From: Waterburya sp.
GTDB lineage: Bacteria; Cyanobacteriota; Cyanobacteriia; Cyanobacteriales; Xenococcaceae
Length of the DNA: 64,000 nt
NCBI GenBank assembly: GCA_965217895.1
Contig: CBDCJV010000002.1
Coordinates: 4,480,001 to 4,544,000 of the forward strand
Direction of reading: 5' to 3'
Of the stretch, positions 1 through 64,000 are shown piece after piece. Positions within the stretch are counted from its first letter, which is position 1. Each line of letters opens with the position of its first letter. A program made the translations under genes and the position numbers. Under the pieces are notes generated by a model. The model made no database searches, had not been told where the DNA came from, and saw only the letters and a list, made by a program, of their open reading frames with translations.

Positions 1-770
1 TTAATCTTTTCTAGAGTTTGATTCCAGAATCTATTTTGTAGGTCTCTTCCGTTAGGAAGACGACTTCTTAGTTGCTTTTGAAGGTTTTCGATTTCTATTT
101 CTTTTTTACGTCGACGCAGCGCATACCCTTCTGGATCTTCGTCATCTTCGTTTTTTTCATCAATCTGGCAACCATTTTTGAGAAGATACACTATGGCGCA
201 TTTGCTGGCACTATCAAGAGTTTCATCGTATCTGTCAAGCAAAGAATTAAAGATAGTAGAGCTTTTTTTCTTGGATTTAGTTTTTTTCCGTTTTTTATGC
301 TTCTTTTTAGGATTGATTTTTTGTTTATCTATTTGCTGCTCGATTTGCTGAAGTATTTTGAGTGCCAGGAGTCTAATTTCTGCCAAATCTTTGCCAGACT
401 CTGTTTCTAATTCGCGATCGCTTTTTAGAATTGTCAACCAGCGTTGTTTTCTTTCAATTCTCTGACGTAGTTTCTTCTGAACTTTTAGCCAGGATTTAAA
501 CATATAGTGAACTAAGGCGATTGCTGAAGTGTAAAAGCGTCCTGGTTGATTGGCAAAAGGTTCTCGTTTTTTGAGCGGAGCGCATAGCTCTTTAATAGGT
601 TCCTGTGGCAAAGTCCCTTTCTCAAACCACTCTTTAAAATCTTTATGATCGGGTACTTGAACTAATAATTCATTGATTAAGGGTGTATTTTTCAAGGTCA
701 TTAATTCCCAAAGATATTTTAATGACTCTGATTTGGCTACTATTCGACATTCGATGGTTTTAACGCTCAT
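1..770 (-). CDS. cas12k: Type V-K CAST effector Cas12k (C2c5), 5' part; continues beyond the left edge
   Basis: Manual translation from ATG at 770: MSVKTIECRIVAKSESLKYLWELMTLKNTPLINELL...QPGRFYTSAIALVHYMFKSWLKVQKKL...KQRWLTILKSDREL, the typical Cas12k N-terminus. Same strand as tnsBC-tniQ. Missing from the ORF track because it runs off the window. Confidence 0.93.
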   Translation of the reverse strand, partial: MSVKTIECRIVAKSESLKYLWELMTLKNTPLINELLVQVPDHKDFKEWFEKGTLPQEPIKELCAPLKKREPFANQPGRFYTSAIALVHYMFKSWLKVQKKLRQRIERKQRWLTILKSDRELETESGKDLAEIRLLALKILQQIEQQIDKQKINPKKKHKKRKKTKSKKKSSTIFNSLLDRYDETLDSASKCAIVYLLKNGCQIDEKNEDDEDPEGYALRRRKKEIEIENLQKQLRSRLPNGRDLQNRFWNQTLEKI

Positions 771-883
771 GAAATTAGCTCACCTATTAATACAAGCTTA
801 TTAATATAATAGGCGATCGCTAAACTAAAATTAATAATTTTTAGTCCCAAAACGCGAGTATTTTGTTTTTCTTAACAGTCTGA

Positions 884-1099
884 TTAAAAGATTATTTTCT
901 TAATTTGATTCAACTGATCTGCCAAGCTAAGAGTTCGTAAAACGTGATCGGGATGTTTTTCAAATTTTTTGCCCCAATTGCCAACAGTTCTAGGGCTTAA
1001 GCCAGTAGCCTCTGCTAGAGCATTGAGACAAGCTTTTCTAAATCCTCTTTGTTCTGGGGATAATTCTACCCACTTTTGACAGTATTCCCAAGGGGTCAA
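884..1099 (-). CDS. Small HTH-like protein, putative regulator, directly upstream of cas12k
   Basis: 71 aa with LAEATGLSPRTVGNW, a helix-turn-helix-like pattern; TTG start. Confidence 0.65.
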   Translation of the reverse strand: MTPWEYCQKWVELSPEQRGFRKACLNALAEATGLSPRTVGNWGKKFEKHPDHVLRTLSLADQLNQIKKIIF

Positions 1100-1181
1100 T
1101 GTAGATAATTGAGCGCATCAGTTTTATCTTCAATCTTTTGTTTACCTATGTCTATAAATACTAAAAAGATAATTATATAAA

Positions 1182-1200
1182 TAGTCATAGATCGTGACTA
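1182..1200. promoter_or_regulatory. Palindromic operator candidate TAGTCA-N7-TGACTA upstream of the small HTH gene
   Basis: Perfect 6-bp inverted repeat in the AT-rich intergenic region. Confidence 0.45.
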
Positions 1201-1328
1201 ATTATTACTCATGAATTATGATTACGCTAATTTAGTGAGTTATTGCGCTCTAAAAAGCATACTCAAGCTGGTTTGGCTCAAACTTTAAACTAGTAATGAA
1301 GCTAAAAGCGTATTTTGTCAGTTGAATA

Positions 1329-2285
1329 TTAGCTTTTGCAGTAGGTTTGGTAAGCTTTTTGAAATTCTGCTGCTATTGCATCTGCAAACCAATCGGGATT
1401 TAAAATCTCAGCATTAGAACCATATTGCATGATCCTTTGTCGAAACCAAAATAAACAATCTTCATTGGTTTTTATTTCTACCCATTCACGATCGCAATCA
1501 CTGTCTACTATTTGCTCGCGATCGCGACGAGGCTGATAGTTGCTCATGCCTTTACTAAGACGATATGTAATTGGTAATGTTGCAAACACAGTAGCAATCC
1601 ATTGGATTTGTGATGGCGGAAACACTCGAAGAATGCGATCTACTCTAAAAGGCTGATTTTTCTCTACCCAATGATTACGGTAATTCCAATTTGGAAGATA
1701 GGCAAAAAGATAAAGAACTCCATTGTGCAGTCTTAATTCCGAGCGATCTATATCCCAATTGTTTTCTTTGCCTTTGCTACTTCGATATCGAATTGAGTAC
1801 CGACACCCTTTATCAATTCTTTCTTGAAGTTGTGTCACAATCTTTTGAATTTTTGTTTCAGCATAGTCTACTGGAGGGCTAAAGTTAACTTTAAGATTAG
1901 GTAACTGCTTTCTATCATCTAAGTTGCCTATTCGTGCGATTTGTCCCGCTTTAGCGGAAAAACCCATGTCAGACAACATATAGGCTGCGGTGCATAATGC
2001 TTGTTGTTGTTGCTCGGAAAGAAGAAGGGGAAAACTAGATTCTAATAATTTATAAGGTTTGCTTGGCGCACTCTCTATTTTAAAACCACAATTTTTAAGC
2101 TTGCTAATGATTCTCGTTACTTTCTGTAAAGTATCTCCGTCTTCTTTTCCATATCTAGCAAGAAATTGACCCATTTCATCGGCTAATTCTGTTCTTTTTC
2201 TCGGTTTCTCTGCCAACAGCCTAATTATTTGAAGGACAAAAGCAACCTGGCTATATTCGTTATCATTTTTTGATGTCATATCCAA
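1329..2285 (-). CDS. WYL-domain transcriptional regulator (wHTH-WYL-WCX), type I-D associated
   Basis: N-terminal wHTH, LYLFAY...FRVDRI WYL motif, C-terminal IMQYGSNAEILNP; divergent from cas3. Confidence 0.88.
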   Translation of the reverse strand: MDMTSKNDNEYSQVAFVLQIIRLLAEKPRKRTELADEMGQFLARYGKEDGDTLQKVTRIISKLKNCGFKIESAPSKPYKLLESSFPLLLSEQQQQALCTAAYMLSDMGFSAKAGQIARIGNLDDRKQLPNLKVNFSPPVDYAETKIQKIVTQLQERIDKGCRYSIRYRSSKGKENNWDIDRSELRLHNGVLYLFAYLPNWNYRNHWVEKNQPFRVDRILRVFPPSQIQWIATVFATLPITYRLSKGMSNYQPRRDREQIVDSDCDREWVEIKTNEDCLFWFRQRIMQYGSNAEILNPDWFADAIAAEFQKAYQTYCKS

Positions 2286-2375
2286 ATATTGGAGTGTATA
2301 AACTAAGAAAATAAATAGATTATACTAACGTAGATTATTTTTTAGTTTTTTTTTAAAAATGGAGTAGCTCTACAA

Positions 2376-2555
2376 ATGCCAACTGTAGAACAAGCTAAAC
2401 AAACTGTAATACTGTTGCATTGGATATCAACTTATTTTCAGCCAATTAATATTGCTAGATACGATCGCAAATATAAGACAATCTATATCTAAGTAGGTGA
2501 GACAGACAGCATTGCTTTAATTATTGAATTTAATGGTAGGTGGAAATTTGTCTAA
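2376..2555 (+). pseudogene. Small DUF6888-like gene with an in-frame stop; paralog of 5869-6051
   Basis: MPTVEQAKQTVILLHWISTYFQPINIARYDRKYKTIYI*VGETDSIALIIEFNGRWKFV with TAA at 2490-2492; alignable by eye to the 60-aa protein at 5869-6051 (NGRWKFV vs NGRFKFV). Confidence 0.7.
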
Positions 2556-2742
2556 ACCAATTACTGAAATGACCATAGCGGAATTAAAAAGCTGTTTATC
2601 TAAACATAGAAATGACGACGAAAAGTTCAGTCAGGCTATGGGCAAATTATTGAAAAAACTGCCAGATCGAGAAAGATGGAATCAACCTTTCGCCAGTCTA
2701 GAAGGTGCAGAACAGTTTTTTCAACAAAATCCTCTTCAATAG
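2548..2742 (+). CDS. Small DUF6887-like helical protein; paralog of 5682-5876
   Basis: TTG start overlaps the upstream stop; MSKPITEMTIAELKSCLSKHRNDDE resembles MSETIENMTLEQLSQYMKDNKDNHE. Confidence 0.6.
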   Translation: MSKPITEMTIAELKSCLSKHRNDDEKFSQAMGKLLKKLPDRERWNQPFASLEGAEQFFQQNPLQ

Positions 2743-2747
2743 TGGTA

Positions 2748-2782
2748 TTGTCATTTTCTGACTAGGTGATTTTCTAAATCGG
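2748..2782 (+). promoter_or_regulatory. Conserved promoter/operator motif upstream of cas3 (GTCA-N5-TGAC)
   Basis: TTGTCATTTTCTGACTAggtgATTTtctAAATCGG; near-identical copy at 8048-8082 upstream of cas10d. Confidence 0.65.
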
Positions 2783-2830
2783 GATTAAATTAGCAACAGT
2801 TCATGCGAAAACTGTTGACTATGACTGAAT

Positions 2831-4927
2831 ATGAAAATAATTCTTAAGCCTTTATACTCAAAGCTAAATGTTGGGGTGCAAGGTTGCCCTGTAGGATGTC
2901 AAAGCACTTGTAAAGTAAAACCATATTTAGCTTGCGATAGTGAATGTCCGCTATCTTCTCATCAAGCACAAACTTATAAACACATAACTCAATCGGATGC
3001 AGATATTATCTTCAACACTTCTGCAACGGGTGATGGTAAGTCTTTAGCTGCTTACTTACCTGGATTGCTAAATAGCCAATTTCGGACAATGGGCTTGTAT
3101 CCAACAATTGAATTAGTAGAAGATCAAACCAAACAGCAAAAGGAATATCATACTCGTTTCGATCTCGATCCTATGTATCGAATAGATCGTCTTTATGGCA
3201 TGGAATTAAGCCGTAGGATAAAAGAACAAGACACAGATCGCTTCAATGTTTTGCTGCAATCCATAGAACAAAAGCCAGTTATTTTAACTAATCCCGATAT
3301 TTTCCATTTTATTACTCATTTTCGCTATCGCAATCCTGCTAGAAGTGCAGAAACTTTACCTTTTGCTTTAGCAGACTTTCCCGATCTTTGGGTGTTTGAT
3401 GAATTTCATATTTTTGGTTGTCACCAAGAAACAGCAGCATTAAACAGCATGGCTTTAATTCGACAAGCTTCCCCAAGAAAAAGAAAGTTTTTATTTACCT
3501 CGGCAACTCCCAGAGAAGATTTTATTCAACAACTCAAACAGGCTGATTTTAAGGTAGCAGAAGTCAAAGGAGAGTATAGCAGCGAAAACCAACCTGGATA
3601 CAGGCAAATTTTGCAGAAAGTCGAACTGGAATTTGTTCGCTTAGAAAAAGATACCAATACACTAGATTGGCTGTGTCAGAATAGCGATCGCCTTGGCACA
3701 AGTCTGGAAGCAGAAACAAGAGGTAGAGGCTTAGTTATTGTTAATTCTGTTGCTTTGGCAGGTAAAGCAGTAGCAAGATTAGAAGGATTATTACCTGATG
3801 TGATTGTCAAAGAAATTAGCGGAAGATGCGATCGCCAGGAAAAAGACGAAACGCGAAAACAATTAGAAAATGAGAATAAACCTGTCTTAGTAGTTGGGAC
3901 ATCGGCGGTTGATGTGGGAGTGGACTTCAAGATTCACTTACTAATCTGTGAGGGTAGCGACTCAGCAACAGTCATTCAACGTTTGGGACGATTAGGTCGT
4001 CATGCAGGGTTTAATAACTATCAGGCTTATGTATTAATTAACAACCATGCTTCTCATATAATTCCACGTCTGGAAGAAGAGATTAAAGATATTATCACCA
4101 GAGAACAATTAACCAAAGCTATTGAGTATGCTTTTAGTCCACCACAACAGTTTACTCAATATCGCCATAAGTGGGGTGCATTGCAAGCACAAGGAATGTT
4201 AACTGAGATGATGCGAGAAAATCCCAAGGTAATGAAACTGACTAGCGATCGCGTTAAAGCAGACTTACAGTACATTTATGGGAATAAGCTAGAATCGGCG
4301 CGTAAATACTGGTATAAGTTAAGCCAGCAGGAAAACGAAGTAGATAAAGCAATACAGACAGAAATATTGCGTTTTCGCGGTGGTTCGACTTTACAAGCTG
4401 CGGTGTGGGATGGCAAAAGATTTTATCAATACGATCTGCTGCGGTTTTTACCCTATGCCCTTGTAGAAATAATCGATCGCGATACTTATATTGCTGCTGC
4501 TACCAAACACAATCACATTGAAGAAGAATTTAATAAGAAATATATTGATGTCTATGTGCGGGTAACTGACTGGTTAGATAAGCGTCAACCCATAGAAATT
4601 AAGTGTAATCGCTACAGTCATAAATTGGAAATAGGTAATTTGTTTTTAGGCGATCGTCTAACCATAACAGGACATCCTCAATCTGAAGTAGCTAATTGTT
4701 TAAATGGCAAGAAATTACTCAGTTTTTTGATTTATCTCGGTAAAAAAAGCCAGTGGGATGTGGCGCGGATTTTGAAATTGAGTCCTTTGTTTGGATTATA
4801 TTGTCTCACTGACGGATCGAGTAATAGTTACGCTTGTGCTTTCAATCAAGATGCGATGTTACTAGAAGCTTTAAAGTTTAACTTGCCTAGAGAATTGCGC
4901 GATCGCCCTAACTGTATAATTCTCTAG
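2831..4927 (+). CDS. cas3: Type I-D CRISPR helicase Cas3'
   Basis: SATGDGKS Walker A, DEFH, SAT, QRLGRLGR; no HD domain (it is carried by Cas10d). Confidence 0.93.
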   Translation: MKIILKPLYSKLNVGVQGCPVGCQSTCKVKPYLACDSECPLSSHQAQTYKHITQSDADIIFNTSATGDGKSLAAYLPGLLNSQFRTMGLYPTIELVEDQTKQQKEYHTRFDLDPMYRIDRLYGMELSRRIKEQDTDRFNVLLQSIEQKPVILTNPDIFHFITHFRYRNPARSAETLPFALADFPDLWVFDEFHIFGCHQETAALNSMALIRQASPRKRKFLFTSATPREDFIQQLKQADFKVAEVKGEYSSENQPGYRQILQKVELEFVRLEKDTNTLDWLCQNSDRLGTSLEAETRGRGLVIVNSVALAGKAVARLEGLLPDVIVKEISGRCDRQEKDETRKQLENENKPVLVVGTSAVDVGVDFKIHLLICEGSDSATVIQRLGRLGRHAGFNNYQAYVLINNHASHIIPRLEEEIKDIITREQLTKAIEYAFSPPQQFTQYRHKWGALQAQGMLTEMMRENPKVMKLTSDRVKADLQYIYGNKLESARKYWYKLSQQENEVDKAIQTEILRFRGGSTLQAAVWDGKRFYQYDLLRFLPYALVEIIDRDTYIAAATKHNHIEEEFNKKYIDVYVRVTDWLDKRQPIEIKCNRYSHKLEIGNLFLGDRLTITGHPQSEVANCLNGKKLLSFLIYLGKKSQWDVARILKLSPLFGLYCLTDGSSNSYACAFNQDAMLLEALKFNLPRELRDRPNCIIL

Positions 4928-5190
4928 CAATAATGATACCTACATTGTAAAAAGATAAGTTTGTCGGAACTGACTTGATACACCAGCCTATGTTCTTGTG
5001 TGATTCTTCTCGACCATCTTGAACCTGAAAAATATTTAAGGTGTTCTGGTTTACCAATTCCCTCAAAAGGATTTGCAATGGTAGCTTCGACTAAATTTAA
5101 AATGCGATCGCTTATCTTCTTGTCTTTCTTAAACCACCACCGTAAATCTTCTCTAAACTGGCGATCAAAAACTACTGCCCGATTAGTCAA
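4924..5190 (-). CDS. yoeB: Txe/YoeB family toxin
   Basis: PFEGIGKPEHLK...WSRRITQEHRLVY...CRYHY signature. Confidence 0.95.
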   Translation of the reverse strand: MTNRAVVFDRQFREDLRWWFKKDKKISDRILNLVEATIANPFEGIGKPEHLKYFSGSRWSRRITQEHRLVYQVSSDKLIFLQCRYHYC

Positions 5191-5473
5191 TCTCTAATTC
5201 CTCACACAGTTGTTTTAAGGTTTGAGATTCTATCTCTTCTCCTTCTAGTCGATCTGCTCGTTCCATCGCAGCGAAGAGCTTTTGGGCATTAGCTGGGGAT
5301 TTTAATAAATGAAGAGTCTCCATCATGCTGGCAAGTTCTGAAGCTGCCAGGATAGCAACGTCTTCTTTTCCTGTTCTACTAACTATTATACAGCCACGAT
5401 CTTCGATAACTTCGTCGAGAACAGATGCTAGATTTTGGCGCAAGTTGGTATAGTTTGTCTGTTTGGCTAACAT
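5183..5473 (-). CDS. yefM: Phd/YefM antitoxin
   Basis: YTNLRQNLASVLDEV...METLHLLKSPANAQKL; overlaps the toxin start. Confidence 0.93.
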   Translation of the reverse strand: MLAKQTNYTNLRQNLASVLDEVIEDRGCIIVSRTGKEDVAILAASELASMMETLHLLKSPANAQKLFAAMERADRLEGEEIESQTLKQLCEELEID

Positions 5474-5478
5474 ATTTG

Positions 5479-5496
5479 AGTACTTATATCTGTACT
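5479..5496. promoter_or_regulatory. Putative YefM operator AGTAC-N8-GTACT
   Basis: GTAC-core palindrome immediately upstream of the yefM ATG. Confidence 0.55.
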
Positions 5497-5554
5497 TATT
5501 ATAGCTCTTTTCAGTTAACAGTTATCAGTTAGCAGAAATCTAAAAATATAGAGT

Positions 5555-5665
5555 ATTTCAGTCCCGCAATTGGGATTTTAAGGTTTTCAACGAGAAGGAA
5601 AGCGGATTATCTCTCAGCTTGATTGCGCGTTTCAGTCCCGTAATTGGGATTTCGTGGTTTTCAAC
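5555..5665 (-). CRISPR. Detached mini-array: 2 degenerate repeats (5555-5591, 5629-5665) and one 37-nt spacer
   Basis: Variants of the array-1 repeat, separated from the main array by a two-gene insert. Confidence 0.9.
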
Positions 5666-5681
5666 CCACGAGTAGCTAGTT

Positions 5682-5876
5682 TCAGATAACTTGAGAAATA
5701 AAGTCACTAATAAATTGCTTCTGTTCTTCCCAAGTCGCGTCTTTCGGAACTTCCTGCCAGTCAGATTTTTGAGCAAATAAGTTGTATGCTTTTTGCCATT
5801 CTTCATGATTGTCTTTGTTGTCTTTCATGTATTGGCTAAGTTGCTCAAGAGTCATGTTTTCAATTGTTTCAGACAA
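5682..5876 (-). CDS. Small DUF6887-like protein located between CRISPR repeats
   Basis: MSETIENMTLEQLSQYMKDNKDNHEEWQKAY...; probable TTG start at 5876 overlapping the upstream stop (the ORF track gives 5897). Confidence 0.7.
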   Translation of the reverse strand: MSETIENMTLEQLSQYMKDNKDNHEEWQKAYNLFAQKSDWQEVPKDATWEEQKQFISDFISQVI

Positions 5877-6051
5877 ATTTGAACCTCCCGTTTTCATTTA
5901 TTATCATTTTAATCTGCTTATCTTTAAATCCTGCTTCTATGCGAATTAATCTGTCACCTTCAAAATATCGAAAAACTCTAATCGGCAAGCTTTTGGAAGT
6001 TAAAAATTCGCATAAAATACAGGCTCTTTGAGCTTGTTTGGCTGTAATCAT
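5869..6051 (-). CDS. Small DUF6888-like protein located between CRISPR repeats
   Basis: 60-aa intact ORF, translationally coupled to the next gene; paralog at 2376-2555. Confidence 0.7.
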   Translation of the reverse strand: MITAKQAQRACILCEFLTSKSLPIRVFRYFEGDRLIRIEAGFKDKQIKMIINENGRFKFV

Positions 6052-6139
6052 ACATATTTAATTATCTAGGTGCATTTGTTTGTTAAAACTCTCTACCTCT
6101 TAGTTTTCTGAGGTATTACGCCGTTAGTTTGTTTCGATA

Positions 6140-7770
6140 GTTTCAGTCCCGCAATTGAGATTTTGAGCTTTTCAACATTTTAAAGAGAAACAAGAAGAAT
6201 AGCCAAAATCTTGTTTCAGTCCCGTAATTGGGATTCTAAGGTTTTCAACGATATGGGTCTACTATTCAAATAGCAGAAGGAGACTAGTTTCAGTCCCGTA
6301 ATTGGGATTCTAAGGTTTTCAACACAGGTAGGTCAACGGTAGCTGAGTCATTGCGATCGCCGTTTCAGTCCCGTAATTGGGATTTTGAGGTTTTCAACCT
6401 AGCCAGGCAATATTTCCCAATCTAATAACAGTCCGTTTCAGTCCCGTAATTGGGATTTTGAGGTTTTCAACCGTGCATAACCAGCGCATTGACGCATCAA
6501 CGTTTTTGTTTCAGTCCCGTAATTGGGATTTTGAGGTTTTCAACTCCAAAGATTTTCTCAAGCAAGTGGAATCGGGTAACTGTTTCAGTCCCGTAATTGG
6601 GATTTTGAGGTTTTCAACAGCAATATTAACGATATTGTGATCGGGTTTATTGGCTCGTTTCAGTCCCGTAATTGGGATTTTGAGGTTTTCAACGTTAAAT
6701 TATTAGCTAGTTACGGAGTGCGATCGGTTTCAGTCCCGTAATTGGGATTTTGAGGTTTTCAACTTATCTCAGCCGTGGCGTTTGTCCCTTGTTCGTTGGT
6801 TTCAGTCCCGTAATTGGGATTTTGAGGTTTTCAACCAGAAGATGCTGTTCCTTTAGGCGATGCCAGTAAAAGTTTCAGTCCCGTAATTGGGATTTTGAGG
6901 TTTTCAACAAGTAGTAAGTAAAGATCTGAACTCATTACTCATGTTTCAGTCCCGTAATTGGGATTTTGAGGTTTTCAACAAAGCGGGTTCCCTAATAAAG
7001 ACCCGCTTTAACTTTGTTTCAGTCCCGTAATTGGGATTTTGAGGTTTTCAACCGTGACTGCGATCGCGGCAATTATGAAATTATTTAGTTTCAGTCCCGT
7101 AATTGGGATTTTGAGGTTTTCAACGTAGTTTACTGGTAGCTCACTCCTTACTAGTAGTCGTTTCAGTCCCGTAATTGGGATTTTGAGGTTTTCAACCGCG
7201 GTCAAATCAAAGCTCTTATAAGCTCGTGTTGTTTCAGTCCCGTAATTGGGATTTTGAGGTTTTCAACCATTCAGGAACAGCAGCTATACAGTCGTTTTCA
7301 GTTTCAGTCCCGTAATTGGGATTTTGAGGTTTTCAACAGCTATAGGTCTACGAACATAAAGCTCTCCCTATTGTTTCAGTCCCGTAATTGGGATTTTGAG
7401 GTTTTCAACTGCTAGCCATTCAAAAGCAAGCTTATAATGCAGATGTTTCAGTCCCGTAATTGGGATTTTGAGGTTTTCAACGTAGATGTGCGGGGCGTTT
7501 ACAGGCAAATGGGAAGGTTTCAGTCCCGTAATTGGGATTTTGAGGTTTTCAACCCTTAACGCTAGCGGGAACAGCAAACGCTTCTGGTTTCAGTCCCGTA
7601 ATTGGGATTTTGAGGTTTTCAACAATCATCCTAATGGAATTTACATACCAGTAATTATGTTTCAGTCCCGTAATTGGGATTTTGAGGTTTTCAACTTTCT
7701 GTGAAAATCATTGTGGAAGGTTGTAAATTTGTTGTTTCAGTCCCGTAATTGGGATTTTGAGGTTTTCAAC
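6140..7770 (-). CRISPR. Type I-D CRISPR array 1: 23 repeats of 37 nt (GTTGAAAACCTCAAAATCCCAATTACGGGACTGAAAC) and 22 spacers
   Basis: Regular repeats counted from 6140 to 7734; degeneracy increases toward 6140, so the leader is on the 7771 side. Confidence 0.98.
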
Positions 7771-7945
7771 TCCGCCACTCGAAACCATTATAAACAGAAG
7801 CTTTGACAATCAAAATTGTCGAACCTTTAATTTTTAGTTTCAAATCGAAAATTGAAATACGCATAATACAAACAGACAATTCCAGAAAGTATTTAATTAT
7901 CTAGGTTCTAGAATTTTGTCGAACCTCCCAGGGATTACGCCCAAG
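7771..7945 (-). promoter_or_regulatory. Leader of array 1
   Basis: Reverse complement shares the blocks GGGCGTAATCCCTG, CTAGAACCT, TTTGTATTATGCGTATTTCA, TTGTCAAAG and GTGGCGGA with the array-2 leader. Confidence 0.85.
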
Positions 7946-8047
7946 CTTAGGCTCATCAAAAAAAATATTTTCTGAATTGATATTAAAGCAACTATGATAA
8001 TGTGTCGAGCAAAATTGAAACAAAACTTTAACTAAAAAACTGAGTTG

Positions 8048-8082
8048 TTGTCATTTTTTGACTACGGCATTTCAAAAATCGG
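8048..8082 (+). promoter_or_regulatory. Second copy of the GTCA-N5-TGAC motif, upstream of cas10d
   Basis: TTGTCATTTTTTGACTAcggcATTTcaaAAATCGG. Confidence 0.65.
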
Positions 8083-8151
8083 TCGTATATTGGGAACAGC
8101 AAAAAACAAATCTACAAAAACCTGTTTACTGATGACTGATAGCTGAAAAAG

Positions 8152-11046
8152 ATGACTACATTATTACAAAATCTGCTGCTGGAAACTTTGCCCGCAGACA
8201 TAGATCTGATTCTACACAATTACATAGAAAACATATTACCTGCCTTAGAAAGAGAATTTTCTGCTGCGCCAGCAATGGGAGGGGATGAGGAGATAACTTA
8301 TCAAACTTTGCTAAAAACTGGTGATAAGTATGCACAAGAAAGATCTCAAGACTGGTCAAAAAAAGGCGATCAAAATCTATGCGTTCACGTACTTAATGCC
8401 TTACTTACTGCTTGGAATTTAATACCTTATCTCAATTCTAATCTTGCACTATCCGAAGTTGAAAAAGAGTTGTTGTGTCTGGGAATAACTTTACATGACT
8501 ATGATAAGCACTGTCGTCACCAGGGAATTAAACCGCCTCATGCTGCGGAAGTATCGGAAATAATCGAAACTTGTGGTCAGTTGGGTAAAAAACTAAATTT
8601 CGGGGCTTTTTGGAAAGAATGGCAAAGCTATCTCCCAGAAATCGCGTTCTTGGCACAAAATACTCACGCAAAACACGGAACAAACTTAAATTCTGCTAAT
8701 TGGGGGCAATTTAAACACGATTCTCGCCGTCTGAAAAATCCTTTGCGCTATCTAGTAGCTTTTGGCGATGTGGCAGTACACTTGGGCGATCCTGGGGATA
8801 TTGCTACTCAAACTGCTGGCGATCGCTTGCGAGAGCATTTGAAGAGTTTGCAGATAAAAGAAAAGCTAGTTTATCATCGCTTGCGAGATACTTTGGGCAT
8901 CCTGACTAATGCGATTCATAATGCTACGGTTTTGTTTGCTAAAGATTTAGATTGGCAACCTTTACTTTTTTTTGCTCAAGGTGTAGTTTATCTTGCACCA
9001 GCAGACTATGAAACGCCAGAAAAAGAAGAGTTATCAGAATTTATTTGGCAACAGGTTCGCAGTGCACTAGGTAGCAAAATGCTTGGAGGCGAAATAGGTT
9101 TTAAACGAGATGGCAAAGGTTTAAAAGTTGCGCCTCAAACTTTAGAGTTTTTTCAACCTGGGGAATTAATTAGAAAGCTTCCTGAAGTAGTAGAAACAAA
9201 AGTTAGAAATGAAAATAATCCTGCTACTCCTAAAAGGTTGGATACTTTAAATTTAGATAAAACAGAAAAAGAGCGATTAAACAAGGTAGCAAATCTTAGA
9301 TGCGATCGCCTGGCTGAATTGATAATTTTAATTCAAAAGGAATTTTTAGCTAATAGCCCTGAATTTATTGACTGGATTTTAAATTATTTAGGATTAGCAG
9401 ATAAAATAACTCCCGAACAAACTCAAATACAAGCAGGGGGAGTAAATCGCGGTTGGTATTATACTGCTGCTCACTATATTGCTAATAATCCTACTTTAGA
9501 CGACCAACAAGTACAAGAAAAACTAGAAAAATTAGTTCAAGAGTTAGCAGATTGGGCAGAAGAAAATAATTTATTACCCGAACATCATAGCCATACAGAA
9601 GCAATTTTCTATGACTATCTAAATCAGTATTTAGAAGTACAAGGATGGGAATATACTAATAATTCTTTTGCAGCAGAATTTAATAATTATCAACTTGCCA
9701 AAACTAAACAAGCCAAAGTTCCTATTTGTTCACTAAGTTCTGGGGAGTTTGCATCAGAAGATCAGCTTGATTCTGTAGTCTTATTTAAACCCCAGCAATA
9801 TAGTAATAAAAATGCTTTGGGAAGTGGCAGAATTAAGCGCGGAATCTCTAAAATATGGTCGCTAGAAATGTTGTTACGTCAGGCATTTTGGTCGGCTAGT
9901 TCGGGAAAATTTGCCGATTTACAACCAGTATTTTTATATATCTTTCCTGCTTATCTTTATTCTCCACAAGTAGTTGGGGCAATCAAATTATTATGCGATC
10001 GCCTGAATAACATTAATCTTTGGGATATTCGTAAAACTTGGATTAATAACAATATGGATATCTTTGCTTTGAGTAGCTGGAATTGGCTAAAAGATATCGA
10101 AGCTGGAGGACAAAGTGAAGCTAGATATGAATCTTCTCAATTGCCCTTTATGGCGACAATCTTTACCACTACCAGGGGAAAAACTACTACTGATGCCTGG
10201 GTGCAACCTACATTTTTGGCTTTAGCCTTGCCTATGTTATTAGGAGTCAGAGTTATTACGACAGATAGCTTTGTTCCTCCATATAACAGTGATAGTGACT
10301 TCAAAGCTTCGGTAATCTTAGACCAACCAGGGGGATTTTATAACCTATTAGGTTTACCAACTTCTTTACGCATTCAGCAGTTAGAACCTGCTTTAGAAAA
10401 ATTACTAATTGCTTGTAGTATTCACCTCGATACTCGTAGTTCTCCACCTGATGCTAAATGGCAAGCATTTAATAGCACCACACAAGAACTAAAAAGTGAT
10501 GTTTTAAATATCTTTGCTCTAGCTTTTGAAGGATTACGAAGAGATAGTAGAGATAAGCTTTCAACAGAAGAAATTAACCGCTATATTACCTATGCCGAAA
10601 AATGGTCGCAAGGAGATTTATTAATGACAGAAAAACTTTCAGTAACCAAAAAAATTACCGAACAATACTATCAGTTTTATCATGTTGGCGCGAATGAATC
10701 TAGCCACTCGATATTATTACCTTTCACTAAAGCTTTAGAACAAATACTTGCTGTTCCTGACTACTTTGATGATGAAGAACTAGTCTTGCAAGGAACAGGA
10801 GAAATAAAAAGAGCTTTAGACAGACAAAAAATATATAAACGCCCTCTGATGAAAGACAAAACAGTTGACTACACAACCAGACAACAACAAGAAGAAACAT
10901 CAATTGAAACCTTTATGACTACCTGTGTTAAGGAACTATTCGGCAAAATGTGTAAGGGCGATCGCGCTTTATTACAACAGTATCAAAACCGTTTTAAATC
11001 AGGGGTGATTATTTACTATCAAAAATTAGCCCGCGATAGTAAGTAA
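8152..11046 (+). CDS. cas10d: Type I-D large subunit Cas10d (Csc3) with N-terminal HD nuclease
   Basis: 964 aa; DQNLCVHVLN...LHDYDK HD domain; FKPQQYSNKN motif. Confidence 0.95.
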   Translation: MTTLLQNLLLETLPADIDLILHNYIENILPALEREFSAAPAMGGDEEITYQTLLKTGDKYAQERSQDWSKKGDQNLCVHVLNALLTAWNLIPYLNSNLALSEVEKELLCLGITLHDYDKHCRHQGIKPPHAAEVSEIIETCGQLGKKLNFGAFWKEWQSYLPEIAFLAQNTHAKHGTNLNSANWGQFKHDSRRLKNPLRYLVAFGDVAVHLGDPGDIATQTAGDRLREHLKSLQIKEKLVYHRLRDTLGILTNAIHNATVLFAKDLDWQPLLFFAQGVVYLAPADYETPEKEELSEFIWQQVRSALGSKMLGGEIGFKRDGKGLKVAPQTLEFFQPGELIRKLPEVVETKVRNENNPATPKRLDTLNLDKTEKERLNKVANLRCDRLAELIILIQKEFLANSPEFIDWILNYLGLADKITPEQTQIQAGGVNRGWYYTAAHYIANNPTLDDQQVQEKLEKLVQELADWAEENNLLPEHHSHTEAIFYDYLNQYLEVQGWEYTNNSFAAEFNNYQLAKTKQAKVPICSLSSGEFASEDQLDSVVLFKPQQYSNKNALGSGRIKRGISKIWSLEMLLRQAFWSASSGKFADLQPVFLYIFPAYLYSPQVVGAIKLLCDRLNNINLWDIRKTWINNNMDIFALSSWNWLKDIEAGGQSEARYESSQLPFMATIFTTTRGKTTTDAWVQPTFLALALPMLLGVRVITTDSFVPPYNSDSDFKASVILDQPGGFYNLLGLPTSLRIQQLEPALEKLLIACSIHLDTRSSPPDAKWQAFNSTTQELKSDVLNIFALAFEGLRRDSRDKLSTEEINRYITYAEKWSQGDLLMTEKLSVTKKITEQYYQFYHVGANESSHSILLPFTKALEQILAVPDYFDDEELVLQGTGEIKRALDRQKIYKRPLMKDKTVDYTTRQQQEETSIETFMTTCVKELFGKMCKGDRALLQQYQNRFKSGVIIYYQKLARDSK
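10624..11046 (+). CDS. cas11d: Cas11d small subunit, internally translated from cas10d
   Basis: AAGGAG RBS followed by an in-frame ATG (MTEKLS..., 140 aa); a known feature of I-D systems. Confidence 0.75.
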   Translation: MTEKLSVTKKITEQYYQFYHVGANESSHSILLPFTKALEQILAVPDYFDDEELVLQGTGEIKRALDRQKIYKRPLMKDKTVDYTTRQQQEETSIETFMTTCVKELFGKMCKGDRALLQQYQNRFKSGVIIYYQKLARDSK

Positions 11047-11091
11047 ACAGTTATCAGTTTTATATCACAAGTAATCCAAGTATTTTGCATT

Positions 11092-12096
11092 ATGAATATT
11101 CTTTCTGAAATCAAATCTCTCTTCAATCCCGCTTTTCCTCGTCTTGCAGGTGGTAAATATATCCATTTTATAATGCTACGACACACCCAATCTTTTCCTG
11201 TTTTTCAAACTGATGGAATATTAAATACTGTTCGCACTCAAGCAGGCATAGAAAACACAAACAAAATTAGTCGTTTGGTACAGTTTAAACGCAAACAAAC
11301 TACTCCAGAGAGATTAACTGGTAGAGAATTACTGCGCTCTTTAAATATTACCAATGCCGATAAAGCAGCCGATTGTTACTGTGAATATAATGGCGATAAA
11401 TCTTGCAAGCAATGTCCCGATTGTATTATTTATGGTTTTGCGATCGGTGATAGCGGTTCAGAACGTTCTAAAGTGTATTCCGATTCGGGTTTTTCTCTAA
11501 CTCCTTATGATGAAAATTCCCGTCGTAGTTTTACTTTTAATGCCCCCTTTGAAGGAGGAACGATGAGTGAAGCTGGTCAAATGCGAAGTGCGATTAATCA
11601 ACTAGATCATATCTTACCAGAAGTTACTTTTCCTACTGTAGAAACTTTAAAAGATGTGACCCAAGAAGCTTTTATATATGTACTTGGTAACTTATTAAGA
11701 ACTAAACGCTATGGCGCACAGGAATCTCGAACAGGTACAGTCAAAAATCATCTATTAGGTATTGTATTTTGTGATGGGGAAATCTTTAGTAATCTTCAGT
11801 TTACTCAGGCATTATATGATGTTCTAAAAACCAAAAATCTTCTCGATGGAAATATCGGCGATCTAAAAATTGAAGCAGAACAAGTTATTAACAATTTATT
11901 GGAACAAGAATTAGTGTGTAAAAATAAAACAATTTTTGGCTCGGAATTAGAACAATTAGTTGCTGAAGTAAGTAATATTTACCAAAACCAGGAAACTCTA
12001 CAAAATACTCTAAATACGTTAAGCGAACAAACCAAAACCTATTCTACGGAATATGGTGCCAATGTAGACAATAAAAAGAAAAGTAAAAAGAAATAA
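11092..12096 (+). CDS. csc2: Type I-D Cas7 (Csc2)
   Basis: FKRKQTTPERLTGRELLR, CxxCxxC..YGFA, RYGAQESRTG. Confidence 0.95.
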   Translation: MNILSEIKSLFNPAFPRLAGGKYIHFIMLRHTQSFPVFQTDGILNTVRTQAGIENTNKISRLVQFKRKQTTPERLTGRELLRSLNITNADKAADCYCEYNGDKSCKQCPDCIIYGFAIGDSGSERSKVYSDSGFSLTPYDENSRRSFTFNAPFEGGTMSEAGQMRSAINQLDHILPEVTFPTVETLKDVTQEAFIYVLGNLLRTKRYGAQESRTGTVKNHLLGIVFCDGEIFSNLQFTQALYDVLKTKNLLDGNIGDLKIEAEQVINNLLEQELVCKNKTIFGSELEQLVAEVSNIYQNQETLQNTLNTLSEQTKTYSTEYGANVDNKKKSKKK

Positions 12097-12125
12097 ATAG
12101 TCTACTGATAACTAATAACTGTTGT

Positions 12126-12866
12126 ATGAATCTCCCACATTTTTATCTATGTCATTTGACATTACACGATAATGTTTTCTTTGCTAGTAGGGAAATGGGT
12201 ACTCTTTATGAAACAGAGAAGTATCTCCATAATTGGGCATTAACCTATGCTTTATTTGAAGTTACGCATATTCCTAAACCCTACCGAATGCAAGGAAATC
12301 TAGCCCAAAAACCTGTTTATCTAGAGCGCGATCGCGAACAAAATTTAGTTCAATTAAACGATCTTGGAATTTATGTTTTTCCTGCATTACCGATAACTTG
12401 GTCTTACCAAATTAATACTTTTAAAGCTGCCCAAGTTGCCTATTACGGAAAGTCAAAACAATTTGGGGCAAAAGGAGCAGATCGTAACTATCCTATTAAT
12501 TATGGCAGAGCCAAAGAATTAGCAGTCGGTAGCATTTATTGCACATATATTATAAGTAAAGACAAGATTAACATTCCGCAATGGATTAGGTTGGGAAAAT
12601 GGTCATCTAAAATAAAAATTGAAGTTGAACCATTAGAAATTTCAAATATCAAATCTAGATCTGGCACTTTTATTTGTCGCCATCCTCTAAACCCCATCGA
12701 TCTACCTTTATCAACTCAGCTATTGCTGTATAACCGCATAGTGATGCCCCCATCAAGTCTAGTTTCTCAAGCACAACTAGAGGGAGATTTCTGGGAATTA
12801 CCAGACACCAAATTACCTAGAGGAACAAAATATGGACAGTCTGTACTGTCTCAAGCTAATAGTTAA
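12126..12866 (+). CDS. csc1: Type I-D Cas5 (Csc1)
   Basis: LTLHDNVFFASRE, LHNWALTYA, WIRLGKW. Confidence 0.95.
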   Translation: MNLPHFYLCHLTLHDNVFFASREMGTLYETEKYLHNWALTYALFEVTHIPKPYRMQGNLAQKPVYLERDREQNLVQLNDLGIYVFPALPITWSYQINTFKAAQVAYYGKSKQFGAKGADRNYPINYGRAKELAVGSIYCTYIISKDKINIPQWIRLGKWSSKIKIEVEPLEISNIKSRSGTFICRHPLNPIDLPLSTQLLLYNRIVMPPSSLVSQAQLEGDFWELPDTKLPRGTKYGQSVLSQANS

Positions 12867-12878
12867 TAGTTTTGAAAT

Positions 12879-13676
12879 ATGGTTTCTAATTTAGACTCAT
12901 TGCATTCTACTGTTGTTAGTCTTGCTGTAGAAGATAATAGTAAGATACCATCAGGTTTAAATCGAGCTATTCACGCTCAAGTTTTAGCATGGTTGCAACA
13001 AGGAAATCCAGAAATATCTGCTTTAATTCATAATAGTCAGCGATCGCCTTTGAGTATTTCGGAACTAATTAAAAAAACCAATTCTCCAATTACTAAGTCA
13101 AGACATTGCCAAGAGACTAATCGGCTATTCTTTAGAGTCAATTTTTTGCAAGGGTATCTTCTGCCAATTCTATTAAAAGGGATGGAAACAGAAAAAAAGA
13201 TATCTTTGGCAGATCATAAGTTCATTCTAATTGGTGTAGATTCCCTACCTGGTGTAGATTCTCAAGCACGATTGACTACATACAAAGAAGTAGTAGAGAG
13301 TAGCAAACCTTGTGGTGAAATTAATCTCAAACTGATTTCTCCCACAAGTTTTAAACACAATGGCTGCATTCAACCATTTCCCTTACCAGAATTAGTTTTT
13401 AATAATCTACTTCGTCGTTGGAATACCTTTGCACCAGCAGAATATCATTTTCCCAAAGTTGATTGGCAAGGAATGACCGCAGCTTACAATCTCAAAACCG
13501 AAGTTATTAAAAAAGAAGTTACCGAAATAGGCTCTGTCGGTTGGGTTAAATACAAATTTAAGGATGAAAAAAAAGTCAAAATAGCTACTATATTAGCCAA
13601 TTTTGCCAACTTCTCAGGGATAGGACGCAAAACATCATTAGGCATGGGTCAGACCCAATTTAAGCCCAAAATTTAA
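12879..13676 (+). CDS. cas6: CRISPR endoribonuclease Cas6
   Basis: C-terminal GIGRKTSLGMG glycine-rich loop; SPTSFK, PFPLPELVF. Confidence 0.95.
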   Translation: MVSNLDSLHSTVVSLAVEDNSKIPSGLNRAIHAQVLAWLQQGNPEISALIHNSQRSPLSISELIKKTNSPITKSRHCQETNRLFFRVNFLQGYLLPILLKGMETEKKISLADHKFILIGVDSLPGVDSQARLTTYKEVVESSKPCGEINLKLISPTSFKHNGCIQPFPLPELVFNNLLRRWNTFAPAEYHFPKVDWQGMTAAYNLKTEVIKKEVTEIGSVGWVKYKFKDEKKVKIATILANFANFSGIGRKTSLGMGQTQFKPKI

Positions 13677-13695
13677 TCTCAAAAATATCAAAAAA

Positions 13696-14286
13696 ATGAA
13701 TGAAAATTATTTACCTCTAGCGTATCTCAATGCCTGGGAATATTGCCCACGCCGTTTTTACATCGAATACGAATTAGGAGAAATGGCAGACAACGAATAT
13801 ATCCTTCAAGGTCGCCATATTCATCGCAACGTAGATGTTGAAGGCACACATCAAGAAGAGAATATTACAACCCATCGCCATCAATGGGTGTGGAGCGATC
13901 GCCTGAAAGTTAACGGCGTAATCGATGCGGTAGAAGAAAAAAAGGGTGAATTAATCCCTATAGAATACAAAAAAGGTCGCCAAGGAAGACATCTCAACGA
14001 CCATTTTCAACTTTGTGCTGCTGCTTTATGTATTGAAGAAAGAATCCATAAAACTATCGCTTATGGAGAAATCTTTTACTACGGCAATCGTCGCCGACAG
14101 AAAGTAGAGTTTACGCCTCAATTACGGCAAATGACAGAACAGGCGATCGCTTCGGCACTCGCTACTACAAAAGAAAAAATGCCACCACCCATTAATAACA
14201 GCAAAAAATGTCAGGCTTGCAGCCTCAAAAATATCTGTCTTCCCCAGGAAATTAAATATTTGCTTAAAGAAAAGTCTCTTAACTAA
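13696..14286 (+). CDS. cas4: Cas4 nuclease
   Basis: YCPRR, GVIDAVE...PIEYKKG, CQACSL...C Fe-S cysteines. Confidence 0.96.
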   Translation: MNENYLPLAYLNAWEYCPRRFYIEYELGEMADNEYILQGRHIHRNVDVEGTHQEENITTHRHQWVWSDRLKVNGVIDAVEEKKGELIPIEYKKGRQGRHLNDHFQLCAAALCIEERIHKTIAYGEIFYYGNRRRQKVEFTPQLRQMTEQAIASALATTKEKMPPPINNSKKCQACSLKNICLPQEIKYLLKEKSLN

Positions 14287-14314
14287 CAACAAACTATCAA
14301 GTCTCAGAAAAAAA

Positions 14315-14737
14315 ATGACTGAACCAATTTCCGAAATTATCACATACACTATTTTTGTCTCGACTGTCTTCGGTACAGTGTTTGGTGCAGTTTTTTACCT
14401 CCCATACCGCATTGAAAAACCCAAAAAAATTCTCAGACAACTTAAATATCTTTCAGGTCGAAGTAGCAATAATGGATGTATTACAGTATTCGATCTAGCT
14501 ACCGAAGCAGAAATAAATCCCAAAGAAGCCAAAAAAGCTTTAGATGAATACATTCAAGAACTTGAGGGAGAAAAATTAGTTTCTGCCAAAGGAGAAGTTT
14601 ATTATGTCTTTCCTCGCGGAGACAAAATCTTTAAAGAAGAAACCCAATTGCAGCTAGAAAGTGCTACTGACAGAAAAATTAATCGCTTAGAAGAACAAAT
14701 AACCAAACTTCAAAAACAACTTGAATCCGATAAATAA
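14315..14737 (+). CDS. Hypothetical membrane protein (TM helix, wHTH-like segment, coiled coil) between cas4 and cas1
   Basis: Hydrophobic N-terminal helix; ITVFDLATEAEINPKEAKKALD...GEVYYVF; heptad-rich C-terminus. Confidence 0.75.
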   Translation: MTEPISEIITYTIFVSTVFGTVFGAVFYLPYRIEKPKKILRQLKYLSGRSSNNGCITVFDLATEAEINPKEAKKALDEYIQELEGEKLVSAKGEVYYVFPRGDKIFKEETQLQLESATDRKINRLEEQITKLQKQLESDK

Positions 14738-14752
14738 ACTCTAATAACTTCT

Positions 14753-14811
14753 GGTGGGCAAAAATAATAGGTGTTCAACAAAAAACAAAGCCATATATTT
14801 TGCCCACCCTA
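14753..14811. repeat. REP-like palindrome GGTGGGCAAAA...TTTTGCCCACCCTAC
   Basis: 11-bp inverted repeat upstream of cas1. Confidence 0.65.
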
Positions 14812-14830
14812 CAACTGATAACTAAAAAAA

Positions 14831-15808
14831 ATGTCTGTTTTATATATAACTCAACCCGATGCCATCATTAACAAAGCTCAAGAAGCATTTAAAATTGCCC
14901 TCAAACAAGAAGATGGCACTTGGAAAAAGCGATCGCTGCCAGCCCAAACTATCGAACAAATAGTATTAATGGGCAATCCCCAGATTACGGGAGATGCTCT
15001 TACCTATGCCTTAAATTTAGGAATGCCAGTCCATTATTTAACTTATTTTGGCAAATATATAGGTTCGGCTTTACCTGGATATTCTCGCAATGGTCAACTG
15101 AGACTGGCTCAATTTGAATTATATCGAGACATGGAAAAACGCTTGGAATTAGTCAAAGCTATTGTCAAAGCCAAAATTCACAATCAAAGATCGCTTCTCT
15201 ATCAACACGGACAAAAAGACGATCCTCTTAAACTACGTAAGTCAGCAGTAAAAGAACAAAGGACTATAGACCAGGTTAGAGGCATAGAAGGAATAGCAGC
15301 TAAAGAATATTTTAGCTATTGGAATAATATTCTCAAGCATGGCTGGACTTTTCCTGGGCGTAAACGTCGTCCTCCAAGCGATCCTGTTAATGCTTTACTT
15401 AGTTTTGCTTATGGATTACTACGAGTTCAAGTAACCGCAGCGACTCATATTGTCGGTTTAGACCCCTACATTGGCTATCTTCACGAAGTTCATCACGGTC
15501 AACCAGCAATGGTTTTAGATCTGATGGAAGAATTCAGACCTTTAGTAGCCGATAGTTTAGTTATTTCCATTATTAACAATCGAGAAATTAAACGGTCAGA
15601 ATTTACCGAAAGTCTTGGCGCATATCGTCTATCTGATGAAGGTCGTAAGAAATTCCTTCAAGCCTTTGAACGAAAAATGAACGATGAATTCAAGCATCAT
15701 GTCTTTGGCTATCGTTGTTCCTACCGTCGAGCAATTGAATTACAGGCTCGTCTTTTGGGTCGTCATTTACAAGAAAAAGTAGCTTATAAGCCTCTGAAAC
15801 TAAGGTAA
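14831..15808 (+). CDS. cas1: Cas1 (type I-D)
   Basis: RGIEGIAAKEYF, DPVNALLSFAY, LDPYIGYLH, DLMEEFRP. Confidence 0.98.
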   Translation: MSVLYITQPDAIINKAQEAFKIALKQEDGTWKKRSLPAQTIEQIVLMGNPQITGDALTYALNLGMPVHYLTYFGKYIGSALPGYSRNGQLRLAQFELYRDMEKRLELVKAIVKAKIHNQRSLLYQHGQKDDPLKLRKSAVKEQRTIDQVRGIEGIAAKEYFSYWNNILKHGWTFPGRKRRPPSDPVNALLSFAYGLLRVQVTAATHIVGLDPYIGYLHEVHHGQPAMVLDLMEEFRPLVADSLVISIINNREIKRSEFTESLGAYRLSDEGRKKFLQAFERKMNDEFKHHVFGYRCSYRRAIELQARLLGRHLQEKVAYKPLKLR

Positions 15809-15831
15809 CAGTCAACATTTATCAGATTTTC

Positions 15832-16125
15832 ATGAGTCAGTTACTATATTTAATTATTTACGATCTGCCGAATACTAAGCCAGGAAATAAACGTCGCACC
15901 AGATTACACGATTTACTTTGTGGCTATGGCAAATGGACACAATATAGTGTTTTTGAATGTTTTCTGACCAATATGCAGTTTGTCAAGTTGCAGCATCAAA
16001 TTGAGAATCTGATTAAACCTGAAACTGATTCGGTAAGAATTTATGTTTTAAATGCTACTGCTATAAAAAAAGCGATCGCTTACGGTTCTCAAAAACCAGA
16101 ATATGAGGATACAATCATTTTGTAG
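15832..16125 (+). CDS. cas2: Cas2
   Basis: YLIIYDL...YGKWTQYSVFEC...DSVRIY. Confidence 0.97.
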   Translation: MSQLLYLIIYDLPNTKPGNKRRTRLHDLLCGYGKWTQYSVFECFLTNMQFVKLQHQIENLIKPETDSVRIYVLNATAIKKAIAYGSQKPEYEDTIIL

Positions 16126-16151
16126 TCGAATTATTTTCTGTCGAACTCAAG

Positions 16152-16326
16152 CGCGGGCGTAATCCCTGAAAGGTTTGACAAAACTCTAGAACCTTCACAA
16201 TTCAACACTTTGAGCAGTTTGCTTTTTGTATTATGCGTATTTCATTTAGTGATTGGAAGCGAATTTTGGGAGGCTCGTCAGTTTCAGTTGTCAAAGGCAT
16301 TGATTATAATTGTTTCGGGTGGCGGA
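16152..16326 (+). promoter_or_regulatory. Leader of array 2
   Basis: Colinear homology with the array-1 leader; both end in GTGGCGGA at the first repeat. Confidence 0.85.
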
Positions 16327-16949
16327 GTCGCTAACCTATTAATCCCAAGTGCGGGACTGAAACGTAATATTCTCGTTATAGTTTTTACGCACCTCCAAGG
16401 TCGCTAACCTATTAATCCCAAGTGCGGGACTGAAACATTAAAATTAATCCTTGAGTTTTTTCGTCTAGTTGTCGCTAACCTATTAATCCCAAGTGCGTGA
16501 CTGAAACGTAACATCATCAATCGGCAGTGTTTTGGTAAACTGTCGCTAACCTATTAATCCCAAGTGCGGGACTGAAACATATCAAGTAGCTTTCTAATAA
16601 TTTCTACCGCGTCGGGTCGCTAACCTATTAATCCCAAGTGCGGGACTGAAACATAACGGGTACTATTCTCAGCAATACAATTATCAGCATGTCGCTAACC
16701 TATTAATCCCAAGTGCGGGACTGAAACCAGCAGATGGGGGCGTGACAAACACGATGAAGTTTAGGTCGCTAACCTATTAATCCCAAGTGCGGGACTGAAA
16801 CATTAATTTTAATACCTGTAAATAAAATAAAACTTTAACAGTCGCTAACCTATTAATCCCAAGTGCGGGACTGAAACATATATCCTGTATTCCCCACTAG
16901 GAATGTGGTAATGTCGCTAACCTATTAATCTCAACTGCGGGACCGAAAC
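16327..16949 (+). CRISPR. Type I-D CRISPR array 2: 9 repeats of 37 nt (GTCGCTAACCTATTAATCCCAAGTGCGGGACTGAAAC) and 8 spacers
   Basis: Repeats start at 16327, 16400, 16471, 16542, 16616, 16691, 16765, 16841 and 16913 (last one degenerate). Confidence 0.98.
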
Positions 16950-17049
16950 GGAAGCTTATCCCAGTCGGCGAAACAATACTCTGCTCAAATTTCGTTTTTT
17001 TCGATCTATTATCAATTCTAAAAAATTGGTAGTATTAAATCGATCAATG

Positions 17050-17334
17050 TTAATAATTCCATTGTCGTACCATTCCCAAACCAAAACCTAACAACTGTAC
17101 TTCCACAATCCACATATCCTCATCGATAGAGAAAACAAACTTGTTAGCGAAACTAATTCTGATATTTCTGCTTGGAATTCCCAAAGAATCTCTTTCCTGC
17201 TGCCAGATAACGAAATCTGCAGTAAGCAAATTGAACTGGAAATAGTCATGGTATTTAGACTGAAATCGACGCTCAAATATTTTGATTAAAGACATATCAT
17301 TTTCTAAAACAACTATTGGTACTAGTCCCACCAA
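17050..17334 (-). CDS. Hypothetical protein
   Basis: 94-aa ORF overlapping the stop of the upstream gene; no recognised motif. Confidence 0.4.
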   Translation of the reverse strand: MVGLVPIVVLENDMSLIKIFERRFQSKYHDYFQFNLLTADFVIWQQERDSLGIPSRNIRISFANKFVFSIDEDMWIVEVQLLGFGLGMVRQWNY

Positions 17335-17876
17335 TAAGCAACAACGACTGCATCCAGACGTTCGAGGTTGGATTGGTTGAGTACACTTTTCTCTTTCTTT
17401 GCCAAGCTTTCTCTTAATCTAAACTGAGTGTAATAACCGTATTCTTCGTTATGGCGATCGATAACCTCTACAGAATCGGCTCGCCATTTTTTACCCAAAT
17501 CTATCAACTGCGTCACCAATGTCTCCTGGTTTTCAGTCAAGACATATAACGTATCAGCAGGATAGGGAATAAATTGAATCATACTAGTTTCGGGCAAAGG
17601 GCGATAGTTAGCCAATGCCAGTAAGGTAGTAACCAAATTAGCAAAGCTTAATCCTCCTTCATCTGGAGGAGCATAAATGGCTTTGGCGAAGAGAAAGCTA
17701 TGCCACAAGTCTAAATTATGAGATAAATCAGTAATTACTTCTTCGCCATTAAACTCATTAAACCGACGTTGCCAAACTAAAGCACTCAATAGCTCTTGGG
17801 GAGAGTATGAGGTAGCGATATTTTGAATTTTGTTAGTGTCTAGCATAGATAAATTGCTCGATCGCGCAGCCGACAA
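17322..17876 (-). CDS. Hypothetical protein (C-terminal YWWD)
   Basis: 184-aa ORF with protein-like composition. Confidence 0.7.
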   Translation of the reverse strand: MSAARSSNLSMLDTNKIQNIATSYSPQELLSALVWQRRFNEFNGEEVITDLSHNLDLWHSFLFAKAIYAPPDEGGLSFANLVTTLLALANYRPLPETSMIQFIPYPADTLYVLTENQETLVTQLIDLGKKWRADSVEVIDRHNEEYGYYTQFRLRESLAKKEKSVLNQSNLERLDAVVVAYWWD

Positions 17877-18153
17877 AATCGTCCTATAGGGATTCTAGTA
17901 ACTCATATAATGGGTGAAACTTATCGTTTGGTAATCTCTTGAAGGTTTTTAACCGTTAGTATGAGTGCTAAGATTTCGGCTATAGTTGACATACTGAATC
18001 AAATACCTCAAATTTTGTGGTCATATCAATATAATGCCGAAATTTGGTCATCGAAACGAACACCTGACGTTAGTGTGACAATTAAAGAGCGTCGTTAATA
18101 AGGGATTTGTTGGCAGTAGCCATAACTTTCAAAGGTGCAGATCCATAGTCAGC

Positions 18154-20736
18154 TTACAATCTCGGATCGACAGGTTCGCTTTCTAAAGCTAATACTCCAA
18201 AAACACATTCATGAACCTGCCTCAACGGTGCCTTAGAAACAAAACCTTCTAAAGCTTCAATCCCCAATGCAAATTCTCTCAATGCCAGCGATCGCTTCTT
18301 TGATAACCCCCTTTGCTTTAAAGATGTTAAATTTTCTGGTAGTGAATATTCCAAACCGTAGATAATTCTCAGATATTCCGCACCGCGACACTTGACCGCA
18401 GGCTGAACCAACTTGTTACCGTTGCGAGTAATAAAGTTTATCGGCTTAACTACCATACCTTCCCCACCAGCAAGTGTCAGTTCTTGCCACCACTTAATAC
18501 CCCCTCGGCATTCGGCTTCGTTGTTGAGATCGATAGCTTTGTAGTTAGTTGCTAATAATATTTCCGAATCACCCTCAGAGATCTCCGCAATTTGTTCCAG
18601 ATGCCAGATATGAGTTTTATCGGTATGAACCTTGCCTTCGGTTGCCAAAATATGGAACGGTGCTAATTTGAGATCCTCGATCTTATTTACCGACCAACAG
18701 TATTGACGATAGGCATTAACATACTTCTCTGCTAAATCTTGTTTCTGTTGATACTGAGATAATAGAGAACCAACATCGATACCTCTATTACTTGCCTGTT
18801 GCAAACAGTCAACCGTCGCACTCAATCCTTGGTTAGCTGCTACTCCTACAGGAACGTACTGCTGCTTGAGTAGTTCCCGTGCCTTTGCCGACCAGGGCAT
18901 CAATTCGCAGTCGAGACAAACCCAATCTGTATCTAAATTGTTCCAGAAGTTGCTGTCAGTCAGAGCCGTATTGAGGCGAGTTAGTAATGCGCTTTCTAGT
19001 GCTTCGCGAGCGAAAAAGCGTCTACCCGTTCGGGTGTAGCAAATCCCAAAACTACTATCTTCAAGACCGAATCTTTTAGCAGCAGCTTGAGAATCTCGAC
19101 AAACAATAACTACAGCGCGAGAACCCATGTGCTTTTCTTCACAAATAACCGTTTCAACTCCCTGTTTTCGGTAATAGTCAAAAGCTTCTATGGGATGTTC
19201 CAACAAGTTAGGTAATTTAGAAGTTGCTACGGGAGACATGGTAGGTGGTAGATAGATCAGCCACTTGGGATTGACCGCAAAGCGACTCATCACTTCTAAA
19301 GCAGCAGTTGCTTGTGATTCTCGGATGGTAATCTGGCGGTTGAGTTTGGTAGCAATAAAACGCTTGCCCGTAACATCGGCAATATCTAACACATCGTCTT
19401 GCTTTTGTTGGAGGCTGAAATTATTGGTTTCGGCATCTAAAGGCTTGATGGGTTGGCAGTAAACCCTAGCTGCTTCGACGCTAACTGACTCTCGTTCGGA
19501 ATAGCGCAGGGCGGTTAATTTACCGCCAAAGACACAGCCCGTATCAATATCGACAGTGTTATTTAGCCATTGCGCCTCGACTACAGGAACGTGTCCGTAA
19601 ACTACCAGACTGTTTCCTCGATATTCTGATGCCCATTCATAGCGTACTGGCAATCCAAAGCTGTCTATTTCTCCTGTAGTTTCGCCATAGAGAGCAAAAT
19701 TACGAACGTAAGCCGAACCTCTACCCTGTAATTCTTCTCGCAGTCCTGCATGAGCCACTACTAAGCGTCCTTCATCTAAAACATAGTGACTGATTAGAGA
19801 ACGTAGAAAAGTTTGAATCTCTTCGGTTGCTGCCTGATGCTGTTTTAGAGGCATGGCTTCGATCTCGGCTAAGGTATTTTCCAAACCATGATTGATTTTT
19901 ACTTTCTTGCCATTGAGCTTTCGCATTAATTTGTTTTCGTGATTGCCCAGAATACAAAGTGCAGAATCTGCAACCATCATGTTGTGTACCAGCTTGAGGG
20001 TATCTAGAACGCGAGAGCCTCGATCTACTAAATCTCCAAGGAATAGGGCTTTGCGACCTTGGGGGTGGGTATAGGTAGGAAACTGCCAGAAGGGGTGAGT
20101 TATGGCGTTACTTTCATTAGCAACATAACCAAGTTCGCCTAATAACTTTTCCAACTCATCACAACAACCGTGAACGTCTCCGATGATATCGAAAGGACCA
20201 TACTCGTGTTTGCGGTTAGTCCACATCAACTGTCGTTCCACTTCAACAGTATCGATTTCTGCTTCTGAAGAGAGAGTATAGATAAAGCGAAAGCCTTCTC
20301 GTTTGAGGTTGCGGAGCGATCGCTTCAAACTGTTAACCTGATTGCGAACTACATGACTACCAAACTGGCGATCTGGTCTTTGTCGATTGCGCTGCTGACA
20401 AATAGACTCAGGCGCGTCTAAAACTATGGCAACGGCAAAACAATGATACTGTTTGGCTAGCTTTAATAATGGTTTGCGGCTTTCGGGTTGGACGTTAGTA
20501 GCATCGATAACCGTCAGTCTTCCTGCTGCCAAGCGTTTGGCTAAAATGTAGTGCAATACGTCAAAGGCATCTTTAGTAGCAGCTTGGTCGGTTTCGTCGT
20601 CGGAGACTACACCGCGAAAATAGTCTGATGAGAGTATTTCTGTCTCTTTAAAATGGGTGCGAGCAAAGGTAGACTTACCAGAACCCGATGCGCCAATTAA
20701 GACGATTAACGATAGTTCGGGAAAGGTTAGTTTCAT
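18154..20736 (-). CDS. pnkp: Polynucleotide kinase-phosphatase-ligase Pnkp (RNA repair)
   Basis: GASGSGKST kinase, GDVHG/GDLVDRG/GNHE metallophosphoesterase, EEKHMGSR ligase motif I, ESEPVDPRL end. Confidence 0.96.
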   Translation of the reverse strand: MKLTFPELSLIVLIGASGSGKSTFARTHFKETEILSSDYFRGVVSDDETDQAATKDAFDVLHYILAKRLAAGRLTVIDATNVQPESRKPLLKLAKQYHCFAVAIVLDAPESICQQRNRQRPDRQFGSHVVRNQVNSLKRSLRNLKREGFRFIYTLSSEAEIDTVEVERQLMWTNRKHEYGPFDIIGDVHGCCDELEKLLGELGYVANESNAITHPFWQFPTYTHPQGRKALFLGDLVDRGSRVLDTLKLVHNMMVADSALCILGNHENKLMRKLNGKKVKINHGLENTLAEIEAMPLKQHQAATEEIQTFLRSLISHYVLDEGRLVVAHAGLREELQGRGSAYVRNFALYGETTGEIDSFGLPVRYEWASEYRGNSLVVYGHVPVVEAQWLNNTVDIDTGCVFGGKLTALRYSERESVSVEAARVYCQPIKPLDAETNNFSLQQKQDDVLDIADVTGKRFIATKLNRQITIRESQATAALEVMSRFAVNPKWLIYLPPTMSPVATSKLPNLLEHPIEAFDYYRKQGVETVICEEKHMGSRAVVIVCRDSQAAAKRFGLEDSSFGICYTRTGRRFFAREALESALLTRLNTALTDSNFWNNLDTDWVCLDCELMPWSAKARELLKQQYVPVGVAANQGLSATVDCLQQASNRGIDVGSLLSQYQQKQDLAEKYVNAYRQYCWSVNKIEDLKLAPFHILATEGKVHTDKTHIWHLEQIAEISEGDSEILLATNYKAIDLNNEAECRGGIKWWQELTLAGGEGMVVKPINFITRNGNKLVQPAVKCRGAEYLRIIYGLEYSLPENLTSLKQRGLSKKRSLALREFALGIEALEGFVSKAPLRQVHECVFGVLALESEPVDPRL

Positions 20737-22187
20737 CTGACAAACACCCCCATACTAGTCGGCGCACCTACTTCTGGATCGACATCTCCAATACCGCTCA
20801 ACTCGACCTGGTAGTCAAACTTTTGAGCGACACGATTTGCCCAATCTTGAAACTCCTGTCGCGTCCATTCAAAGCGATGATCGCGGTGGCGTAGCTTACC
20901 TTCGACTAGAGTAAAACGGACATTGTATTCGATATTGGGTGTGGTCACAATAACTAATTTGGGTCGGGCAAATTCAAACAAGACTCTTTCTAAAGTAGCA
21001 AGGCGGTCTAAGTCGAGATGTTCGACTACTTCTATTAGTGTAGCTGCGTCGTAACCCGTAAAACGGCGATCGCGATAAACCAGCGACCCTTGAATTAGTT
21101 GAATCTTTCCCTGCTGATGTATCGGTAGTTCGTCGAGTCTTAACCTTTTGCTAGCTATTTCTAAAGCGCGATAGGAGACATCTACCCCCGTAATCTGTTT
21201 AATATTTGGTTCTTTGAGCAAATACTGTAACAGTTTGCCTTCACCACAACCGAGGTCGATAACCCGCTTTACGTTGTAATTTTTCAAGGTAGCGGTAACT
21301 GTTCCTAATCGCTGTTGGTTGAGCGTGGGATAGGCACAAAGGACTTGTCCGCATGTACTTGTTTCCGCATCTAGAACCACGCTGTTGAGACTAATTGGTT
21401 TTTCGAGTGCTGTTTCTTGACGCTCGTCTTCCGTATCTGTTACCTCAACATCTTTACCGTCTTCTTCGGTTAACCTTTCTAAAGCAATTCGAGTTAGTAG
21501 TTTTCTGCGTTTGAGATATCGCTGGGTAATTTTATCTCGAATGGGATGATCGTTGAGCCAGCTTTTTCCATATCGCAGTAGTTTTTCGATTTCTGCTTCA
21601 CCTACCCAGTAGTGCTTATCCTCATCTAATACGGGAATTAAAACGTAAAGATGACTAAGTAAGTCGCTAAGTCTGACTGTATTAGTCAGAGTCGCGTCGA
21701 TATAAATGCTGTTAGAGTCTTCGGTATATGTTTCGTCGCCAGGTATTACTCGTCCTTCTACTTGATATCCCAAAGGCTCGAATAGTTGACGTAGAAAATT
21801 ATAACCACCAAGACAGGGCAAAACGGGTATATGTACGGTTAAGGGAATAGGCTGAGATACCAATTCTGGTAAGTTTTTACAGCGTCCTGCTAGTGCCGTG
21901 CGATAAACTTCGGCGATCGCCACACTGAGAAACGAAGATGCAACATAGGGGCGATCGTTAACGTAATGAGCTAGTGTTTGAGCTTGCCATGATTTGTTCC
22001 GAACTAATTCTACGGGATTAATGTCTAGAAGCAAGGCAGTGGTGCAGCGTTCTACGGTTGCCTCTGGATAGAATACATGTGCTTTACCAAACGATAGGGA
22101 AAAGGTCTGGCATTTATCGGGATGTTTGTGGAGTAAGTAACCCAAGTCTGTAGCGGGTTGATGGGTAGTAGTGATAGTCAACAGCAT
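20733..22187 (-). CDS. hen1: 3'-terminal RNA 2'-O-methyltransferase Hen1 (with a 22-aa in-frame insert)
   Basis: MLLTITTT..PATDLGYLLHKHP, DLGCGEG, EVVEHL, TTPNIEYN, RHRDHRFEWTR; coupled to pnkp by ATGA overlap. Confidence 0.96.
   Translation of the reverse strand: MLLTITTTHQPATDLGYLLHKHPDKCQTFSLSFGKAHVFYPEATVERCTTALLLDINPVELVRNKSWQAQTLAHYVNDRPYVASSFLSVAIAEVYRTALAGRCKNLPELVSQPIPLTVHIPVLPCLGGYNFLRQLFEPLGYQVEGRVIPGDETYTEDSNSIYIDATLTNTVRLSDLLSHLYVLIPVLDEDKHYWVGEAEIEKLLRYGKSWLNDHPIRDKITQRYLKRRKLLTRIALERLTEEDGKDVEVTDTEDERQETALEKPISLNSVVLDAETSTCGQVLCAYPTLNQQRLGTVTATLKNYNVKRVIDLGCGEGKLLQYLLKEPNIKQITGVDVSYRALEIASKRLRLDELPIHQQGKIQLIQGSLVYRDRRFTGYDAATLIEVVEHLDLDRLATLERVLFEFARPKLVIVTTPNIEYNVRFTLVEGKLRHRDHRFEWTRQEFQDWANRVAQKFDYQVELSGIGDVDPEVGAPTSMGVFVR
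21322..21383. mobile_element. 62-bp miniature inverted-repeat insertion in hen1
   Basis: Ends AGCGTGG...CCACGCT, flanked by a GTTG direct repeat; net +66 nt, in frame. Confidence 0.75.
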
Positions 22188-22249
22188 TTTAGTTATCTAT
22201 AAGGTATTGAAGTTCTTGCTTTGGGTTTAGGTAACAATACATTTCTCTT

Positions 22250-23641
22250 TCAGATCTCTACTAATGACGACTCGATATTTCTTTCCTGTTCGTCAGTTAG
22301 ATAATCTCGTTCGACATCAATAACTGATAGCGGTACATCTTCATTAATCTCTCTCAAAGAAGAATAAATATCCCATCTTTTGTCCTCCGATAAACCCCAA
22401 ACTACCAAAGTAATCTCCGACCAGTATGACAGCGGTTCGGGCTTAGTCAAATCGCCAATTACACCAATCCTACTAGGAGCAAAGCTTTCTCTGATAATTG
22501 CAGCAACCTCCCGTGCTTTTTGCCACCACTCGGTTTTACGCTGCTCATCTAGTCGTTCTAAATTCAATCTATTGAATAAAGCATCGCACCACACGGTAGG
22601 CGGTAACACCTTAATACTACTGGTCAAACCAAAAGTCATCAGCAGCATTCCGATGAGATTGCGAATGCCTGTTTTGCCACCAATATCTGGTTTGCCCTCG
22701 AAGAATTCAAATTTGGCTTCGGGACTCCAGCAAATATACTGCTCGAAACTAATAGGAGTAGGTTTTAACTGTATCTCAGGCTGAAACGGCAGTTCTCCCC
22801 AACCCAATCCATTCTCAGGGAAATGTATCTTGGAGCTGTCAGAACTCGGAGCAACTTCTAAGCGAAATAACTCTAGGTCGAATCTTGCTTCTTGCCAGAG
22901 TCGGTAAGTCAAGAATACTAAACCAGGTATGTTAGAAGGTCGGTAGCATCCGTCGAGTTCTAGCTGCTGCTGGTGAAACTTACCATCCAGGTTATGCCAA
23001 AATTCGATTTGTTCGTTTTGAGGATCGATTATCCAGTATTCTTTTACTTCACCCGCCTGATAGTAATCTTTTTTAGCTACCTTATCGGCATAGCTATGAC
23101 CAGGGAGAATCACTTCTATAACCAAATCGGCAGCGCCATCTAAATAGTAGGCTTTTAGCTGGTGTAAATGTTCGCGAGCGATAAATACGAGATCGGGAGT
23201 AAAGCCATTATCGCCGAGGCGCATCACAAAATCACGACCTAGAACCGTTCCTCCTAGAGATTCACCAATCTGCCAAAGTGCTGTAGTTAGCTTCTGCTGT
23301 AGCGAGTTATGGTCGTAGTTATTTTTGCCGTAACCCGCTGTCAAATCTTCTGCTCGGTATTCTATAGATATAGCGATCGCTTTTAAGTCGAGTAAAGTGC
23401 TACGTAGATCGTCTTCATTAATTTCTAATTGATCGAGTTCCATGCTGGCTGCTAAAGCTTTAATCCAGAGAGATATTGGAGCTAGAGCTACTGCTGCTTC
23501 TGCTCCCCAACCTTGAAGAACCTGTCGTAACAATAGACGACTGCCAACTATGGTGTTGCCGACAATCAGCTTGCCCTCGATGAGTTCTAGTTTACCTTCA
23601 GTGCCTCGGCGACAGAAATCGTTGAATAACTCAGAGTTCAT
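22250..23641 (-). CDS. Uma2/DUF820 endonuclease-family protein with C-terminal minimal nucleotidyltransferase-like domain
   Basis: FTPDLVF...ADLVIEVI...KKDYYQAGEVKEYWIIDP; C-terminal AREVAAIIRESFAPSRIGVIGDL...SEITLVVWGL. Confidence 0.75.
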   Translation of the reverse strand: MNSELFNDFCRRGTEGKLELIEGKLIVGNTIVGSRLLLRQVLQGWGAEAAVALAPISLWIKALAASMELDQLEINEDDLRSTLLDLKAIAISIEYRAEDLTAGYGKNNYDHNSLQQKLTTALWQIGESLGGTVLGRDFVMRLGDNGFTPDLVFIAREHLHQLKAYYLDGAADLVIEVILPGHSYADKVAKKDYYQAGEVKEYWIIDPQNEQIEFWHNLDGKFHQQQLELDGCYRPSNIPGLVFLTYRLWQEARFDLELFRLEVAPSSDSSKIHFPENGLGWGELPFQPEIQLKPTPISFEQYICWSPEAKFEFFEGKPDIGGKTGIRNLIGMLLMTFGLTSSIKVLPPTVWCDALFNRLNLERLDEQRKTEWWQKAREVAAIIRESFAPSRIGVIGDLTKPEPLSYWSEITLVVWGLSEDKRWDIYSSLREINEDVPLSVIDVERDYLTDEQERNIESSLVEI

Positions 23642-23668
23642 TTTTCGTATAGAGCCTGGGAAAATAAG

Positions 23669-24340
23669 TTATGAGTCGAGTTTTAGTTCGAGCTTGGTAG
23701 CTAACTGTCTTAAACTCTGTGCGATCGCGCTTTGTTTGGTATCGGCATAGGTCGATATAGGTCGAACCAAATCGATTCCGCTAATACTACAAGCCCAACG
23801 TCCATTTTCTTGCGGCAAAGCTGTGACCCGAATGGCTTCGTCAAAGAGGTCTACACTTTCTATTGCATAACTGCGACTGCTCTCAACACAATTAAACAAA
23901 TTGCTTTGCGGAAGAGTTTCGATTAGATGCGAGCGAAATGCTTCTGTGTCTACTGCTAAGTCTTGTAATAATTTAACAGCCACACCTTCACCTAAGTCTA
24001 AAATTCCCAGCATCAAATGTTCTGGCGCGATTATCGCATTGTTTTGGGTATAGTCGTCAGCCAAAGCAAAAATTCTTCTAACATTTGGAGTAAAGGGGAT
24101 TTCTGAAGCTACGAATCCCGCTCCTCTACCAATACGTGTCTCAATTCTCTCTTTCAAAACATCTGTGGTCAGAGCAACCGATGAGATATATATTGAGGCT
24201 TGATTGGTTTCTTCCTCTGAAATTCCCAACAGTAGTTGTTCGCTGCCAACGAAATTGTGTCCGAGACGACGAGACTCGATGTTTGACAGACTTATTACCT
24301 TGAGAGCTGCGACACTGAATTTGGCTTTAATCTCTCTCAT
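23669..24340 (-). CDS. Clp N-terminal repeat-domain protein with a short C-terminal alpha/beta domain
   Basis: ESRRLGHNFVGSEQLLLG...IPFTPNVRRIF...IAPEHLMLGIL; no AAA+ domain. Confidence 0.85.
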   Translation of the reverse strand: MREIKAKFSVAALKVISLSNIESRRLGHNFVGSEQLLLGISEEETNQASIYISSVALTTDVLKERIETRIGRGAGFVASEIPFTPNVRRIFALADDYTQNNAIIAPEHLMLGILDLGEGVAVKLLQDLAVDTEAFRSHLIETLPQSNLFNCVESSRSYAIESVDLFDEAIRVTALPQENGRWACSISGIDLVRPISTYADTKQSAIAQSLRQLATKLELKLDS

Positions 24341-24855
24341 CGGACTATATAAAAACTATTCTAATTAAGATTTTGGTAAAGGTTGAGTAAAATTCTTTGC
24401 TGTTTGAATTTTACATCAAACACAGTTGCTCTCTTTGATTGGATCTAACTGTTGAATGACCGACCAGTATAATTTCATCCTGCTTCTCCTAAAATCATTG
24501 CTTTTCTCAATTGAAAACAGTTTACCCAAAAAAGATTGGCGTAGCGAGTTTTTCAGCAGCATATCAGCAATTTACTAACGCGACTAAATATCTCATTGAA
24601 GTTATTATACGAATGTACTATTGATATCAGCAATCTGCAATTTTAAACGCTTTAATTAGTCAATTAGAATTCACTTTCAAACAGAACACCATCTCGCCGT
24701 AGATCGTGTTCAAAATCTCTGCGCTGGGAAAAATATAGGTTAGTTTGAATATCTTTGAAAAATAACCTTGTTTTCTAACCCTGGTAACTGCCGGCTCTAA
24801 TGCTACGAGTAGTTAAATTAGTAGGAATACTGAAAAAACTTTTTTAGCAATAAAC

Positions 24856-25383
24856 TTAATTGTTTATTTTATTTTGATGTCTAGCCATTTTCCTAAACTG
24901 CAAACCACAATGCTGACATTCGCCGATTTCCCACTGAGAAGGAATCAAAAAAGCAGTACCGCAGTTAATACATTTAGCTAAAAAACGAACGTTGTGGAGA
25001 TCGCATCCTCTTTTATCTTTAAACTGCCATTCAATTCGGTGATGGGGTTTTTCTTGATAACAAGCAGCACACAACAAAGTGGGCTTGCATTTCATCGTAA
25101 CTCCCTTTGGTGGAAACATTAGTCTCAGGCGATCGACATCCACCATTACTATCTCAGCCAAAGCTGCTAACTCTTGCTGAGTAGGAAAGGGATTGAAATA
25201 GAACTTTTCCCATCTTGCCAAAACCGCACCTAAACCTACTACCTCTCCCAAACCGCTAGCAGCAGAGAATCTATTACCCTTAGCCCGTCGAAAGCGGCCT
25301 AAAAAATGACTAATGCTTTCTCCTTCCAATGGTTCAACTTTGGTTAGCCAATAGTGATTATTTTCTCTTACTTTTTCTTTCAT
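24856..25383 (-). CDS. tniQ: TniQ (V-K CAST)
   Basis: VEPLEGESISHFLGRFRR, RWEKFYFNPFP, Zn-finger cysteines. Confidence 0.96.
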   Translation of the reverse strand: MKEKVRENNHYWLTKVEPLEGESISHFLGRFRRAKGNRFSAASGLGEVVGLGAVLARWEKFYFNPFPTQQELAALAEIVMVDVDRLRLMFPPKGVTMKCKPTLLCAACYQEKPHHRIEWQFKDKRGCDLHNVRFLAKCINCGTAFLIPSQWEIGECQHCGLQFRKMARHQNKINN

Positions 25384-26224
25384 AAGACCATTTGGTTGAA
25401 GATATTACTTGCTTCAAAATTTCAAGATCGACTTTCTGATGACCCTGACGTAAAGATCTAATGGCAGCTTTACGCAAAACCATGTCTAATCTACCAACTA
25501 ATTTTTTCGTAGCTATTTTTAAATCACTAAATAATTTCCCTTTAGTAAGATTAGAGGGTTCGGGTAGCTGCAAAACATCTCTTTCCCAGATCGCTACCAT
25601 TTGTTTAAATTCCTTATCATCGAGGCGATCTAGTTCGTATTCTTCTAAGAAGCGATTCTCAACTTGCTCGTCGCGTTTAATTACTGCGTGCAAACGGTTT
25701 GTCGTACCTACCAGCAATACTGCTAAATTTAGCTCATCTTCATCGTAAACGTGTCTAAGATCGGAGAAGGTTTTTTGTTCGAGGTGGTTGGCTTCATCTA
25801 CAATCAACATTTCAACTTGATGAATTGCTAAGGCATCCAAAGTTCTTTCTCTAAGATCGGAAACATTTCCATTGGTGGGCTTATTCAATGCTTTGAGAAT
25901 TTTGATAAAAAATTCCCTAGAACCACAACTTACGGGAATTTGAATATAAACCACGGGTTTTATTCTTTTACCTTTGCCAGACTTAAATTTATTGTATCTT
26001 TCAGCAAAAGACTTGCAAGTCACTGTTTTACCCGAACGAGATTCACCCACCAAAAGTCCTGTACTCTTGGACATTAACAATTCATACATCCAGCTATGAC
26101 AATTTTTAACTCGCTTTAATTCAAGATAGGGTTGACGACTTAAGCGTTCTATTTCTGCTTGAATTTCGGCAGAAGGTGGTTCAAAGTCACCAAATTGATT
26201 AGCAATAGTTTGAGTGTTGGTCAT
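25358..26224 (-). CDS. tnsC: TnsC AAA+ ATPase (V-K CAST)
   Basis: GESRSGKT Walker A, MLIVDEA Walker B. Confidence 0.96.
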   Translation of the reverse strand: MTNTQTIANQFGDFEPPSAEIQAEIERLSRQPYLELKRVKNCHSWMYELLMSKSTGLLVGESRSGKTVTCKSFAERYNKFKSGKGKRIKPVVYIQIPVSCGSREFFIKILKALNKPTNGNVSDLRERTLDALAIHQVEMLIVDEANHLEQKTFSDLRHVYDEDELNLAVLLVGTTNRLHAVIKRDEQVENRFLEEYELDRLDDKEFKQMVAIWERDVLQLPEPSNLTKGKLFSDLKIATKKLVGRLDMVLRKAAIRSLRQGHQKVDLEILKQVISSTKWSYERKSKRK

Positions 26225-26237
26225 TATTTCAGTTCAT

Positions 26238-27941
26238 TTAATCTTCTTCAAATAAATCGTCCATATATTGGACTTTTAATGGAGGTGGTAGTTCTAGTTC
26301 TTCATCGTTTACCTCCAAGTCCGTTACTTCTGGCTCGGCTATGTCTAGCTTCTCAACCAATGATTTAACAGGGTTTACAGTCTGATGGGCATTCTGGCGG
26401 CGTTGTTGAAGATTGCGAGCAGCAGTTTCTTCTACAAATTCTTCTCGATCTAACATTGCCAAAATAGCTTGATTATTAATTTCCTCACTTTCATCGCGAA
26501 GAGCTTGCTTAATAGCTCGAAGATGCCTGAGAGATAATGTCCTATCTTCAATCCCCTGCGCGTGAGCATAATCGAGAAACTGTTCTGTGGAGTCAGGAAG
26601 ATGTTCGTAAACTAGAATTGTCGTAATGTCTTGAGGATCGTAGCGTATGGAGATAATTTCTCCAGCCATGCTTTTCAAGTGTTCTGACTTGTATACTAAG
26701 CTTTCAAAATTAATCGTTCCATACTTTTGAACTTTTCGCCTTTCCTGTTTCATTAAAGCAATATCTAATTCTCGCTCATCAAAAAGATAAGGATCGAATA
26801 ATAGCCCTGCCTCCCAACGCTCCATTCGACTCTGGTTTTGGCTGCGAGCATCGGTTTTCTGGTTGTATTCGTCAACTATGTAGCGCACTAAAATTTGTTC
26901 TAAGTCTTCGATTGTCAGCAGAGCATTTTTATCTACATCTTTTGGTCTTTCTTGAACGTTTCTACCCGTATATCCTGGTAGTTCGCGCAAAACGCGATCG
27001 TTCAAACTACGAAAGAATCGCTCTACAATTCCACCGTCTGATGGTCTTCTTCTTAAAGCACCACTAAATTCTAGTTCTACCGCTACTTGTTCTGTTATGT
27101 GAATCGAACGAAAGTCTTTTCCGCCGTCGGTGTAGAAGTAGTTGGGTTTACCATAGCTAGTCCACTCGTTTTTTAGTTGATACTCCGAACTATAGTGTTT
27201 GGGAAAGATAGCGTGACGTAAAGCCAAAGCATCAATGTTAGAACTAGGCGCATCAAATCCTAGATAAAATCCCATCGGACAACGCGAATAGGAATCAATG
27301 ATAATTGTCAACCAAGGGCGATCCAATACTCCGTATTCATCTACCAATCTAACGTCCAATCTAGTATGGTCGCATTGCCAAACATCATTACTGCATTCTA
27401 CTTCTAACTCTCTACCGTCACGAGCCATGTGGGTTAATCTAGAGCCAGTATATCCAGCACTACGGGCTTTGAGTTTTTTCTGTTTTTCTTCTATAAAGCG
27501 ATCTAAGATGCGATAGACAGTCTGATGAGAAGGATATTCTTTTTTCTTCAATCCTTGTTGCAAAGCTCGCCCTTTAACTTTGAGAAATACTTGATGGCGA
27601 GTAATTCTTCTACCGTCTTTGTTGCCTTGTTTATAGGTTTCTAGAATAAAGTCTTCCCAATCTTCTCCAATACGATAATGACCTTTATCAGAACGGGTTT
27701 TGGTTAATCCCACTAATCCTTGCTCGCGATACTTCTTCAGCAGTCTTTCTACAGAGCGAATTGATATCCCTAATTTCTTTGCTGCTGCTTTTTTTCTCTT
27801 GCTGTAGGTAGCGCGATCGCATGGTTCAGTCAAACTTTGAATTATCTCCATCTTTAACCTAACGTCATCGGTTATTAAATCGTCAGATGGCAATCGATTT
27901 TTATTATTAGAGTGTGTATCTTCAGAGTTTTTGGTTAACAT
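26238..27941 (-). CDS. tnsB: TnsB DDE transposase (V-K CAST)
   Basis: WQCDHT, YTDGGKDF, GGIVERFF catalytic DDE; GLTKTRSDKG. Confidence 0.97.
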   Translation of the reverse strand: MLTKNSEDTHSNNKNRLPSDDLITDDVRLKMEIIQSLTEPCDRATYSKRKKAAAKKLGISIRSVERLLKKYREQGLVGLTKTRSDKGHYRIGEDWEDFILETYKQGNKDGRRITRHQVFLKVKGRALQQGLKKKEYPSHQTVYRILDRFIEEKQKKLKARSAGYTGSRLTHMARDGRELEVECSNDVWQCDHTRLDVRLVDEYGVLDRPWLTIIIDSYSRCPMGFYLGFDAPSSNIDALALRHAIFPKHYSSEYQLKNEWTSYGKPNYFYTDGGKDFRSIHITEQVAVELEFSGALRRRPSDGGIVERFFRSLNDRVLRELPGYTGRNVQERPKDVDKNALLTIEDLEQILVRYIVDEYNQKTDARSQNQSRMERWEAGLLFDPYLFDERELDIALMKQERRKVQKYGTINFESLVYKSEHLKSMAGEIISIRYDPQDITTILVYEHLPDSTEQFLDYAHAQGIEDRTLSLRHLRAIKQALRDESEEINNQAILAMLDREEFVEETAARNLQQRRQNAHQTVNPVKSLVEKLDIAEPEVTDLEVNDEELELPPPLKVQYMDDLFEED

Positions 27942-28024
27942 GACCAGTACTGAAATTAATTGAATTAGAAATCAATTAATTCAAAATTACTATTTTGTTC
28001 AAATAGTACCAAAATTTTATCAAA

Positions 28025-28265
28025 TTTACGACACCTAATTTATTAAACTTTACAAGATCAGAAAAGCTTGCTCAGAAAAATATCCGACATATAAATATTG
28101 AAATAGTTGTGTTTACGACAAATAAATTGTGAAAACAACTAGAGAAAAGAAGAAACGGAAAAATAGTCTAAATAACAATACAATGCTTAAGCAGAAAGCT
28201 TTTGAGGATGTTTACCATAACGACATCATTTTTTTAAGTTGCGACATTTAATTATTGAATGTACA
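28025..28265 (-). mobile_element. CAST left end: terminal TGTACA plus about five TnsB-binding repeats
   Basis: Minus strand reads TGTACATTCAATAATTAAATGTCGCAACTTAAAAAAATGATGTCG...; CGACA+AT-rich repeats at ~28029, 28085, 28116, 28221, 28242. Confidence 0.9.
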
Positions 28266-28372
28266 ATAAGCGAATACAGCTTCCTCCAAAGGTTGCAAGT
28301 GGCATACTCAAAGCTCCAGCCGTTTTAAGTATTTCAATTGTTTGGGTATTTTTCAGTAAGTTAGAGCAAAAA

Positions 28373-28392
28373 TTGGGTGTAAATTGGGTGTA
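28373..28392. repeat. Tandem TTGGGTGTAA repeats, candidate integrase arm-binding sites
   Basis: Two direct copies upstream of the integrase; partial copy TTGGGTAT at ~28342. Confidence 0.5.
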
Positions 28393-28434
28393 ATTTTTAT
28401 TAGAGTTGAGATGTAATTACACTTAACTCCTGCA

Positions 28435-29592
28435 ATGCAATCCAAATCCTCTTCACGCAAATCCACTAAAGGTTCGGTAGTAGTTTTTAACTCTCACGAC
28501 CGCCTACAGTTACGTTTTCGTTTTGGTTGTAAGCGTCACTATATCTCTTTAGGTCTAGCCGATACTCTTATCAATCGAAGATTTGCCGAATTAAAAGCAG
28601 CAGAAATCGAACAAGATATTTTGAAAGAAAAATTTGATACCACTTTAGAAAAGTATAAATCGGCTTCTGAAAGAGAAAAAAATAATCTTTCTTCTGAAGA
28701 AACAAACCAGTCATTGCCGAATTTAGACGAACTATGGAAAAAATATAGTGAGTTTAAAAAACCCCAAGTCAGCCCCAGTACTTTTGCCAAAGATTTTAAA
28801 AGACATGGCAATCATATCTCCAATTTACCTACTCGCTCTTTAGATCAAGCATCGGTCATTCGCGATTGGCTATTAAAACACAAATCTGTTGATACGGCAA
28901 AGCGTTGTCTAACTCAAATAAAGGCTTGCTGTAAATGGTCAGTCAAAGAGAAGCTTCTAGAAGCCAATCCTTTTGATCAGATGACAATTACTTTACCCAA
29001 AGGAACGGATGAATATGCCGATATAAAACCCTTTTCTAGAGAAGAAAGAGATTTGATTATTCAAACTTTTGCTGGCGATCGCTATTATTCTTTCTATACT
29101 CCTTACGTTCAATTTTTGTTCTTGACTGGATGTAGACCCTCAGAAGCAATTGCTTTGCAATGGAAACACATAAATTTAAAAGCAGTCCAGTTTCGACAAT
29201 CTGTAGTTATTTCTGAAGAGGGGTTGGTATGTAAACAAGGATTAAAAACTCAGAAAAAAAGAGACTTTTCCATTAATTCTCAACTACAAGCAATTCTGGC
29301 ACAAATCAAACCAAATTCAGTACAACTAGACTCATTTATCTTTTCCAGTCCCAAGGGAAAATATTTAGACCATAGTAATTTTTCTAGCCGTGCATGGAAA
29401 TCAATCTTAGCGAAAGCCAATATTCCCTATCGAAAAAGTTATCAAACAAGACACACATTTATTACTATGTGCCTTGAAGCCCACTACAATAGTACGGTAA
29501 TCGGAAGGTGGACAGGAACTTCAGCCAAGATGATAGATAAGCATTATGGAGCTACTAACTTCGCTAATCTTGAACCACCAAATCTTTTATAA
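28435..29592 (+). CDS. Tyrosine recombinase/integrase with N-terminal arm-binding domain
   Basis: RLQLRFRFGCKRHYISLGL; FLTGCRPSEA; YQTRHTF; MIDKHY. Confidence 0.93.
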   Translation: MQSKSSSRKSTKGSVVVFNSHDRLQLRFRFGCKRHYISLGLADTLINRRFAELKAAEIEQDILKEKFDTTLEKYKSASEREKNNLSSEETNQSLPNLDELWKKYSEFKKPQVSPSTFAKDFKRHGNHISNLPTRSLDQASVIRDWLLKHKSVDTAKRCLTQIKACCKWSVKEKLLEANPFDQMTITLPKGTDEYADIKPFSREERDLIIQTFAGDRYYSFYTPYVQFLFLTGCRPSEAIALQWKHINLKAVQFRQSVVISEEGLVCKQGLKTQKKRDFSINSQLQAILAQIKPNSVQLDSFIFSSPKGKYLDHSNFSSRAWKSILAKANIPYRKSYQTRHTFITMCLEAHYNSTVIGRWTGTSAKMIDKHYGATNFANLEPPNLL

Positions 29593-29603
29593 ACTTAATT
29601 TTC

Positions 29604-32600
29604 TTAGACACTATTTTCCCAAGAGCAAGATATAGTTGTTATTTGGCTTAACTGCTCTAAATCTCTAGCTGGTAAAGCTAAAATCAATTTTTTCAAAATA
29701 TCTATTTGAGTCGAAGCTGGTGCAGATTCCCACAGTCCAATCCAATCCCATAAATCTAACACTCCGCTAAAGTTAAAGATCTCTGATGCCAAATCCTCTG
29801 TATTCGCTAGAGGTAAGTGTTCGGTAGCTATCCGCACCACCTCCGCATCAGGGGAGATTGAATTATTACTTTTGCTACTAAAAGATTTTATTAGGGTTTG
29901 TAATAATTCTCTAAACCTAGATATATATCCTTGAGAATAGCCTGTAAGCTTGGCTATGGCTTGCTGAGTAATCTTTTTACTCTCAGAATGCAGTTGAGCT
30001 ACTGCTCCTTTTAAAGCCATTTCCAACTTCTCGATTTTAGTCGCAGCATCAGGGGTAATATCGACTGCTTTGACTAACTCTACAGTCACATCTAAGGGAT
30101 AATCTCCCAAAATGTAAACTGTTAAATCCTCTCCCACTCGGCGATTGGCTCTTAATCTACCCCAACCTTGATGGAGATTAGCCAGTATCCGACGGCGCAC
30201 AAATCGATTAAATTGCTCGTCACTGCTAACTTTCATCTCAAAGTAAGGATTAATATCTGGAGGTAAGGAATTAGTTAACTTAAGAGGATATTTAACCTCT
30301 TGTGTACCAACTTCAGGCTGTCGTCTGTATAGACAGGTAAAAACAGCAGCTAAACTAGCTAGATTAGGACAGGGAATACCATCGAGAATTAAAGTGTTGA
30401 GGTTTTCAGCATCATTGACTCCGCGAGACTCAATAAACCAGCGAAAATCTTGCTCGGTAGCGTATCTCTTAAATCGAATTACTCCTGCATCGGGACTATC
30501 TTTAAGTAACTGCTTGATTACTACTTCTACCTGCTGCTGTTGGTAATCACCTCGATGCTGTCCCAAACGTCCCATTCCCGCTATTTGAACATACCTGATT
30601 TTAGCTCCAGAACTAGGTTTGACGGCTATATAGTCAATCTCGCTAATCTCAACACCCAACAACAAAGCAAGCTCTTCTATCGATCCCGTAGCGTCAAGAA
30701 AAATATTTTTTTTAACCGCATTGGCAATGTTTACCAGATGTTGATTGGGGGTAGTAATAGTTAGAGTACTTTTAGATAAAGTAATATATCCTACTTCTCC
30801 TTGTAAAATATCTAAAAAGGGCATTAGCCATTGCTTGAGAACATTATCGGTTATGTGTTGAGCAGTTTGAGCGTCAGAGTCATTAAACTTTTTCCTGACA
30901 GATGAGGGTAAATTATTAATATCTTCTCCATATTCAGCAGTGGGGTTAAGAACGCTTAAATCTGGCTCAATAGCATTGAGGATTGCTGTTTTATCTAGAT
31001 GTTCGGGTAAAGTAGGAAATTCCTGCATCAAAGCCTGATGATTCCAACCAAAGCGAGTAGGGGGTTTTGCTTTAAATAACCTGCCCAAAGTAGTAAGTAT
31101 TGGCTGTAGCTGATTCAAGACTTGGGGAGCTTCTAGCAGCAAATTAGCTGCCAATTTGAGTAGATCGTGTTGAGTTACCTTAATTTGCCGAGTATTGGTC
31201 AGAATAGATGTCCATTCATCCCAAATCAGGAGACTATCGCCATATTCTTTAAAATTATCTGGATGGGGCAAACTAAAGGGATGTGTCCGTATCAAAGCTT
31301 TTTGCAGTACTTCTTGTCGAGAGGATAAATAGCCAAATACATAACCACCTTTACAAGCTTCATACCAATTACAACCCCGACAAATCAATTCTGCGCTATC
31401 AGCACCATTTACTGAGGCATTTTTAAGAGCCGTTATAGTTTCAGTCCGACCACAATTAGCCATAATAGTCTTGCCATCATCGACTTTGGCTACTCTCAAT
31501 TTACCTCGGACATCTTTAGTTAATCCTCCATGCCTGCCATCGAGATAATCCCAATTGGCTAAAGTACTTGTACTGGGATTTCTAGGATCGCTAGTAATAT
31601 GACGTGAGTTCGGGTTAAGCAGAAGCAGATAAAACGAAGTCATCAATGGCAATAGACGGTTTTTTAGAGCGATGGCGAGCTTGCAACTAAGCCAGCCAGC
31701 AAATTAACGACAAAGTTAGTAGGTGAACGATGACGAGAGTGTTCGATCTGGCTGATATGCTTTAACTGTTCAATCACAGATTCAACGATTGCTCTTTTTC
31801 GTAATAGTTGTTTGTCCAGCATCGTCATCAATCGATTGTTCATATTCTTCTTGAATTTAGTCACTAGTATGACGTTAGAAGCTCTCAGGTCGCGCGCTAA
31901 AGGTGCAGAAATGTAACCTTTGTCGCCAAAAAACTGACCAAACTGCCCTTGAAGTAATTCTTTAACAGGTTTACGGTCGTCAATATTTCCTTTTGTTAAA
32001 GCTACATTTAATAATTCTCCTTTGTGATTGATTGCCAAATGAAGTTTGAAACCATAAAACCAATCTACGGATGTTTTTCCTCTTTCAGCGATTGCTTGAA
32101 AAACTCGATGCTGTTTAATACGTCGATTGTGACAGACTTTTAGACTCGTTGAATCAATAAATCCGATTCCCGTACTTGCTCCTAAACGGGAGCGAAGATA
32201 TGCCATTAAAGGAATTAGAGTGCTTGGTTGCCATTCGACAAAACGGTTATAACTGACTAAGTTTGGGAAAGCCTCGCGCCAATAGAAGCTAACAATTTCT
32301 AGGTAAAATGTCTTGAAAGTTTTGTAGGCAGACAAATGAAATGCTATTTCTATAGTCAACGCGGTGGTTGGACAAGCTGCTTACGAAGCAGCGTCCCCCA
32401 CCGCCATAATTTCACTCAAACTTAATCGGCGATTACGAAGACGACGTTTTCCCTGTGTCAATAGCTGCTGCTTCCAGCCAAGCTCAAAATTAGAGCAAAA
32501 ATCGTCAACAGAACAAAATAATTCTTCTAAACTGAACATAGGGCAGGTTTACTGAATTTGTCGTTATTTTCAGCTTACTACCTGTCCCTTCTCTTATCCC

Positions 32601-34154
32601 GAACTCACGTTAATATGGAAAGCGCGGTTGCAATCAAACTGAGCTAAATTTATTCTTCCCGCGTCAAAGGATTTTCCAGTACCAGTATCACTGGCATCAA
32701 ACGTGCATTTACCAGTATCTTGCCAAGTATCTAAGCGGTAAGATGGTTTTGTAGTAATTAGGACTAATTAAAGCTTGTTGATAACCCTTAACTTGCTCTT
32801 GAGAGAAACCCCAAGCAGATAATCTTTTCTTAGTTTGTTGCTTGTATCTTTTGAGGTCGCCTTCGATCTTCTCGAATAACGATCTAGAGCCAAACTTTAG
32901 ATCCCACTCCTCTTTACTTATGGTCTTGTTATGAGATTTTTGTTTCTCTTTCCACCGTTTAACAGCAGCCTGTTTATATTCGGCATCGTGTTCCCAACGA
33001 TACCAGTGAATAAATTTGGTTAACCCCTCACTTTTCCTAGCAGAATTAGGATTATTTAAAAGTGCCGAACGCCAAATAGCATCCCATTCAAATTGATTCC
33101 AACCATTACCACTACTACAGTTGAGACAATAGCTAATAAATAATTGATAGGAGTCACCATCACAACGATAGCCATTATTATTCAGCCATGACTGACAACC
33201 AATTAAGTCACAAGCAAGAGCGTATCCTGTAATATTGCGCTCGCTGTTTACTCCAGATAAAGCCTCTTGATTGGCTTGAGAAAGACATTGGGTTAAAGGG
33301 ATTTCTCCTTGATAAATGCTAGATACAACGGGAAACTCGATCGCCTGAGATCGAGGATACAGTTTGGCTTCAGTCAGAGTTAATACTTCATTTCCCAATC
33401 GCTTCCACAACCGCCAGCGATCGTCGGATATATGCTCTGGAAAGCTAATATTATTAGCTGTAAAATAAGCCTTAAATCCTATTATCAGATCATCATAGCT
33501 AAAAGTGCGATCGCTCCAATAACAGAGAGTTTGCTCTCGATCTTTCTCACGACGGTAAAATCCAGCCATCCGCATTGGTTGGTGAGGATTGGTAACTGCG
33601 GGGTCGGAATTCAAGGCAATACAAAGTAACCTTCTTAGATAAATAGTCTGTTCTATCGGAAGGTGTTTAGTGGCTTTCCAGTGCGGGTGATAGGATTTAG
33701 AACCACTGTGAATGATATATGCTGGCTTTAGTCCCGATAGCTCGATAAACTCCTCTATTTTATCCCATTGCTCTATCTGAGTACCATCATCCAATTCGGC
33801 TGCAATGTCATCGCTAAATTTAATGTAATCCTTAAGAGGATATCCTATAGGTTGGGTAGGAATAAAAAAGACACCACCATCATTATTTCTGCACCAGTTA
33901 GAAACAAACTCCCAGCAGTCAGGATGATAGTGAGTTTTAACTCTATTTGTCTTTTTTCCTAAAGTTTGCCAGACACCAAATCGTCCAGAGGAATCGTAAT
34001 CTCCTACCAAAAACAAATTGTGTCCCAGCTTCAACCACAATTCTCGATTGTTTGTTTTGGCTTGAGTTAGCTGTAGCACTTTTTGAAATGCCACTAACCC
34101 AGTCAGATTCTGCGATCGCTTTAATCTAAAGGAACGATCTTTATTATTCAACAT
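29604..34154 (-). pseudogene. Large replication primase/helicase-like gene broken by a frameshift (~32748) and by IS982
   Basis: N part has AELDDG and IHSGSKSYHPHW (RepB-like primase). The alternative frame gives DASDTGTGKS (Walker A) and reads ...NRAFHI|TSDPRNP across the IS into the 29604-31600 part. Confidence 0.8.
31602..32610 (-). mobile_element. IS982-family element, transposase inactivated
   Basis: IRs ACGTGAGTTCGGG/CCCGAACTCACGT; 7-bp TSD TAATATG; MFSLEELFCSVDDFC from 32539, IDSTSL, WFYGFKLHL, GDKGYIS; a 48-nt hairpin insert adds a stop. Confidence 0.95.
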
Positions 34155-34680
34155 GATTTACCTCGCTTGATTCGGTACGGGGCAAACTTCAACAAATTAT
34201 TAGCACAAAATCGGCAACACTAATGGCTGTAGAGCCTGGGCATAGGGTAAACTGAAATTATCTTTAAATTGAGGTGTCACTGATTTCGACAGTTTTTTCA
34301 ACTAATTTTCTATCTCTTTTTGCAGAAGAAGTAGAAAGTTGACATAGTTTAAAAAACACACAATATTGTTGAAGTTATACCCTTTTCTTCTTTAACTACT
34401 GAAATATTCCGTTTGAGTTTTAAAGCTATTAAGCTATTAACTTTAAAGCTCTACCAATACTAGAACGGTACATTTTAGATTTATCTACAGAGAAATCCTT
34501 GGCAATCTGAACGAGTGTTAGAGAAATCTTTTTGTTGTCTGGATCTAGAGAGCTTACATAGTAGAGAAAAATTAGCTCACAATGAGTTAATTGTTTAACA
34601 GTTTCAACCCATTCTTCACTTTGAAGAGGATAAAACTTTCCTTGAATTCTATGTGATTTTGGTCAGCTATTTGAACCTTC

Positions 34681-36153
34681 AGTTAATCAGTCAACAGTAG
34701 CTCGTTGGGAGAAGGGGGAGCAAACTCCAGACAGAATACATTTTCCTAAAATTGCTTCATTGATTAATATGTCTTTTGAAGAGTTGATGGAATTTATTAA
34801 AAAACCAACATTTAGCTTTAACGAACTGGATATAGAAAATAAAACTCTTACTTATAACAAACGGCATTTCTCAATACTGAAAAAAGGAGCAAGAGCTTGG
34901 AATAGCTGGAGAAAGAGAAATCCTCATATTATTCCACAGTTATCAAGTATTTACTTAGAATCTGAAAAATATGGTGATTTAAGCGGATATGATTTAGGTC
35001 ATGCTAATTTAGCGGGTTTTCAGGGATTTTTTATATCTATGAGGCATACAAGCCTAGTTGAAGCAAACTTAGAAAGAGCTAATCTTGAGGGAGGTTCTTT
35101 TGATGGAGCAGATTTTTCAAGCGCAAATTTGAAAAATATTAAGATTAAGGATACTAGTTTTTCAAGAGCTATTTTAAGAGAAGCTAATTTAAATGAAGCT
35201 AGTATCTCGGATTCAGATTTCACAGAAGTAACTTTGGAAGAGGCTTATATGGAGAAAATACATCTTTATAATGTTAATCTTTCAGGAGCAAATTTAAAGC
35301 AAGCCAATCTTAGCTGCGCCAATCTGTTTGATGTACAGCTAGTAGAAGCTAATTTAAATCGAGCTTCTCTTGAGAAAGCTGTCATGAATAAATGTTCTAT
35401 TTTTGGAACTACATTTATAAAAACTAATTTTAGTGAAGTAAAAGCTAACGATGTATATATTTCCTCACAAGGAATGAAAGGAGTTCCTATAAGTGATTTA
35501 ACTTTAGCACAATATGCTTGTCTTAAACAATGCGATTCTCCTTTAACTAAAAAGTTTATTAATATTTGTAATTTGGAAGGTGAAATTATTAGCTATTCCA
35601 AGATTCTTATCGATAAATATGGAGGCTATAGATTAGATGCAAGGGAAATTTCAGCTTGTTTAATAATTCCAATGAAGTTAATGAAGTTAACGAGCTTCCT
35701 CTTGTTCAGATGTATAAAGATAATAGTTGTTTTTATATTGAATTTTATCCAAATTACAATAATAAGGATTGTAAATCATTAAATAGATACAAAGCTAGAA
35801 AAATCTTAGAAATTAAAAACAACTTAATACAAAGTGATTTGAGAATTGAAGATTTAAATGTTATAAAAAATACGTTAGAAAAACAAACTAAAGAATTTAA
35901 TCGTTTGATAATAATTGCTATAAAAATTCTGGAATCAACCAAACAAAAAAAGTTTGTTGGTCAGGAATATATAATTGAAGAAATAAATGAGGAAATTATT
36001 ATTTGCGAAATAGTTAAAGATATTGAGAATGATGAAGAAGAAGAAATACTTAGAGGTAAGCTAGCTAATAATCAATTTGAAATTCTTAGATCTTGCCTAG
36101 TTGATAGGAATATTGTCGATCTTCAAGATATACTAATAAATCTTGTGACCTAG
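34681..36153 (+). pseudogene. XRE-HTH + pentapeptide-repeat protein, 5' disrupted and probably frameshifted near 35650
   Basis: VNQSTVARWEKGEQTP HTH in frame upstream of ORF 34760; WNSWRKRNP followed by A(N/D)Lxx repeats; overlapping ORF 35656-36153 likely continues it. Confidence 0.65.
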
Positions 36154-36237
36154 ATTGAAATAAAAATAATTACACCATTTATCAAAAGTGGCTAGATAAA
36201 TTGAAAATTTGAAATAATGATATATCAAAAATTCAGA

Positions 36238-36703
36238 TGATGGCAATTACCCATTGCGCGATCGCAGAGGCTACGGAATATCCTTAGTTTTAGGAACTGG
36301 TCAACCTTTACCATTAGGTTTGGCTATTCTTGGCTCACAAATTCCTGATATCGACACCACCACCAGTACCATTGGCAAAATCCTCTATCCAATTAGTAAT
36401 TGGATAGAGGATCGTTTTCCCCATCGCTTCATTACTCATTCTCTACTGGCACAGATATTGCCCAAATCAAATCCTAGACGGAGATTAAAAACTGGTCGGA
36501 CTGGTGAGTTGTGGGTATTAGGAATTGCGATCGCTCTACTGATTCTAGGAATTACCATTGCCGACAGTGGGGGCATCACTGCCAAAGTCAGTCAGAATCT
36601 AGGTTTGAGAGATGGCATTGTTAGAACATATAACGAGAACGCTAGTACTAATAAAATATACGCGAGGATCGCAGGTTACTGGACGAGCGATGCCTTCGGC
36701 TAG
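36238..36703 (+). pseudogene. YdjM-like membrane metal-dependent hydrolase remnant
   Basis: MMAITHCAIA start followed by a frameshift; GSQIPDIDT...PHRFITHSL motifs; truncated at 36690. Confidence 0.75.
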
Positions 36704-36715
36704 CTTCGCAATCGC
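36687..36715. repeat. 21-nt SDR5-like insertion within a HIP1 site (GCG^ATCGC)
   Basis: GCG+ATGCCTTCGGCTAGCTTCGCA+ATCGC. Confidence 0.7.
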
Positions 36716-37281
36716 CTACATGAACCCCAACAACCTCTTTGGTTTTTACGTCCAAAGCTAGCCAAATCCACTGTTTATTAGCTTTGTTGGTCACGAAAGA
36801 CCACATCTCATCACATTGAATTATTAGTTTTCCTGCCTTGGTGCGCGTTCCCTAGCTGCGGAAACCGCAGCGGGGTCGCACCGCTTTTTTAGTTCTTATC
36901 TCAACTTGTTGAGGAATTGACTCAAATTTGGCATTAACATAGGTCTGTAACCATGGTTCTGAAACCTCTGTAACTCTGGCGATTCCAGCCAAGGGAATTT
37001 TTTCCAAAAGTAATTTGTCAATTAAGTTTTTGATTTCTTGACTAATGATTTTATTTTGCGGATCTTCTACGAATTGCCTTCTACAGTCACGGCACTTGTA
37101 ATTTTGCGAGACACTCCGTTGGGCGGTTTTACCGACTTGAAGGAAGTGTCGAGGGTGTTTGCCATTATGTATTTTTCCGTTTTTGACAATTTTTTCCGAC
37201 TCACATGATGGGCAATCTAACGACATAAAAATAAAAAGTGCTACGATTTTTATTCTATATCCTTATTTCTTTAGGACTACC
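36711..37281 (-). mobile_element. Truncated IS1-family element (insA plus 5' of insB)
   Basis: End GGTAGTCCTAAAG at 37281; CPSC...KNG...YKCRDCRRQF; insB fragment QCDEMWSFV..KQWIWLALD...VGD. Confidence 0.9.
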
Positions 37282-37414
37282 CAATGGTTTATGTTCGCGG
37301 GACGAGTGAAGACTTACAAAGGGATGTGGAACAGATTGCTTGGCAGTGAAATCTGAAAGCTATGAATGGTGAGGGTTAGAGAGAGATGTGGCACGTTTCA
37401 ATATGTATGTCGGC

Positions 37415-39761
37415 GTGTGATTCGTTTCTGCCCAAGTCAAACCAAATGAGGTTTGAAATAAAGCAGAGTCAAGGTATTAACCTTGATAACTCAATTTTTG
37501 TGTGGTGAGTCCAGTTTGGACAATTCCAACTCTTCTGATGCTGGAGTAACAAACAGCATATCCCTCATGGGGGAGACTGACTCTCAATCCTATGAAGCAG
37601 GGATAAAAGGCGGTAACTCTAAATTTGTCTAGAGAACCCCGTCAAGCAAAGTCGAATATGGCTAACTTAGCGTGAACTCATGGTTGAACCATCATTAACG
37701 TGAACAAGCTCAAACAGGTTAATGGGCTTGCCCAAAAAGGGAAAGGATATAAGAGGCAAGCGGTTGCCGAGCCGACTTGATAAGCATCCTCAACAAACAG
37801 GCGTGGAAAGTGAGAGCCTAAGTTCGACGGAAAACAGAAATTGGGAACGAAGTAACCCTCATAAGCACTCTCTGAGTCATCAGATATCAGAGTAGGCAGT
37901 CAGCTAGGTGTCTTATGAGGGAAGGATTGTCTCATAAGCTAATGGTTAGAGGAAAGCTCAAACATATGCAGACGGAGACACAGCAATCTGGAAGATAAAG
38001 TTGTCAGTAGCAATGAACAAGTCATGAGCAAGTTAAAGACTACGTATGAATGGAGAGACATCCCCTGGCAGAAGCTAGAGAGGAAGGTTTTCAAGTTGCA
38101 AAAGCAAATTTATCGAGCCTCAAGTTTAGGCAAACGAAGCAAAGTTCGACGACTTCAACGACTCCTAATTAAATCCTGGGTAGCCAGGACGTTAGCAACA
38201 CGAAGGGTTAGCCAAGACAACCAGGGCAAGAAAACAGCAGGCGTAGACGGAAAGAAATCTCTCTCCACCAAACAACGGCTGATTCTCGTCCAAAATCTCA
38301 AGCTAAATACGGAGAAAGCATCCCCTACTCGTCGTGTTTGGATTCCCAAACCTGGTTCAACGGAGGAGAAAAGACCTCTTAATATCCCCACCATTTTCGA
38401 CAGAGCCAAACAGACTCTATTCAAAATGGCACTAGAACCTCAATGGGAAGCGAAATTTGAAGCTAATAGCTTTGGCTTTCGCCCTGGAAGTTCCTGCCAT
38501 GACGCGATTGTAGCAATCTTTCAAAATATCTGTCATAAACCCAAGTGGATTTTAGAAACAGATATCTCGAAGTGCTTCGATAAAATCGCTCATCAACCGT
38601 TACTGAAGAAACTCAAAACCAGTCCTTTTATCGCTCGGCAAATCCGAGCTTGGTTAAAAGCTGGCGTGATGGATGGAGCGAATTACCACAAAATAGCTTC
38701 TGGCGTACCACAAGGGGGTAGTCTATCTCCTTTACTCGCTAATGTTGCTTTACACGGTATGGAAAATCGGATTAGCAAACGCTTTTGAGGCGCAAAACTA
38801 ATTCGCTATGCTGATGACCTTGTGGTGATTCATGAAAAACTGGAAGTTATCCAGCAAATTCAACCCTACCTTCAGAAATGGTTGCAGAAGATGGATTTGG
38901 AATTGAAACCTAGCAAAACCCGCATCCGTCATACTCTCAAACGGGTTGAAGGACAAGTGGGCTTTGATTTTCTCGGCTTCAACATTCGCTCTTATGAAAT
39001 GAGTAAATATAAGTCAGGAAAATCAATGAAGGGATTTAAAACCATTATTCAACCGAGTGCTACAGCAATTCAACGACAGTCTCGTAAATTGCGGGAGGTA
39101 ATACAAAGGCATAAAGCTGCACCACAAGCTGCTTTAATCGACCATCTCAACCCCATTATTCGGGGGTGGTTAGCCTATTATTCATCCCAGTGCAGCCAGG
39201 AAGTTTATAATCATTTGGACTTTCTACTATACCAAAAACTACGCGCTTGGGCATACCGTCGTCATTCAAACAAAAGCGGTAGATGGATAGCCAGCCGATA
39301 CTGGCTGGTTAACAGTGGTGGAGGGTGGGTCTTTGCAGCTAAGTCAGGTGAACAACTGCTGAAATTAGCCACACACTCACAAACTCCCATCGTGCGACAT
39401 ATAAAAGTTAGGGGAAATCGCAGTCCGTTTGATGGCGACTGGAGTTATTGGGCTAGAAGAACAGGTAGTCATCCTGAGTTACCAACTCATATTGCCCAAT
39501 TGTTGAAGCGACAAAGGGGTCAATGCTCCTATTGTGGACTTCATTTTGAGTCGAGTAATCTTTTGGAAGTTCACCATTTGGACGGTGATCGCCATAACCA
39601 TATATGGAATAACTTAACTTTGCTTCACCAACATTGCCACGACCAAGTTCATGGAGGTGTGCATGACAAGCACCCGATTGTTGAGAAGCTGGATGAGGCG
39701 AAAGTTTCACGTCCAGTTTTGCAGACGAGTCGGAGAGGTGACTCTTCGGCTTAGTTCAAAT
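37415..39761 (+). mobile_element. Group II intron (IIB-like); 3' boundary approximate
   Basis: 5' GTGTGATTCGTT; candidate EBS1 GCCGAC (37771) complementary to exon IBS1 GTCGGC (37409-37414); domain V GAAGCTGGATGAGGCGAAAGTTTCACGTCCAGTTT at ~39685; domain VI ending TAGTTCAAAT. Confidence 0.9.
38024..39754 (+). pseudogene. ltrA: Intron-encoded RT/maturase/HNH protein with one in-frame TGA (38786-38788)
   Basis: The two ORF-track pieces are in one frame: ...GVPQGGSLSPLLAN...KRF*GAKLIRYADDL...; C-terminal HNH (EVHHLDG...HQHCHD). Confidence 0.92.
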
Positions 39762-39774
39762 GTACGCCATTTAC

Positions 39775-39812
39775 GGTTCTAGCTATTTTGTATATATTAT
39801 ATGGCTAGAACC
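39775..39812 (-). terminator. Hairpin downstream of the minus-strand small-gene cluster
   Basis: GGTTCTAGC...GCTAGAACC inverted repeat. Confidence 0.45.
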
Positions 39813-39828
39813 ATAAACAATCTCGAAC

Positions 39829-40236
39829 CTAATATTCGCTCGGTAGCATCAGCACGTTTTGGGTAAAATAGAGAGATATTTTAGGCAAGGAAAAATCGGT
39901 TAGTTTTATCTCTTGAGTGACTGCTACATTTCCAGAATCCCGTTCGCAAATCAATACAGCAGAGTTATCCTGATTAACTTTCAGCTTCCAAAATTGGATA
40001 TCTTGTAGCATGGGGTCTTTCTGAATATTGGGGTCGAATTGCCAGGAAACAATTGCATCAATGAGCCAATAAGCTTTTCCCTGTTCGGCAACATATTGAA
40101 CTCCATCCGTGTATAGAAGTCCCGTTAAATGTTTGTAATATCGTGTCGTGCCAGTGAATTGAGTTAGGTCAGATTTATTTAGAGTCATAATTATTTGTGG
40201 CTGAAGCCTTTTAGGATCAATTTCAGTTCCAGCCAC
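39829..40236 (-). CDS. DUF6876-like plasmid/phage protein (likely start ATG 40188)
   Basis: LTQFTGTTRYY...YTDGVQYVAE...AYWLIDAI...LMLPSEY. Confidence 0.75.
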   Translation of the reverse strand: MAGTEIDPKRLQPQIIMTLNKSDLTQFTGTTRYYKHLTGLLYTDGVQYVAEQGKAYWLIDAIVSWQFDPNIQKDPMLQDIQFWKLKVNQDNSAVLICERDSGNVAVTQEIKLTDFSLPKISLYFTQNVLMLPSEY

Positions 40237-40249
40237 AGGACTTAATTAT

Positions 40250-40684
40250 TTATTTGTTTCTCTGTCTTCGTTCGTGGACAGCGATAATACATTTTAGGGT
40301 TTCGCAATCAAACAAATGTAATGCTCTATTCAAATCTCGCCATTTGTCCCACTTTTCCAGGCAGTAATAATCGTTTTCTATCCGCTCCTCAGTCCAATCA
40401 TCTTTCTGGAGAATTTGTTGACAGAACTCGTAGAAATCTAGATTCCAATAAAGGTAGGTTACTGCCACTTGTAAAGTGCCAAAGTCGATACTTTTTTTAG
40501 ATTCAGATTCTAGGTTAGCTTTATCAAGTTCGCCATTGACTATTCTAGTTTTGGTATTGTGCCAACCCGTAAGATAATAGTGGTCATCAGAGTTTGGTGT
40601 TTCTAGAGTCAGCGCATCATTTTCACCTTCAATGCGGGCAAACAAAGCATCTTCATCTCGGCTGTTGAGTTGTGAGTAGTTCAT
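40250..40684 (-). CDS. Hypothetical protein
   Basis: 144-aa ORF in a co-oriented cluster. Confidence 0.7.
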   Translation of the reverse strand: MNYSQLNSRDEDALFARIEGENDALTLETPNSDDHYYLTGWHNTKTRIVNGELDKANLESESKKSIDFGTLQVAVTYLYWNLDFYEFCQQILQKDDWTEERIENDYYCLEKWDKWRDLNRALHLFDCETLKCIIAVHERRQRNK

Positions 40685-40749
40685 ATTTAATTAATTAATT
40701 TCACCCAAACCTCAACACGAGACTATTGTTTCTTTTGCTTTTTGTTTTT

Positions 40750-41283
40750 CTACTTAATTCTGATTACCAAACTAATTTCAGTGTCTCCCCAATCAGCCCA
40801 AGGAAATTCATCTTTGCTAGTCTTCAAAGCTTGTTTTAGATCGTTTAGCTTGGCTTCTACTTTGACTCGCTGATATTCTTCTGGCAATTCCTCTGGTGTT
40901 ACTTTGAGAACTACTGGCTGTCTGGTTTGCTGATAAATAGTTGAATAATTCCCCTTAACTTTGCTAATTCCCCTTTCCTGCATCGCCATTAGAATGTATT
41001 GCTTTAACTTAATAGCCGAGTTAAGTTTGCTGGCGTATCTGACTTTTAAATCATCAATCATCGATTTAATTGCCTCGGCTTCCTTCTCCAGGCATTTAGC
41101 AGCATAGGCAGCAGACTCTAGCTTTGCTTTCCAGTCCTCCTCTTGACCTAACCATTGCTGAAAAAGCTCTTGAGAACGTTCGTCTTTTTCGGCTTCAGTT
41201 AATTCTTCGCTGTTGGCAATTTCGGCGATCGCTTCTTCTAAATCAATGAGGTCTTGAGTTTTGTTCCAAAGATTATTGTTCAT
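40750..41283 (-). CDS. Siphovirus Gp157-family protein
   Basis: Coiled coil, KLKQYILMAM...LPEEYQRVKVEAKLNDLKQALK...LVIRIK. Confidence 0.8.
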   Translation of the reverse strand: MNNNLWNKTQDLIDLEEAIAEIANSEELTEAEKDERSQELFQQWLGQEEDWKAKLESAAYAAKCLEKEAEAIKSMIDDLKVRYASKLNSAIKLKQYILMAMQERGISKVKGNYSTIYQQTRQPVVLKVTPEELPEEYQRVKVEAKLNDLKQALKTSKDEFPWADWGDTEISLVIRIK

Positions 41284-41378
41284 GATTTGTGTTTTCTTTG
41301 TTATGTTGATTTCATTTGCCCCGAAGGACTCATTATTTTTAAATTTATTTTGGTATTGTTGTATTAACGAGATTTACG

Positions 41379-41759
41379 ATGGTTATGAATTATTTAGAAC
41401 AGCAGATACGCGATCGTTTAATTAAAAGTTGTAGCGAGGTCAAAGCAGGTTTACTCAAGCTATGTCAAATCCAGATGGTTGTAGTAGAAGGCAAATCGGC
41501 ATTACTGATTCATTTTCCTAACGCCTGGACGGAAGAGCAGTTAGATGGATTTCTGATGTTGGGTGATTTGGGACGATTGCTTAATGATTTAGGTATAGAG
41601 CAATTGGTTCTGAACAACGGTGAAGGGTCGGCAACATACCATCAATGGAACGAAACTTACTTCGATTTCAATGGTTATTTCATCGATGGGGATTTGACTA
41701 AGCTTGAAATCGTTAATATTCCCACAATCGAGGAATTGGAAAATATGACGGGTAACTAA
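41379..41759 (+). CDS. Hypothetical protein
   Basis: 126-aa ORF in opposite orientation within the cluster. Confidence 0.65.
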   Translation: MVMNYLEQQIRDRLIKSCSEVKAGLLKLCQIQMVVVEGKSALLIHFPNAWTEEQLDGFLMLGDLGRLLNDLGIEQLVLNNGEGSATYHQWNETYFDFNGYFIDGDLTKLEIVNIPTIEELENMTGN

Positions 41760-41788
41760 TAATTAATCACCCGTCAAACATTATCTGC

Positions 41789-42331
41789 TTAAAAATCAAC
41801 TTCGACTTCTTCATAAACTGGTTTGGCGGTTGGGAGTTCTGGGAGTTCTACCTGTCGCTCGTTCATCCTTGCAGCATAAACTTGGTGTTGAGCATCAAAT
41901 AACTTCAACTCTTCGATCCGCCCTTGCTGACCTTCATTCCAGTCAAATTCAACGGCGTAATAAGTCCCCAATTCAGAAGACCGCTTATTCATCTTCGCTG
42001 TCACAATTCCTGCACCAATAGCAATCCCCTTAATTCCTAAGTCAAGAAGAAGATTTAGGAAGTTATCAAGAGATTCGGTTTTAAGTAAAATATGACCAAC
42101 AATATTGTCTGGGTCTACAAAAATTATCTCCAACCAGCTTTGATAAGGATAGTTAAATAGTTGCTCTTCAAAGGTACGAAAACTGAGAATTTCTAAGTTT
42201 AGTTTGTTACCAATCATCTTTGACTCGCCAATCTTGAACACGCCAGCTTTACAATCAGCGCGATACTGACGGGGACGACCTGTAATATAAACAATTCCGT
42301 CCATTTTTAAGGGTTCAAAAGCATTAACCAC
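41789..42331 (-). CDS. Hypothetical protein, possibly ssDNA-binding (beta-rich core, acidic tail ending in F)
   Basis: PRQYRADCKAGVF...YYAVEFDW; C-terminus YEEVEVDF. Confidence 0.65.
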   Translation of the reverse strand: MVNAFEPLKMDGIVYITGRPRQYRADCKAGVFKIGESKMIGNKLNLEILSFRTFEEQLFNYPYQSWLEIIFVDPDNIVGHILLKTESLDNFLNLLLDLGIKGIAIGAGIVTAKMNKRSSELGTYYAVEFDWNEGQQGRIEELKLFDAQHQVYAARMNERQVELPELPTAKPVYEEVEVDF

Positions 42332-42428
42332 GATCTATTATTCTCCAAATTAATTTTACAATTGCCGAAGGTTTTTTAAGTGTCAGATTTTATTTTTTTG
42401 TTTCTCTAACACTTTTATTTAATTCAAC

Positions 42429-42869
42429 TTACGCGGTTATTAATTCTTTGGATTTATCAATATATTCCCTCAAAGAAGAACATTTGAAATAATTTAAAAC
42501 CGAATAACAATGTTTGCAGCAAGCTTTACCTAAATGCTTCTTTTGATTAGCCCAATCATTGCAGTCACAAATTAATTCTTGCGAATGAGCCGAAACTTGA
42601 TACCACGTATTTTTACCAGGATTTTGAACGGTAAATAATTCTTGGTTGTAGAAGTGAGGTGTAGTTTTTAATCCAATACTTCTAGCTTTGCGCCAATCAA
42701 CAAAATGTTGTCTAAAATTCTTTTTAGAAATAAACTTATTTTTTTGATATCGAACCTTAACTAAGATAATTTTATCCCAGATTTCTATGTTTTCAATTAG
42801 GATATAATCGAGGTTTAATATTCTAGCAGCAGCAGCTTTGGAATAGATTAAGTTCTGAGCAGTAATCAT
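42429..42869 (-). CDS. SWIM zinc-finger protein
   Basis: CDCNDW...CCKHCYSV. Confidence 0.8.
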   Translation of the reverse strand: MITAQNLIYSKAAAARILNLDYILIENIEIWDKIILVKVRYQKNKFISKKNFRQHFVDWRKARSIGLKTTPHFYNQELFTVQNPGKNTWYQVSAHSQELICDCNDWANQKKHLGKACCKHCYSVLNYFKCSSLREYIDKSKELITA

Positions 42870-43061
42870 TGTTGTTTTCCTTCATTAATTTCACCGCTAC
42901 CGAAGGACTTTTATTATTTTTGTTTTATTTATTTACTATTATTAATTGATTAGTTTTAAAGGTTTAACTTAACTACTTTGCATCTTAAATATTAGGGTGT
43001 GTGGTGGGTTGGGAGTGAGGAGTGGTAGGGCTTGCCACTGCCCGACGAATGACTAATTTTA

Positions 43062-43107
43062 AAATAAAGATAAGCTCAGGGCGTGAGTCCTGAGCTTATC
43101 TTTATTT
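43062..43107. terminator. Perfect 19-bp inverted repeat hairpin
   Basis: AAATAAAGATAAGCTCAGG-N8-CCTGAGCTTATCTTTATTT directly after the stop of 43106-43486. Confidence 0.7.
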
Positions 43108-43486
43108 ATCTATTAAACCTTTTAGCACTACGCTCTTGATTTTCTTTAAGCAAATACTCTAAAGTTATCTTAGAGTCGATTCGCTGTTGTCCATATTCAA
43201 CCATTTCTTCAACAGTCGCTTTAATCATAGCTGCGTCAAATTCGGCGGTGAATTCCTCCCACGCTTCGGAGAAAAGCTGTTTGATTATATCTTCGGGAAT
43301 ATCGCCTCGCTCGACCGTACCTGACGCGATTGCATCTGTTAAAATGTGCTTTCTAACTTTATCCCAAACTAAACGACGCAAGGTGTAAAACACTGCCTGC
43401 CATTTACGAAAAGCAGCCTTTTTTTCTTGTTCTTTGAGTGTTGGAACTTGGAACTTAGAAGATAAAGCGTTGTGATCGATTGTCAT
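43106..43486 (-). CDS. Hypothetical protein
   Basis: 126-aa ORF with GAGG RBS. Confidence 0.7.
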   Translation of the reverse strand: MTIDHNALSSKFQVPTLKEQEKKAAFRKWQAVFYTLRRLVWDKVRKHILTDAIASGTVERGDIPEDIIKQLFSEAWEEFTAEFDAAMIKATVEEMVEYGQQRIDSKITLEYLLKENQERSAKRFNR

Positions 43487-43509
43487 GATTTTCCTCGTCT
43501 TGTTTTATA

Positions 43510-44660
43510 GAACCTATTTGGGATCTATCTAACCAGCAGCTAATCTTTTGAGCATCAGTCTGACAAAACAAAGGTTAATCTTGGTGGTGGCATTCTCAAG
43601 AGTTCTTTCAAAATTCTTGACTAAACTTTTGCACCTTTGCATCCAGGAATTGGTTCTTTCTATAACCCACCTAGCTTTAACTGGTACAAATCCTGTTTTT
43701 CCTTCCTTTTTCTTTTGTGCTTTCGACGGTTTGGGCGAGAGCAAAAATTTGCTCTTGGTCATGATCTGAGGCTAAATTTTGGTCAACTCCTGGATTAATT
43801 TTTCTGGGTGGTATCCATTGTCAAGTAGAATGGTTATCCTAGGAATGTTGACAGGCTTCGATTTGAAGTAATCAATGTTATCTGACAACATTTCAATTAA
43901 ACCCAGATCATCTGACACTGAAGCTTTGGTGCAGTGAGTCAAGAAAGGAAAACCCCAAGTATCTACCGCTAAATGCCTCTTAATTCCGTTCGTAGATTTG
44001 TAAAAACAAAACCCCTTAGACTCTACACTGGCGTTACAAGTATTTTTTACCAACTCCTTCGGAGTTAAGTAGCAGCCGCGTGGAGTTCGCGCAGATAACA
44101 GATAGCAATTAAGTAACTCCGAAGTTGGTCTAAAGCGCAGAGCCTGAAAGGCTCAGATCGTCGTTGAAGACGACTGGCAACGCTTGCGCGTTGCGCTCTT
44201 TAAAGACGAAAAAAAATAAAACACATTTCTTTGTTTCAATCCTCTTGTTTTAACGAGAGGTAAAATTGCTACTTGCTACTTGCTACTTGCTACTTGTGAA
44301 CGCTTGTGAATCGATTATGATTAAGGTTGTCCATTTGGTTTTTTTTTATTTGTTGACGGACTTGACCATGTAATACATCCCTGATATCTTCGATTACTCC
44401 TTGTCCTCGCCACTGTTTGTAATGCCAAAATACTGTTGAGTAAGGTGGTAAATCTTTCGGTAAATCACACCAGTTACAGCCGTTCTTGAGTTGATACAAA
44501 ACCCCATCCAAGATTTCTCTTTTGCTCCATGTTGGAGGCTTGGTTCTTTTCTTCTTAGGCAATAGGGGTTCAACAATTTCCCCCTCTTTATCGGTCAAAC
44601 TGCTTGAATAAGGCATTTTGACCTGATTATACCTCTTTTACCAAGATCCCAAATGGCTTC
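43510..44660 (-). mobile_element. IS5-family element with fragmented transposase and a ~250-nt internal insert
   Basis: IRs GAACCTATTTGGGATCT/AGATCCCAAATGGCTTC flanked by TA; MPYSSSLTD...WCDLPKDLPP; GIKRHLAVD; RWVIERTNSW. Confidence 0.92.
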
Positions 44661-44705
44661 TATAAATTCATCTGGTTTTTATTTGAAATGACTATACAAC
44701 CACTT

Positions 44706-44748
44706 TGTATGTTTTTATACAGTATTAACTCAAGTTAATGTATACGGT
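44706..44748 (+). promoter_or_regulatory. NtcA-activated promoter: TGTA-N8-TACA, 22-nt spacer, TAN3T
   Basis: GTATGTTTTTATAC at 44707-44720 and TACGGT at 44743-44748, upstream of amino-acid transport genes. Confidence 0.75.
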
Positions 44749-44793
44749 ATACAAGTAATTCAAGCAAACAAAAGTTATATCTTTTGGCATAAA

Positions 44794-45468
44794 ATGAACT
44801 ACGCATTTGATTTTTCCGTAATCTGGGAAAATATCGATGTCTTATTGGCTGGAGCTTGGCTGACTATAAAGATCTCGTTTCTGGCGATCGCCTTTGGCTT
44901 AGTTATTGGAATTTTGGGTTCACTATGTCGGACTTCTGACAATAAAATTCTTAATGCGATCGCTTTGGCTTATGTAGAAGTGATTCGCAACACGCCCTAT
45001 TTAATTCAGCTATTTTTTATCTTTTTTGGGTTGCCCAATCTAGGCATTAAGCTATCGGCAGAACAAGCAGCAATTCTGTCTTTAGCGGTTAATTTTGGCG
45101 CGTACTCTACAGAAATCGTGCGGGCTGGAGTCGAAAGTATCCCGAAAGGACAATGGGAAGCGGGGATGGCGATTGGCTTTAAGAAACTGGCGATATTTCG
45201 CTACATCATTATTCCGCCAGCTTTAGCCAATATCTATCGAGCTTTAATCGGTCAAGTTATTCTGGCTGTACTGTTTACTAGCGTCGTCTCACAAATTGCA
45301 GCCGAAGACTTAACTTATGCAGGAGATTATTTAAACTCTCGTACTTTTCGTAGCTTTGAGATTTATTTTACTCTCGCCCTGCTTTATTTAGCAATTGTTT
45401 GGCTAATAAAAGGGATGGCATTTCTAATTGAAAATCAGGCATTTAAATTTGCTAAATACAGACGTTAA
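44794..45468 (+). CDS. Polar amino acid ABC transporter permease
   Basis: YVEVIRNTP..QL; EIVRAGVESIPKGQWEAG. Confidence 0.93.
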   Translation: MNYAFDFSVIWENIDVLLAGAWLTIKISFLAIAFGLVIGILGSLCRTSDNKILNAIALAYVEVIRNTPYLIQLFFIFFGLPNLGIKLSAEQAAILSLAVNFGAYSTEIVRAGVESIPKGQWEAGMAIGFKKLAIFRYIIIPPALANIYRALIGQVILAVLFTSVVSQIAAEDLTYAGDYLNSRTFRSFEIYFTLALLYLAIVWLIKGMAFLIENQAFKFAKYRR

Positions 45469-45473
45469 TTGCT

Positions 45474-46127
45474 ATGGACGGATTTACACTTTCTCGTATC
45501 TTTATTAACTTGGTCATCGCTACTAAGTGGACGTTAATTCTCAGTGCGATCGCCTTTATTGGGGGTGGTATTGTTGGTTTTATAGTTATGCTGATGCGGA
45601 TTTCTGCTAGTAAATGGCTAAGAGGTATTAGCTTTATCTACGTTGAGTTTTTCCAGGGAACACCCTTGCTGCTACAGCTATTTTTGGCATTCTTTGGTCT
45701 TTCGGTAGTGTTTGGCATAAACTTATCTCCCTTAGCAGCAGCTAGTTTGGCTTTGACAGGATTTACTAGTGCCTTTTTAGCTGATATTTGGCGCGGTTCG
45801 ATTGAATCTTTACCTCAAGGACAGTGGGAAGCGGGTTCGGCAATTGGCTTTGGCTATGTAAAACAAATGCAGCTAATTATCTTACCCCAAGCAGTAAGAA
45901 GTGCGATCGCACCTACTGTTGGCTTTTTAGTGCAGGTAATTAAAGGGACTTCTCTAGCTTCAATTATTGGCTTTACCGAACTATCGAGGGCAGCAGCTTT
46001 GATTAATAACGTAACTTTGCAATCACTTTTGATTTTTGGTTTGGCAGGTTTGATTTATTTTATAGTCTGCTATCCCCTATCCATCTGGAGTCAGCATTTA
46101 GAAAAGAAATTATCTTATGACGCTTAA
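45474..46127 (+). CDS. Polar amino acid ABC transporter permease
   Basis: FQGTPLLLQLF; GQWEAG. Confidence 0.93.
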   Translation: MDGFTLSRIFINLVIATKWTLILSAIAFIGGGIVGFIVMLMRISASKWLRGISFIYVEFFQGTPLLLQLFLAFFGLSVVFGINLSPLAAASLALTGFTSAFLADIWRGSIESLPQGQWEAGSAIGFGYVKQMQLIILPQAVRSAIAPTVGFLVQVIKGTSLASIIGFTELSRAAALINNVTLQSLLIFGLAGLIYFIVCYPLSIWSQHLEKKLSYDA

Positions 46128-46142
46128 GGAAGAGCGATCTCT

Positions 46143-47045
46143 ATGACCTTAGATTTTCTCAAAGCATTGTTTCCCACCAGCTTTAAAAGAGCCTTGGCAT
46201 TATTCTTTGCCAGTTTTTTCCTAACGGTAAGTATTGCTTCCTGTTCGGGAGAAGATTCAGATTCAGTTAAATCCCAAGCAAATGTTTCAAGCGAAGATGT
46301 TGCCCAGATATCGACAGGAAAGACTTTAGAAGAGATCCAAAAGTCGGGAGAAATCAATATTGCCGTACCTGCTGACTTTCCTCCCTTTGGGGCGGTAGGA
46401 GTCAATATGCAGCCTCAGGGATATGATATCGACGTAGCTAATCAAATTGCTAAAGGATTGGGGGTAAAAGCAGAACTGGTCACGGTAGTTGGAAATTACC
46501 GCATTCCTTTTTTACAAACAGATCGGGTCGATCTAGTAGTTTCTAGCTTGGGCAAAAACGAAGAAAGAGCAGCAATTATTGACTTTTCCCAACCCTATGC
46601 ACCTTTTTTCTCTGGGGTTTATGGCAGACCTAATATTGAAATTAGTTCTCTTGACGATCTTAAAGGGCAGACTATAGGTGTGGCGCAAGGTTCTTTAGAA
46701 GACCTGGAAATCTCCAAGCTGCCTCCAGGTAAGGTAGATATTAAACGCTATGCCAACAATAGCTTGACGGCTTCGGCATTAGTATCGGGACAGGTAGATT
46801 TGATTGCCACAGCAAATGCAGTAGCAGCCAAATTAATTCAAGACAATCCCGACCAAAAAATTGAGAATAAATTTATCCTCAAAAATTCTCCTTGTTATGT
46901 TGGCATTCGGAAAGGGGATACAAAACTCTTACAAAAGGTGAATAATATTATTGCCAGTCTCAAACAATCTGGAAAATTAAATCAATTGTCTATGGAGTGG
47001 TTTGGTGAACCTCTACCCAAAGATTTTGCTACTGCTACTAGTTAG
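46143..47045 (+). CDS. Amino acid ABC transporter substrate-binding lipoprotein (family 3)
   Basis: Lipobox IASC; DFPPFG, GYDIDVA, IDFSQPY. Confidence 0.93.
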   Translation: MTLDFLKALFPTSFKRALALFFASFFLTVSIASCSGEDSDSVKSQANVSSEDVAQISTGKTLEEIQKSGEINIAVPADFPPFGAVGVNMQPQGYDIDVANQIAKGLGVKAELVTVVGNYRIPFLQTDRVDLVVSSLGKNEERAAIIDFSQPYAPFFSGVYGRPNIEISSLDDLKGQTIGVAQGSLEDLEISKLPPGKVDIKRYANNSLTASALVSGQVDLIATANAVAAKLIQDNPDQKIENKFILKNSPCYVGIRKGDTKLLQKVNNIIASLKQSGKLNQLSMEWFGEPLPKDFATATS

Positions 47046-47255
47046 CAAAATATAAGTAGACAAAAATTATAGTAAGTTTTTTGTGGAGCAATTATTAAGT
47101 CTAAATCAGTTAAGTTTTTTATCTGTGTATAAAGCAAATCAACACAAATAATAAATAATAATTTATATCTATAGTGAATTGCAACAAAAGCTACTGCATA
47201 GTCTGTATTTTACCAAGATAATCAATTCATAAATTATTTAACTAATCAGATAAAA

Positions 47256-48797
47256 ATGACTCAAACACAACAAAAATCATTATTAATACCGATATTGATT
47301 GGAATCATTGTTGGTATCTTAGTTGGTGGATTAATTCCCGCAGTGGGAACTTCTGTTTCTTTTATTGGGGAACTATTTATTAACGCCTTATTAATGTTAG
47401 TAATTCCTTTAGTAATGACCTCAATGATTACTAGTATTACTGGTTTGGGAGATGTTCGTCAATTAAGAGGAATTGGTGGTAAAACACTTTTTTTTTACGC
47501 TCTAACTATGGGATTAGCTGTTTTATTAGGCTTGATCTTAGTTAACATTATGCAACCAGGAATTGCTGATACCGAAGCCAAGCGAATTGCTCTTAGAGGC
47601 GGTCAAGTTTTAGAAAATGTTGACTACAGTATTAGCAAAAACACGATTAATCTTGATGGTGCAACTGTCAGAAAACCATTTGACGATCGCTATATGGCGA
47701 TTCTCAAAGACCAAAAGAATATTCGCGGTACGATCGCTCCTCAAGAGAAATTTCAAAATAATAGTATTACAGTAACGGGTTGGACTAATCCCGCAGGAGA
47801 GGCAGTTACACCAAATTCTACGGGTCAAGGTATACAATTGGATTTGACAGTTGCCGACAAGGTAAAAGGGAAAGAACAAAGCTCGATCGGCGACGTTCTC
47901 AAACAAGTCATTGTTGGTTTATTGCCCCAAAATCTCTTTGGAGCCATGGTGGATAATGATGTATTGCCCTTAATTATTTTCTCTTTATTATTTGGTGGTG
48001 TTTTAACTACTTTGGGGGAAATAGGCGAGGGAGTAATTCGCTTGGTTGAAGGTCTAAACGAAGCCATCATGAGAATTATCGATTTGGTTTTATTAACCGC
48101 CCCTTTCGGCATCGGTGCATTGATTGCAGGACGTTTGGGGGAAGCTGGAGGGTTTACTGGCTTTGTTAGCGAGTTTACCAGTTTGGGTAAATATGCAGCA
48201 ACGGTAATTATCGGTTTGTTAATTCATGGCTTGGTAATTTTACCTTTAATTTTAAAATTCGTCGGCAAACGCAACCCTTTCGTCTTTATCAAAAGGATGT
48301 TACCCGCTTTAACTACGGCTTTTTCCACCGCCTCTAGTTCTGCTACCCTGCCTTTGTCGATGGAGTGCGTCATCGAAAAGAACCATGTTTCTTCTAGAAT
48401 TGCTAATTTTGTCTTGCCTTTAGGGGCGACGATTAACATGGATGGCACGGCTCTTTATGAAGCTGTCGCTGCCGTGTTTATCGCCCAAATTTACGGCATT
48501 CAATTGGGTTTTGGTCAATTAGTGGTTATCTTCCTGACAGCGACTTTAGCAGCTATTGGTGCAGCAGGAATTCCCGAAGCGGGCTTGGTAACTATGGTCA
48601 TCGTGCTACGAGCAGTTGATCTGCCTATTGAAGGTGTTTCTTTGATTTTGGTAATTGACTGGTTTCTCGATCGCTGTCGTACAACCATTAATGTCTGGGG
48701 AGATTGTGTGGTTGCAGGAGTAATTGATCGCCTAGAAAAAGGCAAAGGCACACCAGCAACTGTAGAAGAGCCAGTAGTAATCCCTACTGCTATTTAA
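47256..48797 (+). CDS. Dicarboxylate/amino acid:cation symporter (GltP/DAACS)
   Basis: AFSTASSSATLP, GATINMDGT, DRCRTTINVWGD. Confidence 0.95.
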   Translation: MTQTQQKSLLIPILIGIIVGILVGGLIPAVGTSVSFIGELFINALLMLVIPLVMTSMITSITGLGDVRQLRGIGGKTLFFYALTMGLAVLLGLILVNIMQPGIADTEAKRIALRGGQVLENVDYSISKNTINLDGATVRKPFDDRYMAILKDQKNIRGTIAPQEKFQNNSITVTGWTNPAGEAVTPNSTGQGIQLDLTVADKVKGKEQSSIGDVLKQVIVGLLPQNLFGAMVDNDVLPLIIFSLLFGGVLTTLGEIGEGVIRLVEGLNEAIMRIIDLVLLTAPFGIGALIAGRLGEAGGFTGFVSEFTSLGKYAATVIIGLLIHGLVILPLILKFVGKRNPFVFIKRMLPALTTAFSTASSSATLPLSMECVIEKNHVSSRIANFVLPLGATINMDGTALYEAVAAVFIAQIYGIQLGFGQLVVIFLTATLAAIGAAGIPEAGLVTMVIVLRAVDLPIEGVSLILVIDWFLDRCRTTINVWGDCVVAGVIDRLEKGKGTPATVEEPVVIPTAI

Positions 48798-48847
48798 ATC
48801 TAAGTAGTAGTAGCTTATTCTCGATAAAAACAAGCCAAGAGCTATAA

Positions 48848-49612
48848 ATGATACTAATCGTTATTTTTCTAACAGGAATTATAGCTGGCTTCGTAGATGC
48901 GATCGCTGGTGGTGGTGGCATGATTATGATTCCAGGCTTAATCTTTAGCGGCTTACCCGTAGCAACGGCGATCGCCACTAACAAACTCTGTGGAACTTGT
49001 GGTGTGCTAACTAGTTCTTTTAAATTTGCTCAAGCCAAGCAGGTTGATTGGCAAGCCTGTATTTATATGGGTATTCCAGCGGTTTTTGGTTCTTGGTTTG
49101 GTAGTCTTTCGATTGATTTTTTACCTAAAGCTTGGGCAGAACCAATCGTAATTTTATTGATGGTGGCAATTACTTTATTTGTCGTCTTCAAACCCAACTT
49201 TGGCTTAGAAAAAGCCAATATGGCGATCGCCAAAGCTCATAATTCAATCCAGATTATAAAACTGGCGTTCTTTGGCTTAATTATTGGTTTTCACGATGGT
49301 TTTTTTGGTCCTGGGGCAGGTACTTTTTTGGTATTTGCCTTAGTGTCTATCTGGTCATTAGACTTTCTTCGTGGCACTGGTTCGGCTAAGGTCATCAACC
49401 TATTGACTAATCTTATTGCCCTCATATCTTTCTGGATTTTGGGTGCAATTAGTTTCCCCGAAGGTATTTCTGGCGCGGTTGGAGTGGCTATTGGTGCTTA
49501 TTTTGGCTCGACATTCGCTACCAAAAAAGGAGCTAAGTTTATCAAACCGATTTTTATTACCGTTACCACAGTTTTGGTCGGCAAATTGCTGTGGGAATAT
49601 TTTTATCGTTAA
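48848..49612 (+). CDS. TSUP (TauE/SafE) family transporter
   Basis: [25 protein letters not shown]. Confidence 0.92.
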
Positions 49613-49656
49613 CCAAGATTTCAAAATTAAACTGTTTCAATATCGAAGGAAAAAAA

Positions 49657-50445
49657 ATGACTAACTTTCAACCGCAATCAAACTCATCAAATACAACTAC
49701 CTTAGAAACAAAACCAATTATTGTCGCCCGTGACGTAGAAAAATGGTATGACAATGGTTTTCACGTACTCAAAGGAGTAAGCACAACCATCAATCAAGGT
49801 GAGGTTGTCGTGCTAATGGGCCCCTCTGGTTCAGGTAAATCTACCTTTATTCGCACCTTTAACGGTTTAGAACCCTATCAAAAAGGCAGTATTGCCATTG
49901 ATGGTACGGCGATCGCTCACAATAATAAAGGAATCGAACTATTACGCCGAGAAGTGGGCATGGTATTCCAACAGTTTAATCTGTTTCCTCATTTGACGGT
50001 GCTTAACAACATTACTTTAGGACCAATTCACCTGCGAGGCTTATCTAAACCCCAAGCCAAGGCAAATGCTATGGAACTATTAGAAAAGGTTGGTATTGCC
50101 CATCAAGCCAATAAATATCCAGGTCAACTTTCTGGGGGTCAACAACAAAGAGTTGCGATCGCCCGTGCTTTAGCCATGCAGCCTAAAGTGATGCTGTTTG
50201 ACGAACCTACCAGCGCACTCGATCCAGAAATGGTCAGAGAGGTATTAGATGTAATGCGGAAATTGGCAGAATCGGGAATGACTATGGTTTGCGTCACTCA
50301 TGAGGTCGGCTTTGCCCGCGAAGTAGCCGATCGCATTATCTTTCTAGCAGATGGTACTCTGGTTGCTGACACCACGCCCGATGAATTTTTTAATAATCCA
50401 AAGGAAGAACGTTTACAAAAGTTCCTCTCTCAGATTTTGCATTAG
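49657..50445 (+). CDS. Amino acid ABC transporter ATP-binding protein
   Basis: [28 protein letters not shown] at 49657 after a GAAGGA RBS. Confidence 0.95.
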
Positions 50446-50789
50446 TAGGGGCAAATGGCTGTTCGCCCTTACATCTAATCTAGTTTGCGCTTTTTTGTCG
50501 AGCGGGATTTTTGATGCCAGAAAATCCGTAGGACATCAGAATTGCTGCGGTTTGAGGATTAACTGACTCGGCAGCAGTTTTGTTTTGGTGATTAGAAAAC
50601 GATTTAAACAATCTCATTATGTTTGCCCCTTAGCTGAAATGACTTGAGGCGCGTTCCTTCAGGCTATTCCTTACTTCCGTCCTAATTTACTTGACTTAAT
50701 TTGAGGATGAACGTTTTATTTTCTGTATTTCGCAATTGATCGATAAGATTAAGTCCTATCGCTTTTTTTGCCTTAATTATGAACCAGTC

Positions 50790-50990
50790 TTAGAAGTCTA
50801 CACCATAGGCAGAACTTAAATATCTGCTCATGTTAATGAATTTTTCTGTAGTCCAAACATCTGCTTTTTTGCTGAATTTAGCGGAATTTAGCCCTGGATT
50901 ATAGGCTTTGCCTAAGTTATTACTAAAGTCGATAAATTTTTTGCTGTTCCAAGCTTGATTGTTAGATGTTGCGTTGCGGTCGATACTCAT
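50790..50990 (-). CDS. Small hypothetical protein with an internal repeat
   Basis: AGGAG RBS; two WxxxKFIxxS units. Confidence 0.65.
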   Translation of the reverse strand: MSIDRNATSNNQAWNSKKFIDFSNNLGKAYNPGLNSAKFSKKADVWTTEKFINMSRYLSSAYGVDF

Positions 50991-51383
50991 AACTGATCTC
51001 CTTTTTGTTTTCTGTAGCTAAATATACCTTTTGTATATATTTAGATAATAGCTTGAGCTAGATCTAAAAGCCAAGGTGGTAACATCCGTACAAGATATTG
51101 TTAAGTGTTTAAAGGTTACTCAGTATGGTTTGTCGGCATTTGTTAAATACTTGTTTTTTGAATATTGAATATTGAATATTGTATATAGCTACTCCGAATA
51201 AAAGCGCGATCGGTAATTATCTAAGAATATTAAATAATAAATGTCTTATCCCAGAGATTTAATCGGTATTAATATTAATGTTGTTTTTATTACTAACAAG
51301 GTAGTTAAATACACTGAAATAATCTTTTCAGGTTCATTAACCTGTAGTTAACTAAATATTAACTACGGTTCAAATTTATTCAG

Positions 51384-52808
51384 ATGATTTTGCCAAATTC
51401 GATTGATTTACTAGCATTCACCGATATATTTCGATTGTCAAATTCTCATCTGTTGCTAACAACTGAAATCGCCCAAGCCGATCCTTCAATTGTCTTGGCG
51501 GGGGTGTTACTTAGTGCCGTTACTATCTATTTTGCTGCCAAACTGGGTGGGGAAATTTGCGCTGCTTTTGATTTTCCCTCCGTTTTGGGAGAACTAATCG
51601 CTGGTGTCATTGTCGGTGTTTCTGTTTTGCATTTTTTGGTCTTTCCCGAAGGAGGAATTGAAGCGGGTGACTCCCTAATTATGCAGTTTTTGCAGATGAC
51701 CTCGGACTTAAATCCAGAAAATGCGGCTGTAACTTTTCATCTCCAGTCTGAAGTGATTTCTTTGCTAGCTGAGATCGGAGTCATTGTGCTGTTGTTTGAA
51801 ATTGGTTTAGAATCCAACCTCAAAGAGTTGATGGAGGTAGGTACTCAGGCTCTTACCGTAGCTATTATTGGCGTAATTGCTCCTTTTGCTGCTGGTACTG
51901 CGGGATTGATGATTATTTTTAGCATTCCTGCTATTCCTGCAATTTTTGCGGGTGCTGCTCTTACAGCCACTAGTATCGGCATTACTTCTAGAGTACTCTC
52001 GGAAATGGGACAGCTAACTTCTAAAGAAGGGCAAATAATTTTAGGTGCTGCGGTAATTGATGATGTCTTGGGAGTAATTGTTTTAGCCGTGGCAGCAAGT
52101 TTAGCCAAAACAGGAGAGGTTGATGTTGGTAACGTTATTTATTTGATTATTAGTGCCACTGGATTTTTAGTGGGGGCGATTTTATTGGGTAATGTCTTTA
52201 ATAGAAGCTTTGTCAAAATAGTTGAGCTATTAAAAACTCGTGGAGGTTTAATAGTTCCTGCTTTTACCTTTGCTTTTGTGATGGCATACTTGGCAACTGC
52301 AATTCACTTAGAAGCGATTTTGGGAGCATTTGCTGCGGGACTAGTTTTGGATGAAACCGATAGGAGAAGAGAGCTACAGCGTCTAGTTGAGCCTGTATCG
52401 GATATGCTCGTGCCAATCTTTTTTATTGCGGTGGGTGCCAAAACTAACTTAGGCGTGTTGAATCCAATCAACCCTGAGAATAGGGAAGGCTTAATTATCG
52501 CTGCTTTTCTAATTACTGTCGCTATTATTGGTAAGGTTTTGGCAGGATTTACTGTATTTGGTCAGCCAGATTTGGACAAGTTGGCGATTGGTGTTGGTAT
52601 GATTCCCAGAGGAGAGGTGGGTTTGGTGTTTGTGGCGGTTGGTTCATCGAGCGGTGTTTTGACTCCATCACTAGAAGCGGGAATTGTCGTTATGGTAATT
52701 GCCACTACTTTTATTGCACCTGCTTTGCTGCGGCTTGTCTTTAAGTCGGAAGAGAAGATAGTAGAAGCCTCGTCAGAAATGTCTTCTGTTCCTGAGACCA
52801 CTTTGTAA
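51384..52808 (+). CDS. CPA2 Na+/H+ antiporter (NhaS3-like)
   Basis: LFEIGLES, ATSIGIT, AAVIDDVLG, GMIPRGEVGL. Confidence 0.92.
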   Translation: MILPNSIDLLAFTDIFRLSNSHLLLTTEIAQADPSIVLAGVLLSAVTIYFAAKLGGEICAAFDFPSVLGELIAGVIVGVSVLHFLVFPEGGIEAGDSLIMQFLQMTSDLNPENAAVTFHLQSEVISLLAEIGVIVLLFEIGLESNLKELMEVGTQALTVAIIGVIAPFAAGTAGLMIIFSIPAIPAIFAGAALTATSIGITSRVLSEMGQLTSKEGQIILGAAVIDDVLGVIVLAVAASLAKTGEVDVGNVIYLIISATGFLVGAILLGNVFNRSFVKIVELLKTRGGLIVPAFTFAFVMAYLATAIHLEAILGAFAAGLVLDETDRRRELQRLVEPVSDMLVPIFFIAVGAKTNLGVLNPINPENREGLIIAAFLITVAIIGKVLAGFTVFGQPDLDKLAIGVGMIPRGEVGLVFVAVGSSSGVLTPSLEAGIVVMVIATTFIAPALLRLVFKSEEKIVEASSEMSSVPETTL

Positions 52809-52840
52809 TTAGTATAATTTTACATTTCCTCCCCAACGAC

Positions 52841-52874
52841 AAAGCGATAGGCATAAAGTTCTATCGCTTTTTTT
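52841..52874 (+). terminator. Intrinsic terminator
   Basis: AAAGCGATAG...CTATCGCTTT followed by a T-run. Confidence 0.8.
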
Positions 52875-53207
52875 ATTAATATTCATCTGTATAGTTTTGA
52901 TGTTTTAAGTTCTTAGAAAAGCTAGTAATCAAATAATTACAATATAGTTTAACAGCACATTTTAATTAACAGCAAATTAAGAAAAGAATAATTTTTTTTA
53001 ACATTACTTTTTATAAAATATATCTATCTGAAGATAGAATATGTTTTTCGTGTTTTACAATTATATTTAAACGCAAAGACAGATAATAATTTTTAGATTT
53101 GGAAATCATTATTATTGTATAATTATAGGTTTTTAATTTTGATAAAAATTGATAATTGCCTAGGAAAAACTATTAAAAATCTAAATTAGAAACCCTTTTA
53201 CAAAATT

Positions 53208-54158
53208 ATGACTTCTACTACTGTTAACTCAAAAACAAATAATAAAAAACGTTCTTCTACAGAAAAACGTATTGATCGCGGTTTTATTTGGCTAACGGCT
53301 ATCTTAGCGTTTGCGATCGCCGGAGTTTTAGTTTGGATCGCAATTCAGGTAGGGCTTGAAGCTGTTCCTGCCATCAAAGAATATGGCTTACCTTTCTTAA
53401 CGGGCAGTTCCTGGAATCCTCCCGAAAAACAATATGCGATTTTGCCGATGATTTATGGCACGGTAGTTAGTTCTCTTATTGCTTTACTGATTGCTTTTCC
53501 TATTGGAGTGGCCTGTGCGATTGTTTTGAGTGAAAACTTTATTCCTAAGTCCGCGCGTCTGATTTTAGTATTCTTAGTTGAGCTACTAGCAGCGATTCCC
53601 AGCGTAGTCTATGGATTATGGGGAATATATGTATTAATTCCCTTTCTTAAGCCGATTGGCTCTTGGTTACATAATAATTTAGGCTGGATTCCCTTATTTT
53701 CAACCAACTATGTTGGTCCTGGGATGTTTCCTGCGGGGATAATTTTGTCCATTATGATTTTACCCTTAATTACGGCGATCGCTCGTGATTCTCTAGCTTC
53801 CTTGCCCGACAATCTCCGTTCGGGTTCTTATGCAGTAGGTTCAACCCGCTGGCAAACTATTTTTAGCATCCTAATTCCTGCTGCTTTTTCGGGAATTATC
53901 GGTGGTACGATGCTGGCTTTAGGTAGGGCTTTGGGGGAAACGATGGCAGCAACTTTAGTCATTGGTAATAGTAACGCTCTTAATTTCTCTATACTTGCTC
54001 CTGCCAATACTATTGCATCCTTGATGGCAAATCAGTTTTCTGAAGCCAGTGGTTTACAAAGACAATCTTTGATGTATGCAGGATTGGTCTTATTCGCCAT
54101 TACCTTAGTGGTCAATATTTTGGCAGAGTTGATTATTCAGAAAGTGAAAAAGTATTGA
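53208..54158 (+). CDS. pstC: Phosphate ABC permease PstC
   Basis: ELLAAIPSVVYGLWG, GRALGETMA. Confidence 0.96.
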   Translation: MTSTTVNSKTNNKKRSSTEKRIDRGFIWLTAILAFAIAGVLVWIAIQVGLEAVPAIKEYGLPFLTGSSWNPPEKQYAILPMIYGTVVSSLIALLIAFPIGVACAIVLSENFIPKSARLILVFLVELLAAIPSVVYGLWGIYVLIPFLKPIGSWLHNNLGWIPLFSTNYVGPGMFPAGIILSIMILPLITAIARDSLASLPDNLRSGSYAVGSTRWQTIFSILIPAAFSGIIGGTMLALGRALGETMAATLVIGNSNALNFSILAPANTIASLMANQFSEASGLQRQSLMYAGLVLFAITLVVNILAELIIQKVKKY

Positions 54159-54250
54159 ATAAAGCTATTAGCTTTTAGCTCTTAGCTCTAAAATTACTCC
54201 CTGTAAGAACGAACTAGGTCACATCAATACTTACTACCTACTACCTAATC

Positions 54251-55135
54251 ATGTCATCTTCATCACATAACCAAAAAAACAGCCTATATGCTTTAGAAGT
54301 CTCTAGTAGTCGTCCCCGCACTATTATTGACAAATTGCTAACTATTCTGGCTTTTTCCTTGCTAGGTATAGCTTTGTTACCTTTAGTATTAGTAATTGCC
54401 TATGTAATCATCAAAGGCGCAAGTCGTTTTAACTTAAACTTGTTTACCCAGTTGCCTCCTGCTGCTTTTCAAGAAGGTGGTGGTGTGGCTAATGCAATTG
54501 TCGGTACGCTCATCTTAGTTGGTATTGCTGCTGCTATTAGTATTCCGATTGGGGTGTTAGCAGCAGTTTATCTATCGGAGTTTGCACCTAAAAGAGTTGC
54601 TCGTTGGATTCGTTTTGCTACTAATGTTTTAAGTGGCGTACCTTCAATTGTCGTAGGCATCTTTGCCTATGGCGCGATTGTCCTTAGAACCGGCACTTTT
54701 TCGGCATTTGCAGGTGGTTTTGCCCTGGCAATATTAATGCTGCCGATAATTGTGCGTACCACTGACGAGGCTTTGCAGATAGTTCCTCAAGAAGTTCGCT
54801 GGGCATCGGTTGGTGTTGGTGCTTCTAATTTTCATACGGTACTTAAAATAGTTTTACCCGCAGCCTTACCTGCCATTGTAACAGGAACAACACTGGCGAT
54901 CGCTCGTGCAGCAGGAGAAACTGCACCTTTAATCTTCACTGCCTTATTTACCCAGTTTTGGCCTAATGGTTTATTTGAACCGATTCCCTCTCTTTCGGTT
55001 TTAATTTATAACTTCGCTACTGTTCCCTACCAAAGCCAGAAAGAGCTTGCTTGGGCAGCATCATTGATTTTGGTATTGATGATTCTAATTGCCAGTATTC
55101 TTTCCCGTTGGGCAACCCGCAAGAGTGTTTATTAA
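54251..55135 (+). CDS. pstA: Phosphate ABC permease PstA
   Basis: LSGVPSIVVG, ARAAGETAP. Confidence 0.96.
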   Translation: MSSSSHNQKNSLYALEVSSSRPRTIIDKLLTILAFSLLGIALLPLVLVIAYVIIKGASRFNLNLFTQLPPAAFQEGGGVANAIVGTLILVGIAAAISIPIGVLAAVYLSEFAPKRVARWIRFATNVLSGVPSIVVGIFAYGAIVLRTGTFSAFAGGFALAILMLPIIVRTTDEALQIVPQEVRWASVGVGASNFHTVLKIVLPAALPAIVTGTTLAIARAAGETAPLIFTALFTQFWPNGLFEPIPSLSVLIYNFATVPYQSQKELAWAASLILVLMILIASILSRWATRKSVY

Positions 55136-55162
55136 ACAACTAACAACTAACTAATCAATATC

Positions 55163-55978
55163 ATGCCTATTCAAGAAGAAAAACAATCTCAATCTCAGCA
55201 AACAGAAACGATTTTAAAAGCCGAGGATATCACTGTTTCCTATGATGACTTTGCTGCGTTGCGAGGAGTCTATATGGAAGTTCCTAAAAATCAGGTTACG
55301 GCTTTGATTGGTCCTTCAGGCTGTGGGAAAAGTACCCTTATACGCTGTTTCAATCGTCTCAATGATTTAATTGATGGTTGCAAAGTAAAAGGTAAAGTAA
55401 TCTACCGCGATAAAAATCTTTATGGCGATAACATCGATCCTGTAGAAGTGCGCCGAAGGATTGGTATGGTGTTTCAAAAGCCCAATCCATTTCCTAAATC
55501 GATCTATGAAAATATTGCTTACGGTGCGCGGATCAATGGTCATGAAGGTGATATGGACGATTTAGTAGAAAAGTCTTTGAGACAGGCAGCTATTTGGGAT
55601 GAAGTTAAAGATAAGCTCAAGCAAAGCGGTTTATCTTTATCTGGGGGACAGCAGCAGCGTTTATGTATTGCCCGCGCGGTTGCTCTTAAGCCCGATGTGG
55701 TACTAATGGATGAGCCTTGTTCTTCTCTCGATCCCGTATCTACTAGCAAGGTAGAAGATTTGATTCACGATCTAAAAGAAGAATATACGATTATTATTGT
55801 GACTCATAATATGCAGCAAGCTACTAGAGTTGCAGACATGACTGCATTTTTTAATGCTGAAGCAGGAGATTCGGGAAATCGCTTTGGTTATTTAGTGGAA
55901 TACGACAAAACAGAAAATATTTTTGATAATCCTCAAGAAGAATCAACTCAGAAGTATGTTAGTGGGCATTTTGGTTAA
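55163..55978 (+). CDS. pstB: Phosphate ABC ATPase PstB
   Basis: [31 protein letters not shown]. Confidence 0.97.
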
Positions 55979-56413
55979 TTTAGTAATTAATAATTATCAG
56001 CAGTTTAAGTTACAGATAATACTGAATTTAAAATTTCAAGTTGCTTAAATAAACCTAAGCTTAACTGTTGATTAACCTTCGGGTTTTAAGATTAGAATCA
56101 AAGGTAATTCTTGATAGCGATCGCCTGTATTTATGCGATTGATTGCGGTCGTGTAATCATATTTTAAAGTTGCTAAAAGTCTTGTCTTGTTTGAGTTTAG
56201 TCAAAGGCAAGACATACATTTGTTCTAGTTGTGCTAGATAAGTTTTAATTAATTTATGACTTTTGATAGAGACATTATAAGCAATAAAAGGCTAAAAAAA
56301 TTTGTATTTTGTTGAAAGCAAGGCAGTAAAATTCTGATTATTATTATTTTACTTTTTCATCAATAAATTATTGTTTATATTGAATGTATAACGTCCTTTA
56401 GTAGAGATAAAAA

Positions 56414-58825
56414 ATGGTTTCAACTCCAACTAATGCTCAACAAATTGAACAAGCGACTTTAACCTCTGAAGAACTAAGAAAAATAGATGCCTACTGGCGC
56501 GCCTGCAACTATCTGGCACTCGGCATGATTTATTTGCAAGATAATCCTTTACTTAAAGAGCCTCTTAAATCAGAACACATCAAGCAACGTTTGCTAGGAC
56601 ATTGGGGTGCATCTCCCGCTCTCAGCTTTACCTATATTCATCTTAATCGTCTGATTAAAAAATATGACCTCAACAGTATTTTTATTGCAGGACCTGGACA
56701 TGGTGCGCCTGGGGTGTTGGGTCCTGTATATTTAGAGAGGAGATATTCCGAAGTATATCCTGACAAAAGCCAAGATATACAAGGGATGCAAAAGTTTTTC
56801 AGACAGTTTTCTTTTCCTGGCTATATTGGCAGTCATTGCACCCCAGAAACTCCTGGGTCAATCCATGAAGGCGGTGAATTGGGCTACAGTATCTCCCATG
56901 CCTACGGTGCAGTTTATGATAATCCCGATCTAATCGCTGCTTGCGTTGTGGGTGATGGAGAAGCGGAAACGGGACCTTTAGCAACGGCATGGCATTCCAA
57001 CAAATTTCTCAATCCGATACGTGATGGTGCGGTACTGCCGATTTTAAACTTAAACGGCTATAAAATTGCCAATCCAACAATTTTGGCTCGTATTAGCTCT
57101 GAAGAACTGGAATATCTCTTTCGGGGTTATGGCTATACTCCCTATGTGGTCGAAGGTTCAGATCCTAAGACAATGCACCAAAAGATGGCAGCGACGATGG
57201 AGGAGTGTATTAGCAAAATTCGCGAGATTCAATCAGAAGCCCGCAGTCAAAATAAGGCTTTTCGTCCTCGTTGGCCGATGATCGTTCTCCGAACTCCTAA
57301 AGGTTGGACAGCACCAGATAGAGTTGACGGCAAGAAGGTAGAGGGCTTTTGGCGGGCGCACCAAGTGCCTCTAGAGGGAATGCACGAAAATCCCGAACAT
57401 CTGCAATTGTTAGAACAGTGGATGAAAAGCTATAGACCAGAAGAGTTATTTGATGAGCAAGGAACTTTGATTCCTGAACTACAAGAGTTAGCACCAAAAG
57501 GCGATCGCCGTATGAGTGCCAATCCGATAGCCAACGGCGGTTTGGTACGTAAAGATCTATTAATGCCCGACTTTACAGAGTTTGGGGTAACGATAGACCA
57601 GCCAGGAAGAGTTAAGGCAGAAAATACTAGGGTGTTGGGTAAGTTTTTACGGGAAGTAATGCGTCACAACATGACTAACTTCCGTGTCTTTGGTCCCGAT
57701 GAAACTGCTTCTAATCGTTTGGCAGATATCTATGATGTTACTAAAAAAACCTGGCTAGCCGATTACCTACCTGAAGACGAAGACGGCAGTATGTTATCTC
57801 CTGAAGGTAGAGTGATGGAGATGTTGAGCGAACATACCTTAGAAGGTTGGTTAGAAGGATATTTGTTGACTGGTAGACATGGTTTCTTCGCTAGCTACGA
57901 GGCTTTTATTCATATAATTAGCTCAATGTTTAACCAGCACGCAAAATGGTTGGATATCTGCAAAAAAGAAGTTTCCTGGCGTGCGCCTGTTTCCTCTCTG
58001 AATATCCTGCTTTCTTCGGTAGTTTGGCGACAGGATCATAACGGTTTTTCCCACCAAGATCCAGGCTTTATTGATGTAGTGACTAATAAAAGTGCCGATG
58101 TTACCCGCATCTATTTTCCACCCGACGCTAACTGCCTATTATCCGTTGCCGACCATTGTTTAAAAAGTAAGGGTTACGTCAACGTAATTATTGCCGATAA
58201 ACAGAATCATCTACAGTATTTAACCATGGATGAAGCAGTTAAGCACTGTACCAAAGGCATTGGGATCTGGAATTGGGCAAGTAACGATGACTGTGGCACA
58301 CAGGCAGATGAACCTGATGTAATTATGGCTTGCTGTGGTGATATTCCAACAATGGAGTCATTGGCAGCCACCGCAATCTTACGTCGAGAATTTCCCGAAC
58401 TGAAGGTCAGGTTTATTAACGTAGTCGATCTCTATAAATTACAATCAGAAGCCCAACATCCTCATGGTTTGTCAAATAAAGAGTTTGATATTCTATTTAC
58501 TGCTGAAAAGCCAGTAATTTTCAACTTTCACGGTTATCCTTGGTTGATTCACAAATTGGCTTACCGTCGTACTAATCAAGATCGCATCCACGTTCGAGGT
58601 TATAAAGAACAGGGCAATATTAATACTCCACTCCAGCTTGCCATTATCAATCAAATCGATCGCTTTGATTTAGTTATCGATGTAATAGACCGCGTTCCTA
58701 GTTTGGGTTCTCGTGCTGCCCACGTCCGCGAAAGAATGAAGGACGAAATTATCGACAACCTAGCTTATGCAAAGGAACATGGCATGGATAAGCCAGAAAT
58801 TTCTAACTGGAAGTGGGGAGATTGA
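56414..58825 (+). CDS. xfp: Phosphoketolase (XFP family)
   Basis: [37 protein letters not shown]. Confidence 0.96.
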
Positions 58826-58928
58826 TGAACATTGAGCATTAAACATTGACCACTGGTGACAAGTTAAGAATGTGTGTTGACTAGAACTATTTTTTCTTAA
58901 CTTGTCACGACTAAAGATTGACTGATAA

Positions 58929-59210
58929 ATGGTAAATGAAATGACGTTATCTCAGGACAGATTGGAGCAACATATTGTGATTGAAGATGACCGTGCTGGT
59001 TTAGATCCTGCTACGATTAAAAGAGCGATCGCCGATAATTTGTTCTATCTTCAGGGTAAGTCGGCTAAAACCGCATCTTTGAATGATTATTATTTGGCTT
59101 TGGCTTATACAATTCGCGATCGCCTGATGCCAGGTTGGTTAGCGACAGCGCAAACTTATTTAGCTTCAAACATCAAGACAGTTTGTTATTTTTCTGCCGA
59201 GTACCGATGA
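58929..59210 (+). pseudogene. glgP: Glycogen phosphorylase N-terminal fragment
   Basis: DYYLALAYTIRDRL...KTVCYFSAEY, then similarity ends abruptly. Confidence 0.85.
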
Positions 59211-62200
59211 TGGTTATGCAGTAAGTGATGCTTCTATCGTCGAGATTAACGTCAGCGATGCACCGTTAACTAGCCTTGATTTTGTCGAGCGTAATCCGAA
59301 GTTAGAGGTAGGCGATCGGGTTGAATTGCAGGTGATTGCTGACTTTGCCGACCAAAAAGATGTAATTGTTCCTGGGGATTATCTCAACTGGAGTTCTGAG
59401 TCTGAAGCTGTGGCAACGGTCAGCGATCGCGGAGTAGTCACTGGTGTTAGTAACGGCACTACGATCTTTAGCATCGAACGTAACGGCTTGAGTGCTGTAA
59501 CCGCTTCTAGAGTCGGTCAAGCAGGATTTCCTGGCACCGAAGCTGAATTAAATACGGCGATCGCTGAATACTATGGCTTGGATGTTTATCCCGATGCTAG
59601 TACTTTGACTATTGGCACAGAGAGACAAATATTGGTCGGCTATGCCTATGTAGGAGATTATCGTAGTGGAAGTATTTATATAGTCGATATTGATTCAACA
59701 TCGGATACCTATCATCAGGTAGTTGAAATAATTAATATTGCCGATGCAGCCAACGGATTCCATTCACTAGCAGTTAGCAGCAATGGTAAGAAGTTATTTG
59801 CTAGCGTGCCTAGTGGTAATTCAAAAGCAGATAAAGGCAAAGTTTATGTCTTCAATATTGATTCTGAAGACAAGCCCAAAGAATTAGAGAATGAACCAGG
59901 ACAATTTGAACCCAATACCCAGAAATGGCATGATGTTATTGGCGTGCTAGAAGTAGCCAAAGGAGTTGAGGGAATATCCGCCACACCAGATCCTAACGTG
60001 ATGGTGTTTACTAATCGCTTTGAGGATTTTCAAGGTTTTGGTCGGATTAAAATTACTGGTGACGAGCCGACTCAATTTGCTGCCAGTGTTAGCTATACAG
60101 CTCTAGGATTGGGAAGTACAGGGGATTACTTTGATGTTAACGAAGGATTCGATACTGTTGTTACTAGTGATGGTAAATATGCCTTCGTTGCAGGTAGAAA
60201 TGCTCGTAATTTTGGTAGTGGTGCGCCTAGTATTGATGGACCAAAAACGGAAAATGCCAAGCTGGTTGCTGCCACCAGACCGATTCCCAATGCTTGGACC
60301 AGCAGTATTACTATTTCTAGCGACGATAAGTATCTATTTGCATCCTATCCAGGGGTAGGTGGGGTTTATGCTTGGGACGTAGAGGAGATGATCTCGACTA
60401 TTGACGATCCTAGTTCTTATCAAATCGATCATCGGGGACGAGGAGTAGCTTCTCCAGTTTTTCTTCCTTCTACACAAAAAAGTGCCACTAAAGCCGATTT
60501 CAGTAGTGTCCCGATTGATAATATTAACCCTGATATTACCATCGCTTCAGATCTACAGTTGACTAAAGACAATTTGCGGTTTGATGGTTTTGAATATGTC
60601 AATGATGTGGAGTTTGGTGTACCTGAAGATTCAACTCGCGCACCATTAACCATAGGTGGTAATCCTTGGTCGGTGGCAAATGTAAATCATCGCGATTGGT
60701 TAGAACTAGAAAATGAACAATGGAAAGAAATAGAATATAGTGCGACATCTGATGATGATGGTAATGTAACGATTAAACCAACATGGGTTGATTCATCTTC
60801 TGCTAATATCCCAGTTCCTCCAACTTCTCTCGATGAAACAGTTTCAACCTCAAAACTACAAACTTTACCAGAACTCGAACCAATATTCGTACCAGCGGGC
60901 GAACCAGCACCACCCATCAAAATACCCAGGATAAAACCAGGTACAGGTTTAGTAATTGGAATTGGGCTTGCCGTACTTACTTGGTTGATTACAACCAGTG
61001 ATGTAGTCGAGGTTGAATTGAACATCAGTACTTCGCCTTCTGGAGAGGGTCTATTTAGTGAAGAAGATGATTTTGTTCAACGACCACCTGCTGCGGGGAT
61101 TAAAGAGGACGATTTAAAAACTACTAAAAATGGAATTGATGACTATAATCCCAATCGAATTTATAGTGCAAAATGGATATCCGCTGGTCCTGGCAACGAT
61201 TTAGGAAGATGGCTAGTAAATGGAAAACTTATTGAAGCTTTATTACCTCCTACTGTTTTCCCGTTTGCACATTTACTAAATCTGACTGCTGGACAAAAGT
61301 ACTTCTATGGTGTGCGAGCGAAAAGTCAAACCAAGGGTTGGGAAACTGAAAATGGTGGGGAATTCACCTTACCGTTAGCTGATGTTAAAGGTCGTAATGA
61401 TATTGGTGGCATACCACTTCCAGGGGGAGCAACAGCCTATAGTAGCGTCACCTTTATTACTCCCGAAGCAAGTGCTTTGGATCCTCAAGGTTTAGTAAAA
61501 GCCAATGCAATCGCTCAAAAGATAGTTACGGATATTGAAGGCGACGCTGACGGAGAAAACACTGTTAATGGAACGGTTTTAAAATACGATCCCGATACTG
61601 GAAAATGGGATAAAGTTTCAGGCGATCGCGGATTGGGTAAACCGCTAGTTTTGATAGCTGATTGGTCTCAAGATTCTGTTGCCGAAAATTATAATTCTGG
61701 TTTTGCTGAGGGTGCAGCCGATAGTTTATTTGCCTCACTAGTAGAAGAAAATAGTGTCTTTAAGGGGGTAAATGAAGATGCGTTATTTGATTCTCCATTC
61801 CACTTTATCGGTATGGGCAGAGGTACGGTAGTAAATAGCGAAATTATCCAAAGGTTGGGAACTTTCTATCCTAAGCCTGTCGAGCCAGATAATTTTGAAG
61901 ATCCTAATTACAAGAACCGAAATAAGTTTCCCGATCTGCAAATGACCACCATCGATCCTAACGATTTCAAGCAGTCAAATATTGCAGGATTGTCATTAAA
62001 TAATTTCTACGACCCAGCAATTCAGGTTTGGGATAATGTTACTTACGCAGATAATTACTATCAAACTGCTAGCTCTAGTAATCCTAGAGGCAGACATATT
62101 AGTAATACAATTCCCGAATATTTTCTACCACCTGACAGCACTAACTATATCAACGAACCAGATTTGTCAGTTCATTTAGGTGGTTATGAAGAAAACAGCA

Positions 62201-64000
62201 ATCAGCTTCTCGAACGCAGTCGAGTTGGATTTACTCCCGATAGGGCAGAACAGCCTGCTGATGGCAAGAATCCCCATAACAGAACCGATACTTGGTATGG
62301 CGGTACGGTTAATGTCAGTTGGGATAGAGATAATAATCCCTTTAACGCACCGATACACCGCCGAAAAGGAGACTTTAGTGATACTGAACTCAACCCCGAC
62401 CCCAATTATCTCTATCCTTGGTATACGCCTACTCATATTCCCAATCTAGAAGTGGGAGATGAAAAAGCGCAGTGGGAAGGAATTGGTACGGGTTGGTACT
62501 ATTCTCCTCAAGGTGGTGGTTATAACAGACGTGCTTTGACTTTGGATTCTCCACAGTCGGTTACAGCCTCTGATAATTCTCCACGTACTCCATTAGGGTA
62601 TGACAATACAATAGAAGCTAGACAACGTGGTGATTTTGCCGTTCCTACTTTGTTTGATGGGAATTTTGACGCGATTTATGCCAAAAATCCTGCTCAACCT
62701 ATTCCTGGTTGGACTAATGATGGTTCTGAAAAGAATTTGCAAAAGTACCTGAAATCTGGAGTGGCTGACAATCAGAGTTATGCTTTGGAGTTGGGTAACG
62801 GTTTAGATGAGATTACTCATAATCCTTTTGTTGTTCCTGATTGGGGTACTTTACGTTTCGATATTCATACTGGAGACGTACCAGCAACTTCAACTGATAG
62901 GTTACAGGTTACTATACAAGCAACGGATGGTAGTGAAGTTTCAACTCAAATTGAGCTTCAAGAGGCTGGAGGCACAGCAGGTCAATATTTGAATGATACA
63001 CGTCGAATTAGCTATGGAGAAACTGGTTTTGAAACCTTTACTTTAGATGTACCAGATGAATTACGGGGTAAAGTTGCAACTCTAAAATTTGAGCTTACAG
63101 GTGGTCAAGAGGTTTATTTAGACAATGTTTTCTTTAAGAGTCAACATTTATTGTTTGGTAATCCATCGGAAGCTAGAAAACCAGATAATCCAGAATTAAA
63201 TAAAAACAATTATCTACTAGAAAAACCTCAATATGCTGTTTCATATAATGACAGTACTAAACAGCCAAATTTAGTAAGTTGGCAAGTAAATCAGGATTGG
63301 GTAGGAACAGGCAGAGATGCTGATTGGGGACAAGATGAAACTCTACCTGATGACTGGTATAAAGTTACGGATAGTGATTACAAAGCAACAAACTTAAATA
63401 ATCTTTTTGATGATTTTGATTTATTTGGGAATCCCCTATTTGAGGCTCCAGGAACTCCTCAATTAGTATCTTATAATCGAGGACATTTAACTCCTAATCG
63501 GGCTCGAAATCGCAATCGTAAAGATTCGCAATCGACTTTCTTATTTAGTAATGCTTTGCCCCAACATCCTAATGCAAATCAAGGTGGTTCTCCTTGGTTT
63601 AATCTTGAAGAAGATTTAAGAGATATTTATGTTGATAGAAATAACGATGAACTTTATATTACCGCAGGTTCATTAGGAACAAAAACTCAGCCAGTAGAAG
63701 GTGGAATACCTGGAGAAACCGAACCCGTCCAAATTCCGTTACCAAATGATAACATTAGCACTCCAAATGAAAAATTTATCAATGTACCTCAATACATTTG
63801 GCAATTCGTTTTAGTTTTAGACCAACCAGGATACGGTTTAGAAGATGTAATTGATGGAACAACAACAGCAGAAGCCATTGCTGTAATGATGCCTAACTAT
63901 AAATATAGTGATGCGATGACTACTCAACCCATCACTTTACCTACTGGCAAAGTAGTTAATATTAACTCTTTCGATGATTGGAAAAATTGGGAAACATGGC
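59203..64000 (+). CDS. 5'-truncated giant extracellular protein: Ig-like (Big_2), beta-propeller, hydrolase-like region, NucA-type DNA/RNA non-specific endonuclease; runs off the right edge
   Basis: Frame-1 reading frame appears open from 59164 to the end (~1600 codons; spot-checked and consistent with the ORF track): WSSESEAVATVSDRGVVTG; YAYVGDY...LAVSSNGKKLF; HLLFGNPS...QYAVSYN...YNRGHLTP...FSNALPQ. Confidence 0.85.

Follow-up and report, generated by a model that had tools for sequence, protein, structure and literature searches.

Type V-K CASTs such as ShCAST and AnCAST share a left end-homing spacer-array-tracrRNA-cas12k-cargo-tniQ-tnsC-tnsB-right end order, a tRNA target, a GTN PAM, 37-nt repeats and the lack of tnsA (PMC9938897). 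They are described as encoding no adaptation (PMC11406308) and, according to reviews, must borrow it in trans. In 2021 it was proposed that type I-D Cas1-Cas2-Cas4 write V-K spacers in trans, on the grounds of the PAM, a leader motif close to -44 and the length of the repeats (bioRxiv 10.1101/2021.02.06.429022). Type I-D is also known from CyCAST, a TnsAB-TniQ-TnsD element in which the Cascade of a complete I-D system guides transposition (PMC10293859). Complete CRISPR systems as Tn7 cargo are reported to be infrequent, with two of type III and one I-B with cas1-cas4 and cas2 listed in PMC8649781.

Here we describe a locus of Waterburya sp., lying partly in a 64,000-nt window (the whole stretch of DNA that was analysed), in which a complete type I-D system sits in the cargo slot of a V-K CAST, between cognate ends. 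The element shares with ShCAST and AnCAST the features listed above. Unlike in those elements, Cas4-Cas1-Cas2 and a complete I-D effector form part of the cargo, the regulator is a putative co-directional HTH-like ORF and not a divergent CvkR or Arc, and no TSD is present. As in CyCAST, a complete I-D system, apparently active and equipped with Cas1, Cas2 and Cas4, resides in a cyanobacterial Tn7-like element, but here Cas12k would be the targeting module, placing two CRISPR classes in one element. The locus also resembles the Tn7 cargo cases in carrying adaptive immunity, although none of those listed above is a V-K CAST or of type I-D. No description of a V-K CAST carrying I-D adaptation in cis was found in the published literature examined; the writing of V-K spacers by I-D is an idea from 2021, and its carriage in cis is what appears to be new here.

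Limits and core genes of the element

The element is 30,779 bp long, beginning 2 bp past a tRNA-Phe gene to the left of the window and stopping at 28265 (Table 1). Both ends are cognate, intact and nearly identical. An earlier note on this DNA had described a V-K CAST with an intact I-D locus, cas4-cas1-cas2 and 31 spacers between cas12k and tniQ, and all of these genes lie where it placed them. A transposon end between cas12k and the I-D genes, which the note named as evidence against its reading, was not found; nothing end-like lies between the two ends, the sole internal TnsB-like site being one lone weak one. Extension of the contig leftward, where the note expected the remainder of the element, led to the tRNA-Phe, a transposon end, a homing spacer, V-K repeats and a tracrRNA-like region, the last characterized by a conserved block and a predicted duplex in its pairing with the repeat. 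The tRNA-side end, taken in the note for the right end, is the left end by published convention, with 28265 as the right end (PMC9938897). The homing spacer matches tRNA-Phe at 17/17 positions with a GTA PAM, 54 nt from the left end, the published range for V-K homing sites being 46-82 nt (PMC9938897).

Table 1 Features of the element and its target. Window position 1 is 4,480,001 on contig CBDCJV010000002.1 (C2); parts left of the window are given in C2 coordinates.
Feature	Position	Strand	Remarks
tRNA-Phe(GAA), target, outside element	C2:4477412-4477484	+	
Left end	from C2:4477487	+	TGTACA and four TnsB-site-like repeats; GCATT just before; 54 bases after GTA PAM
Homing unit	C2:4477812-4477845	-	truncated repeat and 17-nt spacer identical to tRNA
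V-K array	C2:4477913-4478115	-	2 identical 37-nt repeats, one 35-nt spacer, 57-nt trailing segment, one degenerate repeat
V-K leader	C2:4478116-4478323	-	palindrome homologous to leaders of I-D cargo
tracrRNA region	about C2:4478323-4478660	-	limits inferred
cas12k, 5' part	1..770	-	691 aa, open; gene end at C2:4478695, left of window; NF038191, PDB 7n3o
Small HTH-like ORF	884..1099	-	co-directional with cas12k; conserved in sibling CASTs
WYL-domain regulator of I-D locus	1329..2285	-	
DUF6887 ORF	2524..2742	+	
cas3' helicase	2831..4927	+	TIGR03158; Walker A, DEFH and motif VI present
yefM-yoeB toxin-antitoxin pair	4924..5473	-	
I-D array 1	5555..7770	-	6140-7770: 23 repeats, 22 spacers; detached pair 5555-5665: 1 spacer
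I-D leader 1	7771..8030	-	
cas10d	8152..11046	+	964 aa, HD motif intact; TIGR03174, PDB 7sba
cas7 (csc2), cas5 (csc1), cas6	11092..13676	+	
Adaptation module: cas4, 140-aa ORF, cas1d, cas2	13696..16125	+	
I-D leader 2 and array 2	16126..16949	+	9 repeats, 8 spacers
Two ORFs, 94 and 184 aa	17050..17876	-	
hen1-pnkp RNA-repair pair	18154..22187	-	TIGR04074, TIGR04075; also in both related tRNA-Phe elements
Uma2-family and Clp-N-domain cargo ORFs	22250..24340	-	not seen in related elements
tnsB-tnsC-tniQ operon, V-K type	24856..27941	-	DDE, Walker and zinc motifs present
Right end	28029..28265	-	terminal TGTACA and five TnsB-site-like repeats; ATAAG next

A 5-bp TSD matching ATAAG (28266-28270), predicted in the earlier note, which counted its absence as a refutation, is not present, the tRNA-side flank reading GCATT. 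A TSD is the mark of an insertion event and not of a CAST family. A second copy of tRNA-Phe, 47 bp long, lies at another place in the genome, and the sequence 10 bases past it is homologous to the flank right of the element. Two IS982 copies, considered as standing behind the far, inverted position of this second copy, were rejected, the flanks showing no swap. Read support covers the left 14 kb, where run contigs fill 30/30 bins in X1 and X2, no single piece spanning that stretch whole; the run contig across the tRNA-end junction reaches just 29 bases on its left side, and the right half and right junction are without read support.

Cas12k scores above the NF038191 cut-off and matches PDB 7n3o at E 3e-182, with an identical VSLG stretch. 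The transposition operon lacks tnsA, its TnsB and TnsC match ShCAST and its catalytic motifs are intact; in place of the TnsAB fusion and TniQ/TnsD with Cascade that mark type I-D CASTs such as McCAST and CyCAST, it encodes a V-K-type TnsB and a short TniQ of 175 aa. The VSLG stretch presumably lies at RuvC-I. The ORF at 884-1099, which has no Pfam or NCBIfam match, is likely a regulator of a putative HTH-like type; the label Arc was dropped, as the ORF resembles an HTH.

The type I-D cargo

The genes cas3', cas10d, cas7, cas5 and cas6 are all present and open, and the Cas catalytic motifs are intact on comparison with solved homologues, the HD motif of Cas10d (LHDYDKH) being identical to that of PDB 7sba. 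Catalytic residues are likewise present in Cas4-Cas1d-Cas2, with TIGR04093 above cut-off. Of the 31 I-D spacers, the main array 1 holds 22, array 2 holds 8 and the detached pair the remaining one.

As the canonical I-D reference we take the Synechocystis PCC 6803 kind. The cargo resembles canonical I-D in its WYL regulator, cas3', 964-aa Cas10d with HD motif, cas7, cas5, cas6, cas4, cas1d and cas2, and in 37-nt repeats ending GAAAC (PDB 7sba and 7cr6 matched). It differs in its location inside a CAST and in having one more array, placed between cas3' and cas10d, and one more ORF, placed between cas4 and cas1. Within the flanks examined, cas12k was found near 1/52 related I-D loci, that of the relative G020.

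Leaders, repeats and targets of the two array types

The V-K leader proved homologous to the two I-D leaders with which the earlier note proposed to align it, with scores of 68 and 72 against shuffle maxima of 30 and 27. Against the same V-K leader, 28 non-CAST I-D leaders had a median of 21 and a maximum of 48, and the arrays of 4 further Cas1 loci in the genus scored 16-22; among these 32 other loci tested, the match is specific to the cargo Cas1d lineage. A 50-nt motif occurs three times in the genome, in the V-K leader and in both I-D leaders. The proximal motif stands at -50 in the V-K leader as in the I-D leaders, and the distal V-K motif lies 10 bp farther from the repeat. In comparison with the 2021 trans hypothesis, the module is here in cis, its cas1, cas2 and cas4 are the only ones found in the genome, and the match extends to the distal palindrome. 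All V-K leaders tested from the genus (11/11) match the cargo leaders, some with higher scores (84) than this element's; 4/21 V-K loci were dropped from the leader test, as no repeat was found. Because the match is genus-wide and includes V-K elements without cargo, it was rejected as a sign of co-adaptation in cis.

V-K and I-D repeats are identical at just 13/37 and 17/37 positions. Spacers of the V-K family are 35-43 nt long, and the I-D ones compared 33-41 nt. The number of regular V-K spacers is 1 here, 0 in G020 and 5 in G017, where the module is present, as against 5 in G011 (no cas1 found, in a draft 86% complete) and 2 in G015; a link between a longer V-K array and the module in cis was not seen. 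The argument for I-D writing of V-K arrays from GTN-type PAMs and 37-nt repeats, brought forward in the earlier note, had already been published (bioRxiv 10.1101/2021.02.06.429022).

The V-K array has no spacer in common with the cargo arrays, and none of the I-D spacers is directed at the host chromosome. No target was found for the V-K spacer and no PAM could be derived; its 27-mer had no match, and plasmid matches stood at E about 4. A viral candidate, met through a 20-mer on 4 contigs that share their local sequence, was rejected, having 11/35 mismatches and a CTA flank. For the I-D spacers outside array 2, phage matches (E 0.1-0.5) fell on non-cyanobacterial phages with no credible protospacer, plasmid matches were to other arrays or weak, and two exact scans were empty.

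Related elements

The backbone and adaptation module recur at tRNA-Phe in two other species of the genus, G020 and G017, in a shared cas4-ORF-cas1d-cas2-array-hen1/pnkp order; the G017 element lies on two contigs, with an inferred join. Cas1 proteins of the three elements form one clade (support 100/100). In G017 the effector is type I-A-like where I-D stands in this element, and the adaptation module therefore persisted across an effector change. The sibling G011 has unrelated cargo without CRISPR at the same slot and a perfect CTTGT TSD on both sides; neither G020 nor G017 shows a TSD.

In the comparison with G020, dS was at least 0.51 for 16/17 element genes and at most 0.37 for 21/22 host pairs, with dN/dS of 0.06-0.21. 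Element genes are 2-3x more diverged than host genes, which suggests that the unit is mobile. At a second att site, tRNA-Lys, the same WYL-cas3' is joined to a CAST left end. Most relatives have a defective module: cas4 is broken in G020 and G017, and cas1 is missing in G019 and truncated in G014. The survey comprised 301 genomes, many fragmented, and 17/58 other cas12k genomes had no cas1 match. A metagenome scan gave 12 cas12k loci with upstream stretches too short to reveal cargo.

Discussion

We favor, with a probability of roughly 55%, the reading that a V-K CAST homes to tRNA-Phe with I-D cargo, and that Cas4-Cas1-Cas2 likely also write the V-K array, as a by-product. The basis for this at the level of sequence is the two ends, the homing spacer and its PAM, intact transposition and Cas genes, the leader homology, and the only adaptation module. 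In the proposed mechanism, Cas12k, tracrRNA and a 17-nt crRNA would home TniQ-TnsC-TnsB to tRNA-Phe, moving all 30.8 kb. Cas4 would pick GTN-flanked protospacers, which is the PAM required by Cas12k, and Cas1-Cas2 would integrate them chiefly at the two I-D leaders, with an occasional insertion at the V-K leader. The cargo would be retained mainly via host immunity, with guide writing as the by-product, and the homing crRNA would be private to Cas12k despite pointing at a GTA-flanked chromosomal site. Counted against are the absent TSD, the short V-K array, the genus-wide leader match, the 10-bp offset, the repeat divergence, and a module broken in most relatives.

A bolder and more tentative reading is of a self-sufficient V-K CAST lineage with its own PAM-matched spacer writer, in which Cas4-Cas1-Cas2 was kept through an effector swap (I-D versus I-A-like) and may act as a mobile helper updating arrays of the genus's other V-K CASTs. 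The helper part draws on the tested V-K leaders of the genus, which all match the cargo Cas1d lineage, the other Cas1 systems tested there having unrelated leaders. The self-sufficiency put forward in the earlier note is supported in part: the cargo slot, related layouts, homologous leader and only adaptation module agree with it, and the missing TSD, the unexpanded V-K array and a leader match found also in cargo-less V-K elements do not.

The I-D system may instead be ordinary defense cargo whose Cas1-Cas2 do not write the V-K array, the leader likeness being a relic of descent or a transcription or host-factor site. We regard this as somewhat unlikely. It agrees with the short V-K array, an array length unlinked to the module, the genus-wide match and the 10-bp offset, and defense cargo is common in Tn7-like elements (PMC8649781). 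Three other V-K loci adjoin modules of type III or with RT-Cas1, and there the leaders of module and V-K array show no match (16-22), with no spacers common to V-K and other arrays in the three type III cases; CRISPR cargo is therefore picked up without leader compatibility. Against it stand the specificity of the match for the Cas1d lineage, the proximal motif at the same -50, and the retention of the module through the effector change.

A composite origin is improbable. Here the junctions would stem from separate insertions, with I-D caught by a pair of tandem CASTs or brought in by recombination, and spread would be by recombination or a neighboring integrase element and not by TnsB. The differing flanks, the resemblance of the right one to sequence behind the second tRNA-Phe copy, and the absence of a TSD in either module-carrying relative point this way, as do the uneven dS along the element (cas2 0.25, tniQ 1.26) and a recent copy of the I-D genes in G019 (dS 0.08-0.34) for which ends were not found; tandem V-K insertions are also known (bioRxiv 10.1101/2021.08.16.456562). 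However, the ends are intact and nearly identical with no internal end, core and cargo both keep their gene order at a dS of about 0.7, and a hybrid with cognate ends would remain a TnsB substrate.

It is very improbable that the cargo contributes guides in place of writing them, with Cas12k taking up crRNAs of the I-D arrays, which offer 31 spacers, so that transposition is directed at invading DNA. ShCAST did transpose with crRNAs carrying I-D repeats, but the same work reports robust unguided transposition (PMC11300857). The predicted pairing of the tracrRNA tail is weak with I-D repeat ends (-7.3 kcal/mol) and stronger with the V-K repeat (-14.7) and the homing repeat (-18.3), and an intact I-D system should itself destroy any target chosen in this way. 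A role of the I-D Cascade as second targeting module of the transposase, for which CyCAST is the precedent, is hardly credible given the short V-K-type TniQ, TnsB and TnsC matching ShCAST, no TnsAB or TnsD, siblings sharing the core without I-D, and no I-D spacer against the chromosome.

The I-D hypothesis is a proposed answer to how V-K CASTs gain guides, and this locus is the best natural test case for it. A natural cognate set lies together here: one Cas4-Cas1-Cas2, the V-K leader, and two I-D leaders that can serve as positive controls, in a genome whose sole Cas1 is that of the cargo. If writing does occur, it would represent cross-class adaptation, in which a class 1 integrase serves a class 2 array, and a CAST able to reprogram itself. 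The locus also bears on the question of what keeps a homing guide, whose PAM is shared, out of an active Cascade that works alongside it. Should writing fail, V-K CASTs would still stand as carriers of whole adaptive immune systems.

A complete type I-D locus lies within the ends of a V-K CAST

The V-K element at tRNA-Phe in the source genome (G000; 5.3 Mb, two contigs) carries a type I-D CRISPR-Cas locus in its cargo slot. The arrangement is genuine, and a small lineage shares it. The window corresponds to G000:C2:4,480,001-4,544,000. Profile searches confirmed every gene named in the earlier note, and the 31 I-D spacers that it claimed were recovered in arrays of 22, 1 and 8. The host is a cyanobacterium, as are all titled relatives of its Cas3' for which a taxon is named, and the transposition genes match those of ShCAST. 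Alignment to solved homologues found the motifs of Cas1, Cas4, Cas12k, TnsB, TnsC and TniQ in place, and the HD motif of PDB 7sba is retained in Cas10d. By tblastn, the genome encodes one each of cas1, cas2, cas4, cas10d, tnsC and tniQ. The adaptation module (cas4, a 140-aa ORF, cas1d and cas2) includes an ORF without a family match that is common to all three CAST-borne modules (dN/dS 0.15).

Extension to the left, as suggested earlier, located a tracrRNA-like block, a V-K array and the second transposon end. That end had been sought as the right end; the naming convention of PMC9938897 makes it the left one. Over their first 24 bases the two ends have a single difference, and the element they delimit is 30,779 bp long. 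No transposon end was found between cas12k and the I-D genes; a matrix built from the nine TnsB sites of both ends detected one lone weak site inside the element.

Table. Features of the element, its surroundings and related loci
Feature	Location	Remarks
tRNA-Phe(GAA)	left of window	target side, 2 bp before element end
tRNA-side end	starts C2:4,477,487	2 bp past tRNA-Phe(GAA)
Homing unit	left of window	truncated repeat and 17-nt spacer identical to tRNA; GTA PAM
V-K array	left of window	two perfect 37-nt repeats, one spacer, one degenerate repeat
Leader, tracrRNA-like block, remaining part of cas12k	left of window
V-K repeat	L001 18079-18115	strong hairpin fold (predicted)
Sequence preceding homing spacer	L001 17829-17865	also folds (predicted)
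I-D spacer	window 7410-7444	also in G019 array 1 (30/31 bases)
140-aa ORF	window 14315-14737	between cas4 and cas1
hen1-pnkp pair	window 18154-22187	accompanies adaptation module in 3/3 elements; rearranged in G020
Tyrosine integrase	window 28435-29592	after right end
IS982 copy	window 31602-32613	beyond element; 3 identical copies in genome
Group II intron-type reverse transcriptase/maturase	window 38024-39754	beyond element; split
Siphovirus Gp157-like ORF	window 40750-41283	beyond element
Another multi-copy IS	window 43505-44664	beyond element
47-bp 3' tRNA-Phe copy and the decayed CAST behind it	G000:C2:2549277-2548394	tRNA copy inverted, with similar arm-like repeats
Inverted duplication	G000:C2:1-12000 and 3471504-3483489	at least 12 kb, 99.5% identical; contains Tn7-like end of same family; possibly assembly overlap or mobile element
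Match to G017 V-K spacer 2 (L065)	G000:C2:226203-226244	chromosomal gene end, 40/42
Sibling CAST	G011:C2:142-33073 (L064, L093)	tRNA-Thr, perfect TSD; cargo a 6212-aa ORF and adjoining secreted-looking ORFs
V-K element, tRNA-Gly	G266:C1:5649502-5669389 (L130, L131)	19.9 kb, perfect TSD ATCGC
V-K element, tRNA-Gln	G266:C1 from 6209427 (L124, L125)	25 spacers (published range 1-15)
V-K element with type III-B	G082:C1:90680-138237 (L132-L134)	system on right-end side of tnsB

The arrangement recurs in relatives within the genus

The same element, with identical cargo order, occupies tRNA-Phe on one contig of G020, damaged by a cas12k deletion of about 278 bp, a break in cas4 and loss of the right-end tip. 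In G017 the same backbone at tRNA-Phe is spread over two contigs (join inferred) and carries a broken cas4, the 140-aa ORF, cas1d, cas2, an array and hen1-pnkp, with a type I-A-like effector. Elsewhere in G017, a CAST left end lying at tRNA-Lys is joined directly to the same WYL-cas3' as in our locus. The I-D genes of G019 lie between a fragment of the HTH ORF and tnsB fragments; the spacer common to its array and ours would fit a recent exchange of the I-D locus. A Cas1 match of 89% or more turned up in 4 of the 39 genomes from this genus: three of the four lie in V-K elements, and the fourth is a fragment (G014) with no transposon gene within the 20 kb retrieved. In a set of 34 Cas1 proteins, the three from CASTs group as a single clade. 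Among 52 related I-D loci, many with flanks under 10 kb, cas12k flanks only that of G020. Most relatives have a damaged module (some breaks are possibly assembly errors), and the source genome has the sole copy seen with all parts intact.

The V-K leader matches the cargo leaders

The leader alignment proposed in the earlier note gave scores of 68 and 72, where the shuffle maxima were 30 and 27. The leaders have in common a palindrome (-208 to -156 in V-K, -198 to -146 in I-D) and, with looser similarity, a motif at -50; according to PMC6607411, I-D acquisition in Synechocystis depends on a motif within 60 bp, and 194 bp of leader give the full rate. The genome contains exactly three copies of the 50-nt leader motif. 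Against 28 non-CAST I-D leaders the median score was 21 and the highest 48; leaders were obtained from 29 of the 33 loci with full cas2, and the one beyond the 28 is the G020 cargo, which scored 74. Scores for arrays at four further Cas1 loci in the genus were 16-22. All 11 V-K leaders tested in the genus matched leader 1 (42-84), with or without cargo, which indicates that the compatibility is real and not special to carriage in cis. None of six V-K leaders from outside the genus exceeded its own shuffle maximum.

The reading we favor, at a probability of roughly 0.55, is that the locus is carried as immune cargo and that its adaptation module is also able to add spacers to the V-K array, at a low rate. 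Against active writing, regular V-K spacers number one, zero and five where the module is present (G000, G020 and G017), and five and two where no module was found (G011 and G015); the damage to the module in most relatives points the same way. A locus that is a passenger only is rather unlikely.

Core and cargo diverged together

The predicted target site duplication matching ATAAG (window 28266-28270) is absent, the 5-bp flanks being GCATT and ATAAG. The sibling element of G011, whose core is the same and whose slot holds cargo other than CRISPR, is flanked by CTTGT on both sides, so the family does make TSDs. At a distance of 1.96 Mb there is a second tRNA-Phe copy, of 47 bp, that resembles the distal attachment site of the integrase at window 28435, and our right flank is homologous to the sequence that begins 10 bases beyond this copy; the CAST likely sits within an integrative element. 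The copy is followed by a second, decayed V-K CAST, of which an end, a homing spacer, repeats and a cas12k fragment can be recognised. Either the two junctions arose in different events, we infer, or bases were later lost on the tRNA side. With mismatched flanks, a single recent insertion is harder to argue, while the I-D locus still lies inside the ends.

Between G000 and G020, dS was at least 0.51 in 16 of 17 element genes and at most 0.37 in 21 of 22 host pairs (22/28 ORFs passed the filter). Against G017, 11 element genes gave 0.49-1.31 with a host median of 0.24 (19/23 ORFs), and against G019 eight I-D genes gave 0.08-0.34 with a host median of 0.28 (36/53). For G011, dS was 0.52 in tnsB and 1.7 in rpoB. 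All computable dN/dS values were 0.30 or lower. Core and cargo thus diverged in step with each other and not with the host, although the host filter favors conserved genes and recombination could leave the same dS pattern as transposition. Within the family, homing targets are tRNAs for Phe, Thr, Ser and Lys. That the structure is a composite not moved by TnsB is improbable.

Spacer sources and previous reports

No spacers are common to the V-K and cargo arrays, and target searches found no spacer targets; both results count against active writing. Use of borrowed I-D guides by the V-K system is very improbable, and targeting through Cascade is hardly credible. The 42-nt spacer 2 of G017 matches a gene end in G000 where a GT-containing flank lies on the opposite strand only, as if it may have been taken up inverted.

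Writing of V-K spacers by I-D systems was already argued from PAM, 37-nt repeats and leader in bioRxiv 10.1101/2021.02.06.429022, and the mechanism is not new. PMC10293859, in the portion consulted, calls several cas genes near tnsC cargo without detail, so such loci may sit unremarked there. A V-K CAST with I-D or other adaptation modules as cargo was not described in the mostly open literature searched, though Table S1 of the bioRxiv preprint may list such elements. The cis arrangement, effector swap and genus-wide leader match appear new.

CRISPR loci occur in other V-K elements

Near-full cas12k was found in 59 of 301 genomes of the class (81 matches), and the 58 of these besides G000 had 87 cas1 matches, in 41 genomes. 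A cas1 lay within 30 kb of cas12k at 3 of 80 other loci against 0.6 expected (P about 0.02 if clustering in defence islands is disregarded; coordinates compared by eye), a lower bound because contigs are fragmented. One has a perfect TSD and RT-Cas1, and two adjoin type III systems.

The tRNA-Gly element of G266 holds RT-Cas1, cas2, a 46-repeat array and cas6 between right end and tnsB, with no effector gene recognised within it and one stop in cas12k. The tRNA-Gln element of the same genome adjoins cas6, cas2, cas1 and a type III-D system with unrelated leaders; its right end was not found in 100 kb. In G082, a type III-B system with RT, cas1, cas2 and a 66-repeat array lies between V-K ends whose flanks have 8 bases in common and no exact 5-bp TSD.

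At all three loci the V-K leader did not match that of its neighbor. These loci indicate that V-K elements acquire CRISPR loci repeatedly, and Cas4-bearing, leader-compatible CRISPR cargo is confined to this lineage among the V-K elements seen.
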